A stretch of 63,974 nt of DNA, filler included, from Malassezia furfur (Eukaryota), in assembly GCA_052055015.1 (NCBI GenBank). It is 5 parts of 5 records of this genome, joined end to end, with 100 filler letters (N's around TTAATTAATTAA, not from the genome) between each part and the next. Parts side by side here need not be neighbours in the genome. Positions count along the whole stretch, not along the records: positions 1 to 13,643 come from JBQJIT010000309.1; positions 13,744 to 27,381 come from JBQJIT010000310.1; positions 27,482 to 41,087 come from JBQJIT010000311.1; positions 41,188 to 54,750 come from JBQJIT010000312.1; positions 54,851 to 63,974 come from JBQJIT010000436.1. One strand, 5' to 3'. Positions 1 to 63,974 of the stretch are shown here, one piece after another. Made by a program: the position numbers and the translations under genes. How positions within the stretch are numbered: position 1 is the stretch's first letter; each line of letters starts with the position of its first letter. The notes under the pieces were generated by a model. It was not told the origin of the DNA. It did not search any database and saw only the letters and a list, made by a program, of their open reading frames with translations.

Positions 1-1597
1 ACGCCGCGCGACGCGCACGGTCTCGCGGCGTGGGCAGCGTCGAGGTCCGCGGCGCACTGGAGGCGTCATCGGCGAGGCGCGTGCCCAGCCACGTCGTGCA
101 GTCCTCGTCGCGCTTGCGCCGCTTGGCGTCGCGCTCGGCGCGCGCGGCATCATCCAGGTGCTCGCGGCGGTACTTGGCGTCGCGCTGCTGCTTGTACGCC
201 TCAAACGGGTCCTCCACGATGTTCGTCTCGAGCACGCGGATCTCGCGCAGCGGGCGGTCCGTGTCGTCGCTCGGCACGTTCTCGAGCGCATCGAGCGTCC
301 GGAACGAGGCACTCTTCCCGGGCTCGCCCACCAGCCGCCCAAATACAGTGTGCTTCGTGTCGAGGTGCGGAGTCGCTCGGTACGTTACAAAGAACTGCGA
401 GCCGTTCGTGTTCGGGCCGCGGTTCGCCATCGACACCACACCCCGCGCCGTGTGCCGAAAGGCGCCGGGGCGCACCAGCTCGTCCTCAAACGGCTTGCCC
501 CAAATCGACTGCCCGCCCCGGCCCGTGCCCGTCGGGTCGCCACCTTGCAGCATAAAGCCGGGGATGTTGCGGTGGAACAGGGTATCCTTGTAGGCGCCGC
601 GGCGACACAGCTCCAGGAAGTTGTAACACTGCGTGAGCTCCGGCCACGTACCGTGCGCGGCGCCTTGTCGACGTGCAGCTCAATGTCCAGCGCACCAAAG
701 TTGGTCACGAGGCGCACGAGCGCCTTGGGGTGCTTGCTCGCACCCGCGACATGGTCAAACATCTCCGCCTCTTCGTCCACCTCGATCCGCTCCGTCTTGG
801 TGCGGGGGGTGAGCGACGACGAGGTAAACGAGGCGGCCGTACGGCCCGTCGACAGGTTGCTGAGCCGCGGCGCACGCGCTCCGGAGGCGCTCGACGCCGC
901 GCTCGCCGCCGGCGCCGCCTCCTTCGCATCGTCCGCTGCCGCATGCTGCCGCACCTGCGACAGGAGCGCGCGTGTGCTCCCGGTCGACATGTGCACCTCG
1001 TCGGCATGCTCGGTGGTGGCGAGCGTCAGCTTGTTTTGCACGTCTGTGGTCAGCACCCACATAGTACGCACGGTACATCTTTTGCATCGTCCGCCGTTCA
1101 GGATCGTGGGGGTCCTGAATCGTCAGCAGGTCGGCTTTGGTGAATGGCGTATCATCCACAAGGTCACGGAGCATCTTGGGCTTGAGGTTGAGCTGCTGCA
1201 CGGTGTCGTACAAATACACACGGCCCGTCGGCTTGATCGCCACGAGATGGCTGTGGTCGGTGAGGTCTTTGCACGACACGGGGTCGTACAGCCGCCCACG
1301 CTCGTTCCGCGCCATCTCCAGCGCAATCACCTCGTCGCGCGACGCAGGGCGCCCACTTGCGGGGCTCACATGGTACTTGTCCAGGAAGCGCTCCAAATTC
1401 GCACGCTCGTACACCAGCCCCTCGTCGGGGAGGCATGCAGGGACACGCCATGCCTCGTGCGTCAGCGCGCACATATCGAACGGCACCACGACCGCTGCCT
1501 CGGCCTTGCGCGCGCCAGTACTTGCACCGTGCCGCCCATACACGCCGCTGTGCTCCGACGGCGTGACAAACAGCTTGTCGTTCGTCCCATGGCCCAT
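1..1597 (-). CDS. U-box/RING-type cyclophilin PPIL2/Cyp8-like (3' end outside window)
   Basis: N-term [24 protein letters not shown] and U-box-like region; cyclophilin domain ([49 protein letters not shown]). Introns 1044-1071 (28 nt) and 629-651 (23 nt) restore the frame. Confidence 0.9.
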
Positions 1598-1609
1598 CGC
1601 GCCGACTCG

Positions 1610-2439
1610 ATGTGGAGGTTCGTGATGCACCTCGGCGGCGCGGCGCTCCTGCTCCTCGCCGCGGCGGGCGCCCAGGCGAACACGGAAATCCGCACGGTTG
1701 GGCCGCTGCTGTGCGAACTGCGCAACAATGCGCCGGGCGTCGATGCCAAGTTCTTGACCAAGAGCTGGTAAGTGCGCCGACTAACGCAGGCCGACCATGT
1801 CGCCGTCGCCGACGCCGCGGCGCTTCCACCTGCCGCGCACCTCGCACGGCGCTTGGGTCGCGCTGTACCCTGACTACGACGACCTCGAGACCGGCGTGCA
1901 TGTCTACCAGCGGAAAACGGGGTGGTGGGACGCGGCGCTTCTCCGCCTTCCAGCGTCCGTGCGCTGGTTCCTCACCCAGCGCTACCAGCTGCGTGTCTCG
2001 TGGCCCGCCAACGTACGTCGCCCCACTCACACAGGTACCAGCGACGTTCGCGATCGATGTACACACGTCCGATATGCTGGGCGGCGAGCTGGCGCCGGCG
2101 CCCAAGCCGTGCGAGCTTCTCCTTGTGCAGATTACCGCGCATGCGACGGGCGTGCCGCTGCACACCACGCCACACCGCACCCGCAGCACCTTCCTAGGTC
2201 TTGCGGAGCGCATATGGGGCTGGGCGGCGCCGAGCGGGGCGCACGACGCCGAGCCCCTCGTCTTTGACCTTACGTTCGAGCACGTGTATCTCGGTGCCAT
2301 CCCGTCGTCCTCCCTATGGATGATCGTCTATGCCGTACTCGCGCTCTGCGCCGCCCACCTCGTCTTTGGTGCGTTTGTGCGGCGCCTCGCGCTCTTCGGC
2401 CCCTCCCCGGACCCTAGGCAGGCACCCACACGTCCGTAG
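1610..2439 (+). CDS. Signal-peptide plus C-terminal TM protein, Pga1-like (GPI mannosyltransferase II co-activator family)
   Basis: Hydrophobic leader ending AQANTEIR, motif YQLRVSWPANVPATF, FDLTFEHVYLGAIP followed by a TM helix. Two 22-nt introns (1768-1789, 2013-2034) join three ORF frames. Start is 1610 or 1625. Confidence 0.6.
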
Positions 2440-2470
2440 TCGCCAAGTGGAGGTCCCACCCCGCTCCACG

Positions 2471-5400
2471 ATGGGCGCACGCGCCGCGTATGCGATCGAG
2501 CCGCTGGCGTCGGCGGCGCTCCCTCGGCATGCCGCACCAGGCTCGCCCGCCGAGCTGGGTCGCACGCTGCGGTGCGCTGCCGTGCACGACGTACATGGGT
2601 ACCTTGCGTCAAGCGACGGGTGCATCCACCACTATACCCTCCCATCGGACGCCGGCCGCGACGCGCTGGACGCTGCGCGCGACGCACCCGCTGCGCCGTG
2701 GCACTACGAAACCAGTGCCCAGGTCTCGCCCACCGGGAAGCCCGTCGAGCGTCTTGTCGTGTTTGCCGCGCTTGAGCTCGTTGCCGTGCTGTGTGGTACG
2801 TCGGCCGCTTACCCAGAAAACACGTTGCGCTTCTATACCTATCCGCACCTTGCGCCCGCGCCCACGGCGCTCGCGCCAATCCGCGGCGTTCAGGCGATCG
2901 TCGATGGGCCAGACATGGGCCACGATGACGACGCCGCGCTGGGGTTCGTGAGCCTGTGCCTGCTCAAGCGCAAGAAGCTGGTCCTCCTTCTGCTCGAGGC
3001 CCGCGGGTGGGCGACCGTCAAGGAGGTGCCCATTGCGCGCGACGCCTTCATTGCGCGGCGGTTTGACGACCGCGTGTGTCTCGCCACTCCGTCCGAGTAC
3101 AGCCTCGTGCACCTCGACACCGGCACCCAGACGCCGCTCGGCTTGCCCATCTCGCAGAGCACCGACGTGTCTTCGGCGCGCGTCCGGCCGTCGATCGTGC
3201 CGGTGGACATCGACGGGCTGCATGCGTTCCTCATCACGAGCCACTCGAATGCAGGCACGCTCGGCGCGTTCCTGCGCACCGACGGCGAGCCGACCGACAA
3301 GCTGCTCGAGTGGCCTGCGCACCCACGCGCGGTGGTGGTCGAACGAGGGCACATCCTCGCGCTCCTCCGCAACGACACGATCGAAGTGCACGACCTGCAC
3401 ACGCTCGCGCGCGTGCAGCAGCTGCACGTCGACGCCGACTCCGCGCCGCGGCACCTCTTCCACATTCCGGCGTCCAAGGCCCTGCTGCCGCCGCCGCCGG
3501 GCGACGACTTGGCGCGCGCCTCCGTCCACGTCGGGGCGCCCGACGCTGCTGCGCACGACCCAGGCGATACGGACGCGGCACCCTGGCCGCTTCCCGCCGC
3601 GGCCTACACCGCACACCACCGCCCGGTGCACACGCTGCTTGGCGCGAAGCATACGCTGGCATGCCTCGTGCAGCCAGCGAGCAGTACCGTCGCCTGGCAG
3701 TGCATGCGTGCGCACGACTGGGCGGCGGCCGACGCGGCTCTTGCTGCGGATATCGCGTGGGACGACGCGGCGTGCATCGCTGCGTCCTTCCTTGCCCTCG
3801 CGCATCTGCGCGCGACGCGGTTTGCGCGCGCGACGCCGCTGCTGGTGCGCGCACACACCGACGTGCGCCTCGTCCTCGACAAATACCCACGCGTGCGCAC
3901 TCTGCTGCGCCCCACGCACGTCGAGACGTACGCGGCGCTCGGCGACGCATGGCGCGCCCTGCCGACGGTCGACGAGGCCATCGATGCCAGTCTGCGGCAG
4001 ACGTACGGCGCAGCGCTCCTTGACGACAAGGGGGTGAAGGCGCTGCGGGCGCAACTGGCCGCACGCGCCGCAACCATGCTCGCGACACTCCTCGAGGCTG
4101 CCCTGGAACGCGACGCACAGCCACTGTACCACGCCGCGCTCCTCGCTCTGTGCCTCGACCGCGCACCCGACGCACCGGCCGCGACGCTCCGCGCCCATGC
4201 TGCCGGCGCGTCCATGGACGTCGCCGAGCGCATCCTGCGGCACGCGCACCGCTACGTGCTCCTCGCCCAGACGCTCGACGCACACGGCCGACGCGCCGCG
4301 GCCCTGCGCCTGCTGCGCGACGTGTACGACGGGCAGCTGTCGGATCGCGTGGATCGCTCGTCGCTCGATGCGATCGCCGAGGCCACCACGCGCCTGACGC
4401 ACGCCGACGACCTCATTTCCGCAGGGCTGTGGCTCGCACGCCACGATACGCCGCGCGGACTGCAGGTGCTGCGCCGCGTCGACTACCACGGCGCGGCATC
4501 CGAGCACGTCCTGCGCGCGCTCCGCCAGCTCGATGCGCATGCCGCCGAGGAGCTGCTCGAGCATATCGTGTTTACCAGCGCGGCACAAGTCGCGTCGCAG
4601 CACGCCGAGCTGTGTGCGCGGCTGGTGCAGCGCGCGGCGGACGGCGCGGCGCGCATGCCGCCGTACATGCCGGCACACGGTACCTGGCCTGCGCATGTTG
4701 CCCAGCACGCGTCTGTCGACGGCGCACGCTCGCGCATCAAGCTCATGGTGCTGTTGGCGCACTCCCAGGCGCTCGACCTCGAGGCGACGCGGGCGCTGCT
4801 CACGCCGCACCCCGCGCTGGCGTTTGAGCGCGCCATCGTCCTTGCGCGTCTGGGCCGCGAGACCGAGACGCTGCGCATCGTCGCACTCGACGTGCGCGAC
4901 GCGCAGTCTGCCGAGTCGTTCTGTGTCGAGGGCCACGTCTTGTCGCTTGACGCGACGCGCCGGCTCGCCAAGGACGCGGCGATCGCATCCTACGCACGGC
5001 TGGTCGACCGCCGTGCAGCCAAGCCGGAGCATGCACAGGCGCCACGGCGCCTGCGCACGCTCCTGGCACTCTACCTCGACGATGGCGCACAGCGCGACGA
5101 CGTGCGCCCGGCGCTCTTGCGCCTGCTCAACTGGCACGCCGACCACTTTGTACTGGCCGACGTGCTGCCGCGGCTGCCGACACACTGGCCGGTGCGCGAC
5201 GTGCAGCCGTTCCTTCTTCGTACACTACGGGCGCAGACACACCGCCGGCACCTCGCCGAGGTCGTCAAGAGCGTCGCCCTCGCGCGCAGCGTCGCGCTCG
5301 GCGAGGAGCACTGGGAGGCCGTACGGTACGTTGATCTACTTACGCAGCGGACTCGGTGGCGTCATTCAAGACGACGACGACGACGACCACAGCGCGCTCG

Positions 5401-5471
5401 TCGAGGCCGGCACACCGATCGACGCGCCGCTGTGGGACCTCGCCGTGGCCCCGGAAAAGGACTCCACATAG
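2471..5471 (+). CDS. CNH-domain Vps39/Vps3/TGFBRAP1-like tethering-complex subunit
   Basis: CNH-like N-terminus (CLATPSEYSLVHL, GAFLRTDGEP, LEWPAHPR) and Vps39-type C-terminus (ERAIVLARLG, LDVRDAQSAESFC, VLPRLPTHWPV). Introns 2796-2816 (21 nt) and 5326-5347 (22 nt). Confidence 0.8.
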
Positions 5472-5498
5472 CATCGCACGTGAGTTGTCGCCCAGCGC

Positions 5499-7394
5499 AT
5501 GCTGGCTTGGGCGCACGCTTGGCGAGGAGCAGCGAGACGAGGTTTTGTGCATCGCGCGCGTGTGTATCGCTTTCTACATACCCCCATGGCACCCAGTGTA
5601 TCGCTATCGCCCACCGAGCGCGTGCTGTGCGCGCTGCTGGACGCGACGTGCCGGTGGATCACCGAGACGAACCCCTCCGTGGAGGTGGACGGCGAGGCGC
5701 GTGCGTTCGACGCGCTGCAGAAGCCAGGGCTCGGCGCGCCGGGCCTCGGGTGCGAGGCGCGCATCGCCGGCGGCTGGGTGCGTGACAAGTTGCTGCAGCA
5801 AGAGTCGCACGACCTCGACGTGTCGCTGTCGACGCTCACGGGCTATACCTTTGCGCTCTTCCTGCGCGCATATCTCGACACGGACGCATTCCGCACGTCG
5901 TCGCTGGCCACCGAGCTTGCCCAACTTGCCGGCGACTCGCAGGTGGCCATGAGCCAGATCGGCAAGATCGCCGCGAACCCCGAGCAGAGCAAAAACCTCG
6001 AGACGGCCACCGCACGCGTGTTTGGCCTCGAGCTCGACTTTGTCAACCTGCGCAAGGAGGAGTACGTCGGCACGAGCCGCATCCCGATCATGTCGTTCGG
6101 CACGCCGCTTGAGGATGCGCTTCGCCGCGACATCACCGTCAACTCGCTCTTCTACAACGTCCACACCGGCCGCGTCGAGGACTGGACGGAGATGGGTCTC
6201 GCCGACATGTCTGCCGGCGTCGTGCGCACGCCCATGGATCCGGTGTCAACGTTCTCAGATGACCCGCTGCGTATCCTACGGTGCGTGCGCTTCGCGAGCC
6301 GCTTCGGCTACACCATCCACGACGCCATTTGGCAGTGTCTACGCGGCGAAGCGTCGCCGGGCGTGGCGCCAGACGAGGCAGAGCGCACGGCGCACCGCTT
6401 GCGGGACCATCTGCGCACCAAGGTGAGCCGCGAGCGCTTCGGCATCGAGGTCGACAAGATGCTCCACGGCCCAGACCCCCTGCGGGCGTTGCAGCTGCTC
6501 TCGGACCTAAAGCTGTACCCCGTGGTGTTTTTGCCCCCGAGCGAGCCGAACCTGCGATACGAGCGCCCCGACGGCACACCCGTGGATCCCGCGACGCTCG
6601 ACGAGCACGCAGCGCTGCGTACCGGCGCTCTGCTCCACGATGTCCTGGCGCAAGGCGGCCGCTTTGCCGTGGCGCAGCGCCTCCCGCACGCATGGGTCGA
6701 CGCCGTGCGGAACAACAAAGACACGGTGCGCCTTTTGTGGTTCGCCGTGGCCCTGCTCTACGTGGGCGACACCCGCGTCCCCGAGAAAAAGGCCATGGTC
6801 TGGTCCGGCGCGCGCGTCGTAACCCAGGGACTAAAGCTCGGCACCAAAAACACCAAGGACCCGCTGCTGTGCTTCCACGAGGCGGCCGCCCTGCTCCGTC
6901 GCCCCGACCCAAAGCGCTTCCCGCGCGCGGACGAGCCGCTGCTGACGCAGACGTCGTCAATCGGCCTGCTGCTGCGCAACCCGAACGTGACCAACGAGCG
7001 GCTCGGTGTGGACTTGCCGGGCGTGCTGTTGTATGCCTTCCTGTGCGACCTGCTGCCCCTGTGGCACGGCGATGCGCTCGACGAGGACGCCGCAAGTGCC
7101 GTCCTGGCCGAGTACGCCGCGTTCTGGGAGCTCGTCGAGGCGCAACAGCTGCGCACCGCCGCACTCGCTCGCCCTGTGCTCGACGGGAACCAAATTGCCG
7201 AGACGCTCGCGTGCCACCGCGCGCTGCTGCACCGCATCCAGCCGTATGTCGTTGCCTGGCAGCTCGATCACCGCGACGACCCCCGCCCCGAGGCGTGTGC
7301 GGCATGGCTGCGCTCGGCGTGGGACGCCGGCGAGCTTGTCCCCGTGGAAGAGCGCACGCCGGGCGCCGACAAGAAAAAGCGCCAAAAGCAGTAG
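5499..7394 (+). CDS. CCA1: CCA-adding tRNA nucleotidyltransferase
   Basis: RIAGGWVRDKLL, DLDVSL, QSKNLETAT, DFVNLRKEEY, DALRRDITVNSLFYN, DDPLRILRCVRFASR; second in-frame ATG at MAPSVSL. Confidence 0.95.
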   Translation: MLAWAHAWRGAARRGFVHRARVYRFLHTPMAPSVSLSPTERVLCALLDATCRWITETNPSVEVDGEARAFDALQKPGLGAPGLGCEARIAGGWVRDKLLQQESHDLDVSLSTLTGYTFALFLRAYLDTDAFRTSSLATELAQLAGDSQVAMSQIGKIAANPEQSKNLETATARVFGLELDFVNLRKEEYVGTSRIPIMSFGTPLEDALRRDITVNSLFYNVHTGRVEDWTEMGLADMSAGVVRTPMDPVSTFSDDPLRILRCVRFASRFGYTIHDAIWQCLRGEASPGVAPDEAERTAHRLRDHLRTKVSRERFGIEVDKMLHGPDPLRALQLLSDLKLYPVVFLPPSEPNLRYERPDGTPVDPATLDEHAALRTGALLHDVLAQGGRFAVAQRLPHAWVDAVRNNKDTVRLLWFAVALLYVGDTRVPEKKAMVWSGARVVTQGLKLGTKNTKDPLLCFHEAAALLRRPDPKRFPRADEPLLTQTSSIGLLLRNPNVTNERLGVDLPGVLLYAFLCDLLPLWHGDALDEDAASAVLAEYAAFWELVEAQQLRTAALARPVLDGNQIAETLACHRALLHRIQPYVVAWQLDHRDDPRPEACAAWLRSAWDAGELVPVEERTPGADKKKRQKQ

Positions 7395-7397
7395 CGA

Positions 7398-8647
7398 CTA
7401 CATCCTATTCCGCCGGCCGGGCACCGCAAACGCCTGTCCGTCGCTCCATAGGTCCTGGCGATACACCTGGCTGCCGCACGACGGCGGCTGGAAATCAAAG
7501 TAAAACAGCCCGGGATCCAAGCGCGGCGCACTCGGCTCGTCCTCGGGGTCGTGGTAGGGCGCGACGAAGGGGTGCGCGAGGCACTCGTCCACCGTCATGC
7601 GGTCCGCGGGGTTGATCGTCACCGTGCGGGCGAGGAAGTCGAGCGCCTCGGCACCGACGTCGGGCAGCAGCGTCGACCACGCACGCGGCTTGCGCGGCGG
7701 CATGTTCATCACGTACTCGAGCGCGCGCGGCGCACACGTGGGGCGCAGCGCCTCGAACGACGGCGTACCGAGCACGTCGAGGATCAGGCTGAGCTGATGG
7801 TGGTAGTCTTTGCCAGGGAACAGCGGCTCGCCGCACAGCATTTCGTACACGGTGCACCCAATCGACCAGATGTCGACCGCCTTGGTGTACTGCCGGCTCG
7901 ACAGCATGATCTCCGGCGCACGGTACCACCGCGTGGCGACGTACTCGGTAAGCATGTGGTCGCCCGAGTTCGGTGGGCCCGCGCCAATGCTGCGTGCAAG
8001 ACCAAAGTCGCACACCTTCAGGTCGCAGTTCGCGTTGACGAGCAAATTGCTCGGCTTGATGTCGCGGTGCAGCACGCCAGCGTCGTGGATGGGCTTGAGC
8101 CCACGCAGCGTCTGGTACGTGAAGTACTGCGCATGGTCGTAGCTCAGTGGCTGCGAGCGCAGCACGCGGTACAGGTCCGAGTCCATGTTCTCCTGCACCA
8201 GATACACCTCCTGGAACGACGCGCACTCGCCCGGGATCACGACGTCCAGCAGCCCGATGATGTTCTCACACGTGGTCTTCTCGCGGAAGAAGCGCAGCAG
8301 GCGCAGCTCACGCAGCGTGCGCACAGCAAGCAGCGAGTGCTCAAACGGCGACACACGCTTCACCGCGACGCGCCGGCCGGTCTTGCGGTGGAGCGCCGCA
8401 AACACCACGCCGTAGCCGCCCTCGCCGAGGATGCCGTCGACGTAGTAGTCGGCACCGATATCGTCACGCGCCTTGCGGATTGCCATCGCACGCCGCTCTT
8501 CCTTGCGGGTCTCGGTGACCTGCGCAAGGCGACGCACGTACGCAATTGTCGGGCCGGTCTGCTTGGCGCTGCGTCAGGATGGGGGACCTACCGGTGCACA
8601 TCCTTGTTCACATCGTCCCACGACGCCTGTGCCTGAGGACACAGCAT
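7398..8647 (-). CDS. Fus3/Kss1-type (TEY) MAP kinase
   Basis: GEGGYGVV, VAVKR, HRDIKPSNLL, DFGLAR, MLTEYVATRWYRAPE. Inferred exon 1 (MLCPQAQ...) joins via 23-nt intron 8569-8591. Confidence 0.92.
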
Positions 8648-8859
8648 GGTCGGCACCGTGCCGGGGCATCCGCCCGCACCATGCTTATAAGGGCGCCCGA
8701 CGCGGTCCTTGCACAAAGATGCCTTTCTACACTCGGCGCGCCCAGTGACTGGCCTCCGACACCTCCACCCGCGAACAATGGGCGGCGGCGGCGCACGGGC
8801 CCAGGGGGCGTGCGGGCCGAGGGCGCGCGCGCGTGTCGCACGGTGATTGCCTATGCAGC

Positions 8860-10158
8860 CTATTGGCGTTTGGCGGCACGCGTCGCGGCGGACTGTCGGC
8901 GCTTTTCGCGCAGCTCCAGAAAGAGGCCCGCGAATACGGTCGCGACGCCGACCCACTGCAGGCGCCGCAAATGGTGCTGGTACACCAAAATCGACAAAAG
9001 CATCGTAAACAGCTTGCGCGTGACCTGGGTAAGCGCATGTCACGCACCGTGATCGAGACGAGCGTCAGGCTTCCGAAGCGCTCCAACGTCTCGAAAATCG
9101 CGATTTGGCCCGCGGCGCCCGCCGCTGCGTAGAGCAGCACATCGCGCAGCGCATCCGGATGGCGCGCAAGGAACTGCACGCCGCCCACGAGCTGCGGCGT
9201 GAGCGACACGCTTGCCGGCGCACGCAGGCCACCAGCCAGCACCGCGGCGATCCAGTGGGGATGCACGAGCTCGGCCAAGGTCAGGCGCACGCGCGACACC
9301 ACCCACGGCCCCAGGCCGTCGGGCAGCAGCAGCGCCAGGGTCATGTACGTCGCCGAGATGGCGTTCATGACGAGCATCATCTGCGTCCCCGTGACAATCT
9401 CTGTGCCGTACGTAGCAAAGACGTCGTCCTGCGTGCTGTTGATCGTGCCGTCAAGCAGCAGGTGGATGGCCAGCAGCGCCAAACCCACACGCCCACTGCC
9501 GCTCGGCCCGCGCTTCTTGGGCGACGGCTTGCCGAGCGCCATGAACATGTACACGCCGAGCGTTACCAGCAGCACCACCAGGTACTTGTACGCGGCAAAC
9601 TTGCGCCGGTACAGCAGCACGTTCATCAGCAGCACCGGAACCAGCTTGCTCGACTTGGCCAGCGTAATCGCGGGGAAGGAGAGGAAGCGCAGAGACACGA
9701 TGCTCAGCCACGAGCCGGTCGACTGCATTGCCGAAATTAGCACATAGCGCTGTGCGAGCGGCGACAGGTACCGCGACAGGCCACGCAGCGGCGCGTCCGC
9801 CGGGCGCTGGCCCCGCGCAACCAGCACACGCTGGCATCCACGCGGGGTCAGCACGTCGAGGCCGAGGCGCGCGAGCAGCGACTGTCTGCCGCGTGCATGG
9901 CGCGTACGCAGCAGCAGGTACACCGAAGCGGCGATGCACGAGAACAGCGCCTGGATCGCATTGAGCAGCACGCCGTACGTAAAATGCTCGACCTCCCCAA
10001 AGGGGTCGAGGGGGTCGTCGCCCGTCGAGTATGCGGTGCTGGTGACTGGGTAAGCGACGCGACGCACTCTTTTCCTGCAGCAGCCCCCACACAAGGAACA
10101 TGGCATAGATCGTCAGCGCGCACAGCGCGAGCTGCACGAGCCCTGTTCGCTTGGCCAT
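8860..10158 (-). CDS. HUT1: UDP-galactose/UAA-family transporter
   Basis: [70 protein letters not shown]. Introns 10046-10067 (22 nt) and 9025-9047 (23 nt). Confidence 0.9.
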
Positions 10159-10243
10159 CGTACCAGACGGAGCACGCACCGGCGTGCGCTTTGTCAGCAC
10201 ACCCCGGCCATGTGGAGGCGCGAAGCGCTGGCTCCTACGGCAG

Positions 10244-11693
10244 CTACACGAGGCTCTTGCGCCAGGTCTGCTCAAAGGCACGGATGTTGCCGTTGCTCTC
10301 GACCAGCTTCTCGACAAACAGCTCGTCGTTTGGCGCGGACCACAGCATGTTCTCGCGCGCAAGCAGGTCCAGCAGCGTCGCAGCCTCGGGGCGCGACAAG
10401 CGCTCACTCACGTCCATGAGCGCAAACTGCGCAGCACGCGCGTTCGCCAGGTGCTGCTCGTGCATCTGGGTATACGCGTGCGGCTCCTCAACACGCGTCG
10501 GCGAGGTCGGCGAGGTGAACAGCTCCTTGACGCGGCGCCATGGCACCGACGCCGCCTCGCCGCTGGCCGCCTCGCGCAGCGCCACCAGCAGCTCGGGCGG
10601 CGCCGTAAAGTTGGCGTGCGACATGCTCATGGTCGCCAGCACTGCGCCACGCTGCACACCAGCACCCTGCTCAGGTGCTACAAAGGTGTTCAGCAGGCTG
10701 CGCGGCACGGCCATCTCAAAGGCGTGCAGCGGCACAAAGTCCGCGTCGCGGTATCGCGTCGTGCCAAACAACACCTGCACATCGTCCACCGCAACCAACA
10801 CAGGGACCTCGGTCTGCTGCGCGAGCGTCGACCAGACCAGGTCGAGCGCCAGCTGACGCGTCACGGGGCTGCTGTGCTCCTTCAGTACGCGGTCCACCAG
10901 CGAGGCGAGCGTCGCGCCGGACGCCACGACCTCGGTACCCTCCACGTTAAGCGCCCGCTGCGTCTTGATACGCTCAAACACGCGGCGGTTTGCCTGCGCC
11001 ATGGCCGTGAGCAGCTCGTCGACGATCGTCGGCTGCAGGTAGGTCTGCAGGCCGGCGTTGTATGTGTACGGGCTCGAGGAGTCCACCCAGGTGATCGCAC
11101 GCGGCACATACACCACCGCCCAGCCGGACGAAAGCGCGTGGGCGACCGCCTGCACGAGGTAGGTCGACTTGCCGCACCCCGGCTCGCCGACCAACAGCTC
11201 GCGCGCACCGCCGTCTTTGGCAGCGCGCTCGAGGCGCTCAATCAAAGCAACGCTCGCCTTGCGTACCACCGAGCGTGGCCGGGGCTGGAGCGCGTGGCGC
11301 CGCGCCATCTCCTGCGGCAGGCCGAAGCGCGCGAGCGCCTTGAGCTGCGCATTCGACCACGCGAGCGGCGTCGCGAGGGCCTCGGCAGAGATCGCCGAAG
11401 CATCTAGCTCGAGCAAATCCGACATGTCCGGCGCCGGCCGGAAGTGGGGCGAGGTCTTGGCGAGCGACGAGGCGGTCTGGGTGAGCACGGGAGATACGTA
11501 CGTCGACGCCGCCCTTGCGACGGCCGCCGGTGCTTCGTTCGCCGCTGGCGCCCTTGCGCACCGCGACCTTTTTCTTGGGCGCGACCTTTCCGGCCGCACA
11601 CACGTGTGCACTGGTCGACAGCGGCGCGGCGTGCGGCACACGCGCGCCGCGCACCGCCGTGCCGAGGGTGCCGAGCAGTCCCACTCCACGCAT
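10244..11693 (-). CDS. RSM23: Mitochondrial small-subunit ribosomal protein mS29 (DAP3)
   Basis: Arg/Ala-rich presequence; P-loop LVGEPGCGKST, GWAVVYVP, PVLVAVDDVQ, ESNGNIR. Intron 11477-11501 (25 nt). Confidence 0.88.
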
Positions 11694-11772
11694 GGAAGAA
11701 AACGCGGACGACGGTGTCCCCCCCGCTGACTAATCCCAGGGGCGCGGCGGCTGTGGCTCGAGAGCGGCGACG

Positions 11773-12712
11773 ATGAGCTTTTTCAACACGCTGGGGTAGG
11801 TGGGCGTGCTGACGCAGGCGTACGATGGGCCGCAATGGCCGGCAGAAGCGGCGCGGCATGCCGGGTGCGGAAAATGATCCGCAGGGCGCGCTGGCCGAGT
11901 CGATGAACGACACGCACCTCGCGGCGCAGAAACCGCTGTACCTGTGCCAGCCGTTTGTGCGCAGCGCGCTGATCAAGGGGTCGTTCCGCACGATCGTCGC
12001 GCTGCCCAAGTATGTGCACCCGTACGAGTGGATCGCGATGAACTGTACGTGGCGCACTGACCCAGTGTTCGACTTCTTCCACGACCTCAACCAGTTCTGC
12101 GGGGTGACCACCGAATTCTGCACCGTGCACAACTGCCCGACGATGAGCGCGGGTGTGGGGTACGTTGCGTCCTGACACAGCCTCGACTATACGTGGGTGG
12201 ACGTGAACCGCAAGCGCATTCACCTGCCCGCACCGCAGTACATCGACTTTGTCATGACGTGGATCGGCCATCTGCTCAACGACGAGGCCGTCTTCCCGAC
12301 CAAGTCCGGGCGCGAGTTCCCCACGAGCTTCCCGACGACCGCGCGGCAGATGTACAAGCAGATGCTGCGCATCTTTGCGCATCTCTACCACGCCCACTTC
12401 CCGCTCCTGCTCCACCTCAGCTGTGAGGGGCATGTGAACAGCCTGTTTGCGCACTTCATCGCGTTCGGCAAGGAGTTCGACCTGTTCGACTTCCGCGAGT
12501 TCAAGGGCAACGGCGACCCGGCGCTCGGCGCGCCCGCCTGTATGGGCGGCATCGGCGGGCCAAACCACCCCGCGATCGAGTCGCCCGACGGCCGCGGCGG
12601 CCACGGCGCCCTGGTGGGGCCCACGGGCGAGCGGCAGCCGTACCCTGGCGTGTGCGACCTGATCGAGCGCTGGGTGGAGCGTGGCGTGCTCCCAAAAGAG
12701 GTGCTCCAGTAG
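11773..12712 (+). CDS. MOB2: MOB kinase activator, Mob2-like
   Basis: LYLCQPFVRSALIKGSFRTIVALPKYV, CPTMSAG, LPAPQYIDFV, FPTKSG, QMLRIFAHLYHAH. Introns 11796-11817, 12045-12065 and 12160-12180. Confidence 0.9.
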
Positions 12713-12744
12713 CCGTAGCGCCTATTTGTACATGAATCTGACGA

Positions 12745-13643
12745 CTATGCCCATTTGGCCCGCTTGGCCGACGGCGTCGCGGAGCGCTTGCGGCGCTCGC
12801 CATCGTCCGTGTCGCTGGAGTAGTAGTTGCGCGGCGAGTAGGGCAGCAGGTCGTCCTGCGGGTTGGTGCTCGACCCGCTCGTCGCACGGCTGTACTCGCT
12901 CTTTTTCCAAAAGATGGGCTTCTGGCTCCGCACGACGTTGCGCATCGGCTTCACAAACGCGCCCAGGTTCTGCGCTCGCTCCACATCGGGGTCGTTCTCC
13001 TTGTCGTAGTGGTACCAGCACTCGAGCGGCTTGCCCGTCGTGTCTTTGCCGGGGCGCTGGATCACACCAAACATCGGCGCACTCTGCAGCTCCTGCTCCA
13101 GCACCTCGTGCCACGCCCGGCGCGCCTGGGCCTGGAAACGCGCGTCGCTCTCCCACCCAGCCACGGCCTCGCCGTGCACCAGCGCACCGCCGTCCTCCGC
13201 GCTCGACGCACGCACCCCCGCCTCGCCACGCAGCATGCCAGGGTTGCTCGACAGCACCGAGCGCACCGCCTCGCTTGTAGAAATTGTCGCCGTGCGGTGG
13301 AACACAATCGCGCCGGCCAGCAGGCCTGCAAGATCGTACGTCGGCGCAAGGCGCTGCACCAGCCCACGCACCGCACTCAGCGACGCCTGCTCGGGCTTGG
13401 GCGTCTCGGCGCGCTTCTCCGACTTGGCGCGGGGGGCGGCCGGTGCATCCTTGGTCGGGGCCTTGGGCGTACGCTCAGCAGGCGCAACGTTCACCTGCGT
13501 AGATGCCGCCAGGGGCGCGCGATGTGCGACAGCAGGCGACGCCGAGGTGGCCGGCGTCGCAGGGGCCGAGCTCGCAGGGGCCGAGCTCGCAGGTGAGGCG
13601 GCCGGCGCGGCTGCAGCCGGCGCGGCAGTCGGGACGGGGGCTG
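12745..13643 (-). CDS. Tos4/Plm2-like protein, C-terminal part (5' end lost at contig break)
   Basis: Motif FGVIQRPGKDTTGKPLECWYHYDKENDPD...MRNVVRSQKPIFWKK resembles the Tos4/Plm2 C-terminal domain; frame is open to the gap. Confidence 0.6.
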
Positions 13644-13743
13644 NNNNNNNNNNNNNNNNNNNNNNNNNNNNNNNNNNNNNNNNNNNNTTAATTAATTAAN
13701 NNNNNNNNNNNNNNNNNNNNNNNNNNNNNNNNNNNNNNNNNNN
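13644..13743. other. Artificial contig linker N44-TTAATTAATTAA-N44
   Basis: Exactly 100 nt with a six-frame stop 12-mer; identical at four places. Confidence 0.97.
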
Positions 13744-15284
13744 TCTTCGCCGCGCCGCATGCCCCCCCCGCCGGGCGCGGCGAAGAGCTGCTGGCCGTCG
13801 AGCCGGCCGTGTCGGTGCTCAGCGCGGCCCAGGCCAGCGCACGCTGCCACTTCTGCTTCCGGCCGTCGCGCACGCTGCAGCGGTGCTCGCGGTGCAAGTT
13901 TGCGCACTACTGCAGCGAGGCGTGCCAGCGACGCGCCTGGTCCGACGCGCGCCACCGCGACGAGTGTGCGGCGCTGCAGCGCTTCCAAGCGTCCGCACGC
14001 GACGCGGGGCACACGGCGACGGAGCCCGGCGCGGCGGTGCGTGCCGTTGCGCAGCTCGTGTGGCAGCGGCGCAAGCAGGGCCTCGACAGTGCCTTCTGGC
14101 GCGGGATTGCGTCGATGCAGACGCACCGCGCCGACATGCCTGCGGAGCAGCTCGAAGCGTGCGCGCAGCTCGCGTTCCAGGTCGCGCAGTTTGTGTCGCC
14201 CGACGCGCTGCCGTCGTCCGGGTTTGCGAACGCGCGCGCGCTGCTCGACCTCGTGTGTGCGTTCCAGATCAACGCGTTCACGCTCGCCGATGCCCAGCTC
14301 GACCCGATCGGCGTGAGCGTCAGTGTGCCGATCGCACTGTGCAACCACGCGTGCGACCCCAACGCGGTGGTGGTGTTCCCGGTGGCCGGGCAGCGCACCA
14401 TGCGGCTCGTCGCGATCCGGCGCATCGCCCCAGGCGACGAGGTGCGCACGTCGTACGTCGATCTCGCCGAGACGCGCGCGCAGCGCCAGGCGACCCTTGT
14501 GCGCCGCTACCTCTTTACGTGCACGTGTGCGCTGTGCCGGCGCAGCGCGCATCCTCCGCCGCACGACACGGACCCTCGCACGGCGTGCTGGTGCCATGAG
14601 CGCGACTGCGCGGGGTGGTGTGCGCTGCCCGACTGGCGCACGCTGCCCGTCGACGACGACGCGGCGGCTGAGACGGGTGCGTGCAACCGGTGTGGGCGGC
14701 GCAGCACGCTGAACGATGCCCACGCGATCCACGCGCGCTGGCGCGCCGCGCACCAGCTTGCGGAGCGCGTGCAGGCGGCAATGCACAGCTCAATGCACGG
14801 CGTGCCGCTCGACGAGCTGCTGCCGACGCTCCGGTGGCTCGGTGCGCTGGTGCCGCCGTGCAATGCGCTGCTGTGGACGCTGTTGCACGCCGCGCACGTC
14901 CTGGCCATTGAGCAGACGCGATACCCCGAGGCGACGCAGCTTGCGTTTGTGCTGTGTGCCGGCATGCAGGCGCGCGGCGCGTCGACGGACGAGAGCATGC
15001 TGTACCCGCCCGGCCACCCGCTGCGCGCCGTGCTGCTGGCGACGCTCGGCAAGCTGCTGCTGCACGAGAGCGTGCCGTGTGCGCCGCTGCTGCCGCGCGT
15101 GTCGGCGCTGCCGGCCGACCGCGGCGTGCAGCTGGCGCTGGCCAAGCAGGCGCTCGTGCAAGCGCTCGATGAGGCCAAAATCGGCTTTGGGCGTGCGGTC
15201 GACGGCGGGGACGTAGCGGCCGAGGCGCGCGACGCGCTGCAGACGCTCGAAGAAGAGCAGGCGGTGTTGGCTCGTAGGCTATAA
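13744..15284 (+). CDS. SMYD-type SET and MYND domain lysine methyltransferase (5' truncated)
   Basis: MYND zinc finger CHFC...CSRCKFAHYCSEACQRRAW..HRDEC; SET motifs NAF, NHACDPN, GDEVRTSYVD; post-SET YLFTCTCALC. Confidence 0.9.
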
Positions 15285-15610
15285 CTACACGATGCGTTCC
15301 CGGGACTCGGTGCGCGCAGGTGCCTCCTGCGACGGCTCCTGGATATCGCCGAACCCGAGGTTTTTCATGTCGTCGCGTTCCATCAGGTCGCTGCGTGAGT
15401 GGCCGTGCGCACGTACTTGTCCATGCGGCACTGCAGGTACTTTTTGCTCAGGTGCCGGCACGCGCCGTTGTCGTTCTTGTTAGCCTTGAGGCACTGCAGG
15501 TATTCTTTCATGGCCTCCTTGCAGTCCCCATAGTGGTCGAGCGGGAACGAGCCGCGCTCGGGGGGGAGCACCTGGAACATGGAAAACGTCGGGGGCCGTC
15601 CAAACGACAT
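15285..15610 (-). CDS. COX19: Cytochrome c oxidase assembly twin-CX9C protein
   Basis: [43 protein letters not shown]; after the 26-nt intron 15391-15416 it continues [13 protein letters not shown]. Confidence 0.93.
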
Positions 15611-15636
15611 GGCGGAAGTGGAGGCTCTGTGCCACG

Positions 15637-17165
15637 ATGCGGAGCCAGGGTGCGCCGCGGTCGGCGCCGCTCGACGGCGTGGTACTCGAGACGGGGGCGT
15701 CGCATGTGCGCCTCGGCACGATCCCGATGCACAGCGGGGCCCTGCCGTACCTCGCGCGGCACCCCAATGCGATTGCGCGCACGCGCCCCGGCGTCCGGCG
15801 CCAGGTGCTGGTCGGCAACGAGATCGAAGACGCGTGCCTTGACTACGGCGGTCTGCAGCTGCGCCTGCCCATCGACCGCGGCATGGTGGTCGACTGGGCG
15901 GCACAAAAGGCCGTGTGGGACCGCGCGTTGGCTGAGCGCTTCGGCAAAAAGGACGCGTCGTACGACTCGTTCGGCGCGCTGCAGGGGCGGACGGTGGTGG
16001 TGACCGAGCCCTACTTTGCGCTGCCCGAACAGCAGCGCGCGTTTGACATGCTACTCTTTGACTGGTACCAAGCTGCGGCCATCTGGCGCACCATCCCCGC
16101 GCAGCTCGTGCCCTTTGCCGACCCGAGGCGCGCCGAATGCGTGCTGGTCGTCGACTGTGGCCAGAGCTATACCCATGCGGTGCCGCTGGTGCGCGACGAG
16201 GTGCAGTGGAACGCTGTCAAGCGCCTCGACATGGGCGGCAAGATGCTCACCAACCTGCTGAAAGAGTCGTTCTCGTACAAGCAGTGGAACATGATGGACG
16301 AGACGTTCCTCACCGATAAGATGAAGGCCGTCGCGTGCTTTGTCGCGGCCTCCGCCAACGACCTGGGCCCGCGCGACCACACCGACGACCCGAATGAATG
16401 GAGCTTCGCGCACCTGGTCGACTACTTCCATGCGAACGACCACAACGAGATGGTGCAATACTATGTGCTCCCCGACTATGCGCAGCCCGAAGACGTGGCC
16501 GACCCCAAGACCAAGTTTGGCTACGTCCTCGCGGGCCCCGGCAACATTCGCCAGACATACCCCCCGCCGGAATCGGAGGCCGAGGAGATCGACACGTTTA
16601 TGGTCGGCGACGGCGCCACCCAAGATCCACCGGCGCCGAGCGACAATCAAATGCTGCGGCTGGCGCAGGAGCGCTTCCAGCTGATGGAGCTGCTCTTTGC
16701 GCCGCAGCGCATCGGTACGTCGCTGGACTTACCCGCAGGACTGGAGCAGGGCTCGCTGTCCGAGCTCGTGGCTGCGGCGATTCGCGGCGTGCCCGAAGAG
16801 TACCAGGAGCTGATGTGGGGCAATGTGGTGCTGGTGGGCGGTACGGCCGGAGCCAAAGGCCTCCGACGGCGGCTGTACGTATGGACGAACTGACACACAG
16901 CGCCTACGAGCTACGGACGCTCGCGCCCGTCGACGTGCCCGTCGAAGTGCGCCTCGCAGCGGACCCCGTGATCGCGCCGACCCTCGGTGCCCTGGCGTTG
17001 CTGCAGGCGCCCGCCAACACGCCCGAGGGCCAGTTCTTTGCGCGACATTTGGTCACGCGCGCGGAGTACGCCAAAAACGGGGGGAGTGCCTCGACGCCAG
17101 GCGAGCGCGGGGGCAGTGCCCTAGGCGACACGCGATTCGGCGACTGGAATGCGGTGCCGTCGTAA
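15637..17165 (+). CDS. ARP6: Actin-related protein 6 (SWR1 complex)
   Basis: [79 protein letters not shown]. Introns 16715-16738 and 16875-16900. Confidence 0.9.
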
Positions 17166-17290
17166 GACGTCGGGCACGCCCGATGCCACAGCGCTCGGGC
17201 CACACAGGACTAATCAAGATCGGTCACATTCTCCGCGGGGTTGCCCGAAAAGGCAACCGGCGCAGGACGTGCGCCGTAGGCTATGGCTAC

Positions 17291-17882
17291 TTAGTAGACG
17301 CCCGACTTGGCGATCTTGATCTGGCTCTTGGGCTTGCCGCTGCCGGTGCCCTCGGCCTCAACGGCCTTGACGACGTCCATGCCGTCGACGACCTCGCCGA
17401 AGACGACGTGCTTGCCGTCGAGCTGCGGTTAGTACAAGCGTGCATAGGCGTGTGCGTACCCAGGGGGTCACCACGGTGGTGATGAACTGTAGCAGTGTTA
17501 GTCTCCATACATCCACAAAGCATACGTACGAACTGCGAGCCGTTCGTGTTGGGGCCGGCGTTGGCCATCGAGAGCAGGCCAGGCTTGTTGTGCTTGAGGT
17601 TGAAGTTCTCGTCAGCGAACTTCTGGCCGTAGATCGACTTGCCACCGGTACCGTTGCCGGCGGTGAAGTCACCGCCCTGGAGCATGAAGTCGGGGATCAC
17701 ACGGTGGAAGTTGGAGCCCTCGTAGCCGAAGCCCTTCTCGCCGGTGGCGAGCGCACGGAAGTTGGCCGCAGTCTTGGGCACAACACTGGGTCAGGCCAAG
17801 GAACCTACTCGTCAAAGAGCTTGAACTTGATGGTGCCGAGGGGCGAGCCGTTCTTGGTGATGTCAAAGAAAACGTTGGACAT
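17291..17882 (-). CDS. CPR1: Cyclophilin A peptidyl-prolyl isomerase (Mala s 6 allergen homologue)
   Basis: [76 protein letters not shown]. Introns 17786-17808, 17487-17529 and 17423-17459. Confidence 0.96.
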
Positions 17883-18214
17883 GGTCAGGGAAGTAGCTGC
17901 GAAACGACGGGCAAACGTAGGCGCAAAGGCCATTTTTAGCTGTTAGGCGTGAGAACAACACGGGTGCCTGGGGGACACCAACACGTACACGATGGTTCGT
18001 TGCAGTTTCGCACGGAGCGCACCGTTTTCCTTATATAGGTGCCAGCGCAGCGCACTTTTTTGTCCGTGCACCACGGCGCGGCGCCGCCCCACGTTGTCGG
18101 CTCCGTGTGCAGGCTTCTATCGGCTTCGGTGATCAGCACGCGGCAGGCACATGGGCACCGGCCACGTGGGACGTGCCCGAGGGGCCGCGCACGGCTTCTC
18201 CACATCGCAGCAGC

Positions 18215-20149
18215 ATGCCCCTGGGTCGCTCGTCCAAGGCGGGCCACGGCGCGAATGCCGACGTGCAAGACGCCGAGGCGGCTGCAGAAGCAACACATCA
18301 TACCGAGGGTCGTTCTGGTTTTACCCTTGGCTGGCGTGGGTCCATGTCGAGTGGGCGCCAGGAGCGGGCCGACTCTACCACGTCCACCAAGTCGCGTGCC
18401 AAGGATGCGGGGCAGGGGCGGCGACCCCATATCACCATCGACATCGTCCGTCCGGATGAGATCCGTGCAGCGCACTCGATCGAGGCGGCCAGCTTCCCGC
18501 GCGAGGAAGTGACCCAGCTCTCGCAGCTCATGTACGTCTCCCAACATCGCTGACCCCACAGCAAGCGGCACGAGCAGGCGCCCCAGTTCTTCCTAGGCGC
18601 CTTCCAGCACCTCCCGCCGCCCATGGTCGCGGGGCCGCTCTCGGGTGAGACGCGCCGCCGACTGGTTGGCTTCTGCACGGCGACGGTCGCGCCAGCGGCC
18701 ATCACCCAGAGCATGTACGGCAACACCAACTCGGAGCTGGCGCACGTCGTGTGCATCCACGACTTTTGCGTCGAGCGCGGCAGCCGGCGCCAGGGCATCG
18801 GCCAGCGGCTGATGCGCAAGCTGCTGGGCCGCATCGAGGCCGGCTACTCGGGCGACGGCAAACCCATGCGGCAGCAATTTGAGCGGGTGACCATCGTCAC
18901 GCCGCCGAAACGCATGTCGTTCTTCATGAAGTGCGGCTTCAAGATCCATGGGCCGAGCTACATTGCCAAAAGCAGTGAGCCCTGGGTGGAGATGCGCTAC
19001 ACGGTCGAGTCGTGTCCGGAGATCCAGCGCGAGGACCTCTCTGCGTCGTTGGTCGACCACATGGACGGCTCGATCTCGCCGACAATGACGCCTGAGCATG
19101 CCTTCTCTACCTCTGATCACCCCGGCGAGCACGGCGCATCGGGGCCAGGCAGCGCCGACCACTCGGCGTCCGCCGCGTGGGGCACGGGCAGCTTCTCGCT
19201 GTCGCCCATCGAAGCGCCGGCGCTGCCGAGCGACCAGGTGCTTGCCGCGCTTTTGGAACAGAATTGCCTGTCCGAGGGTGCGGCGCGCGATCTCGGCCTG
19301 CCCGTGCGCGCCCCTGAGGGCGCCGGTGCGTCCACGCAGCCGCAGCCACAGAACCCGGGCAAGCTCCTCTCGGCGGTGTTTGGGCAGGCGGTCGCTGCCA
19401 AGACCGCGGCTGAAGATTCGCTTGCGGCGCTCAAGGCACGCATCGTTTCGCGCTCGGGCGGGCGCAACCTGTGCCGGCTGTTTTGCCCGAACGAGCGGTG
19501 CCACTGCGTGATTGTGGGGCGCCAGGCGGCGTCGTGGCAGACGAAGGAAATGGGCCCGTTGTCGGAGAAGGACGCGGTTTCGATTGACTCGGAACTCATT
19601 TTGCTCGACCATACGTCCAAGTCGATGCCGATGCTCAACGCCGAGATCCAGGCGCGGCTGCCGGGCAGCGAGCTGAGCACGATTGGGCCCGTCCGGGCGT
19701 TTTGGGCGCTGAATGGGCCGATGCAATTCGACAACGTGTCCTTCTCGAAGAACACCGCGTGGAAGGTGCCAGAGCCGTTGCCCAATAGTCAGGAGGCGGC
19801 GCGCTCTCTGCCGAGCAGTGCCGAGTCCCAGGGAGGGTCTGGCCGGCGTCCTGATTCGCGGTCGCCGTCGACGTTCGCGACGCGGATGAACTCGATGCAG
19901 TCGACGCTGTCCAAGTCGGACGAAACGAACGACAGCTCGATGCCGCCGAGGAGCAAGGAGCTGTTTACCCTGGGCCTGACGCCAGGAGAAGAACGGGTTG
20001 TCAAGTACATCCTGTGCCCCGACTGCGGATGTGGTCCGCTGGGCTTTATGATTCTGCCCGCGAGTGCATCTACGGAGCAGGCGGCGCAGAAGGGGTACTC
20101 GGACATTACGTGCTACCTCGCTGCCTACCGTGTCCGCTATGAACTCTAA
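18215..20149 (+). CDS. GNAT (Paa1-like) acetyltransferase fused to an Mss4/RABIF-like domain
   Basis: IEAASFPREE..APQFFLGAF..LVGFC..VCIHDFCV..RRQGIG (acetyl-CoA motif); C-terminal FCPNERC, FWALNGPMQFDNVSFSK, KYILCPDCGCGPLGF. Intron 18532-18561. Confidence 0.8.
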
Positions 20150-20270
20150 AGCTCCTATAGCCGCTCCACGCTGTACCATTACCACCTCCCTGCGCCCGAC
20201 GTGGGGCCGCCGGACGCCGAGAAACGCCGTGTGTTCTAGTACGTACGTAGTCCGGCTGCCTACAACGACC

Positions 20271-20364
20271 GGGCGCATGGTCTAGAGGTATGATTCTTCT
20301 TTAGGGCTTGGCTTCTGCCGAAGATCCATAGAAGAGGTCCTGGGTTCGATTCCCAGTGCGCCCC
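20271..20364 (+). tRNA. tRNA-Pro(AGG) with 22-nt intron (20307-20328)
   Basis: Acceptor GGGCGCA/TGCGCCC, A-box TGGTCTAGAGG, anticodon stem CTTCT/AGAAG, T-arm CTGGG-TTCGATT-CCCAG. Confidence 0.93.
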
Positions 20365-20381
20365 CATTTTAACAGCTCCTC

Positions 20382-20473
20382 GGGCGCATGGTCTAGAGGT
20401 ATGATTCTTCTTTAGGGCTGGGATTTAAACCAGAACATAGAAGAGGTCCTGGGTTCGATTCCCAGTGCGCCCC
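20382..20473 (+). tRNA. tRNA-Pro(AGG) with 20-nt intron (20418-20437)
   Basis: Exons identical to the upstream copy; followed by a long T-run (Pol III terminator) at about 20483-20492. Confidence 0.93.
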
Positions 20474-20619
20474 AAGCTGTTATTTTTTTTTGGATGGCCC
20501 TTTAAACCTGTCGTTCGGTGCAACGCCGACGGCGACAATGGACAATGGATTTGTCGACGTTTTACTATGTATAGATATGTGGTAGTGACATGCGCAGAGT
20601 AGCTGGCTTGCAACGCGGT

Positions 20620-21999
20620 CTACTCGGCCTTGCCCTCCTTCTCCGATGCGGCAATCTCGATCTCCTCCTCCTCTTCGCGCGAATCACCATAGACACCCCG
20701 CAGTGCACTACACGTTAGTGTCCCACGCAACGTACCGGAACAGGATGCGCCACATCAGCACATACCAGAATAAGTTGAGCAGCAGCAGCAGCAGCAAAGG
20801 AGCAAACACCTGGGCGTCAGTTTGGTCGCGTGGACTTACATGGCATTGCATCCACCACACGAGCCAGTGGCCCTGCGATGGGTAAAAGGTGCGTGCATAC
20901 GCGGGGATCCGGTGGTAGTCCACGTACACGGAACGCAGCGTGAGTGCGCTCAGGTAGATGCGGAAGTACGTCCAGACCACCATAAAGATGGAGTAGACAA
21001 TGGCCGCCATCAGGTTCATGTCCAGGTAGTTGAACATCTTGGAAAGCTGGAATGAGCCGTATTGTACGTACCGCCAGCCATGTGTCAGGGATGTCCATGC
21101 AGACAAACACGGTGGTGCCGATCATGGTCAGGTTGATGAAGTACGACCATCCAATCAACCACAGCGTGACGAGGTGCTGTGTGAGGCGGCGAAACGTACA
21201 TGCGCAATCAGCTCGTAGTAGTCCTTGCGTGGCCGCTCGAGGCCCAGGAGCATCACAAAGGCTTGTTGCATCCAGTAGCTGCCCTGGAGGAGGTAGTACA
21301 GCTTGAGCTCAGGGCGCATCACCCAGTGGGGGTACTCTGCAGTGAGAAGAAATACACGTACGGTACCACAGGTGGTCCAAGTCTGGGTGAGTGCGACGAA
21401 TACGTACTATACCACCAGCTGTCCTGGAACGACATCACGTAGAGGCCAAAGATACCAGCAATGCCCCAGTACGTCAGCGCGTAGCCCTGCTCGGCGAACC
21501 GGGTCTGCTTCTGCTCCGCACGAATCCCCCAGCGTTTAGCGAGCGGCTTGAAGACGTGCATCGTGAGCACCTGGCGGAGGAAACTGAAAATCACAATGAA
21601 GTAGGCGATGAAGCACACATCCAGCCAGCCCTTGCCGAAGCGCAGGAAGCGTGGTTCGTGGGGAAACAGCGTGTGGTGTACCCCCTGCAAGAAGCCGCGC
21701 AGGTTGTCGAGCACCACGTTGCCCTGTGAGTACGTCGGAGCGGGTCCATACAGACGGAAGGAGGCCTCCTTCAAGACCACTTCGGACTCGGGCAGCCTGT
21801 ATGACAGGAAGAGGAACGGCCGGAAGGGGTTCCAAGCGACCGGCACCAGATGTTCCCACAGCCAGTAGGCGGCGATGAACAGCAGCGCGACCTTTGCGGC
21901 CGACTTGGGCGAGACAAGCCAGCGTCCCGTGTACACGTCCCTCAAGAACGTAGGCTCAGTGCGCGCCTTCCCCGCAGCGACCCGCTGATCTTGCCTCAT
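20620..21999 (-). CDS. Ceramide synthase (TLC domain, Lag1/Lac1 family)
   Basis: GKGWLDVCFIAYFIVIFSFLRQ, KQTRFAEQGY, YPHW, RKDYYELIAHHLVT, MDIPD, LNLFWYVLMWRIL. Six short introns, including a 21-nt micro-exon near 21363-21383. Confidence 0.9.
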
Positions 22000-22102
22000 G
22001 GTGTTCCAGATATTTTGTCCGGTGGACAACTTTCCAAGGAAATCGGGGCCCGCAGGGCTGCATCGCGCTTCAATTGTTCGCGATCGGGCCCTATCGTCGA
22101 TC

Positions 22103-22957
22103 ATGGCCCAACATTTGGCGGGGGCGACTTCGTCGTCCAAAGGCGCGCCAGGGCCACCTCCAGGGCCGCCGCCACCACCGCCGCGGCCACCGCCTCAGCT
22201 GAAACATACCCAGGCGCCGCCACCGGCGTTCCCGAAAGGCCCGATCCCTGTTCCGCCACCCGGCTGGACGGCGCTGGACGAAGAAGAAGGTACGTTGGTA
22301 CGCGCGATCTGACCCACAGCCGAGGAGCGTTCGAAGACGCCGCAACAGCGTGAGATTGACCGCGTAGTGCTGGGCTCATTCCGGCTCAACCCGTTCGATG
22401 TCTTGGGCGTGACGCCCGATATGGACGACAAAACCATCCAAAAGGTGTTCCGTAAGAAGAGTTTGCTGATTCACCCAGACAAGGTGAGCGAGAATTACCA
22501 GGATCGCGCACAAGAGGCGTTCCAGTTGTTCAAGCAAGCACTCGACCATCTACAAGATCCGGACCGCCGTCAGTCGCTGAACGAAATTTCGCGATCGGGG
22601 CGTTCGCTCGCCTTGCGCGAGCTTGGCTTGCCCTTTAGCTTGACGGAGGAGCAGCTCAAGAAGGAGCAGGAGCCCGGGGGCCGCCTGCATGACCTGAAGC
22701 CGACGTTCCCTGAACGCATTGTACACTGCACCAACCACCTGATGCGGGAGGACGAGCTGTACCGCCGCAACCGTGTGCGACTCAAGCAGGAGGCCGAGGA
22801 AGAGGCGCGCAAGCTCCGTGAGGAGGCCGAGGCGCAGCGCAAGCGCAAAGCCGAGCTGGAAACGGCGTGGGAGAATGCGCGGGACAACCGCGTGGAAGGG
22901 TGGCGCAGCTTTCAAAAAGGGAAGAAGAAGAAGAAGAAGATGGACGTGCTTGGATAG
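22103..22957 (+). CDS. J-domain protein, DNAJC8/Spf31-like
   Basis: Pro-rich N-term, EIDRVV..FRLNPFDVLG, FRKKSLLIHPDK, WENARDNRVEGWRSF..KKKK..VLG. Intron 22290-22319. Confidence 0.88.
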
Positions 22958-22973
22958 TCCCATGTATACTACA

Positions 22974-25031
22974 CTACGTTCCACGCTGCTGGCTATAGAC
23001 GCTGGCCAGCTCGGCGAGTGCCTCTTTGTAGGACGGGAGGAACGGTTCGTACTCGGCCGGCTTCACCTTGACCGTCTGCACGGCGTCGAGGTGGTGCGCC
23101 TCGCGGAGCATGCGCTTGAAGTGGAACACCTCTTGCTCCTCCACCAGGCTCCAGGCGTCGCCCGAGCGTCCTGCGCGCGCCGTGCGCCCGACGCGGTGGA
23201 CGTACTTGGCCATGTCGACGGGCACGTCGTACGAGATGACGTTGCGCACCTCGGGCAGGTCGATCCCGCGGGCGATCAGGTCCGAGCACACCAGCACATC
23301 GACCTCGCCCTGTTGAAAGCGGCGCAGCATCTGCGCACGCTCGGCGTTGGTCAGGTCGCTCGAGTAGTACTGCACACACAGCGCCTGATCTGGGGCCATC
23401 CGCTTTTCAAAGAAGGCAAGCAGGCGCACCAAGCGGTTCGCCGACTCGACACTCTTGGTGAAGCACAGCGCATGGCGCACTTGGAGGTGCGAATGCAACA
23501 GGTAGAGCAAGAAGAGCACCTTGGTGCTCGTCTCGGTCACGATCATATGCTCGTGGAGGCCCGCGGGGAGCGCGAAGCGGTCCACGTGCATGTCGTCGTC
23601 CTCGGCGCGGTCGCGCACGCTCACATAGTGCGGGTTGCGCAGCTGCAGCGCATTCATCTTGGCTGGGTCGCGCGTGAGCGTTGCGGAGAAGAGCAGTTTC
23701 TGGACCGTGGGCACCGGCGTGTCCAAATCGTCGTGCATCCACCCGGGCGTCTGCGTGTGCAGCGAGGCGGGTGCGGACGACGCCTGCTCGCTCGCCTGCG
23801 GGTGGAGCGCCTCGAGCAGCGTCGGGACCCACTGCTGGAACGACTGCCCCAGCAAGCGGTCCGCCTCGTCGATCACCAAGAAGCGCAGGTGCTGCAGCGT
23901 GAAGCCGGGCGTGCCGCGCACGTGGTCCACCAGGCGACCTGGCGTCGCAATGAGCACGTCGACGTTGCTGGTAAACCCTGCGGGGCCGCTGCTGACGAGC
24001 TGTGCCTGCTCGTGACGGAAGCTGTGGTTACCGGTGATGACGAGCGAGCGCAGCCCGCTGCCTCGGCCCACGGCCTCAAACATCTCGGCGACTTGCACGG
24101 CGAGGTCACGCGTCGGCAGCAGCACGAGCGCACGGAGCTGTGTCACGATGCGCGTTTGGAGCAGCTCGACGATCGGCACTGTATAGGCCAGTGTTTTGCC
24201 GCTGCCTGTTGGCGCCGAAATGCACAGGTCGCGCGGCGGGTTGAATGGCATGTACAGCCGGCTCTCGGTGTGCTGGCTGAGCAGCAGGGGGATCACCGAC
24301 GCCTGCACCGCGAACCATTCGGAAATGCCAAGCCGGTCGAGTTGGCGCTTGATGGATCGGCTCACGCGCACGCCCATGTGCTCGGTCATGCCTTCCTCCT
24401 GGGTATCAAGGGATTGGGTGTGGCTCGCATCGACGAATGTGGGCCGCTCCAGGCCTTGGGGCAGGCCCAAGGACGCAAGTTGCTGGGCATCGCTTGCGCT
24501 CGTCTGCTGTGGCCGCGGAAAGCGGAAGAGATACTGCGGCTCGTCGTCCTGCGTTTCCGCTGGCCCCGCCGACGAAGCAGCCTGAAGTGGGTCGGCATCG
24601 ATGGCGCCCGGGGAGGGGGAAGCGGCACGCGCACGATCCGCGACCGACTCGCTCGATGCGCTGCTGCTCGAGCTCGACTCGCTGCCGCTCCCGCTGTCGC
24701 TCGACTCGCTGTCGCTGTCGCTGTCGCTCGACTCGCTGTCGCTCGACTCGCTGTTGCTCGACTCGCTCGTGGTATCTGTATTGCTCTTGCTCTCACTCTC
24801 GCTTGCTTCACCGTGGGACTCCTGTGCCGCGTGCGCATCCAGCTCCCTCTCTTCGGCGGGTTTGGGGGCCTTGGGCTTGGCCTTTTTCTTGCCTTCGCCA
24901 AACGGCTTGGGCCCGGCAGCCTTCTTCGCCTTGCGACGCACCTTTTTTGCTTTGAGGTAGCGCTGCTTTGCCTTGGTCTTTCCCTTGGCCGGACGAGCCG
25001 GCGCGGGGCGCGCGGGCTGGGTGACGGCCAT
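22974..25031 (-). CDS. DBP6: DEAD-box RNA helicase (60S biogenesis)
   Basis: FAVQ, DLCISAPTGSGKT, PTRDL, TPGRLVDH, IDEADRLL, FSATLT, YVHRVGRTARAG; Lys-rich then Ser/Asp-rich N-terminus. Confidence 0.92.
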   Translation of the reverse strand: MAVTQPARPAPARPAKGKTKAKQRYLKAKKVRRKAKKAAGPKPFGEGKKKAKPKAPKPAEERELDAHAAQESHGEASESESKSNTDTTSESSNSESSDSESSDSDSDSESSDSGSGSESSSSSSASSESVADRARAASPSPGAIDADPLQAASSAGPAETQDDEPQYLFRFPRPQQTSASDAQQLASLGLPQGLERPTFVDASHTQSLDTQEEGMTEHMGVRVSRSIKRQLDRLGISEWFAVQASVIPLLLSQHTESRLYMPFNPPRDLCISAPTGSGKTLAYTVPIVELLQTRIVTQLRALVLLPTRDLAVQVAEMFEAVGRGSGLRSLVITGNHSFRHEQAQLVSSGPAGFTSNVDVLIATPGRLVDHVRGTPGFTLQHLRFLVIDEADRLLGQSFQQWVPTLLEALHPQASEQASSAPASLHTQTPGWMHDDLDTPVPTVQKLLFSATLTRDPAKMNALQLRNPHYVSVRDRAEDDDMHVDRFALPAGLHEHMIVTETSTKVLFLLYLLHSHLQVRHALCFTKSVESANRLVRLLAFFEKRMAPDQALCVQYYSSDLTNAERAQMLRRFQQGEVDVLVCSDLIARGIDLPEVRNVISYDVPVDMAKYVHRVGRTARAGRSGDAWSLVEEQEVFHFKRMLREAHHLDAVQTVKVKPAEYEPFLPSYKEALAELASVYSQQRGT

Positions 25032-25181
25032 GCTTCGGGGGCGCGCTCGCAACCTGCGCAGAGAAATTCGCGAGGTGGAGGTCGCGCGGCTGACAAACGG
25101 CCGGCCATCGTGCTACGGCGAACCACGAGCCAACCCCCTTCATTTGAGCGCGTACGCTGCTAGGCTAGATCGTGCGGCACC

Positions 25182-25500
25182 ATGTCGGACCTTTCGCGGG
25201 TGATGAGCAACCGTGAGTACGACACGTTCCTGAAGGAGCGCAAGGCGGAGGCGTTCAAGCGGTGTGATCCAATCGTGCAAGGTGCGTCGTGTGCCGCTGA
25301 TGCAGAATTTGTTGAGTGCACGCGGAACCGCTTTCTCTCGGTGGCCTGGGCGTGTCGCCAGCAGAACCGGAATATGTACGACTGTCTAACAGCATAGTAT
25401 GTATTGGCTTTTTCTGACCGGCAGCATGTCCGACGAGGCGCTCGCGAAGGCCGAGAAGGAGTACCTGGACCGCACCCGGCCGGGTCGCAACGGTTTGTAG
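25182..25500 (+). CDS. CMC1: COX assembly twin-CX9C protein Cmc1
   Basis: SNREYD..AFKRCDPIVQEFVECTRNRFLSVAWACR..MYDCL; introns 25282-25305 and 25397-25424. Confidence 0.85.
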
Positions 25501-25720
25501 AGTGCGCGTGGGGTGCGGACGTACGTACGGTGCGATGGCGAGCGCCGCGCGCGGGCTGCGTGGCGCGCCAGGTACGCGTGCGTCTTGGCACCGCCGAGGC
25601 CCCCGGCCACGTGGGTGGAGCCCAAAGTGGCGTGAAATTGCTAGACCCCATACACACTTGCATCGGTGGCGAGATTCTTTCGGGCGGCGCCTGTTTTTTT
25701 TGTGTTGGCAGCCGACCATC

Positions 25721-26812
25721 ATGTCTACTGCGTACAGTCTTGCAGAGATTGCCAAGCACAACAAGGCGTCGGACTGCTGGGTGGTGGTGAAAGGAAAGGT
25801 GTACAATGTCACCGACTTCCTCGAAGACCATCCCGGCGGTGACGACCTCATCCTGGAGCATGCCGGGAAGGACGTGACGGAGCTCATGGCCGACCCGCTG
25901 TCGCACGACCACTCGCGCAGCGCCTACGCGATGCTGAACGACTTCCACATCGGTGTGGTGCTGGATGCCAAGACCGCCGAGGTCGCCAAGGAGGAGAACG
26001 TTGCGCCGCACCTGCTGGGCGACGTGACGATCACCGACGACTTCCAGCCGCTGGAGACGGACGTGTCGCGTGACTTCAAGGAGCACAAGTTCCTCGACCT
26101 CGACAAGCCGTTGATCCCCCAAATGTGGCACGCGCGTTTCACTAAGGAGTTCTACCTGGAGCAGGTGCACATCCCGCGGCACCGCAAGGACCCTGCGCGG
26201 CTGATGCCCAACATGTTCCTGGAGATCTTCACACTGACGCCGTGGTACGTCATTCCGATGCTCTGGGGCCCGATTGCGGCCGCGTTCTTCCACGTGTCGG
26301 CGATGCAGTTCAAGGAGCAGCTGTCGGGCAGCGGCTTTGCGGTCACGGCGTGGGCCTACACCTTTACGCTGGCGTCGTACGCGTTCGGCGTGTTCTTCTG
26401 GACGTTCATTGAATACCTCTTCCATCGCTTCCTGTTCCACATGGACTCGCTGCTCCCCCGCCACCAGGCGGCGTACCTGCTGCACTTTTTGCTGCACGGC
26501 ATCCACCATTTCCTCCCGATGGACAAGATGCGGCTCGTGATGCCGCCCATTCTCTTCGCGACGCTCTCTTTCCCCATGCTGCTGCTGGCGCACGCAGTGT
26601 TCCCGACGGCGATCGCGAACGGTGTGATTGCGGGGTCCTACTCCATGTACATCGTGTATGATACCTTCCACTACGCCATGCACCACACCAAGCTGCCCCA
26701 GTACCTCAAGGAGCAGAAGAAGTACCACCTCGAGCACCACTACAAGAACTACGAGCTCGGCTTCGGCGTCACGAGCAAGTTCTGGGACATTGTGTTTCAC
26801 ACGCTGCTGTAG
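25721..26812 (+). CDS. SCS7: Sphingolipid fatty-acid 2-hydroxylase with cytochrome b5 domain
   Basis: b5 domain VYNVTDFLEDHPGG; FYLEQVHIPRH, EYLFHRFLFH, HGIHHFLPMD, HYAMHH, YHLEHHYKN. Confidence 0.95.
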   Translation: MSTAYSLAEIAKHNKASDCWVVVKGKVYNVTDFLEDHPGGDDLILEHAGKDVTELMADPLSHDHSRSAYAMLNDFHIGVVLDAKTAEVAKEENVAPHLLGDVTITDDFQPLETDVSRDFKEHKFLDLDKPLIPQMWHARFTKEFYLEQVHIPRHRKDPARLMPNMFLEIFTLTPWYVIPMLWGPIAAAFFHVSAMQFKEQLSGSGFAVTAWAYTFTLASYAFGVFFWTFIEYLFHRFLFHMDSLLPRHQAAYLLHFLLHGIHHFLPMDKMRLVMPPILFATLSFPMLLLAHAVFPTAIANGVIAGSYSMYIVYDTFHYAMHHTKLPQYLKEQKKYHLEHHYKNYELGFGVTSKFWDIVFHTLL

Positions 26813-26859
26813 AAATGTTTCACCGCTATTCCATACCACGCACTACTTGGGTCGAGTTG

Positions 26860-27381
26860 TTAGGGATTCGCGGCCCGCTGTGCGGCCATCCATGCGCGCG
26901 CATCGCTCGTGAGCATCGCGAGGTTGTGCGACACGCCCTGCACGCCCACGCGCAGCGGCTGGCCGTCGGTGAGCGTCGCACGTGCCGCAGGGTCGATGGA
27001 CGCCACGGCGCTCAGCAGCGCGTCGACGTGCTCGCTCGGGACACGCACGACCGCGTCGGCGACTTGCGCAGCATCGTGCGTGCCCAACGGCGCGCCGACA
27101 TACAACACGTCCACCGCAAACGCGGCGCCGATGACGCCATGCATGGTCTGCACCGCCTGCGCGACGCCCTGGCGCACCGCGTGCTCCGACGGGACGTGGG
27201 CGTGAGCGTCGGGCGCCGCGTGCGCCGCGGCGAGGCGCAGCACCACGTAGCGCCATGCGGACACCGCGTCGTTGTGCCGCACCGTGTGCCGAGGGTGTGC
27301 CTGGGCGGCCTCGGCCGGGGCGCGCGCGTGCGCCCAGACCGCGTAGAGCGCCGCGTAGAGCGACGCGACGCGCTCGCTATC
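26860..27381 (-). CDS. ORF ending in a Pop8/Rpp14-like RNase P/MRP subunit domain (5' truncated)
   Basis: WRYVVLRL..VRQGVAQAVQTMHGVIGAAFAVDVLYV..AVVRVPSEHVDALLSAV resembles the Pop8 pattern; frame is open to the contig end. Confidence 0.5.
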   Translation of the reverse strand, partial: DSERVASLYAALYAVWAHARAPAEAAQAHPRHTVRHNDAVSAWRYVVLRLAAAHAAPDAHAHVPSEHAVRQGVAQAVQTMHGVIGAAFAVDVLYVGAPLGTHDAAQVADAVVRVPSEHVDALLSAVASIDPAARATLTDGQPLRVGVQGVSHNLAMLTSDARAWMAAQRAANP

Positions 27382-27481
27382 NNNNNNNNNNNNNNNNNNN
27401 NNNNNNNNNNNNNNNNNNNNNNNNNTTAATTAATTAANNNNNNNNNNNNNNNNNNNNNNNNNNNNNNNNNNNNNNNNNNNN
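27382..27481. other. Artificial contig linker
   Basis: N44-TTAATTAATTAA-N44. Confidence 0.97.
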
Positions 27482-27975
27482 CGGACGAGCGGCGCCGCTG
27501 GCTGCACGCGTACGTCGACCAGGGCCGCGCGCTCACGAGCCGCTTTGGTCCGGCGAAGCTGGCGTCGCCCGAGGCGCCCGCCATCACCGACATGGCGCTG
27601 CCGCCGGCGGTGACGTCGTCTGCGCCGCCCAGCAGCCCGCCAAGTACCTCGCCGAGCGCACTGCGTGAGCGCGCGATTGCTGCCGAGATCGAGCGCCTCG
27701 AAGACGAGGTCCGTGTCTGGTCGCCTGCCACCAACGCCGTGTGGGGCCTGTGGGGCGTTGTGATTGCGCGCGATCCGATCATGGCGCTCATCCAACGCGT
27801 ACGCGCGTGTGTGCGCCGTGCCGATGACGGCACGTTGCACTACGAGCCCGAAGAGGTCGTCGCACAGACCCACGAGGCGGGCAGCGCGGAAAACTTTGAC
27901 AACCTGCGCTTTGCGCTTGGCCGCATGGAGATTTTCCGCAACGAGCTGCACGCGCTGCAGCGCTCGGCACCATAG
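27482..27975 (+). CDS. Choline/ethanolamine kinase, C-terminal fragment
   Basis: DERRRWLHAYV..EIERLEDEVRVWSPATNAVWGLWGVV..FDNLRFALGRMEIF. Confidence 0.8.
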
Positions 27976-28001
27976 GGGAATAGTTGCGCTACGCACGCTA
28001 C

Positions 28002-28610
28002 TTACGCGTCCTCGGCCTTGGGCGCATCCGCGCTCGGCGCCGCGGACTCCGCGGCGGGCTGCGGGCCCTTGCCCGGCACCTCGTCGTCGACCTCGTCGAG
28101 GTCGCCGCCAGTGGCGGCCGCCGTCGGCACACCCGGCGCCGACGCGCCGTTCACCGCCGCATCCTTGGTGATGAGCTGCATGATCAGGTCAAACACCTCC
28201 TTGGGCACCGCCTTCTGGTAGATCATCACGAGCTCCACCGGTGCGGGGTACACCTTGAGCGCCTTGAAGAAGGCGATGGCAGCGGGCACATGGTACGCCG
28301 GGCCCTGGGCGAAAAGAGCCTCGCCGGTAGCGACCTGCTCCATGAAGAACTTCTCCTTCTCCTGCACGCCCGCGGGGAGCACGCCCGGCGTCGCGACGTC
28401 GCGCACGGCCTTTTCGATCTGGGCAGACTGCTCTTTCTTCGCGGCCTTTTCTTCGCGGATCGCCGCCTTGGTCGACTGCTTCGACTGCTTGCGCAGCTGC
28501 TTGCGGAACGTCGGGTCGTTGCGGCGGCGATAGTCAAAGTACACCGCGTAGCCCACCGCGGCCACACTGAGTGTCACACCGGTCCAGGAGAGCGCCGTCG
28601 AGAGCCGCAT
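28002..28610 (-). CDS. TOM20: Mitochondrial import receptor Tom20
   Basis: TM-GYAVYFDYRRRNDPTFRKQL, FFMEQVATGE, FFKALKVYPAPVELVMIYQKAVP. Confidence 0.95.
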   Translation of the reverse strand: MRLSTALSWTGVTLSVAAVGYAVYFDYRRRNDPTFRKQLRKQSKQSTKAAIREEKAAKKEQSAQIEKAVRDVATPGVLPAGVQEKEKFFMEQVATGEALFAQGPAYHVPAAIAFFKALKVYPAPVELVMIYQKAVPKEVFDLIMQLITKDAAVNGASAPGVPTAAATGGDLDEVDDEVPGKGPQPAAESAAPSADAPKAEDA

Positions 28611-28725
28611 GTTGGTGAAAGCGCGTAAGAACCGAACTCCCGATCACGTGCGGTGCTTTGGCCACCCCACCCCGCCAGGCGCGGCGCATCCCCTCCACCG
28701 GAAGCCCCGCGGGTCGTGCGCACGG

Positions 28726-31418
28726 ATGAGCACGAATCCCTTTCGCCGCGGCGCCGCGGCACCTGTGCCCGCGCCCGCGCCTGCGCCCGCTCCTACACCT
28801 GCTCCGGCACACTCGGAGCATGCCGCCCATAGCGGCAGTGTGCACGCCACCACGGCGCTTACGCCGCTGCGTGCGCATTACCTCAAGACGACGCTCGTCT
28901 CGCTGCAGCTACAGCACGAACTGTCGCTGCTCATGCAGCGCGACGCGCTTGCGATGCTCGGCCCGCCATTTCGTGGTGCGCCCGAATACGACGGCACCGA
29001 GCTGCCGCTGATGCGCCACTTTCTGCGGCGCTTCGTGCTCACCTTCCCGTTCTTCGCGACAGCACCGCCCGACTTCTTTCCGAACACGGTGCAGGTGTTT
29101 ATGGAGCAGCTGCTCGCGCGCAACATTATCGTGCTCGATGAGGCAGATGGAGATACGACGGTCGCGACGACGGTCGTGCGCCGCGCTGAGCGCTACCTAT
29201 GTCTGCTGCTCAGCTCCGGCATCCACCTGGCGCCGCTGCGTGAGGAGGTCGTGCGCATCTCCGACACGGACCGCGAGCGTCTTGCGCAACTCGAGGCGCG
29301 CCGCCGCGCGGCCGCGGGCGGCACGGGGCACGGCGGCCTCGAGGTCAACATCGTCTCGGTCCGCACCGTCATTGGCAAGGGGCGCCTGCGGAACAAGCCG
29401 CACGACGAGTTTGTCTTGGAGACCCACACGCACGACGGCCAGCACGTGTACGTCTCGCGGAGGTACAGCGACCTGGCGCGGCTGCACGTCGCGCTGCGTG
29501 CGCGCTTCCCCGACGAAGACATTGCGGCGCCCCCGCAAAAGGACCGCTCGGCAACCGCCGTGCCCGGCGGTGCGCCGCTCGCGCGCGAGCGCAACCGGCT
29601 CACACTGCGTGCGTACGTGCGGAGCCTGCTGAGCATCCATGCGGTGGCCGACAGCGAGCTGCTGCGCGAGTTTTTGCTGAATGACCCGATCGAGCTGAGC
29701 GCCGCCGAGGCCGAAGACGTCGCGGCGCGCGCGCATGCGGACGCCGTGCGCGCCGAGCAGCGGCAGCAGTTTGCGCGCGAGACGGCGGCGCGTGCGGGCG
29801 AGTTGCGTGCGCACCTCGGTGCGTTCAAGGCGGAGCTGCTGCAGCGCGACGGCCTGTCGCAGCTCTTTGCGACAATCCGCGCCACGCCGCGCGTCGAGGA
29901 TCTGCCGGCCAAGTACCGTGTGCTGCTCGAGTGGGCCAAGACGTCGATGGCCTCGGGGCTGTACAGCATGTTTGTCGGCCGCGACGCGTCGTCGCAGCAC
30001 TTTGCGCAGCTGAAGTACATGCATTCGATGATGCCCTACTTCATGGTGCGCAGCATCATGCGCCTCTCGAACCCGCTCGCGATGATGCGCTCGCTGCTCG
30101 ACCTGTTCCTCGCGCAGCCGTTTGGGCAGCGCAGTCTGCTCCAGCGCATGTTCACCGGCCCCGTCCACGAGGAGATCGCCGAGCTGCGCGAGCTCGGCAA
30201 GCGCGTGCAGGCGCGCATCGGCGACGCGCATCTTGCGCGCAAGGTCGACGAGTTTGTCGCCGCGCCGTATCGCGTGCAGTGCGTGTACCTGGCGCAGGCG
30301 GAAGACGAGCGGATCGACCTGCTCACGGCCGTGCTGCGCTCGCCGCTCGGCGGCGATTTGCAGCAGCACCAGGTGCACCGCGTGGTGCATGCGAGCCGGG
30401 CATATGCCGCGTTCAAGCGCGAGCGGCGCGCGGCGCTCGCGCGGGGCGACCCCGAGCCCGAGCCGGACAGCGATGAGGCGTGGCTGTACGAAGACTTGCA
30501 CGTCTACCTGAACCTCGCGCGGCGCATCCACGACAAGGAGCAGGTTGTGGCGCTCATCTACGACCAGGCGACCACCGACCTGCTCAAAGAGATCATCACC
30601 ATCTTTTACGCACCGCTTGCGCAAGTGTACAAGGCGGCCAACATTGCCGACACGCTCAGCGACGTCCAGGTCTTTATCAACGACCTGATCCGCACCGTTG
30701 AGGAGCACGAAGCCCTCAGCGAGACGCAGCCGCGGCACATGGTGCAGGTGTTTGTTGACCTTGTGCAGCGCCACGAGCAGATGTTTTACCACTTCATCCA
30801 CCAGGTGCACGCCAAGGGGCCCGAGCTCTTTGACCAGCTTGTGCGCTGGGTGGAGCAGTTTGTCGAGTACATGCGCGACCCCACCGCGGAAGCCGCGCCG
30901 GTCGGCGGGCTCGGCCTGGTCGACCTCGCGGCGTGCCTGCCGCGCCACGCGCACGAGCGTGCACAGGTCTTCCATGAGGTCGACCGCGTGGTGCACGACG
31001 CGTACGAGCGCAAGCTCAAGCGCGAGCTCAAGACGCAGCGCAAGCTCGCGCGCCGCGCCGTTGCTACCGCCGGCGATGAGCCGGACGAGACGATGGGCGC
31101 GGCGCACGATCCAGTCGCTGAGGCACTCTCGGAGCAGTTTGGCTTCCACAGCATGTTCGGCCAGGTCGCCGACGTCGAGGCCGAGGAGAGCGACGAGGAG
31201 AGCGACGACAGCGCCTTCTCCGACTCAGACTCGGACGAGGGGCCCGAGGATGCCGAGCATTTCCGGCACCGTGGGACGTCGCCGCAGCGCACGCAGCAGG
31301 CGGCCGCCGCAGAGGAGCCGACGGCGCCGCGGCTCGACGCGATCCGTGCGATGCTCCCCGCATTCCTGAAGCAGGTGCGTGTAGACGACTGACGCAGCTC
31401 AAGCCGCATCTCGTGTAG
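28726..31418 (+). CDS. PX-domain protein, Ypr097w/Lec1-like
   Basis: LTPLRAHYLK, FVLTFPF, PX motif VSRRYSDLARL..APPQK, RERNRLTLRAY, LFLAQPFGQRSLLQR. A terminal 23-nt intron 31375-31397 adds LKPHLV. Confidence 0.85.
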
Positions 31419-31632
31419 TGCGTGTACAGATGGGCGATGCACGGCAACATAGCAAAGGTATGGACAAGTGGCTATCGACGATTCTGCACCCCCCGGCCGC
31501 GAGGGCCGCGCACAGGCCGTGAGCCGACGTGCGGGCCGAGCCGCGGCCGGCGGCACACCCGTGCCCCGATCTCTTCCATCCAGGCGCTTTAGTCCATCAT
31601 GCAATTTTCTATGAGCAGCACATTACGGCACA

Positions 31633-32704
31633 TTACGGCTTCTGCTCACCCTCCGAGCCCTGCTGCGCGCCGCTGTCCGACTGCGAGCGGTTCTCGTAGA
31701 CCTTCTTGAACAGACCGAGCGAGGCCTGCTGGGTCTCGTCGATCTTGTTCTTGAGGTCCTCGGCAGAGACCGAGTCGTCGCCCGAGATACCCTTGGCGGC
31801 AAGCGCCTCGAGCTCCGAAACGAGCGCCTGGACCTTGTCCGCCTCGTCCTTCTGGAGCTGGTCCTTGAACTCGGCCATGGCCTTGGACGTCTCGCCGGCG
31901 ACGCTCTGCGCACGGTTCGACTCCTCGATCACGACGCGGCGCTGCTTGTCCGCCTCGGCGTGCTGCTCGGCGTCGTTGACCATGCGCTCGATCTCGTCCT
32001 CCGACAGACCCGAGCCGGCGGCGATCGTCATGCTCTGGTCCTTGTTCGTGGCCTTGTCCTTGGCCGAGACGTTGACAATGCCGTCGGCGTCAATGTCAAA
32101 CGTCACCTCGATCTGGGGCACACCCTTGGGCGCCGGGGGAATGCCGGTCAGCTGGAAGTTGCCGAGCAGCTTGTTGTCGCGCACCAGCTCACGCTCACCC
32201 TGGTACACCTGGATGTCCACGGCGGTCTGGCCGTCGGCAGCCGTCGAGAACACCTGGCTCTTCTTGGTGGGGATCGTCGTGTTGCGGTTGATCAGGCGCG
32301 TGAACACACCGCCGAGCGTCTGGATACCGAGCGAGAGCGGGGTAACATCCAGGAGCAGCACGTCGGTGACATGGCCGGCCAACACACCACCCTGGATCGC
32401 GGCACCGATGGCGACCGCCTCATCGGGGTTCACACCCTTGCACGGGTCACGCTTGAAGATGTCCTTGACGGTCTCGACAACCTTGGGCATACGCGTCATA
32501 CCACCGACCATGATGACCTCGTCGACGTCGTTGGCCTTGACGCCAGCGTCGGCCAGCGCCTTCTTGCACGGGTCAATGGTGCGCTGCACCAGCTTGCTCG
32601 TCCAGCCGTCGAGCTGCGCACGCGTAATCTTGACGTTGATGTGCTTGGGGCCCGAGGCGTCGGCGGTGATGTAGGGCAGCGACACATCGGTCGACTGCGT
32701 GCTC

Positions 32705-32736
<32 letters not shown>

Positions 32737-33639
32737 ACGGATACGCTGGATCGCCATGCGGTCCTTGCTCAGGTCGATGCCCGTCTCCTTCTGGAAGTCG
32801 CGCACGAGCTGCTCAACGACGACAATGTCAAAGTCCTCACCACCCAGGTGCGTGTCACCGTTGGTCGACTTCACCTCAAACACGCCCTTGCTCATCTCGA
32901 GAATCGACACATCGAACGTGCCACCACCCAGGTCGAACACGGCGATCGTCGCGTTGTCCTGGCGGTCGAGGCCGTAGGCAAGCGCCGCGGCCGTCGGCTC
33001 GTTGATCACACGCAGCACCTCCATACCGGCGATCGTACCGCAGTCCTTGGTCGCCTGGCGCTGCGAGTCGTTGAAGTAGGCAGGCACGGTAATCACGGCG
33101 TGCTTCACGCTCTTGCCCAGGTAGCCCGCAGCGGTCTCCTTGAGCTTGCCCACGACAAACGCACCGATCTGCGAGGGCGAGTAGGCCTTGCCGCGCGCCT
33201 CGACCCACGCGTCGCCGTTCGAGTGCGCGACGATCTTGTAGGGGACGTTGTTGATGTCCTTCTGCACCTCAGGGTCGGTGAACTTGCGGCCGATCAGACG
33301 CTTGGTCGCAAACAGCGTGTTCTCCGGGTTCACCACCGCCTGGCGCTTGGCCGGCAGACCAACGAGGCGCTCGTTGTCCTTGCTGAAAGCGACGACGGAC
33401 GGCGTGGTGCGACCACCCTCCGAGTTCTCCAGGACACGCGCCTGCTGACCCTCCATGGTCGCGACACACGAGTTGGTGGTACCCAGGTCGATACCAATCA
33501 CGGGGCCAGACACCTTGCCAGAGTTGAAACGGACGCCGGCCTTGGGCAGGCCGGCCACGGCGCCGGTGCGCAGCGACTGCGACAGCAGCCTGCCGGACGA
33601 CGGCGCCGTGTACATACCACGGGAAAGGGCTCCAAACAT
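31633..33639 (-). CDS. SSC1: Mitochondrial Hsp70
   Basis: Presequence, [54 protein letters not shown]; intronless. Confidence 0.97.
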
Positions 33640-33911
33640 ACTCGAGGGAATGTACTTCGGTAGGAAGAACGGGTGGCAAATGCTTCGGCCGCAGCTTCTT
33701 GTAGCCGTGCGTGGCTTTCTTCTTCCGCCGCGCCTGCAGCGGCCACGCGCGTTCGGCGGGCTTCGGCGGTCTTCGGTTCGTCACGTGGTTTGTATGGAGG
33801 TGGCGCACGCGCCACCTCCTCCCCACGCGCTCGCACGGCTCCACAGGCACGCCGCACGGCTCGCCGACGCAGGCGGGCGACAAACATGTATATATACGCA
33901 GGGGCCAAATC

Positions 33912-36772
33912 CTATGAGTTGTTTTGAGCATACGCATCCCAGATATCCAGTAGCTGCGCACCAATGTTGGGCTCAAGCTCGGTTCCGTCGCGCGACACCT
34001 TCACGAGGCGATTGTCGCGCCAGGGGTTGCGCAGTGCCTGGATCTCATGGAAAGGCAATGGCTTGGTGTTTTTCCACCGAATGTAGAAGGGCCGTCCGAG
34101 CTGCGACGTGGAATCGTGTATCTGTTCCGCGGCGCTGCTCGACATGGGACCTGGCTGGGAGGAAGAAGTCGCCGAGCCGCTCTCAGAGGAGGGCGCCGGT
34201 GGCTCCGCGGGAGGCGTCGCGTCCTTATCACGCACGCCAGCCTGCGCATCCGGTTTCGCGTGCGCAGACTCGTCCTCGTCGAGCGCGTCGAGGTGGCGAT
34301 TGTGGTGCGTCGCGCTTGCGGCCAGTTCCTCGAGACTCTGGTGCTCCCCCGTGACCGACTTGGCGGCGGCCGACGCCGAGGACATCGTCGAGGACACCGA
34401 GTTCGCCTTGGCCATTGCAGGAGTCTCGTCTGTACCTTCCCAGCCGGCCTCGTCGGACCTCGACGAAGGCACCGACTCGGCCACCGCATCGGTCTGATCG
34501 GCCTCGTCGCTGGCCATACGCACGAACTTCTCGGTGTGGGGCATCGCCCCGCCAATCCGGCTCGACATGGTCGCGTACCCAAAGAACTGGCCGCTAAAGT
34601 TTTCGCTGAAGAGCAGCGTGACAGCAGCCGAGTTACGGAACGCCTGGTCCAGCACCCCTTCGTTGTGCGGTTGCGTGCTCCAAACGTTGGTGCGCAGCGC
34701 CGTCACGAGCGCCTCGGCGTTGCGCGACTTGAGGATAAAGTAGCGGTGACCAAAGAGCGGCTGGCGAAGCAGCGACGAGTTGGTCGACGCAAACGAAAGG
34801 GAGTCGCCGTCGTTGGTACCGTCACGCGTGTCGTTGGCCTCACGTGCATTGACTGCGCTGTTGGTGGCGCGCTGCTCGCGCCGCTGCTCGCGCTGCAGCT
34901 GGCGCTGCTGGCGGTACCAGTTGGTGTGCACACCCTTGCCGCGCTGGGCTGCAACGCCCGCGTACTCGGCATCCTCTAAACGCCGCGGACGGCACACGAG
35001 GCGCGGGCATCCCGGGCGAGCACGCAGCGGTTTTCCATGGAAAAAGGCACAGGCGCGTTCCAGACTCGTCTCCGACACATAGTTGACAAATGCACAGTTG
35101 GAGCGCGACATGATAAAAATGGACAGGATGCCCGCGCTCATGTCCGGTACGTCCTCGGCGGAGTTTGCAGTTGCTGGTGGACTCGCCGCATCCGACGGCG
35201 CATCCGACGGCGCATCCGACGGCGCATCCGACGGCGCATCGGCGCGCGGCACGACAAACTCGGGGGGGATCTGCTCAAAGAACTGGTTGAGCTCGTCGAT
35301 CGTCACATCCGAAGGCACGTTGCCACACCACATCACAAAGTTGGAGCGCTTGACCTGCGTCTGGTCCTCGGAAACGGGCCCATTTGGCACCGCTGCGCCA
35401 GCATCAGCACCGGTGAGCGGCACGCCGTTCGCCGTAGATGACACCGCAGGGCCGCGGCCCTCGGAGGCGGCCGCGGCCGGCACTACCGCCGGCGCCGTGG
35501 CCGGCACAGAGACGGGCGATGCGACCGGCGATGCGACCGGCGCCGCATCCGGCGCTGTCTCCACCCACTCGGGGTGAGCATCACTGCGCGGCGAAGTCGT
35601 GCGCGGCGCGATGGGCGCGCGTGTACCAGCATCGTCGCCCATAGCTGCACTCTCGCGGGTCGGTTCGCTCGTCGAAGACGGATGCGTTGCGCCGCTGTTC
35701 TGTCGGCTCGACGTGCGGCGGCTGCGCACCGACGCCGTCGTCGTCGACGAGCGGCGATGGCGCGATGCCTCCGTCGATCCCGTACTGCTGGGCGGCGCAT
35801 TCTGTGCAAACGCTGGGCCGGCAGGGTGATACTGGCCCATCATGGACGCCGGTGCCACCATGTTCGGCGCGTAGCCATAGTAGGGTGAGGCGCCAGGCTC
35901 GGCATAGCCGTAGGCAGCGTACGCCGGCACGTGCGGCAGGTGGGGGGCATACCCTCCTGGGGGCCCGAGGTATATTGGTTTGGCATGCGAATGCGAATCA
36001 TACATGGTGGGATAGATTTGCCCCGACGCCGGCATCGAGCCCGCCGGTAGCGCCGCATAGCCTGTGTCGGGTGCAACGCCACTGCCCATGCCAGGCGGCA
36101 TGTTGCTGGGATAGGCGTAAGCGCCCATCCCGGGATAAAAGTAGGGACGTTGGTATAAGGGCATCGAGTATGGCATGGGCATCGGCACTGGGTGCGGATG
36201 CGGCACCACTCCTTCGGGCGTGCCGGCCGGCGGCTCGCCTTTCTCGCCACGCGCATACGGTGCTGCATCGGGGACGTATGGCATCATATAGGCCATCGAG
36301 CCGTCCGGTGCAACATATCCGTAGCAATAATAGCGCATCATCGAAGCTGGGTCCCCACTCTGCGCTTGTGGTGTATACAGTTCAGCGGCAGGATTCAGCA
36401 TGGCGTGGGGTTGATTATGATACAAAGTCGCACTGCTCGCGGCATCGGACTTGGATGCCTCGGACGCCGTAGAGAGTGGGTGAGATGGGCTTGTGCTTTG
36501 CACCGGGTCCGCCGTGGGGCCCGTAGAGGCGTGCGCCTTCAGAGGCTGTCCGCCAGAGGCGGAACACGCCGCGGCGGATGCGACGCATGCTGCCATTTTT
36601 GCATCTGGCTTGTCAGCGGCCGTCGAATCAGTATCTGCATGCGTTAGTTTCGCTCTGGGGAAGGCGCGGTGTGCGTACCTGGAATAACTTTCGAAGAAGC
36701 AGTACGCGTGTATTGTGCTGCTTCACCTTGGTTGATATCGGACACAGAACTCGTCTCGCTCGCCTTGGGCAT
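33912..36772 (-). CDS. RRM plus YTH-domain RNA-binding protein (YTHDC/Mmi1-type)
   Basis: RRM (MWCGNVPSD..SRSNCAFVNY); YTH (RYFILKS..VWSTQPHNE..LDQAF..SGQFFGYA ... GRPFYIRW..LRNPW..VKVSRDGTEL). An in-frame upstream exon MPKASETS... joins via 44-nt intron 36635-36678. Confidence 0.87.
35188..35240. repeat. 12-bp coding tandem repeat (GCATCCGACGGC), about 4 copies
   Basis: Visible directly; encodes DAPS repeats in an RRM loop. Confidence 0.85.
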
Positions 36773-37356
36773 ACAACGATAGACGCGTGTTCCCAAAAAG
36801 TTTCACCTCTCCGGAGGCAGAGATGCACAGTATAGATGGAGAGGGATCAAGCGCGTAGGACTACTCGGTTGTATGCACAACCCAAGTATGTTTGTGCCGA
36901 ACCTCCGTTTTCACCTCGGCTCGAGGCCGAAAGTCTCCTCCAACAACAATCACCAAGCCTCTCTTCGGCAAAAACCGTGTAAGCCGACAAGGCTTCTTTC
37001 CACTCTCAAGCCACAGAAACTCGACGGGAACTCCGGAAGGACACTGACACGTCCAAAATTTGAACCGTCCCAAATTTGTGCACCGAGATTCGATGGCACG
37101 TGAGATCTTTGTGCTGAGCGTTGACTTCGTCGATGATTGGGCCGCGAGCGCAATAATCGCGTTCACTTCGCTTATCCCGGGGTTAATTTGGCCGCTTGAG
37201 TAGCCGATGACAGCCGGCCCTGGAGCCAAGACATACGGTGCTTTAATACCTCGTTGGCTAGATCCTCCGATCCGCATGCGGATCGGGAATCCCAAAGTAC
37301 AGCTGTCGCGCGAATTCGAACAGCAACCTACGCAAAACCGCGTTTGGGAAAAAGAA

Positions 37357-37450
37357 AGGTCCACGCGGGGCTCGAACCCGCAACCCTCAGCTCGCCCCTC
37401 TTCGCGTCCGGAAGTAGAAGGCTGATACGCTACCATTGCGCCAGTAGACC
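37357..37450 (-). tRNA. tRNA-Arg(TCT) with 22-nt intron
   Basis: GGTCTAC/GTGGACC acceptor, TGGCGCAATGG A-box, TCAGC-CT-TCT-A..A-GCTGA, GCGGG-TTCGAGC-CCCGC, followed by TTCTTTTT. Confidence 0.92.
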
Positions 37451-37555
37451 CAAGTATCGCCGTTGTGTGCGTTTTGTGTATCTATAATCAGAAGTAATTT
37501 TTGCCTATTTCCGATCCAACACACCGCTTCCGTCTCCACGCCTGCGTCGCCAGAG

Positions 37556-38511
37556 ATGGTGTCTGCGGAGGAACATGCACAGGTCCTCGCTGAGGAGCTC
37601 GAGGTGCTCGAGAGCATCTATATCGACGAATTGGAGAGTGCGTATGGGCCCGTGTGACTCACACCGCAGAGGTCACGCCGGAGCAGCTCCGGATCCGGAT
37701 CGTCCCCGAAGACTACGAAGAAGGAAAAGTTTGTACGTGTGTGCACCGCTACCAACATTAACCAGATCCGGTATTGAGCCTCGAAGTGAGGTACACGCCC
37801 GACTACCCGGACGCCGTGCCCGAAATGGCGGTGCGCGTCGTCGAGGATGCGAACGAGACCCTCGGCGCGGCGCCGAATGAGGCAGGCACGGATGCGTCCA
37901 CGGATGCGTCCACGGATGCGGACGCCGCGGGCCCGCTCGTGAGCGACGCACGTGCGGGTGTGCAGCAGCTGCGCGCCGAGCTCGATCAGGTGGTACGTGC
38001 GACGGTGGCGAGCTAATGGCAGGCGCAAGACTCACTTGGAATGCCTATGGTCTTTACGCTCGCGTCGCACCTCCGCGAGTCGCTCACGACCTACTTGCAG
38101 AACGAGGCAAAGGCAGCCGAGGAGCGTGCAAGCCGGCAGCGCGATGCCGAGATCGCGGCCGAGGAAGAAAAGTTTCGCGGCACGGCCGTCACCGCCGAGC
38201 GGTTTCTTGCCTGGCGCGTGCGCTTTATGCAGGAGCAGCAAGCGCGGCGCGAGCAGGCTGAGGCGGAAAAGATGGCAGCGATGTCGAACAAGGAGCGCGA
38301 AGAGTACAAGCGCTACAAACAAAAGCCTACCGGACGCGAGCTCTTTTCCAAGCAGGGCACCGTCGAGGAGGAGAAGGAGGCCGACGACTCGGTCAAGGAG
38401 GTCGACTGGAGCCTGTACGATCGCGCTGCACGGGAGCAGCAGGCGCGTGACACGCTCGCCAACGAGGAGGAGCAAGAGGGGCTCGTGCCGAACGATTCCG
38501 ACGAGGACTAG
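37556..38511 (+). CDS. GIR2: RWD-domain protein Gir2/RWDD1
   Basis: EELEVLESIY, YTPDYPDAVP, LGMPMVFTL, FRGTAVTAERFLAW, PTGRELF. Introns 37638-37669, 37733-37765 and 37993-38022. Confidence 0.9.
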
Positions 38512-38514
38512 TCG

Positions 38515-39867
38515 CTATACCCGGGCATGTCCCTCTTGGGCCATCTGCAGCGCGGCATGCGCGTCGGATAGGTACGCGAGCGCCGCGCCGATCCGGCGGT
38601 CGCGGCCCTGGCGCAGCGCCGCATCCGCATCCGCCATCGGCGCCTCGACGTCGGCCGCGGACGCCTCGGGCGCGGGCGCCTCGCTGGGCGCCTCGTCGCC
38701 GCTAGGCTTGTCGGGCGGCCCAAAGTGCACCGCATGGGCCATCTGGTCGAGAAAACACGTAGAGGGCAACCGATGCTGCAGAATCATGTGTGCAACCATC
38801 GCCTCGCATGCCGGCTCCGGTAGGCCGACGAGCGCCGCGAGGCTGTCGAGCGTGATGGTGTCGTAGACGCGCGATGTCGCATCGATGTTGTGCTCCACCA
38901 TCGCCGCGTCGAGCAGAGTATGGTCGCTGCCCGGCGCGCGCGTAAGCTGGTGCGGCGCAAGGTGTGCGGCAATGTGCGCCACGAGCGGCGCACGCACGAG
39001 GCGCCGCGCCGCGACATGCTGCAGTGCCGTGCCGAGCGGCAGCGCCGCCGTGCGTGGGTCGCGCTGGAGCTGGGCGAGAAGACGGCTGCGCTGTGCGCTG
39101 ATGGGTGCGAGCAGTGCCGCAGCGACCGACTTGCTGAGCAGCGCGGTCTTCTGCGCGTCGTCGAGCGTCGGTGCGGTGCTCAGCTCGTAGAAACGGAGCG
39201 CCGCGTCGGTGAAGCGCAGCTGCCGGTCGTACAGCTCCGCCTGGCTCGGGCGGAAGGCCAGGAGCACGGGCGCGAGCGCCTCGTTTTCGCTGCTGCGCTG
39301 CACCGTGTGGACGAGCGCGCTGGCGCGCTTGTGGTACAGATCGGCCTCCGCTAGTGCATCGCACTGTAGGCACAGCCGCAAGAGACGCACGTTAAGTTCA
39401 AAGGTGTGGGCATCCGAGCGGCTGCGGCGCCCGGCGTCGGATGTGCTGTCCTGCAGCATACGCATCGCATCCGCCCAACGATGCTGTGCCTCGAGAAGGT
39501 CGGCAGCCAGGATGCGCACGTCGGTAAGCTCGTCGTCGAGCGCAACGGTCTGCTCGCCCGTGGAGGTGAGGATGTGCTCGAGCGTTGCAAGGTACGCTGC
39601 ATCGTCCTTCCCACCTGGCGTACGCGTGTGAGCATCGCGTATGCGTGCGCACAGCGCCGCAAGGCTGCGGCGCGCGACGATCAGCCCCGCGCCGACAAGG
39701 TTCGCACGGTCGAGGACAGCAGCATGGACGTACGCCGCAAGTGCGGCACGCAGCTCATCACCATGCAGATGCAGTGCCTCGTCAAGGATGCGTTCGTACG
39801 CGTCGCCACGCTCGTTGACCGCCGCGATCTGCGCCGCATCCGCGAGGCGCGCGTCGAGCGTCGTCAT
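38515..39867 (-). CDS. CSN4: COP9 signalosome subunit 4
   Basis: LADLLEAQHRWADA, FTDAALRFYELS, ALLAPISAQRSRLLAQLQRDPR, LLDAAMVEHNI..SRVYDTITLDSL..MILQHRL..LDQ (PCI domain). Confidence 0.88.
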   Translation of the reverse strand: MTTLDARLADAAQIAAVNERGDAYERILDEALHLHGDELRAALAAYVHAAVLDRANLVGAGLIVARRSLAALCARIRDAHTRTPGGKDDAAYLATLEHILTSTGEQTVALDDELTDVRILAADLLEAQHRWADAMRMLQDSTSDAGRRSRSDAHTFELNVRLLRLCLQCDALAEADLYHKRASALVHTVQRSSENEALAPVLLAFRPSQAELYDRQLRFTDAALRFYELSTAPTLDDAQKTALLSKSVAAALLAPISAQRSRLLAQLQRDPRTAALPLGTALQHVAARRLVRAPLVAHIAAHLAPHQLTRAPGSDHTLLDAAMVEHNIDATSRVYDTITLDSLAALVGLPEPACEAMVAHMILQHRLPSTCFLDQMAHAVHFGPPDKPSGDEAPSEAPAPEASAADVEAPMADADAALRQGRDRRIGAALAYLSDAHAALQMAQEGHARV

Positions 39868-39905
39868 GGCGTCCAAGGCACGCCCCACCTCCACTTCGGC
39901 CGACG

Positions 39906-41087
39906 ATGCGCTGGAACGACGCGGCGGGGCTCGGCGAGGGCGCCGCGCTGCGGGGTACGTGGGCGAAACTGACGCAGGCTGGCCGCTCGTGCACCGGCTG
40001 ATGTACGTGGCACAGCACGCGCCGGACGCCCGGCACGACGCGGCGTTGCGCGCCGCTCATGTCCTGCAGGAGCAGACGGCGGCCGTCGACGCGTACCGCA
40101 CGGCGATGGCGCTAGCCGACGCGCCGGTGGACGACGCTTGGATCGATGCGACGCATGCGCAAATCGCACAGGACCGCGAAAAGCTGCTGGGCGAGCTCCG
40201 CATGTATCAGAACAACGTGATCCAAGAGAGCATCCGTATGGCGCACCAGGACCTCGGCGACCATTTCCGGCACACGGGTGAGCTCGACGAGGCGCTGGCC
40301 CATTACGAAAAAATGCGCGAGTATTGCACTACGAACGAGCACGCACTCGAGATGTACATGCGTGCGACGCAGGTCGCATGGGATCTACAACAGTATGCAA
40401 CGGTGCTTGCGTACGCCGACAAGGCCGACGCTGTGCTCGCGACGCTCGCCGACGTCCACGTCGCGCTGCCCGGCCAAACCGAGGTGTGGCGCGCAGCACT
40501 TGCGCAGGGCAACACGGGCACCAACGCCATCCGCGCGCTCTTCCACACCGGTAGTCAGGCGGGCGGCAACGTGACGGAGCGCCCGCCCGCCGCACCGCCG
40601 ACTGGCTTCCAATCGGCACGCGATGCATGGCAGGGGCCAAGCACGTCCCACGCCGACTTTGTCGCGCGCGTGCGCGCCTTCCGTACGCTCGCCCTGTGGG
40701 CGCAGGCCGACAAACGGGCGCCGCTCCCCGACGTCGACCTCGATGCCGCACATGCCGATGCGTACGCCGACGTGGTGCCCGTGTCACAGCTCGCATGGTA
40801 CGCGGTGCTGTCGGCGCTTAGTGCACCGGCGCCCACGCAGCGTGCGCGCGCCGAGGCGCTCACGACAAGCACTGCCTTCCGCGCGGCTGCCGAGGCGGAG
40901 CCCGCGCCGCGCGACGTGCTCGTCGCGTACCTCGCGTCCGACTTCGCCAAGACGCGTGAGCTCGTGGCGCGGCATGCGCCCGCGCTGCGCCTCGACCCCG
41001 TGATCGGCGACGCAGCGCCGGCGCTGCTCGAGGCGCTCGAGGCGCGCCTCCTGGCGCGCTACCTCACCGCGTTCCGGCGCACGACGC
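39906..41087 (+). CDS. CSN1: COP9 signalosome subunit 1 (3' truncated)
   Basis: VDDAWID, ELRMYQNNVIQESIRMAHQDLGDHF..GELDEAL..YEKMREYCTT. Exon 1 (MRWNDAAG) joins via 23-nt intron 39955-39977. Confidence 0.88.
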
Positions 41088-41187
41088 NNNNNNNNNNNNN
41101 NNNNNNNNNNNNNNNNNNNNNNNNNNNNNNNTTAATTAATTAANNNNNNNNNNNNNNNNNNNNNNNNNNNNNNNNNNNNNNNNNNNN
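41088..41187. other. Artificial contig linker
   Basis: N44-TTAATTAATTAA-N44. Confidence 0.97.
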
Positions 41188-44100
41188 GCCTCGGTCGCTT
41201 CGGGTGCTGGGGCGCGCGGGCGCGGCGGCGCACGGCTTGCCTGGGACCGCGGCGGGGGCATGCGTGCGCCCGGTGCCCGGTCGTCTGCGACCGCGGCGCG
41301 CACCGTCGATGTGGCCGGTGCGGCAGCCGACTTGGTGCTGGGCTGCGGCAGGCCGTGGAACTCGTTGGCCGCTGTATATGCGGCCTGAGCCCATGCCGGC
41401 GGCATGTCGAGCTTGTGGGCAACAATCTTTTGGAGTGCGTGAAGCCACTGGCGCATTTCCGCGTCGGTGTCGGCGAAGAAGTAAATCTTTTCGCCGTCGC
41501 GGAACACGATACGGAACGAGCGTTTCTCGGGAAGCATTTCGTCCATGTCTTCGAGGTCCGCGCCGAGCGACGCGCAGTCCTCGACCACGAGTGCCTGCAT
41601 CAGGTCGATGCGCGTCGTGGGCCGTTTGGTCACCTCGTTGAAGCAGATCAGGTTGAGGCCCATAATGCGCATCGGACGCCGGCGCCACGTCTTGCAATCG
41701 CCGCCGAGCTGCGTGAGGGTACCCTTGTAGGTCGTGCCGGACTGGTGCCAGGCGAGGTTGTTCATGCTGAGCTCGCACTCTGCCAAGTTCTTGGGCAGCT
41801 CGTCCTGCATCGACACCGGCAGTGGTGGCAGGTAGAACAGGCGCAGGCGCAGCGTGCCGCGCGGCTTGCCGAGGTTCGCCGTAAAGGCGCGGTGGCGCTC
41901 TGCGCTCATGCGCGCCGCGTGACTGCCGGGCGCCGCGTCGTCCCCGACGGGGCGCACAGGCACGTCAAGGAGCAGCGAGCGCGCAAAGCACTTGCCCTTG
42001 ACCGCGTCTAGGTTCACCACGGAGCGCCCGAGCGCCCCCTGCCGGTTCGTGTAGTGCAGCATCGGCGGCACACGCACCTTGCTCAAAAAGCGCCCGCGTG
42101 ACGTACCTGCCGTGCGCGTCGAGAACGGGTGCAGCAGCCGGCCGACACCCGTGCGCGGGGCGCCTTGCGCGGTGCGCGCATCGAGCACGCCGTCCTCGGG
42201 CACAGACTCGACCAGGTGGTCGGCGTGGTCGAGCAGCAGCGTGAAGCTCAGCTCGAGGTCGGGGTGCTCGACCAGCTCAAACTCTTGCTGAATCGGGCAC
42301 AGCCCGTCGGGGCCCGCGCGCAGGTCCGACGAGGCGGTCTTGACCATGTGGATGCCATTATCGAGCACACAGTAGAACGAGGTCGGCTCCTTAGGCAGCG
42401 GCAGTGCACTGGGGATGAACGCATCGATCAGCACAAACGTGCGCCCGGTCGTCATTTCGCCGGGCGTCGCAGGCGGCGGCGCATCGTTGCCCGACACCCG
42501 GCGGAACGCATTCACCTCGTTGGGCTTGCGCAGCTTCTGCCATGGACGCTCGTCCATGGCGTGCATCGCAAACGTCGGGCGCTGTGCGACCTCGGGGCTG
42601 TTCGACTGGAACACGCCACGATCGCGCACGCGGTACTTTTGGTCGCTCTCCGTGACGATGCGCGACAGCTCGCGCTCCAGAAAGTGGCTAAACGGTCCTT
42701 CCTCGGCAGGCGCAGTGGGCGCGGCGGCCTCGGCCTCGGCGGGCGCAGCGGGCGCAGCGGCCTTGGCCTCGGCAGCCGGCGCCACCTCCGCGGCACCTTC
42801 CTCGTTGCCATCCGTCGAATGGAACTCGGTGGGCGACGCCGCCGACGTCGGCGACGTCGCACGCGCCTCGACCTCGGCAGACTGCTCGTCGAACCATGAC
42901 GATTGCCGTGCAATCTCGGGCGGGACAGACGCCGCACCCGCCGCGGCGGGCGCGGTCGCCGGCGCAGTGCGCGGCATGCGCGTCGACTCGCTCGCGCGCC
43001 GCTTCAGGTCCGACTCGATTTGCGTGAGCGGCGACGCAAACGACCGCCGCTCGTCGAGCGACGCGCGGGTCTTGGCGACCGGCCCGAGCTCGCGCAGCGG
43101 CGCAACGTGCACGCGGAGCGGCGGCGCTGGACGGCCATGGCGCGACGTCGCGCGCTTGGGTGCCTCGGCGGCCGGCGTCGACGCTGCGGGAGGCGCCGCG
43201 GGGGTATAGGATGATGCGGTGGGCTCTGGGGCAGGCGCGGTAGGCACCTCGGGCGCGACCTCGGGCGCTTCGGGCTCGGCGGGCGGCAGCTCGGGCGTGC
43301 GCTCGACGGGCAGGCCCTGGCGCCGGCGGTCCATGCGTTGACGTACCGCGTCGCGCGTAATGTGCGGCCGCACCGTACGCACAGGCATCTCGACGGCCTT
43401 GCGCGGTGGCGACGACTCGACCGGCAACAGTCCTTCGAGAGTAATGGGGCTCCAGCTTGGCAGTGTCGGCAGATCCGGCGAGGCAAGCGTTGGTGCAGGC
43501 GGCGCCGCAGGCGGCGATACCGACTCGGCATGGTCGAGGCGCCGAATTGACGGACTGGTTACCATATGCACGTCCGGCACCGGCGCGGCGGCTTCGGTAG
43601 CGACAGGGACCTCAGCTGGCAGAGCAAAACGTTCGTCGGGGGCCGCAAGGAACTCGTCCTGGAGCAGTGCATCCACGAGGTTCTCAACGCGCTCGGCAGC
43701 CATCAGACTGCTCGTGTCCTGACGCTCGTACGACACGTCGGGACGCTCCAGCACGGTGCGTTGCGTCTCATCAAACGATGGCTCGTCGCGCGCCCATGCC
43801 GCACCCAGCCCAAGCGAGGCGCCATCGCTCGTGGAAGTGATGGGCGGCGCCAGACCACCGTAGCTCATCGCTGGCGCCGGCAGCGCCGGTGCCGGCACCG
43901 GCACCGGCGAGGGCGCCGATGCCGATGCCGCATTGCGGTCTACGGGCGGCACCACATCGGTCGAAACCGCATCCGGCTCGGCACTGGGTAGCGCCTCCAG
44001 TGGTCGCTCCAGCACTTGGTCCACGTTCGCCGACATCTCCGAGCGGCTGTCGCCCGACATCGACGATGGCGCGGTGACCATCGTCATTGGCACACCCTCA

Positions 44101-44882
44101 GCATACGACTCGGTGATCACCGTGGTCGTGTGGGTGTGTGTCACAGGCTCCTCTGTGTCTTGGACGTAGGTTAGCGACACGCGTGGCACGGAGGGTGCGC
44201 CGGAGTCGGCGCGCGCAAGCGTCGTGGGAGATGGTGCGCGGCCCTCGAAGGACTCGTCGAGCAGTGTATCGACGGCAGTTGGTGCCGTGGCTTGCGTCAT
44301 GCTGTGTACCGCCCCCGACACAGCCGTGGGAATGGGCGGCGCCTCGCGCGACGGGATGGGCGTATCGTAGGCGGCCGGAGCTGTCGCTCCCCCACGCTGG
44401 CTGCGCCATGCCTGGGTCTCTTCGGGTGCCTCTGGGATGGGTGCCTCGCGTGCTGGTACGTCTTGCAGAAAGGAGGCGGAGCCCCCTGCACGCGGCATGC
44501 GCACATATGCGTCGATGATCGCTGGCGCGACCTGCGAGTCGCGCGAGACGTCAAAGTCGATCGACGCGTCTGCGGCGCTCCAACTCTCGTCGCCCGGTTT
44601 TGGCGGCGAATATTGCTCAAGCACATCGTCAATCACAAGTCGGTCGCGTGTTGCCAGAGACGGCAGCACGCCTGGGCGGCGGAACGGCGGCTTGACCGAC
44701 CGAAGCTCGGACGCCGGCACGTCCCCCGCACCCGCGTACCGCGTGGACGACGGCGCCGGGACGTCCTCGACGACGATGCCGAGACCCAGTCCACTGTTTG
44801 ACTCGTTCGTGCCCAAGGGCGCGTCAGGTGTGGGTGCGCTGCTTGGCATCGCACGCACCGCGCTCGGCTCAGACGAACGCAT
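41188..44882 (-). CDS. Bud4/Mid2 anillin-like protein (3' truncated)
   Basis: Long disordered N-term; [23 protein letters not shown] domain [33 protein letters not shown]. Start uncertain (44882 or 44849). Confidence 0.82.
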
Positions 44883-44937
44883 ATCGAAGCCCAACGCGAG
44901 GAACAACACTCGGCGCGTCGAGGTATCACGTGATTTC

Positions 44938-46959
44938 ATGCTGCGAAGACTCGCGACGCTGGCCGCGCCGGTGCATACGGTGGTGATCGGCGGCGGGCAT
45001 GCGGGCGTCGAGGCGGCCGCGGCGTCGGCGCGTACAGGTGCATCGACAGTGCTCCTGACCACCAAGGCCGACACCATCGGCGAACTGAGCTGCAATCCTA
45101 GCATGGGCGGCATCGGCAAGGGGACCCTCACACGCGAGACCGACGCGCTCGGCGGCCTTGCAGGCATTGCGGCTGACGCTGCCGCGATTCAGTTCCGCAT
45201 GCTCAATCGCTCGAAAGGTGCAGCCGTGCATGGCCCGCGTGCGCAGCTCGACCGGTACTTGTACAAAACGCATATCCAGCGTGCTTTGCGAGAGGTGCCA
45301 TATCTCTCCATTCGCGAGGCGCATGTCCACGGCCTCGCGCTTGATTGGCACCCGGCACCCTCTGGCGAGGCTCAGGCATCAGTGCGCGGTGTCTCTCTCT
45401 CGACGGGCGAGGTCATCCCGTGTGAGCAAGTTGTACTATGCACCGGCACTTTTTTGGCAGCCTCCATCTTGTTAGGCAAGCAGCGGCGCCCGGCGGGGCG
45501 CATGCTACCAATGCCCAGTCGCGGGGACGAGCCGAGCACCGAGGGCCTGAGCGACGCCCTTGCGCGTGCCGGTTTCCAGCTCGGACGCCTCAAGACCGGC
45601 ACGCCGGCCCGCATCGACGCGGCGAGCGTCCAACTCGGCGCGCGGTTTCCAGGTGAACAGGGCCGCCCGGCACGCTCGCCCGCTCTAGAAGCGATGCCTG
45701 GCGACGAGGTGCCTGCGCGCTTCTCGTACCTCGACACGCCCATCCACCCGAATGCGCACATGTACACGTTTGGCACACGGACCACGCCGACAACGCACGC
45801 CATTGTGCGAGAGCAGATCGAGCACGGCGAGGACTACGAAATGACCAAGCTAACTGGTCCGCGGTACTGTCCCTCGCTCGAGGTCAAGGTGGTGCGCTTT
45901 GCTCACAAAGAGTCGCACCCCGTATGGCTTGAGCCTGAGGGGTTCCTCGACACACCGCAGGGCGACGGCCACGTTCTCTACCCCAACGGCCTGTCGTGCT
46001 CGCTGCCGCCCGAGGTCCAGGAGCGCATGATCCGCTCGATCCCCGGTCTCGAGCAGGCCGTGATGCTTCGCCCAGGCTATGCGGTAGAGTACGACCACAT
46101 CGACCCCCGCGAGCTGCTCCCCACGCTCGAGAGCCGCCGGATCCGCGGCCTTGCCCTGGCGGGGCAAATCAACGGCACGACGGGCTACGAAGAAGCTGGT
46201 GCTCAAGGCCTCGTTGCCGGACTGAATGCCGGCTTGCGTGCGCAGCGGCGCCCTGAGATGGTGTTGGGGCGTGCGGACGCATTTGTCGGGGTGATGATTG
46301 ACGACCTACGTATTCAGGGTGTACAAGAGCCCTACCGTATGTTTACGTCGCGCTCCGAGTACCGCCTCTCGATCCGCGCCGACAATGCCGACCTACGCCT
46401 CACGCGGAAACTGCTAGCTCACTGCCCCGATACAGTGAGCGCCGAGCGCCGTGCGGCACTGGAGCGCGTGGAGGGCGATTTGGCGTACGGCATGCACCTT
46501 CTTCGCTCGACCAAAATGACGTCCAGCCGGTGGGCACAGTATGGACTCGGTGTGGAAAACGACGTGCGGACGCTGAATGCGCTAGATGTGATGCGCCGTC
46601 CACACGCACGCATCGCGTCGCTCTTGGATGTAATTCCTGAGCTGGCCACGCTACCGGCCAACACACTGTACCGGCTCGAGACCGAGGCGGTGTACCTCCC
46701 GCTGCTCGAGCGGCAGCAGGCCGAAATTGAAATGCTTGCACGCGATGAGCGCGTGGCTATACCCCCTTCGCTTGACTATGGGCACCTCGATGGCCTGAGT
46801 CGCGAGATGCGTGAGCGTTTCGAGCATGTGCGGCCACGTACGCTCGGCGAAGCCAAGCGCGTTGCAGGGTGCACACCGGCGTGTTACGCCGTGCTTTGGC
46901 GACACTGCCATGCAGACCCCCGCAGCGCGCCGCGCGCCGAGCACCGGCGCAGCGCATAG
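44938..46959 (+). CDS. MTO1: Mitochondrial tRNA U34 modification enzyme (GidA/MnmG)
   Basis: [80 protein letters not shown]. Confidence 0.96.
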
Positions 46960-47097
46960 GCCGGACGACCACTGTGACTTTTATGTTCTGTGTAGTTCTT
47001 GCTGGATATCACCGCATTAGATACCCCAGACCCCTTTGCGGCACGGCGCGCGCGGCGCCCTCTGGGGCGCCCCAAGTTCAGAATCTGACTAAGCGAG

Positions 47098-50088
47098 ATG
47101 CCACCACGAAGGAAGCAGCCTGCCCGAGTGGAGAAGCCGCGGAGCAGCCGTGCGGCCGCGGCGCACACGCCGGAGCCTGCGCCGCCGGAACCCACGGCGC
47201 GGCTTGACCCCGACGCGATGAAGAAGGTACCCCTCACCTACACGCCGGAGCGCAAGTATCCCTTGCGTGAACTCGGCATGCTCGCGGCGTTTGTCGCGTT
47301 GCTAATTTCCTTTACGCTGCGGATGCACTACCAGCTGCCCGCACCCATGGAGGTGACTACGCCTACCGCACCGAAGCCGATGAAGCCTGCTTCTGATGCA
47401 TGGTATGCGTCGCTGCTTGCTGGAAAACACGATGCCGCTTCGATGCCAATGTACGACCCTGCGAAGGTCACGTCGGTTGCGCCCGTGCACGGTCCGCTGT
47501 ACCACTACTTCTCGGAGGGCAATGCGATGCTCACAATTCAGCATCTGGCCGAAGACATTGGTTTCCGTGTGGTTGGCACACAACAGCACATTGATGCGGA
47601 GGAGTGGCTCAGCGGCATTCTGTCGCGCTACGTCGGTTCACACGACACAGGCAAAGGCGCCTACGAGACGCACGTTGAGCTCTTTACGCAATTTGGCGAC
47701 GGCGCGCACCGTTTCGATATTCTCGGCCACCCCGTGTGGAAGCAGTACTATTCCATGTCCAACCTGATTGTGCGCATCTCCGACGGGACGCCCGAGTCGC
47801 TGGACAACACGCTGCTGATCAACGCGCACATCGACAGCACGCTGCCGACGCCTGGCGGTGCAGACGACGGCGCAGGTGTCGCGATCATGATGGAGCTTCT
47901 GCGTGTGCTGACACTGCCCGGTGCGCCGCGTGTGCGCCATGGCATTGTGCTGCTGTTCAACAACGGCGAAGAGTCGCTACAGGATGCGTCGCACCTGTAC
48001 ATGACGCAACACAACGAGACGAACCGCAATGTCCGCGCGGTGATCAATCTTGAGGCGTGCGGCGTGTCAGGCCCCGAGCTGCTATTTCAGGCGACCAACG
48101 CGGAGCTGATCCGTGCGTACGGCAAAGTGCCGCACCCCTTTGGCACGGTGCTGGCCAGCGACGTCTTCTCGTCGGGCCTGATCATGTCCGACACCGACTT
48201 CCGCCAGTTCGTCGAGTATGGCCACGGCCTGCCTGGCCTTGACATGGCGATCGTCGGCTCGTCGTACCTGTACCACACGCGCCTCGACCGGCCCGCGCAC
48301 ATTGAGCGCGGCGTACTGCAGCACTTTGGCGAGAACGTCTTTTCGCTGGTGGATACGCTCGCGCTACAGGAGGACTCGGCGCTGCCCAACGTGCGCCCGT
48401 GGCCCTTCCGTGCCAAGCAGATCCTGCCCGTGTACTTCTCCGTGTTTGGGCGATACCTGTTCCAGATGGCTCCCAAGATGTTCAAGGGCACCGTGATTGG
48501 CATGTCGCTCGCGGCCAACTTTTTCTTGAGTGCGGTCAACTCGAGCGAGACGCGCGTCAGTACGATCCACTACGCGCTGCTGTGTGCCCTTGGCGTGATC
48601 GGCAACCTGCTTGCGGCGCTTCTCGGAGCGAACGCCGTGGCGCTGGTGCTGCGTACGCTGAACCGTCCCATGGCGTGGTATGCACACGAGTTCTATGCGA
48701 TGTTCCTCTACATCCCACCGGCGCTTGCGGCGATCGTCGCGGTGCAGCTGGGTCTGCATTACCTCGTGGAGAAGACGCGCCGGCCCTATCTGGAGCACGC
48801 GTCGTTCACGGGGAGCTACCTGCTGTTCACGTTTGGGCTGCTGCTGATGAACATGTTTGGCCTCGGCTCAGCCTACCTGATGCTGCTCGCCTCGCTCGCG
48901 AGCCTTGTGCCGATCACGCTCAACGATGTGGGCATCATTGGCCTCGACCGCATCGCGAGCGGGCAGGTGCCGCCGGACCGCCGCGTGGTGTTCGGCACCT
49001 ACTTCTTGGCGGTGATTGCTGCGGCGACCCTCGGCGTGGACGGCCTGTGTTCGTTCCTGGACCTGCTTGTGCCGCTCATGGGCCGCATGGGCAAAGAGGT
49101 GCCGGTCGACTTTGTGATTGCGTCGCTCGTCGCGGCGCTCACGACGCTCAACACGGCCTGCCTGGTGCCATTGACGCACCGTTACGGCGCATCGTTTATG
49201 CGCCGCGCAATGGTGGTGCTCGTGGGTAGCAGCGTGCTGGCGACCGCCTTCTTCGCCCTACCCGGCGTGCCGACGTTCGACAAGCTGCACCCCCGCCGAC
49301 TGCTGGTCCACCACGTGGAAAACATCACGAGCGGCGAGTGGCACGTCGCCATGAGCACGCTCGATGCGGCGCCTGCGAACGCGGCCATGATGCACGACAT
49401 TGAGGATGTGCTGCTCCAGGGCGAGGCACCGACGCGCCTGTCGTGGGAGAATGCCACTGTATCGGCAGACATGGACGTCCTCTTCCCGCTGACGCACTTT
49501 ATTGAAAGCACGCGCGTCGGCCTCCCCGCAACACCGGCACGCACCGCCGCATCCCGGAACGTGGCGCGCTGGAGCGACTTCCGTGTGTCGTGTGCATCCG
49601 AGGTGGATGAGGCGAACGCCACGCGCACCATCCAGCTGCACCTGCACCACCCGGCGCTCGCGTGGTCGACCGTGTCGTTTGACGCAGACGTCATCGACTG
49701 GGACTTCCCTGCGCCGCCGCCCGCGGGCGTGCGCCGGCACCACCTCAAGGACGTGTCGCGCCTTGGGGCCGACGATTGGACGATGCGGCTCGTGGTGCGC
49801 ATGACGCCCGAGCAGCTGGCGGCATGGCGTGCGGACAGCAGCAAGAAGAAGCGCGAGTCACTGCGGCGCTCGCCGCCGACACACGTCTCGACGCCGCACA
49901 GCAAGTGGCGTATGCCTGTGCATTATTCGAGTCTAGATGCATGGGGTATGTATCCGCACCACAAGGACACCAGCATGGATCGCTTGTCGATGCAGACGCT
50001 GCGCGACATGGATACGCTGCTCCAGGCCAAGTACCCAGAGGTGGATGCGATGCTCATGAGCGTCATTGCCGGCGTCGCTGAATGCTAG
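47098..50088 (+). CDS. M28 membrane metallopeptidase (ERMP1-like)
   Basis: NAHIDS, GGADDGAGV, FNNGEESL, INLEACG, SDTDFRQF, YHTRLD, followed by multiple TM helices. Confidence 0.9.
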   Translation: MPPRRKQPARVEKPRSSRAAAAHTPEPAPPEPTARLDPDAMKKVPLTYTPERKYPLRELGMLAAFVALLISFTLRMHYQLPAPMEVTTPTAPKPMKPASDAWYASLLAGKHDAASMPMYDPAKVTSVAPVHGPLYHYFSEGNAMLTIQHLAEDIGFRVVGTQQHIDAEEWLSGILSRYVGSHDTGKGAYETHVELFTQFGDGAHRFDILGHPVWKQYYSMSNLIVRISDGTPESLDNTLLINAHIDSTLPTPGGADDGAGVAIMMELLRVLTLPGAPRVRHGIVLLFNNGEESLQDASHLYMTQHNETNRNVRAVINLEACGVSGPELLFQATNAELIRAYGKVPHPFGTVLASDVFSSGLIMSDTDFRQFVEYGHGLPGLDMAIVGSSYLYHTRLDRPAHIERGVLQHFGENVFSLVDTLALQEDSALPNVRPWPFRAKQILPVYFSVFGRYLFQMAPKMFKGTVIGMSLAANFFLSAVNSSETRVSTIHYALLCALGVIGNLLAALLGANAVALVLRTLNRPMAWYAHEFYAMFLYIPPALAAIVAVQLGLHYLVEKTRRPYLEHASFTGSYLLFTFGLLLMNMFGLGSAYLMLLASLASLVPITLNDVGIIGLDRIASGQVPPDRRVVFGTYFLAVIAAATLGVDGLCSFLDLLVPLMGRMGKEVPVDFVIASLVAALTTLNTACLVPLTHRYGASFMRRAMVVLVGSSVLATAFFALPGVPTFDKLHPRRLLVHHVENITSGEWHVAMSTLDAAPANAAMMHDIEDVLLQGEAPTRLSWENATVSADMDVLFPLTHFIESTRVGLPATPARTAASRNVARWSDFRVSCASEVDEANATRTIQLHLHHPALAWSTVSFDADVIDWDFPAPPPAGVRRHHLKDVSRLGADDWTMRLVVRMTPEQLAAWRADSSKKKRESLRRSPPTHVSTPHSKWRMPVHYSSLDAWGMYPHHKDTSMDRLSMQTLRDMDTLLQAKYPEVDAMLMSVIAGVAEC

Positions 50089-50118
50089 CCAAGCCACCGT
50101 AGGTGAACAAAATGCGCG

Positions 50119-50860
50119 CTACTCGCGCAACGTACTCCCGATGGAAAAGGGGAAGGGCATCAGACTCGCATCGCCCACCGCCGGCAGCTGCGCCTGATGT
50201 TCGTTCGCAAAGGTCAGTGCGGCCACTGCGTCAGTATGCCACATACATAGGAAAGGACTCAGCTCCGGCGTCACACTCCCCTGTGCCGCATCGTACACAA
50301 TGCGCACACTGAGCAGCCACTGCTCAAATGCCTCGGGCAGTGTCTCGAGCGCCTCGTCGCGCGTCAACACACGTCGTGGCTGGCCTCCACGCGCATCCGA
50401 CTTACCACCTGCTAGGGCAGACGCGAGCCAGGAATAAGGCGAGTGGAAGATGGGGTACGATGGCGGCGCGCGGTCCTTCGCGGCAGGCGGCGCTGAGGGC
50501 GACCGCGGTGTTTCGGCCGGCTCGTGCCAGGACACAAGGATATCCACGAGCGCCGTGCCCTCGCGCTTCACCTCCTCATCCGTACGCGCAAGAATCTCGG
50601 CGGTGGTCTCGGCGACGCGTTTCTGCATCGTCGCATCCAGGACATGCGGCTGCGTCAGACGACACGACGCACCAACTCCACGCCGCACAGCTCGACGGTC
50701 GTCGGCTCTAGTGTGCCGAGCAGCCGGAAAAAAAGGACCGTGTGCAGCATGCCCTCAATTACCTCCTCGGCCTGTGCACGCGCGAGCGTCTGGATGAGTG
50801 TGCGGTACACACCACCTCGTGCGTAAACAGCGGCGGCGCGCTGGGGCGCATCGTGGGCAT
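50119..50860 (-). CDS. ATG101: Autophagy protein Atg101
   Basis: Spliced product: EVIEGMLHTVLFFRLLGTLEP..FEQWLLSV..FANEHQAQLP..PFPFSI. Introns 50790-50812, 50650-50672 and 50226-50246. Confidence 0.82.
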
Positions 50861-50885
50861 GTGGAGGCGGGGTGGGGTATCTCGT

Positions 50886-51673
50886 CTACGGCAGGGGAAA
50901 CGCGGCATGCCGCTCGTAAAACGCGAGCAGCGCCTGGGGGCATCGGCGCCGCACAACAGAAGTGGGGTATACAAGACGAGCCCCGTCCTTGAATGCGAGG
51001 TGAACATAAAGCGTGGACGACGCGTCGCGCTCCACACGAGCAATTTCGTCAACAAACGGCTCCCAGTCCTCGAGCGCATCGTATGTCGCGCGAGGATTGG
51101 CAGCGCTGCCGCGCGCAGGTAATGCATCGGACGCATTTTGTCGACGCCGTTTGGGAGTGCCTTGCCGCACCGGCGAAGGATGCGCAGCCGGTGACCTCGT
51201 GGCAGACGACGCGGAGGCCTGTCTCCGCGATGCACGCTGAGTGCGCGCCGAGACGGTCGACGAGAGTGGCGACGATGCCGCCGAGGATGTCTGCGGGGGG
51301 CTTGGTGGCTCGTGTGCCGACGGAATCGCGTCAGAAGCGGACTCGTATCGCGCGGCTTTCGCCTGCATGCTTCGGATCCGTTGCATGGCTTCTTCGGAAG
51401 ACATCGCCTGGCGTTCGGTCCAGTACTTGAACACCATATCTTCTGCGTCGATCGAGTGTTCCTGTGTGAGCCGCGGCACTTACCTCGGGCTCCCAGGAAA
51501 ACACGCTGTCGGGGTCTTTCCATTTAATTAGGTATTCAAATCGGTCCTGCGTCAGCATGCGCGCATACGAGTTCGGTGTTGTGCCGGTGCAGGATAATCG
51601 CTTCCACAACCGCTTCTTCCATGTCGTCAGGCTCTGACGCGCTCGGCGGCGCGCGTCCTTTCGACGCGGCCAT
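50886..51673 (-). CDS. HP1/Swi6-like chromodomain plus chromo-shadow protein
   Basis: VVEAII..FEYLIKWK..SWEPEEH..MVFKYW, then a hinge, then DWEPFVDEI..RRRCPQALLAFYERH. Introns 51547-51568 and 51462-51483 (22 nt each). Confidence 0.85.
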
Positions 51674-51706
51674 GGCGTCGAAAAGATCACGTGTTCCTTT
51701 GTGACC

Positions 51707-52780
51707 ATGAGCCCCAAGTCGGCGGCTCGTGCGCAGCTGCGCGCGCTCGAGGCGCAATTCTACCAGCAGTTCTCCGTACCGGGCGAAGGGTCTGATGCAG
51801 GCGGACGGTCCAGCGACGTCGCATCAGAGGCGCATAGCGATGATGATCGGCCTTCATCCGTGCACCACAGCGACGCGCAAACGGCCGACGATGACGACGC
51901 GAGCGAAGAGACGAGTGATGACGACGAAGACGACGACGACGAAGATGAAGAAGAACAGGATGAAGATGACGATGATGGCGACGATGATGCAAACGACGAC
52001 GAGCTCGACGATGACGAGGACCTTCTTCAGAGCGCCATGACGCAGCCGTCGGCGCCTTCGGCGTCGGCGGCGTCGCGGCGACGACCGGTCGAGACCGTGG
52101 TGTTTTCCGAGTCGCGTAGCGCCCCATCTGGTGCATCGGTCCCCGCAAGTGTGCGGCGCAATTTTATGGTACGTGTGAGTCTGATTCAGTCCTCGAAAAT
52201 CGAGAAAATCAACGCCCAAGAGACGGCGCCGCCCGCCGCAGGCTCGGACGACGACGAGGAGGGCGAGGAGGACCAGCGTGCAAATGACCGCAAACTTGCC
52301 GAGCTACTGTCCACATCGCTGTTTGCGCCCGGCACGAGCACGCACAAGCGCAAGCTAAACACCACGACCAACGAGACTCTCGCACGGGTGATGGAGCTGT
52401 CGACGTCCGACACGCTGCATGCGCATGCGGCGGGCAGTGGGTGGGGCGAGAAGCAGCTGCGTGCCCAGGAGCTCGGCAAAATGCCCGCGCGGATCCGCTC
52501 TGGCCTGCGGCGGGCGGCCGGCGAGCGGCGCGAGCGCGACATTGAGCTGCAAAAAGAGCTGGGTCTATGGAATCCCCGCTACCAGAACCATGCGCAGCTG
52601 AGCCGCGGGTCGGCGACCGAGCGTGGTTCGCGCCCGACCGAGCCCAAGAAGCGCATGCGTGGCATCGGCTCGGGCGTCGGCTCGTTCCGCAACGGCACGC
52701 TGCACCTCTCCGAGGCGGACGTGCGCCGGATCCAGGGCCCTCCACGCGGCCAGGCGCGCCGCCGCGGCAAAAAAAAGTAG
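51707..52780 (+). CDS. Faf1-like 40S biogenesis factor
   Basis: Acidic tract, RRNFM|SSK (21-nt intron 52169-52189), KMPARIRSG, RMRGIGSGVGSFRNGTLHLS. Confidence 0.65.
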   Translation: MSPKSAARAQLRALEAQFYQQFSVPGEGSDAGGRSSDVASEAHSDDDRPSSVHHSDAQTADDDDASEETSDDDEDDDDEDEEEQDEDDDDGDDDANDDELDDDEDLLQSAMTQPSAPSASAASRRRPVETVVFSESRSAPSGASVPASVRRNFMVRVSLIQSSKIEKINAQETAPPAAGSDDDEEGEEDQRANDRKLAELLSTSLFAPGTSTHKRKLNTTTNETLARVMELSTSDTLHAHAAGSGWGEKQLRAQELGKMPARIRSGLRRAAGERRERDIELQKELGLWNPRYQNHAQLSRGSATERGSRPTEPKKRMRGIGSGVGSFRNGTLHLSEADVRRIQGPPRGQARRRGKKK

Positions 52781-52806
52781 CCACGTGATCCTCCTTCGCA
52801 TCGACC

Positions 52807-54483
52807 ATGGCGTACCGCATTGACGCCGAGGCGGACCTACCGCCGGCCGCGCCGCGCTTTGTCGCGGACGACGACGAGGATGAGGGCGAGGATGATTTCG
52901 AGGGGTGGAGTGAAAGCGGTCAGCCGACGCGTGCGCTGTTTGTCGCCGACACCACCGTCTACCCCTCGCCCGAGGCGGCGCTCGCGCAGGCGCAGGCCGA
53001 TGGGTGCGATGTGCGTGCGCTGGTGCGCCGCCTGCGCCTTGATGCGCTGCAAGTCATCCGTCTGATCAACCATGTGCGCCGCGTGAAGCTGGCGCCCGCG
53101 GACGTCGCGCAGCTTACCGGCGACGAGCCGTTCCTGCACGACGATGCGGAGCTGCAGCCGGTGCCCGGCTATGAGGAGGATGGCTTGCTGCAGCTCGACC
53201 TGGACGACGACGTGGACGTCGAGAGCGACCCTGCCGAGGAGCTCGCGCTGCTGCGCCAGGCGTACCAGGAACTGCGGATGCAGTACGCCGAGCGCGTCGG
53301 GGTGAGCAGCGACGATGCGCAGGGCAAAGTGGTGCCGAAGGCGCCCACCGGCGTGGACGCGCACTACTTTGAGAGCTATGCCGGGCACGATATCCACCAG
53401 ACCATGATTGCCGACAGTGTGCGGACGCTGTCGTACGCGCAGTTCATCCTGTCGCCCGACAATGCGCACCTGCTGCGCGGCAAGACGGTGATGGACGTGG
53501 GCTGTGGCTCGGGCATCTTAAGCTTGTTCTGCGCACGCGCCGGTGCCAAGCAGGTGCTTGCGATTGACGCGAGCGACGTCGCGACGCGCGCCGAGGCGAA
53601 CGTCACGCAGAATGGCTTTGCGCATGTCGTGCGCGTCTTCCGCGGCAAAGTTGAGGAGCTAGACACGGCGCTGCAGGCGTATGTCGGGCAGGTCGACTTC
53701 CTCGTGAGCGAGTGGATGGGCTACTTTTTGCTGTACGAGTCGATGCTGCCGTCGGTGCTGTACGCGCGCGACCGCTACCTGCGCAAGGGCGGGACATTGG
53801 CGCCGTCGCACTGCCGCATGCTGATGGCCGCCGCGACGGACGACGGGCACGGCGTGCTGCGCGAGCGCTTCCGGTTCTGGGAGGACGTGTACGGCTTTAC
53901 GATGCCGAGCATGACGCAGGGTCTCGTGAACGATGCGGCAACCGAGGAGGTCGAGGCGTCGGCGATCGTGAGCCACCCGGCGACCATTTGCGAGCTGCCG
54001 CTCGAGACGCTCGCCGCGCGGCAGCCGGCGTTTGTGTCGCCGTTTGCGCTGGAGTGCACGCGCGCGTGTCCCGTGTACGGCCTGGTCGCCTGGTTCGACA
54101 CCTGGTTCCTGCCCACGCCGCAGGTGCCGTCCGAGGCGCTGCCGCCGTGCCGCGTCGATCCGGTGCAGCGCAGCGAGGTGCCGGCACTGGCGCTGCGGGG
54201 CAGTGCGGTGGCCGACGCGCCCGCGACGCAGCGCGGACAGACGGTGTCGTTCACCACCTCGCCGTTCGGACAGCAGACGCACTGGAAGCAGACCGTGTTC
54301 CTGCTCAAGACGCCGATCGATGCGCAGGTCGGCACGCGCATCACGGGCGAGATCCGTGTGCACCCGTCCGAGGGCAACACGCGCGAGCTCGACGTCGAGA
54401 TCCACTACGACGTCGACGACCCGGCGCGTGCGAGCGAGAAGCGCGTCAAGTCGCGGCTCGTGCAGCTGTACTCGGTGCGCTAG
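52807..54483 (+). CDS. Type I protein arginine methyltransferase, PRMT3/Rmt3-like
   Basis: IRLINHVR, YFESYA..IHQTMIADSVRT, VMDVGCGSGILS, VSEWMGYFLLYESML, THWKQ. Confidence 0.9.
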   Translation: MAYRIDAEADLPPAAPRFVADDDEDEGEDDFEGWSESGQPTRALFVADTTVYPSPEAALAQAQADGCDVRALVRRLRLDALQVIRLINHVRRVKLAPADVAQLTGDEPFLHDDAELQPVPGYEEDGLLQLDLDDDVDVESDPAEELALLRQAYQELRMQYAERVGVSSDDAQGKVVPKAPTGVDAHYFESYAGHDIHQTMIADSVRTLSYAQFILSPDNAHLLRGKTVMDVGCGSGILSLFCARAGAKQVLAIDASDVATRAEANVTQNGFAHVVRVFRGKVEELDTALQAYVGQVDFLVSEWMGYFLLYESMLPSVLYARDRYLRKGGTLAPSHCRMLMAAATDDGHGVLRERFRFWEDVYGFTMPSMTQGLVNDAATEEVEASAIVSHPATICELPLETLAARQPAFVSPFALECTRACPVYGLVAWFDTWFLPTPQVPSEALPPCRVDPVQRSEVPALALRGSAVADAPATQRGQTVSFTTSPFGQQTHWKQTVFLLKTPIDAQVGTRITGEIRVHPSEGNTRELDVEIHYDVDDPARASEKRVKSRLVQLYSVR

Positions 54484-54511
54484 ATAGCTACATACAGGCA
54501 ACCCGCCATGC

Positions 54512-54750
54512 TCAGCCACCGAGCGACTGCAGCTCGCGGCGAATCTCGGCCTCGGTGTCGATCTTTTGCAGCTGCGTCTGCTCGAGCGTTTCGCCCCGGT
54601 CGCGGCGGTCCTTGAGCTGCTCGATGGCCTTGAGCTTCTTGGACAGGTTGCGCAGCCGCTTTTCCGTGGACTGCGCCTCGGCGCTCGCGGCCGACACCTC
54701 GGCGGCGCCCATCACGGGCTTGGGCGCGGGCGCGGGCGCCGCCTTGGCCG
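54512..54750 (-). CDS. Translation initiation factor eIF2A, C-terminal fragment
   Basis: EKRLRNLSKKLKAIEQLK..GETLEQTQLQKIDTE..ELQSLG. Confidence 0.8.
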
Positions 54751-54850
54751 NNNNNNNNNNNNNNNNNNNNNNNNNNNNNNNNNNNNNNNNNNNNTTAATT
54801 AATTAANNNNNNNNNNNNNNNNNNNNNNNNNNNNNNNNNNNNNNNNNNNN
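54751..54850. other. Artificial contig linker
   Basis: N44-TTAATTAATTAA-N44. Confidence 0.97.
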
Positions 54851-57128
54851 CGGTGCGGGCGCCGGTCGAGCCGCACCCCCGCTACGACCCCGCGGCGCCC
54901 GGTGCGGTGGTGATGCGGCGCCCCTCGGAGAAGCACCAGGCGCTGTACGGCCGCGGGATGCCCGTGGTGGACGTGGTGCTGGACCCCGAGCTGACGTCGG
55001 TGCTGCGCCCCCACCAGGTGGACGGTGTGCGCTTTCTGTACGAGGCGGTGACGGGCATGGCGGCGCTGGAGCACGGCCATGCGTCGCCCGGCCAGGGCGC
55101 GATTCTGGCCGACGAGATGGGCCTCGGCAAGACGCTGCAGACCATTGCGCTGGTCATGACGCTCCTACGGCAGAGCTGCTACTTTTCCTCGGTGACGCAG
55201 GGCACGATTGAAAAGGCGCTCATTGTGTGCCCCCTGACGCTCGTGGTGAACTGGAAGCGCGAGTTCCGCAAGTGGGTCGGGCGCAGCTCGATCGGCGTGC
55301 TCGCCGTCGAGGGCGACGGGCGCAGCGAGGTCGAGCGCTTCGTCCAAGGGCGGCAGTACCAGGTGCTGATCATCGGCTACGAGCGCCTGCGCAGCTGTGC
55401 GGCGCAGCTCGCGCGCGCGCACCCGCCCGTGGGCCTGGTGGTCTGCGACGAGGGGCACCGCCTCAAGTCCAAGGACACCAAGACGACCAAGTGCTTTGAC
55501 GCGTTCCAGACGCGCCGCCGCGTGCTGCTCACCGGCACGCCGATCCAAAACGACCTGCGCGAGTTTTACTCGATGGTCGACTTTGTGTACCCCGGCATGT
55601 TTGACCACTACGCCGTGTTCAAGCGGGTGTTTGAGGACCCGATCATGCGCAGCCGCGTGCAGCACTGCACGCCGCAGGCCGCGGCGCTCGGGCGCGCGCG
55701 CAGCCAGGCGCTGCAGCTCGTCACCAAAGGCGTCATTCTGCGGCGCACCGCCGACCTGCTCGCGCGCTACCTCCCCCCCAAACGTACGTTGCGCCGCTCA
55801 CCCAGACGAGGCCGTGCTGTTCTGCGGCATGGCGCCCATCCAGCGCCGGCTGTATGCGCTGTGCGCCGAGTATGTACAGTACCAGCTGGCGTTCAGCGAG
55901 GAGCGCAACTACCTGCCGTTCATCACGCTGCTCCGCCAGCTGTGCAACGCGCCCGAGCTCGTCGCGGACGCGGACGCCGGCGCCGACGCGAGCACTGCGG
56001 CGCTGCGGCGCGCCGTCGGCGACGTGTACCGCCGCGCCCACGTGCGCCGTGCGGCGCGCGTCGAGAGCGGCAAGCTCGCCGTGCTGCATGCGCTGCTCAC
56101 CGCCGTGCGGCAGCACACGAGCGACCGCGTGATTGTCGTGTCCAACTTCACCGCGACGCTCGACCTGCTCCAGCGCTACTGCCACGAGCACCACTTTCCC
56201 ACGCTGCGCCTCGATGGCAAGACGAAGCAGGACGCGCGCGCGAAGCTCGTGAGCCAGTTCAACCGCGCGGCGCGCGACGACGCCGACGACGCGTTCGTGT
56301 TCCTGCTGAGCTCGCGGTCGGGCGGCGTCGGCCTCAATTTGACCGGCGCCAACCGGCTCGTGCTGTTCGACAGCGACTGGAACCCGTCGACGGACCGGCA
56401 GGCGATGGCGCGCATCCACCGCGACGGGCAGACCAAGCCGTGCTTCATCTACCGCCTGCTCACCGTCGGTGCGATGGACGAAAAGATGTACCAGCGGCAG
56501 ATCACCAAGATCGGCCTCAGTGACGCGCTCGTCGGCAGCGCCTCGCAGTCCACCGACCAAGCCGCGGCCTCGGGCGACTCCTTCTCCCAGGAAGAGATCC
56601 GCGACATTTTTACGTGGCACCCCCACACGCGGTGCCTCACGCACGACCTGCTGCGCTGCCCGTGCGACGGGCGCGGCACACCGCCGCCCGCCGCACCCGA
56701 CACGGAGGCGGACACCGCCGTGCCGCGCATGCGCACCGGATTCGTGTCCGCGGCCGACGTGCAAAAGGAGAGTGTGCTGGTACGTGCGCGCCGACTCACC
56801 CCAGGAACGTGCGCAGCGCCAGGAACTCGCGCGGCAGCTTGGCGACATGCGCCACTACGACTTTGTGCACCACGCCACGGCCCTTGTGCATGACCCGCTG
56901 CTCCAGCACCTCGCCACGCCGCCGCCCACGGACGGCGGCCGCGCCGAGGCCAAGGAGCCCGTCGTGTCGTCGCTCGCGTCCTACGACTCAGATACCCCCT
57001 ACCTCGACCAGCTCGTGGAAAAATACACGTCTAGCACCGTGCCGGCGCTCGCCGCGCACGCACTGCAGTACGTGTTCGCCAAGCCGCCCGCGCCGTCCAC
57101 GCCGAGCGCGGACGCCCCTGTAGCCTAA
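54851..57128 (+). CDS. RDH54: Rad54B/Rdh54-type SNF2 DNA translocase (5' truncated)
   Basis: LRPHQVDGV, ILADEMGLGKT, CDEGHRLK, TGTPIQNDL, SGKL, GGVGLNL, DSDWNP, QAMARIHRDGQ. Introns 55784-55805 and 56780-56804. Confidence 0.88.
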
Positions 57129-57158
57129 GCACGCACCACCTCCACTTGTCCACGACGC

Positions 57159-57792
57159 ATGCCGCTGAGTGCCGAAGAGTACGACGCGCTCACACCCGAC
57201 GCACAGCGCGCGCACGACGCCGCCGAGGCGGAGCGCGAGCGCGCCGAGCAGGCGGCGCTCCCGTACCACTGGACACAGGCGCTCGACCATGTCGAAGTGA
57301 GCGTGCCGGTGCCTGAGGGCACGCGCGCCAAGCAGGTGCGGGTCGACTTGGGCCGCACACGCCTCTGCGTCGTGGTGCAAGGCACGACGGTCGTCGAGGT
57401 ACGTGCTGCATTGCTCACCCAGGGCGAGCTCGCGAAACCCGTGCGCCCGGACGACTGCACGTGGACGATTGGTACGCGGCGCGCGACTGACGCAGACGAC
57501 GGCACCACGCTCGTGATCCACCTCGAGAAGGAGAACCAGAACGAGTGGTGGGCGCACGTCGTGACGCACCACCCACGCATCGATACCACCAAGATCCGGC
57601 CCGAGGACTCGAAGCTCAGCGACCTGGATGGCGAGACACGGTACGTGACGACTGACGAGCCTAGCGCTATGGTGGAAAAGATGATGGTACGTACGCTGCA
57701 CTCACCGCGCAGTACGACAACCGCCAAAAGGTACGTGGTCCCGTCTTACTCGGCAGCTTGCGCAGCGTGCGCCTGACGCTCCACCCATGTAG
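57159..57792 (+). CDS. NUDC: NudC co-chaperone (CS domain)
   Basis: [55 protein letters not shown]. Five introns of 24-26 nt. Confidence 0.9.
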
Positions 57793-57848
57793 TCGACATA
57801 GCCGACCTGAGCCTGCACTGCATCCACGCGTCGACGCTCATGCTCGCT

Positions 57849-57874
57849 ACACACACACACACACACACACACAC
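57849..57874. repeat. (AC)13 microsatellite
   Basis: Visible directly. Confidence 0.95.
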
Positions 57875-58054
57875 TAGCGTTTCAAAGCCCTCTTACGAGG
57901 CAGTTTTGTATTGGCAATGGACAAGCTTCCGATATAATGGCATCGGTCCGAACCCGACCAGTGCCATGGTACAATCGCCAACAAGCTCGGTAGGCCATGG
58001 CAAATGTGGGAGCGCCAAAACGACGCAGCAAACGCGGTGCAATCGCTCGCACGT

Positions 58055-58557
58055 TTACAGACGGCGACCACGGCGACCACCCTTCCGGCGAGTCGAGTCC
58101 GAGGGCACGGGCGTCACGTCCTCAATGCGGCCGATGCGCATGCCGGCGCGAGCCAGGGCGCGGAGCGCGCTCTGGGCACCCGGGCCCGGAGCCTTGGAGC
58201 TCACACCACCGGTGCCGCGGATGCGGATGTGGACGGCGGTGATGCCGACCTCCTTGCAGCGCGCGGCGCAGTCCTGCGCGGCAAGCATGGCAGCGTACGG
58301 CGACGACTCGTCACGGTCGGCCTTGACCTTCATACCGCCGGTAACACGGACGATGGTCTCCTTGCCGGTGAGATCCGTCACATGGACAAAGGTATCGTTG
58401 AAAGAGGCGTAGATGCTGTCGCGGTTAGCGTCCGTTCCACGTTGGTGCGCCCCTGTGGGCGACCCAAAAATACGTACTGGGCGACGCCGAACACAATCTT
58501 GCCGTCGTCGACGTTGGTGCCGAGGGAGACCTCGTTCGTGCGGACCTTGGGCGCCAT
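58055..58557 (-). CDS. RPS14: 40S ribosomal protein uS11
   Basis: [52 protein letters not shown]. Coding intron 58416-58477; probable 5'UTR intron 58558-58594. Confidence 0.96.
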
Positions 58558-58658
58558 CTGACGGTTAGCGTGTGCGCTTGCGAAGAGTACCCACGTTGAG
58601 ATTACGATGGACAAGTCGAAGACGAGCGCCGCGGTCCTTTTCCAGCGCGCACTTATGT

Positions 58659-58687
58659 CACGTGCATGTCATACAGATTATCACGTG
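58659..58687. promoter_or_regulatory. Paired TCACGTGCA E-boxes in the RPS14/RPL38 divergent promoter
   Basis: CACGTG at 58659 and 58682; the same hexamer recurs in many promoters in this window. Confidence 0.55.
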
Positions 58688-58763
58688 CACACAGTTCGCG
58701 CGCGAGCGCTGTCGTGTCCACGCGGCGAGAATCCTTCCTTCAACGCAGTCGCGAACAGACAGG

Positions 58764-59107
58764 ATGGTGCGTAGGCCCGGCGTGCGCCGCGTGCGACGAA
58801 CAGCATACTGACCGCCCGCCAGCCCCGTCAGGTTACGGATATTAAGAACTTCTTGGCGATTGCCAACCGTCCCGACGCCAAGACCGCGCGGGTCAAGAAG
58901 ACGCTGCTCGCCAAGGGCACCGTCCAGACCAAGTTCAAGGTCCGCTGCTCGCGCTTCCTGTACACGCTCGTCGTGGACGACGTCGAGAAGGCCGAGAAGC
59001 TCAAGCAGTCGCTCCCGCCCAGTACGTGTCGCGCGTGCGCCGTGCAGCATACTGACCACACAGAGCTCGCCGTGACGGAGATCGGCTCGAAGCACCTCAA
59101 GAAGTAA
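58764..59107 (+). CDS. RPL38: 60S ribosomal protein eL38
   Basis: [39 protein letters not shown]. Introns 58767-58822 and 59022-59063. Confidence 0.95.
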
Positions 59108-59223
59108 ACTGACATTGTATCATGTCCTCCTAGCATGACGTGCGCGACGTGCTGGCGTTATATGTCGCTGGTCTGTCTGTAGCCACGACCAAAATATCTT
59201 ATTCCCGACCAGGCCAGGCGTGA

Positions 59224-59240
59224 GTGTGTGTGTGTGTGTG
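59224..59240. repeat. (GT)8 microsatellite
   Basis: Visible directly. Confidence 0.9.
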
Positions 59241-59296
59241 CTCCGAATGCTACATACATAATACAGTGGATAGAAATCGGGCGCGCGTCTCGCTTG

Positions 59297-61024
59297 CTAG
59301 CTTCGCAGCAGCGCCACGAGACTCGAGCAGATCGCAAAGGTCAGTCCAAGCGTCATCCAGAGGTTGGTCGAGTCTGCCGGCGCCGTGGGGCGGCGCGGCG
59401 TCGGCGCCTGCGACTCGTGCATCCTCGGCGCCTCCTTTTCCGGCATCGGCGCACCGAGGCGCTCGGTGGACGCGACGCGGGGCGTGCTTGGGTTGCTCCA
59501 AGTGTCGAGCACCGACTTGATCTTGGCCTCCTCTTGTGCCCAGTGCCGTGCGTGGGCGTCCCACTGCTGCTCGAGCGTGCGGCGCCACTGCTCCTGCTCG
59601 CGCGACACGGCGGCGGTCTCGGTGGCCTCGCGGGTCTGTAGGTTGTTCTCGAGGCGGGTGAGGCGCTCGGCGAGCGAGGCGATGCGCGACGACGAATCGT
59701 CCGCCTCGCGCTCGCTCAGGCGCTGTTCGAGGGCCTCGATGCGGGCGACCAGTGCGGCGTGCTCCTGCTGCGTGACGTGCGCCTCGGTCTGGGTGGATGG
59801 TGGTGGCGCCTCGTGTGTCGGCTCGTCGATCGGTGTGTCGGTGTGAGGTGCGTCGCGGGACGCTTCCTGGGGCGCGTCCGGCGTGGCGGTCTCTACGCTG
59901 GTGATGCTCGCTGCATCGTCGTCGTCGGCGCGGCGCACGCGCGAGGGCAGCCCGTAGGCGAGCCATGCATTGGTCTTTTCGTTTTCGGTGGGCAGGTTGA
60001 GGCCGCGTTTGGTATCTTCGAGCTGCTGCTTCAAATTGGCGACTTCGTCCGAGACGTGTTCGTAGGTGGCCAGCGTGGTCTCGAGGCCCTTGATGCGCTC
60101 GACGTGGCTCGCAAGCATGGCATGCGTGCTGCTGAGCTGCGCCTCGAGCGACACAAAGGCGGCCGCATCGACACTGCGGGTCTCGCTGCTCTCCTTGGCA
60201 GGCGGCTGCGACGGGCCCTGCGGGGGGACGAGCTGCGGGTAGGGCGCGTTTTGTACGGGCGCGGTGCCGCCGCCGAGCGTCTCGTGGATGTTTTGGATGG
60301 TGTTGCTGAGCGACGACAGCTCTGTGCCGGCCATCTTGCTCTTTTGCAGCTCGTTTTGCAGCCGGAAAATGACGTGGTCAAAGTTGACGCCCGGCTTGCC
60401 GCGGCGCAGACCGCCCTCGGCGCCAGGGCAGATGCCCGCGTTGCCGAGCGCGCCGCCGTGCACGCCGCCACGGTACAGGCTGGTGAAGTCGTTGCGCAGC
60501 TTCAGCGCGTCCTCCGGCGTCATCACCAAAAAGACGCGGCAGGCGACGCGGTGGTGCAAAATCTCCTTGTTGTCGTCGGTGAGGATGTCGATCCCGAAAT
60601 CCACCACGTCGTCCGTGTGCAGCACATACGGCTCCGACTCTTGCGACTCGGGCGATAGGCGCGTACCGTTGACAAAGGTGCCGTTGGACGACTTGACGTC
60701 TTTGATGTACACCTTGTCGTTCTCGCTCCACACCTCGGCGTGCGCGCGCGAGAGCACCTTGCTGTCAAAGTAGCCGTTCAGTGGGTTCGGCACCGACTTG
60801 GCGTTCGAGTACCGGCCGATCTTGACGCGGTTCTGCGCGCTGGGCGGGGCGAGGTTGATCTGCTTCGGCACAAACGTGTCGTTCAGTGGGTACAGGTGCA
60901 GCGCAGGGTACATGAGCGCGTCCTGCGATGGGCTGCTCTGCTTGTTGTGCGCGGCCGCTGCACCGTTCTGGCTGTACTTCGCCGGAGCATTGCTGTACGC
61001 TTTCGGGGGAGCACGGTCGGCCAT
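59297..61024 (-). CDS. FHA, coiled-coil and tail-anchor protein (Far9/Vps64/SLMAP, STRIPAK)
   Basis: VKIGR..NGYFDSKVLSRAHAEV..IKDVKSSNGTFVNG..FGIDI; coiled coils; C-terminal TM helix. Confidence 0.88.
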   Translation of the reverse strand: MADRAPPKAYSNAPAKYSQNGAAAAHNKQSSPSQDALMYPALHLYPLNDTFVPKQINLAPPSAQNRVKIGRYSNAKSVPNPLNGYFDSKVLSRAHAEVWSENDKVYIKDVKSSNGTFVNGTRLSPESQESEPYVLHTDDVVDFGIDILTDDNKEILHHRVACRVFLVMTPEDALKLRNDFTSLYRGGVHGGALGNAGICPGAEGGLRRGKPGVNFDHVIFRLQNELQKSKMAGTELSSLSNTIQNIHETLGGGTAPVQNAPYPQLVPPQGPSQPPAKESSETRSVDAAAFVSLEAQLSSTHAMLASHVERIKGLETTLATYEHVSDEVANLKQQLEDTKRGLNLPTENEKTNAWLAYGLPSRVRRADDDDAASITSVETATPDAPQEASRDAPHTDTPIDEPTHEAPPPSTQTEAHVTQQEHAALVARIEALEQRLSEREADDSSSRIASLAERLTRLENNLQTREATETAAVSREQEQWRRTLEQQWDAHARHWAQEEAKIKSVLDTWSNPSTPRVASTERLGAPMPEKEAPRMHESQAPTPRRPTAPADSTNLWMTLGLTFAICSSLVALLRS

Positions 61025-61105
61025 CTTGGCTGTCGCGGCCGCGAGCAGGGCGTGACCAGCCCCGCCATCGGGGGACGTTATGTAAGCCACGTGGCGTGGT
61101 GCGTG

Positions 61106-62770
61106 CTACAGAAACTCGAGGCCGATGCCAAACTGGAGGCCCTTGCGCGTGCCGTCGGAGCGGCGCGCGAGCACGGGCAGGCCAAAGTTGAGCTCGAGGC
61201 GCACCGGGCCCTGCTGGAAGAGCAGGCCGAGGCCCATCGATGCTGACGGCTGCAAGAGCTCGGTATAGGACGCGGGCGTGCCCGGTTGATCTGGGTCAGT
61301 ACGCGTAGGGCGCGGCCACGTACAGCTCTGGGCCTGCGTCAGCTGGCCGGCGTTCGCAAACGCGTGCACCTTGAGCGGCCAGTCGGCGCGCGCCGGGATG
61401 GGGGCGAGCAGCGAGGCCCCTGCGGCCCAGTACGCGTCGCCGCCGAGCGAGTCGTACGCCTCGCGCGGCCCAAGCGAGTTGAGGCGGAACATGCGCACGT
61501 CCGTCGGCCCACCCAGCATGAAGCGGTCGCTCAAGCACGCGGGCCGCCCGTCGAGCGTGTGCATCCACCCTGCACGCGCGCCCAGGGACCAGGCCCAGCC
61601 TGCGCCAAAGGCGCGCGCGACGGTGGCATAGCCCTCCGACTTGACAAACGACGTGTCGCCGCCGAGGCCCGCGTACTCAAGCATGCCGCGCCAGTAGCTC
61701 CCGGTGGTCGTCATAAATGGGTCGTTGCGGGTATCGAGCTCCGCCGAGTACGTCAAGGCAGACTTGAACGAGGGTTTCGCAAGACGCCGGATCCTGGGGT
61801 CAGTAAGCGCCGACGTACGCGACCGAGGCCCGCGGCAGCAGGTGGTGGAAGTGGCGGTGGCTCGCCTCGTAGGCCAGCTCGTTGCGCACGCCATCCTGGC
61901 CCAACATCTGCGGTAAGTAGGCGGCACGTACCATGCACGCGGCGCGGAGCGTATGCAGACCCTCGTGTGCACTCAGGTAGCCGGTCAAGTCGCGGTGCTG
62001 TGCGAGCGCCGACACGTTCGCCCAGACGTCGGGCGACGCAAGCACGGGCGTGGAAAACACGGCGTGGTACGCATGCCGCGTGCGGGTACCAAGCGTCGCG
62101 CTGCCCTCGAGCGTTTCGGCGCCGCCAAAGACGTTGCGGACCTTGCCCTGGATCGACGCGGTGCCCTCGCTCTGCCCGACGCTTGTGTTGGTTTTGAGGA
62201 AGAAGCGCTTGGCGGGCTGCACGCGCAGCACCAGGTCCACGTCCTCTTCCGGGTGTCCGCTCGACAGCTGCGACGGTTCGAGGCTCGCGGCAATGTCGCG
62301 GACCAGGTCGAGGCGCGCGAGGTCGCCGCCCAGCGCGGTGGTGATGTCGAGCAGCGACTTGAACGTCGCGGGCTCGCCGGGGAGCGCGTGCGATGCGCGC
62401 TCGCCGTACCACCACGCGCTGAGCGGTGTGACACCGCTGCTCGCATCGACGTACGGGCGGCACAGGCCCGCAAGGAACGACGGCCGGACGTTACGCAGCC
62501 CCTGGATGCGCACGGCGCACAGGCGGAGCGTCGGGGGCTCGCCCGCAAGCCACTGGAGTGAGCGGCAGGTGCACGTACGGGCTGCTGGAATTGTTCGATG
62601 GCGCGCGGCAAATTGTGCTCAACCTCCTTTGGCGGCGCCTCCGGCACGGGCGCGGGGTCCGTGGGCGGCGGCGCCTCTGCCGGCGGCGCCTCTGGTGGTG
62701 GCGCAAATAGCGGCTCTTCGGTGAGCTTGCGTGCGGCGATCGCGTCACTCAGCACGTCGTTCGCCGTCAT
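61106..62770 (-). CDS. SAM50: Mitochondrial outer-membrane beta-barrel assembly protein
   Basis: RNVFGGAETL, DTRNDP, DRFMLGGPTDVRMF..LGP..DSLGGDAYWA, RLELNFGLP..GLQFGIGLEFL. Four introns of 24-33 nt. Confidence 0.92.
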
Positions 62771-62877
62771 CTTCCACCCGCCTGCGAGCCACGTCCGCGA
62801 CGGCGGTTCGGAAGCACGTGGCACTTCCTCGCGCCGTCTGCGTCTGCGTCTGGGTGCACGGCCGCGAGGCGAGCGCG

Positions 62878-63641
62878 ATGTTTATGCTGTCCGAGATCGA
62901 GGTACGGGGCGTGCTGACGCAGGACACCATCCGTGTGGACCCCAAGCACTTTAGCAAGGAGAGCGCGCAGGCGATCACGGACCAAATCAATGCGAAATAT
63001 GCGAACCGAGTACGTGACGCGCGCCTGACCGTGTGCAGATCTTGCCCGACGTAGGGCTGTGCATTGCGGTGCACGACGTGCTGGACGCGAGCGAAGGGCG
63101 CGTGCGGTGGGGCGACGGGTGCCTGTACTACACGGTGCGCTTCCGCCTCGTCGTCTTCCGCCCGTTTACGAACGAGGTGCTGGTCGGCCGCATCAGCTCG
63201 TCGACGCACGAGGGGCTGCGCGTGTCGATGGGCTTCTTTGACGAGATCTACGTCCCGCCGCACCTGATGCCGACGCCGCACGCGTTCGACTACCAGGAGC
63301 AGGCGTGGTTCTGGCTGCTGGACCCCGCGACCGAGGAGCACAGTGCGGATCCGCTGCTGTCTGCGCCGGAGGAGCGCATGTACCTCGACGTCGGTGAGAC
63401 GATCCGCTTTGCGATCGAGTCGGACCACTTTTACGACGTCGAGCCCGGGCCGGCGCTCGGCGAGGGCAAGCTCGGCGAGACGCCGAGCGGGGTGGGCAAT
63501 ATCCCCGGCGCGCCGGGGACGCAGGGCGCAGCGAATTATTCGTCGTACCGGATTACTGGATCTATTGCAGGGCAGGGTCTGGGGCTAGTCTCGTGGTGGG
63601 CGGGCGCCGAACAGGTATCGGTCGATGGAGCAGGAGAGTGA
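62878..63641 (+). CDS. RPC25: RNA polymerase III subunit C25
   Basis: MFMLSEIE|DTIRVDP..INAKYANR|ILPDVGLCI..GDG..FRLVVFRPF..GFFDEIYVP..GLGLVSWW. Introns 62902-62922 and 63010-63038. Confidence 0.93.
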
Positions 63642-63780
63642 AGCGAGGATGCACAGCGCGCACGCGACGCGCGCCGCCATGGCCACGCGCCCTGTCATAC
63701 CCGAGCCAGGAGAACACACTGGGAAAACGAAAAAAAAAAAGCAAAAGGGGGCACGGAGCCATAGCCAGAACGAACGCGAC

Positions 63781-63974
63781 TTAGCTCTCGTGCTTGGGAC
63801 CGGAAATGGTGTACATCACCTTGGCATGGTGCAAGTTCAACGAGCGTGGGGACTGGACGGCCGGCGGCGGCGAGACGGGGCGCACCGCCGCGCGTGTCGT
63901 TGCATAGGGTATCGGAGCCGCAGCTCGCAACGGGGCCTCGTCGGCCATTGATGCAGGCGCCGGCGCCCAGGCGG
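63781..63974 (-). CDS. Possible C-terminus of an unidentified protein
   Basis: Open frame ..RPVSPPPAVQSPRSLNLHHAKVMYTISGPKHES* converging on RPC25; no recognisable motif. Confidence 0.35.
   Translation of the reverse strand, partial: AWAPAPASMADEAPLRAAAPIPYATTRAAVRPVSPPPAVQSPRSLNLHHAKVMYTISGPKHES

Follow-up and report, generated by a model that had tools for sequence, protein, structure and literature searches.

The very short segments that interrupt conserved genes across the window, a 63,974-nucleotide stretch of Malassezia furfur DNA, are best read (probability of about 0.95) as ordinary U2-type GT-AG spliceosomal introns of GC-rich Malassezia, apparently cut down to near-bare splicing signals. 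Direct observation covers three things: the splice signals, the recovery of conserved proteins once the segments are taken out, and differences between species in their presence, absence and length. A first-pass annotation had proposed 13 such introns. All 13 run from GT to YAG at the length proposed, with a YTNAY/CTNAC-type branch motif on the strand of the host gene, and in 13/13 cases the protein without the segment is colinear with that of relatives, with a solved structure or with orthologous DNA that has no intron there. The donor, branch and acceptor signals, together with this homology, uphold the proposal that the segments are of spliceosomal type. The DNA itself belongs to the furfur/brasiliensis/obtusa group of Malassezia.

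The window was searched with the motif GTRNGY..YTNAY-N0-6-YAG, using 50 dinucleotide shuffles as the control. At 21-26 nt there were 44 matches against 5.5 expected, and at 19-28 nt there were 50, with the shuffles averaging 9.06 and reaching 19 at most. No match of 20 nt was present in the window, and the eight matches of 15-19 nt were either nested in a longer match with a common acceptor or unsupported 15-mers. In a frame test on the 39 motif candidates with lengths not divisible by three, 33 shifted the coding frame just as splicing predicts (22 of 23 when only strong coding flanks were considered); the frame was kept in three, and three showed neither outcome. A parser with a length prior flat from 15 to 300 nt placed 56 introns, 32 of them 21-26 nt long.

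The curated set comprised 43 supported introns with a median of 24 nt, a minimum of 21 nt and a commonest length of 22-23 nt; 33 of the 43 fell within 21-26 nt, a distribution possibly biased toward short lengths, as motif-derived candidates miss introns with unusual signals. The set is also short of multiple-of-three introns, because the frame test cannot confirm such lengths. For fourteen further candidates the evidence is solely the motif or an in-frame stop. The donor was GTACGT in 26/43 introns, with C at donor position +4 in 34/43 and G in only 3/43. Only 5 nt followed the branch A in 25/43. In introns of up to 26 nt the branch A lay at positions 16-21 (mode 17-19), which puts it 15-20 nt from the donor G, a wider range than the 15-17 nt given earlier. 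Longer introns, of 37-62 nt, were found in the highly expressed cyclophilin A, RPS14 and RPL38 genes.

The comparison loci were orthologous DNA of three other Malassezia (L001, an M. sympodialis-like contig, L004 and L017) over a syntenic 12 kb. At the start of the window, the 23-nt intron proposed in the PPIL2-like U-box cyclophilin gene (629-651, - strand) was supported by the frame test and by continuity with human PPIL2, residue 303 of which ends the upstream exon and residue 304 opens the downstream exon. A 28-nt intron in the same gene (1044-1071, -) passed the frame test with strong coding flanks and was picked by the flat-prior parser. Both 22-nt introns proposed in the gene at 1589-2439 have equivalents in L004: that at 1768-1789 (+), retention of which gives an in-frame TAA, matches a 27-nt intron at the equivalent position of the orthologous protein, and that at 2013-2034 (+) a 24-nt, stop-containing one. 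A weak 21-nt candidate between them (1959-1979, +), with a GTGCGC donor and the motif as its evidence, is unused in the L004-matching model and is probably coding sequence. The CNH-domain gene contains a 21-nt in-frame intron without a stop (2796-2816, +); L001 and L004 lack its seven codons and are colinear with the spliced product. Its C-terminus, spliced at the proposed 22-nt intron (5326-5347, +), aligns through the junction with the uninterrupted L001 and L017 sequences (84.3 bits spliced against 75.9 unspliced for the first, 70.1 against 53.5 for the second). In a protein kinase gene, a 23-nt intron close to the 5' end (8569-8591, -) was supported by the frame test and leaves an in-frame TAG if kept.

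Both introns proposed in the UAA-family transporter gene were confirmed. Across the 23-nt intron at 9025-9047 (-), the Pfam UAA profile passes from position 270 to 272; L017 is colinear and lacks the intron, which is 24 nt in L001 and L004. The 22-nt intron at 10046-10067 (-) was supported by orthologous DNA, being absent from the colinear L004, about 23 nt in L001 and 45 nt in L017. A motif match at 9192-9223 was rejected as coding. The spliced product of the DAP3 (mitoribosomal mS29) gene, with a 25-nt intron at 11477-11501 (-), was colinear with L001 and L004. The identification of the gene at 11.8-12.7 kb as MOB2 was upheld, and the model minus introns of 22, 21 and 21 nt aligned to homologues without gaps. 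Retention of intron 1 (11796-11817, +), proposed earlier, gives an immediate TAG; once spliced, the N-terminus fits MOB2 of Malassezia, Ustilago and Sporisorium. Intron 2 (12045-12065, +) is in-frame and without a stop, and was supported by homologue alignment and orthologous DNA: its seven residues are absent from 9/9 aligned homologues covering the region, and there is no intron in L004, one of 23 nt in L001 and one of 122 nt in L017. Intron 3 (12160-12180, +), also proposed earlier, contains an in-frame TGA; the Pfam Mob1 profile passes from 60 to 62 across it, in agreement with the homologue alignment, and the intron is missing from L004 and L017 and 24 nt long in L001.

Between 15 and 25 kb, the frame test supported a 26-nt intron in a CHCH-domain gene (15391-15416, -; flanks of 14.8 and 18.8 bits) and another in the ARP6 gene (16875-16900, +; in-frame TGA). 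A 24-nt in-frame intron of ARP6 (16715-16738, +) coincides exactly with an eight-residue gap of human ARP6 (6igm_G). In the cyclophilin A gene, the proposed 23-nt intron (17786-17808, -) joins residues 24 and 26 of 2cfe_A, a solved Malassezia-type cyclophilin; exon 1 corresponds to residues 1-24 and exon 2 to residues 26-110. The end of exon 2 at residue 110 marks a 43-nt intron (17487-17529, -), which is followed by a 27-nt microexon (17460-17486) and a 37-nt intron (17423-17459, -), after which the next exon opens at Pfam Pro_isomerase position 117. The ceramide synthase (Lag1/TLC) gene, spliced at introns of 25, 25, 23, 25, 30 and 28 nt, showed no gaps against homologues. The first two introns (21383-21407 and 21337-21361, both -) lie before and after a 21-nt microexon (21362-21382), and the model including it fits the homologues; replacing the pair with a single 71-nt intron loses conserved residues. 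The Pfam TLC profile passes from 82 to 83 across the 23-nt intron (21177-21199, -) and from 116 to 118 across the next, of 25 nt (21047-21071, -), both also backed by homologue alignment. The ten residues of the stop-free, in-frame 30-nt intron (20810-20839, -) are missing from 8/8 homologues, and the model spliced at the 28-nt intron (20708-20735, -) is gap-free against eight. In the Cmc1 gene, a 28-nt intron (25397-25424, +) was supported by the frame test and an in-frame TAG. A 24-nt in-frame intron there (25282-25305, +) was supported by the motif and an excess span: on read-through, Pfam Cmc1 positions 6-48 occupy 50 residues, about eight too many. Candidate 30-nt introns with the motif and an in-frame TGA were found at 18532-18561 (+), a multiple of three within an otherwise continuous coding frame, and in a DnaJ gene (22290-22319, +). 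Motif matches at 20873-20900 and 23892-23921 were rejected as coding.

In the region from 31 to 52 kb, a PX-domain gene carries at its end a candidate intron of 23 nt (31375-31397, +) that has the motif only, with a frame test outcome of neither kind. The RWD/DFRP gene has a 32-nt intron (37638-37669, +) supported by the frame test and an in-frame TGA. Candidates of 33 nt (37733-37765, +) and 30 nt (37993-38022, +) combine the motif with an in-frame TAA. The 23-nt intron of the CSN1-like RPN7/PCI gene (39955-39977, +) had been called obligatory. The frame stays open on retention, with an ATG upstream at 39866, and the case for splicing comes only through conservation of the N-terminus, which, spliced and read from ATG 39906, aligns with four annotated Malassezia orthologues. 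Two 23-nt introns of the ATG101 gene passed the frame test, one (50650-50672, -) at 17.2 and 19.1 bits and with an in-frame TGA, the other (50790-50812, -) with the ATG101 profile starting at the exon start; a 21-nt in-frame candidate (50226-50246, -) has the motif only, with flanks coding in one frame. For the HP1-like chromodomain gene, both proposed 22-nt introns (51462-51483 and 51547-51568, both -) were supported by a gap-free alignment of the spliced model with chromodomain proteins, and the 21-residue exon between them matches Pfam Chromo positions 15-36. A further 21-nt in-frame candidate (52169-52189, +) has the motif only and a weak upstream flank.

In the last part of the window, the SNF2 profile stops at position 232 upstream of the 22-nt intron proposed in the SNF2-family helicase gene (55784-55805, +) and restarts at 235 in the frame predicted by splicing, consistent with the frame test, which also supported a 25-nt intron at the C-terminus (56780-56804, +; 17.1 and 12.7 bits). 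The NudC gene has two stop-free, in-frame introns of 24 nt, at 57399-57422 and 57472-57495 (both +), matching gaps of seven and eight residues, respectively, in both 1wfi_A and 3qor_A. Further along the gene, the NudC alignment decays right at the donor of a candidate 24-nt intron (57641-57664, +), which also figures in the spliced reading. A 26-nt intron (57687-57712, +), flanked by microexons of 22 and 18 nt, was supported by the spliced reading and the frame test with short flanks, and a candidate 26-nt last intron (57731-57756, +) has the motif only, a six-codon flank and a frame test outcome of neither kind. In the uS11 (RPS14) gene, a 62-nt intron (58416-58477, -) was supported by the reading frame, a coding-potential scan and the Pfam S11 domain immediately after it; a candidate 37-nt 5' UTR intron (58558-58594, -; motif only) abuts the ATG. 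A candidate 56-nt intron right after the eL38 ATG (58767-58822, +) was placed by the flat-prior parser, and the eL38 profile begins downstream. A supported eL38 intron of 42 nt (59022-59063, +) follows profile position 62 of 68 and has the sole donor preserving the eL38 frame; the motif match at 59035-59063 used the wrong donor. The frame test supported Sam50 introns of 25 nt (61794-61818, -; in-frame TGA) and 26 nt (62553-62578, -; 16.1 and 11.6 bits). Two in-frame candidates in this gene are a 33-nt one (61291-61323, -) with a strong motif, at a loop too variable among aligned Sam50 proteins for homology to decide, and a 24-nt one with the motif only (61908-61931, -). Across a 29-nt intron of the RNA polymerase III Rpc25 gene (63010-63038, +), the Pfam SHS2 profile passes from 30 to 32.

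Over the syntenic 12 kb, seven introns are missing in at least one of the three other Malassezia, the DNA there being colinear with the spliced product. Shared introns differ in length by amounts not divisible by three (22 vs 27, 22 vs 24, 21 vs 23 or 122). These observations bear on the reading of the segments as assembly errors, pseudogene frameshifts or programmed frameshift or bypass sites. While restoration of a frame by deleting a short segment can be trivial, the host genes are conserved housekeeping genes, the three-part splice signal is uniform and eightfold above chance, and independent assemblies of other species carry introns of other lengths, or none, at matching positions. Such a reading is already contradicted by the motif enrichment and the between-species comparisons, and we consider it extremely improbable.

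It is quite improbable, too, that some stop-free in-frame introns (21, 24 and 30 nt) are facultative, often being retained to add 7-10 residues as alternative coding segments. Among the nine supported introns with multiple-of-three lengths, eight are free of in-frame stops, so that nonsense surveillance would miss their retention; predicted public proteins also have insertions at exactly such sites (P0144 and P0147 in the HP1-like alignment, P0121 in the Lag1 alignment). However, these database proteins are predictions rather than observed products, and the inserted residues are missing from all well-aligned homologues (MOB2, NudC, ARP6, Lag1). Moreover, the segments bear full-strength splice signals, their in-frame translations resemble the out-of-frame junk of other introns, and the set is small and selected.

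The first-pass annotation had further suggested a specially adapted spliceosome, on the view that a branch A so near the donor G (15-20 nt as measured here) would hinder joint binding of U1 and U2/SF3b. The branch geometry is as described, and the C at donor +4 may point to a preference particular to the lineage. For Stentor a similar proposal has been published, so the idea is not new; that publication describes 15-nt introns with the branch A at position 10 and conservation of all snRNAs and most core spliceosomal proteins. The Stentor geometry is thus tighter, and the 16-21 of Malassezia is not the most extreme case. The splice signals conform to the canonical pattern (GTRNGT, CTNAC, YAG), and the window codes for a PPIL2-type spliceosomal cyclophilin, a factor of complex spliceosomes. 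No snRNA genes were found in the window or five related loci. We regard special adaptation as rather doubtful.

The novelty of the introns is low and one of degree, as had been anticipated, since very short introns are already on record for Malassezia. In the M. sympodialis annotation, curated with RNA-seq and proteomics, the 5,350 introns (99% RNA-seq supported) average 30 bp; the published median for M. restricta is likewise 30 bp, and Malassezia annotators have set minimum intron lengths of 10-20 nt. The motif-length peak in L001 is likewise 23-25 nt, and the annotated M. sympodialis MOB2 protein omits a 23-nt intron at the site of 12045-12065. Prior documentation of the length mode, said beforehand to remove any novelty, is thus largely in place. 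The likeness drawn to the size class of ciliate ultra-short introns was borne out for the 21-26 nt introns.

In the preferred reading, that of ordinary introns, a typical example opens with a donor of six bases, mostly GTACGT; about 5-10 bases of spacer lead to a CTNAC branch, and the acceptor YAG ends just 5-6 bases past the branch A. We infer that a conventional spliceosome excises these introns as lariats. They are most likely so short because deletions have compacted the genome, with a lower limit probably set by the donor-to-branch geometry.

The window has a GC content of 60-69%, and Pfam searches showed housekeeping genes of eukaryotic type tightly packed along it. The final MOB2 exon shares 90% identity with the MOB2 of M. 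obtusa, followed by proteins of other Malassezia, Tilletia and Ustilago species, and a CSN1-like protein shares 92% with that of M. brasiliensis. Judged from these identities, the window belongs to a Malassezia of the furfur/brasiliensis/obtusa group. The attribution of the host to Malassezia was upheld by the same identities and by synteny with three Malassezia-like contigs. The synteny stops at about 13.37 kb, shortly before the first of four N blocks (13644-13743, 27382-27481, 41088-41187 and 54751-54850), each of which comprises two runs of 44 N around 12 bases. The blocks lie about 13.7 kb apart and interrupt genes, including a SET/MYND ORF and the start of an SNF2 gene.

Several other features of the gene content were observed. 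The gene at 20-1597 (-) encodes a U-box cyclophilin of the PPIL2 type, which aligns to the human spliceosome component, and that at 33915-36722 (-) a YTH-domain RNA-binding protein; proteins of this sort are characteristic of complex spliceosomes and of mRNA processing. A mitochondrial-type HSP70 gene at 31615-33660 (+; E 8e-262) lies opposite a Pfam PF10712 match at 31636-33780 (-; E 4e-164). The PF10712 family carries the label 'NAD-specific glutamate dehydrogenase' and is suspected of deriving from antisense Hsp70 ORFs; the match very probably does not represent a gene. Rfam identified two tRNA genes of 92-96 nt, at 20382-20473 (+) and 37356-37451 (-). As ARAGORN assigns no anticodon to either, the results suggest that both contain tRNA introns. 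A (CA)n microsatellite was noted at approximately 57850-57875 (+), just 3' of the NudC gene.

The first-pass annotation had named 13 segments of 21-23 nt as introns. All 13 lie on the same strand as the gene that they interrupt and have GT...YAG ends, a GTRNGY-type donor and a YTNAY motif just ahead of the acceptor. Scanning both strands for GTRNGY..YTNAY-N0-6-YAG, at all lengths to approximately 100 nt, gave 7, 11, 9, 6, 6 and 5 matches at 21, 22, 23, 24, 25 and 26 nt, respectively. These 44 matches compare with 5.5 expected from 50 dinucleotide-preserving shuffles. There were no matches at 20 nt, and above the peak the number was flat at about one match per length.

Since the high GC content leaves open frames uninformative, codon log-odds trained on 11 long exons with Pfam hits were used to assess the coding frame. 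For 59 motif candidates of 19-37 nt that do not overlap one another, the best coding frame was judged independently on each side. Among the 39 candidates with a length that is not a multiple of three, the frame shifted as splicing predicts in 33, was kept in three and did neither in three, against a chance expectation of one third per outcome. Where the coding signal was strong on both sides, the predicted shift was present in 22 of 23 candidates. A flat-prior parser allowing introns of 15-300 nt predicted 56 introns, 42 of them no longer than 33 nt. Several of its long introns were visible gene merging, with introns of 123-286 nt invented at the merges; it also joined two cyclophilin introns into one of 107 nt, and missed the introns starting at 629, 39955, 51462 and 51547.

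Homology supported all 13 of the claimed introns. Overall, splicing restored a conserved continuous protein for 26 introns, as assessed by homologue, orthologue, Pfam or PDB continuity. With 11796-11817, 12045-12065 and 12160-12180 removed, MOB2 gave a gap-free alignment with its Malassezia, Tilletia, Ustilago and Sporisorium counterparts. The 21-nt segment 12045-12065 is in-frame and stop-less, and its seven residues are missing from all nine MOB2 homologues that cover the site. In the gene encoding Lag1 (ceramide synthase), six introns of 25, 25, 23, 25, 30 and 28 nt were borne out by eight homologues, and the alignment confirmed a 21-nt microexon (21362-21382) between two 25-nt introns. In the PPIL2-like gene, the exon ahead of 629-651 stops at residue 303 of human PPIL2 and the next begins at residue 304. 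The exons flanking 17786-17808 in cyclophilin A correspond to residues 1-24 and 26-110 of a solved cyclophilin (2cfe_A), and three in-frame 24-nt introns coincide exactly with gaps of 7-8 residues in the NudC and ARP6 structures. Pfam profile coordinates were unbroken across the introns starting at 9025, 12160, 21047, 21177, 55784 and 63010. The HP1-like chromodomain, which is split by 51547-51568 and 51462-51483, aligned without gaps to chromodomain proteins in its spliced form, and the CSN1-like N-terminus agreed with four annotated orthologues after the removal of 39955-39977. PDB searches with the Lag1 C-terminus and with Cmc1 gave nothing usable, and at 61291-61323 the Sam50 alignment does not discriminate intron from coding sequence.

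Other small exons were noted. The 63-nt chromodomain exon 51484-51546, flanked by tiny introns, was confirmed by the homologue alignment; a 27-nt microexon at 17460-17486 was inferred from reading the cyclophilin sequence, and microexons of 18 nt (57713-57730) and 22 nt (57665-57686) are likewise flanked by tiny introns.

Seven candidates were rejected. The Pfam UAA profile is unbroken across 9192-9223, with the same frame on both sides, and 23892-23921 aligns residue for residue to DDX47. A possible seventh Lag1 intron at 20873-20900 is coding according to the eight homologues, and the Lag1 homologue alignment also ruled out a single 71-nt intron at 21337-21407. The segment 59035-59063 has the wrong donor. 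Weak or negative coding flanks were found at 13469-13502 and at 48844-48876, the latter lying antisense to a peptidase gene on the + strand.

The curated set comprised 43 introns. Homology supports 26 of them, and the frame test or partial domain evidence the other 17; a further 14 candidates had the motif alone or the motif with an in-frame stop. The median length of the curated introns was 24 nt and the mean 26.3 nt, with a mode of 22-23 nt and a floor of 21 nt, in a set that is motif-derived, drawn from one window and biased against lengths divisible by three. Lengths of 21-26 nt accounted for 33 of the 43 (and for 32 of the 56 parser introns), and 38 of the 43 were no longer than 30 nt. 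Within the window, the intron population is thus dominated by a narrow length peak below 30 nt, as in ultra-short-intron genomes of the ciliate type. The longest introns seen, 37-62 nt, lie in the highly expressed genes for cyclophilin A, RPS14 and RPL38, and their branch sites are mostly CTAAC or ACTGAC. The cyclophilin A gene (17291-17882, -) has introns of 43 and 37 nt around its 27-nt microexon; RPS14 (58055-58594, -) has a 62-nt intron and a probable 37-nt 5' UTR intron directly before the ATG; and RPL38 (58764-59107, +) has introns of 56 and 42 nt, the 56-nt one probably directly after the ATG.

All 43 introns have GT...AG ends and the set is 61% GC. The donor was GTACGT in 26, GTGCGT in six, GTAAGT in three, GTAGGT in three and other in five. 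Position +4 of the donor was C in 34 of the 43 and G in only three, although both bases are abundant in this GC-rich genome; this preference may reflect U1 or U6 pairing in the lineage. The branch motif was CTGAC in 16, CTCAC in 14, CTAAC in five, CTTAC in five and other in three, a tally that is partly circular, as the motif formed part of the search pattern for most introns; the enrichment over the shuffles is not circular. Between 5 and 11 nt follow the branch A, exactly five in 25 of the 43, and in introns of up to 26 nt the branch A is at positions 16-21. In Paramecium, a deficit of divisible-by-three introns lacking an in-frame stop has been reported. There was no sign of such a deficit in the window, where eight of the nine curated introns divisible by three are stop-less, in a small set for which the frame test is biased against such introns.

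Three related loci from a metagenome scan provided comparative DNA for the syntenic region 1161-13369: contig L001 (63% GC), contig L004 (66-68% GC, with near-duplicates L002, L003 and L005) and contig L017 (52.5% GC). Seven of the ten comparable window introns were absent from at least one of the three, and orthologues without the intron were colinear with the spliced product of the window. The 21-nt intron at 2796 was absent from L001 and L004, with no hit in L017, and the 22-nt intron at 5326 was absent from L001 and L017 and not resolved in L004. The intron at 9025 (23 nt) is 24 nt in both L001 and L004 and absent from L017; that at 10046 (22 nt) is approximately 23 nt in L001, absent from L004 and 45 nt in L017. 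At 11477 (25 nt), the intron is absent from L001 and L004, and L017 has a 24-nt (8-codon) insert with a stop. Of the MOB2 introns, 12045 (21 nt) is 23 nt in L001, absent from L004 and 122 nt in L017, and 12160 (21 nt) is 24 nt in L001 and absent from the other two. In the remaining comparable introns, the length difference is never a multiple of three; these include 1768 (22 nt), which is 27 nt in L004 with no hit in L001 or L017, and 2013 (22 nt), which is 24 nt in L004, matched on the upstream side only in L001 and without a hit in L017. Such differences at conserved positions are tolerable only in non-coding sequence.

In its MOB2 exon, L001 matches the annotated M. sympodialis protein at every residue, and that protein (P0015) omits the 23-nt segment that L001 carries at the site of 12045-12065. 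The motif peaks at 23-25 nt in L001, whose 20.5 kb hold 25 matches in the range 19-28 nt; the window species falls 1-2 nt short of its best-documented relative. No short peak was seen in L017: its 20.5 kb contain two matches in that range, and introns of 45 and 122 nt stand in place of the window's introns of 22 and 21 nt. Intron length therefore varies strongly within the genus, and the L017 result fits an older annotation of M. globosa, with an average intron of 76-79 bp (PMC4634964).

The closest known system is the set of annotated introns of M. sympodialis, M. restricta and M. arunalokei, which belong to the same genus and are of the same tiny GT-AG kind. Table 2 of the M. sympodialis study lists 5,350 curated introns with a mean of 30 bp, 99% of them supported by RNA-seq (PMC5389616). 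For M. restricta, the average is 37.2 and the median 30.0 (PMC9241646), a review refers to 'very short introns' in Malassezia genes (PMC7426719), and published Malassezia annotation set gene finders to a minimum intron length of 10-20. Tiny introns are thus already known for Malassezia and are not new in kind. The published Malassezia figures are means and medians only, whereas the window provides a mode and a floor. Our literature search found no stated 21-26 nt length mode for Malassezia, the length distribution in PMC5389616 being given as an image (Fig. S8); nor did it find a 21-nt floor, a 5-nt branch-to-acceptor spacing or any discussion of how Malassezia introns are spliced.

Outside the genus, the ciliate literature gives introns of approximately 25 bp for Paramecium and Nyctotherus and of 15-16 nt for Stentor (PMC5014332, PMC9505925). 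On those accounts, the ciliates and the window share a narrow single length peak near the splicing minimum, GT-AG ends and a nearly fixed branch A. The ciliate introns are AT-rich with a weak branch consensus, however, whereas those of the window are GC-rich with a strong CTNAC and a GTACGT donor. A 2026 paper on animal introns names ciliates, Microsporidia, dicyemids and myxozoans as the exceptions to a '30 bp minimum', and gives the efficiency of microsporidian splicing as low, with a median of about 25% (PMC13644364). The latter three groups have introns of a similar size class to the window's, but are reduced parasites. Malassezia is missing from that list as it appears in the text available, despite the published 30 bp mean. 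Cryptococcus neoformans and other basidiomycetes share with the window the GTNNGY donor, the CTRAY branch and many introns per gene, but their introns are two to three times longer; the mean for C. neoformans is quoted as 63 bp in a 2021 fungal survey which, in the part available, counts M. sympodialis among the intron-poor species and says nothing of its intron length (PMC8476143).

Splice signals and homology together bear out the claim that the segments are spliceosomal introns. As the signals are canonical, the simplest reading is conventional U2-type splicing, which would act on introns cut down to a donor, a short spacer, a branch site and an acceptor. The alternative raised by the first-pass annotation, a possible adapted spliceosome, would follow from the steric argument that U1 and U2/SF3b could hardly share so short an intron. 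This argument is not new: it was put forward in 2022 for Stentor, whose 15-nt introns have their branch A at position 10 and whose snRNAs are all conserved, as are most of its core proteins (PMC9505925). The Malassezia geometry, with the A at 16-21, is less extreme. No snRNA genes were found by Rfam in the window or the five related loci, the window giving the two tRNAs only.

Introns of 21-30 nt and microexons of 18-27 nt defeat default gene finders and read mappers, and public protein sets of related species have visible errors exactly at tiny introns. Among the public homologues, the M. psittaci MOB2 (P0004) has an aberrant N-terminus, in the M. psittaci Lag1 (P0121) the microexon is replaced by an insertion of 17 residues, and two HP1-like proteins (P0144 and P0147) have insertions at both junctions that resemble read-through introns. 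For the MOB2 of the window itself, the entry in the collection (P0001) consists of the last exon only.

Malassezia is a culturable, transformable fungus in which the shortest donor-to-branch and branch-to-acceptor distances that a spliceosome accepts could be measured. Its introns are no longer than those of Paramecium, but it is absent from recent surveys of ultra-short introns in the parts available (PMC13644364, PMC8476143). A stronger reading is that furfur-group Malassezia hold their introns at a hard 21-nt floor, with the branch A at position 16 at the least, the acceptor 5 nt later and stop-less in-frame introns tolerated; we consider this unlikely, with a probability of roughly one in five. 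If it is true, the donor and branch site would be recognised sequentially or by a remodelled early complex, and the fidelity of splicing would not lean on nonsense surveillance. Minimal-intron splicing would then be best studied experimentally in a transformable yeast, a case overlooked by reviews of intron evolution.
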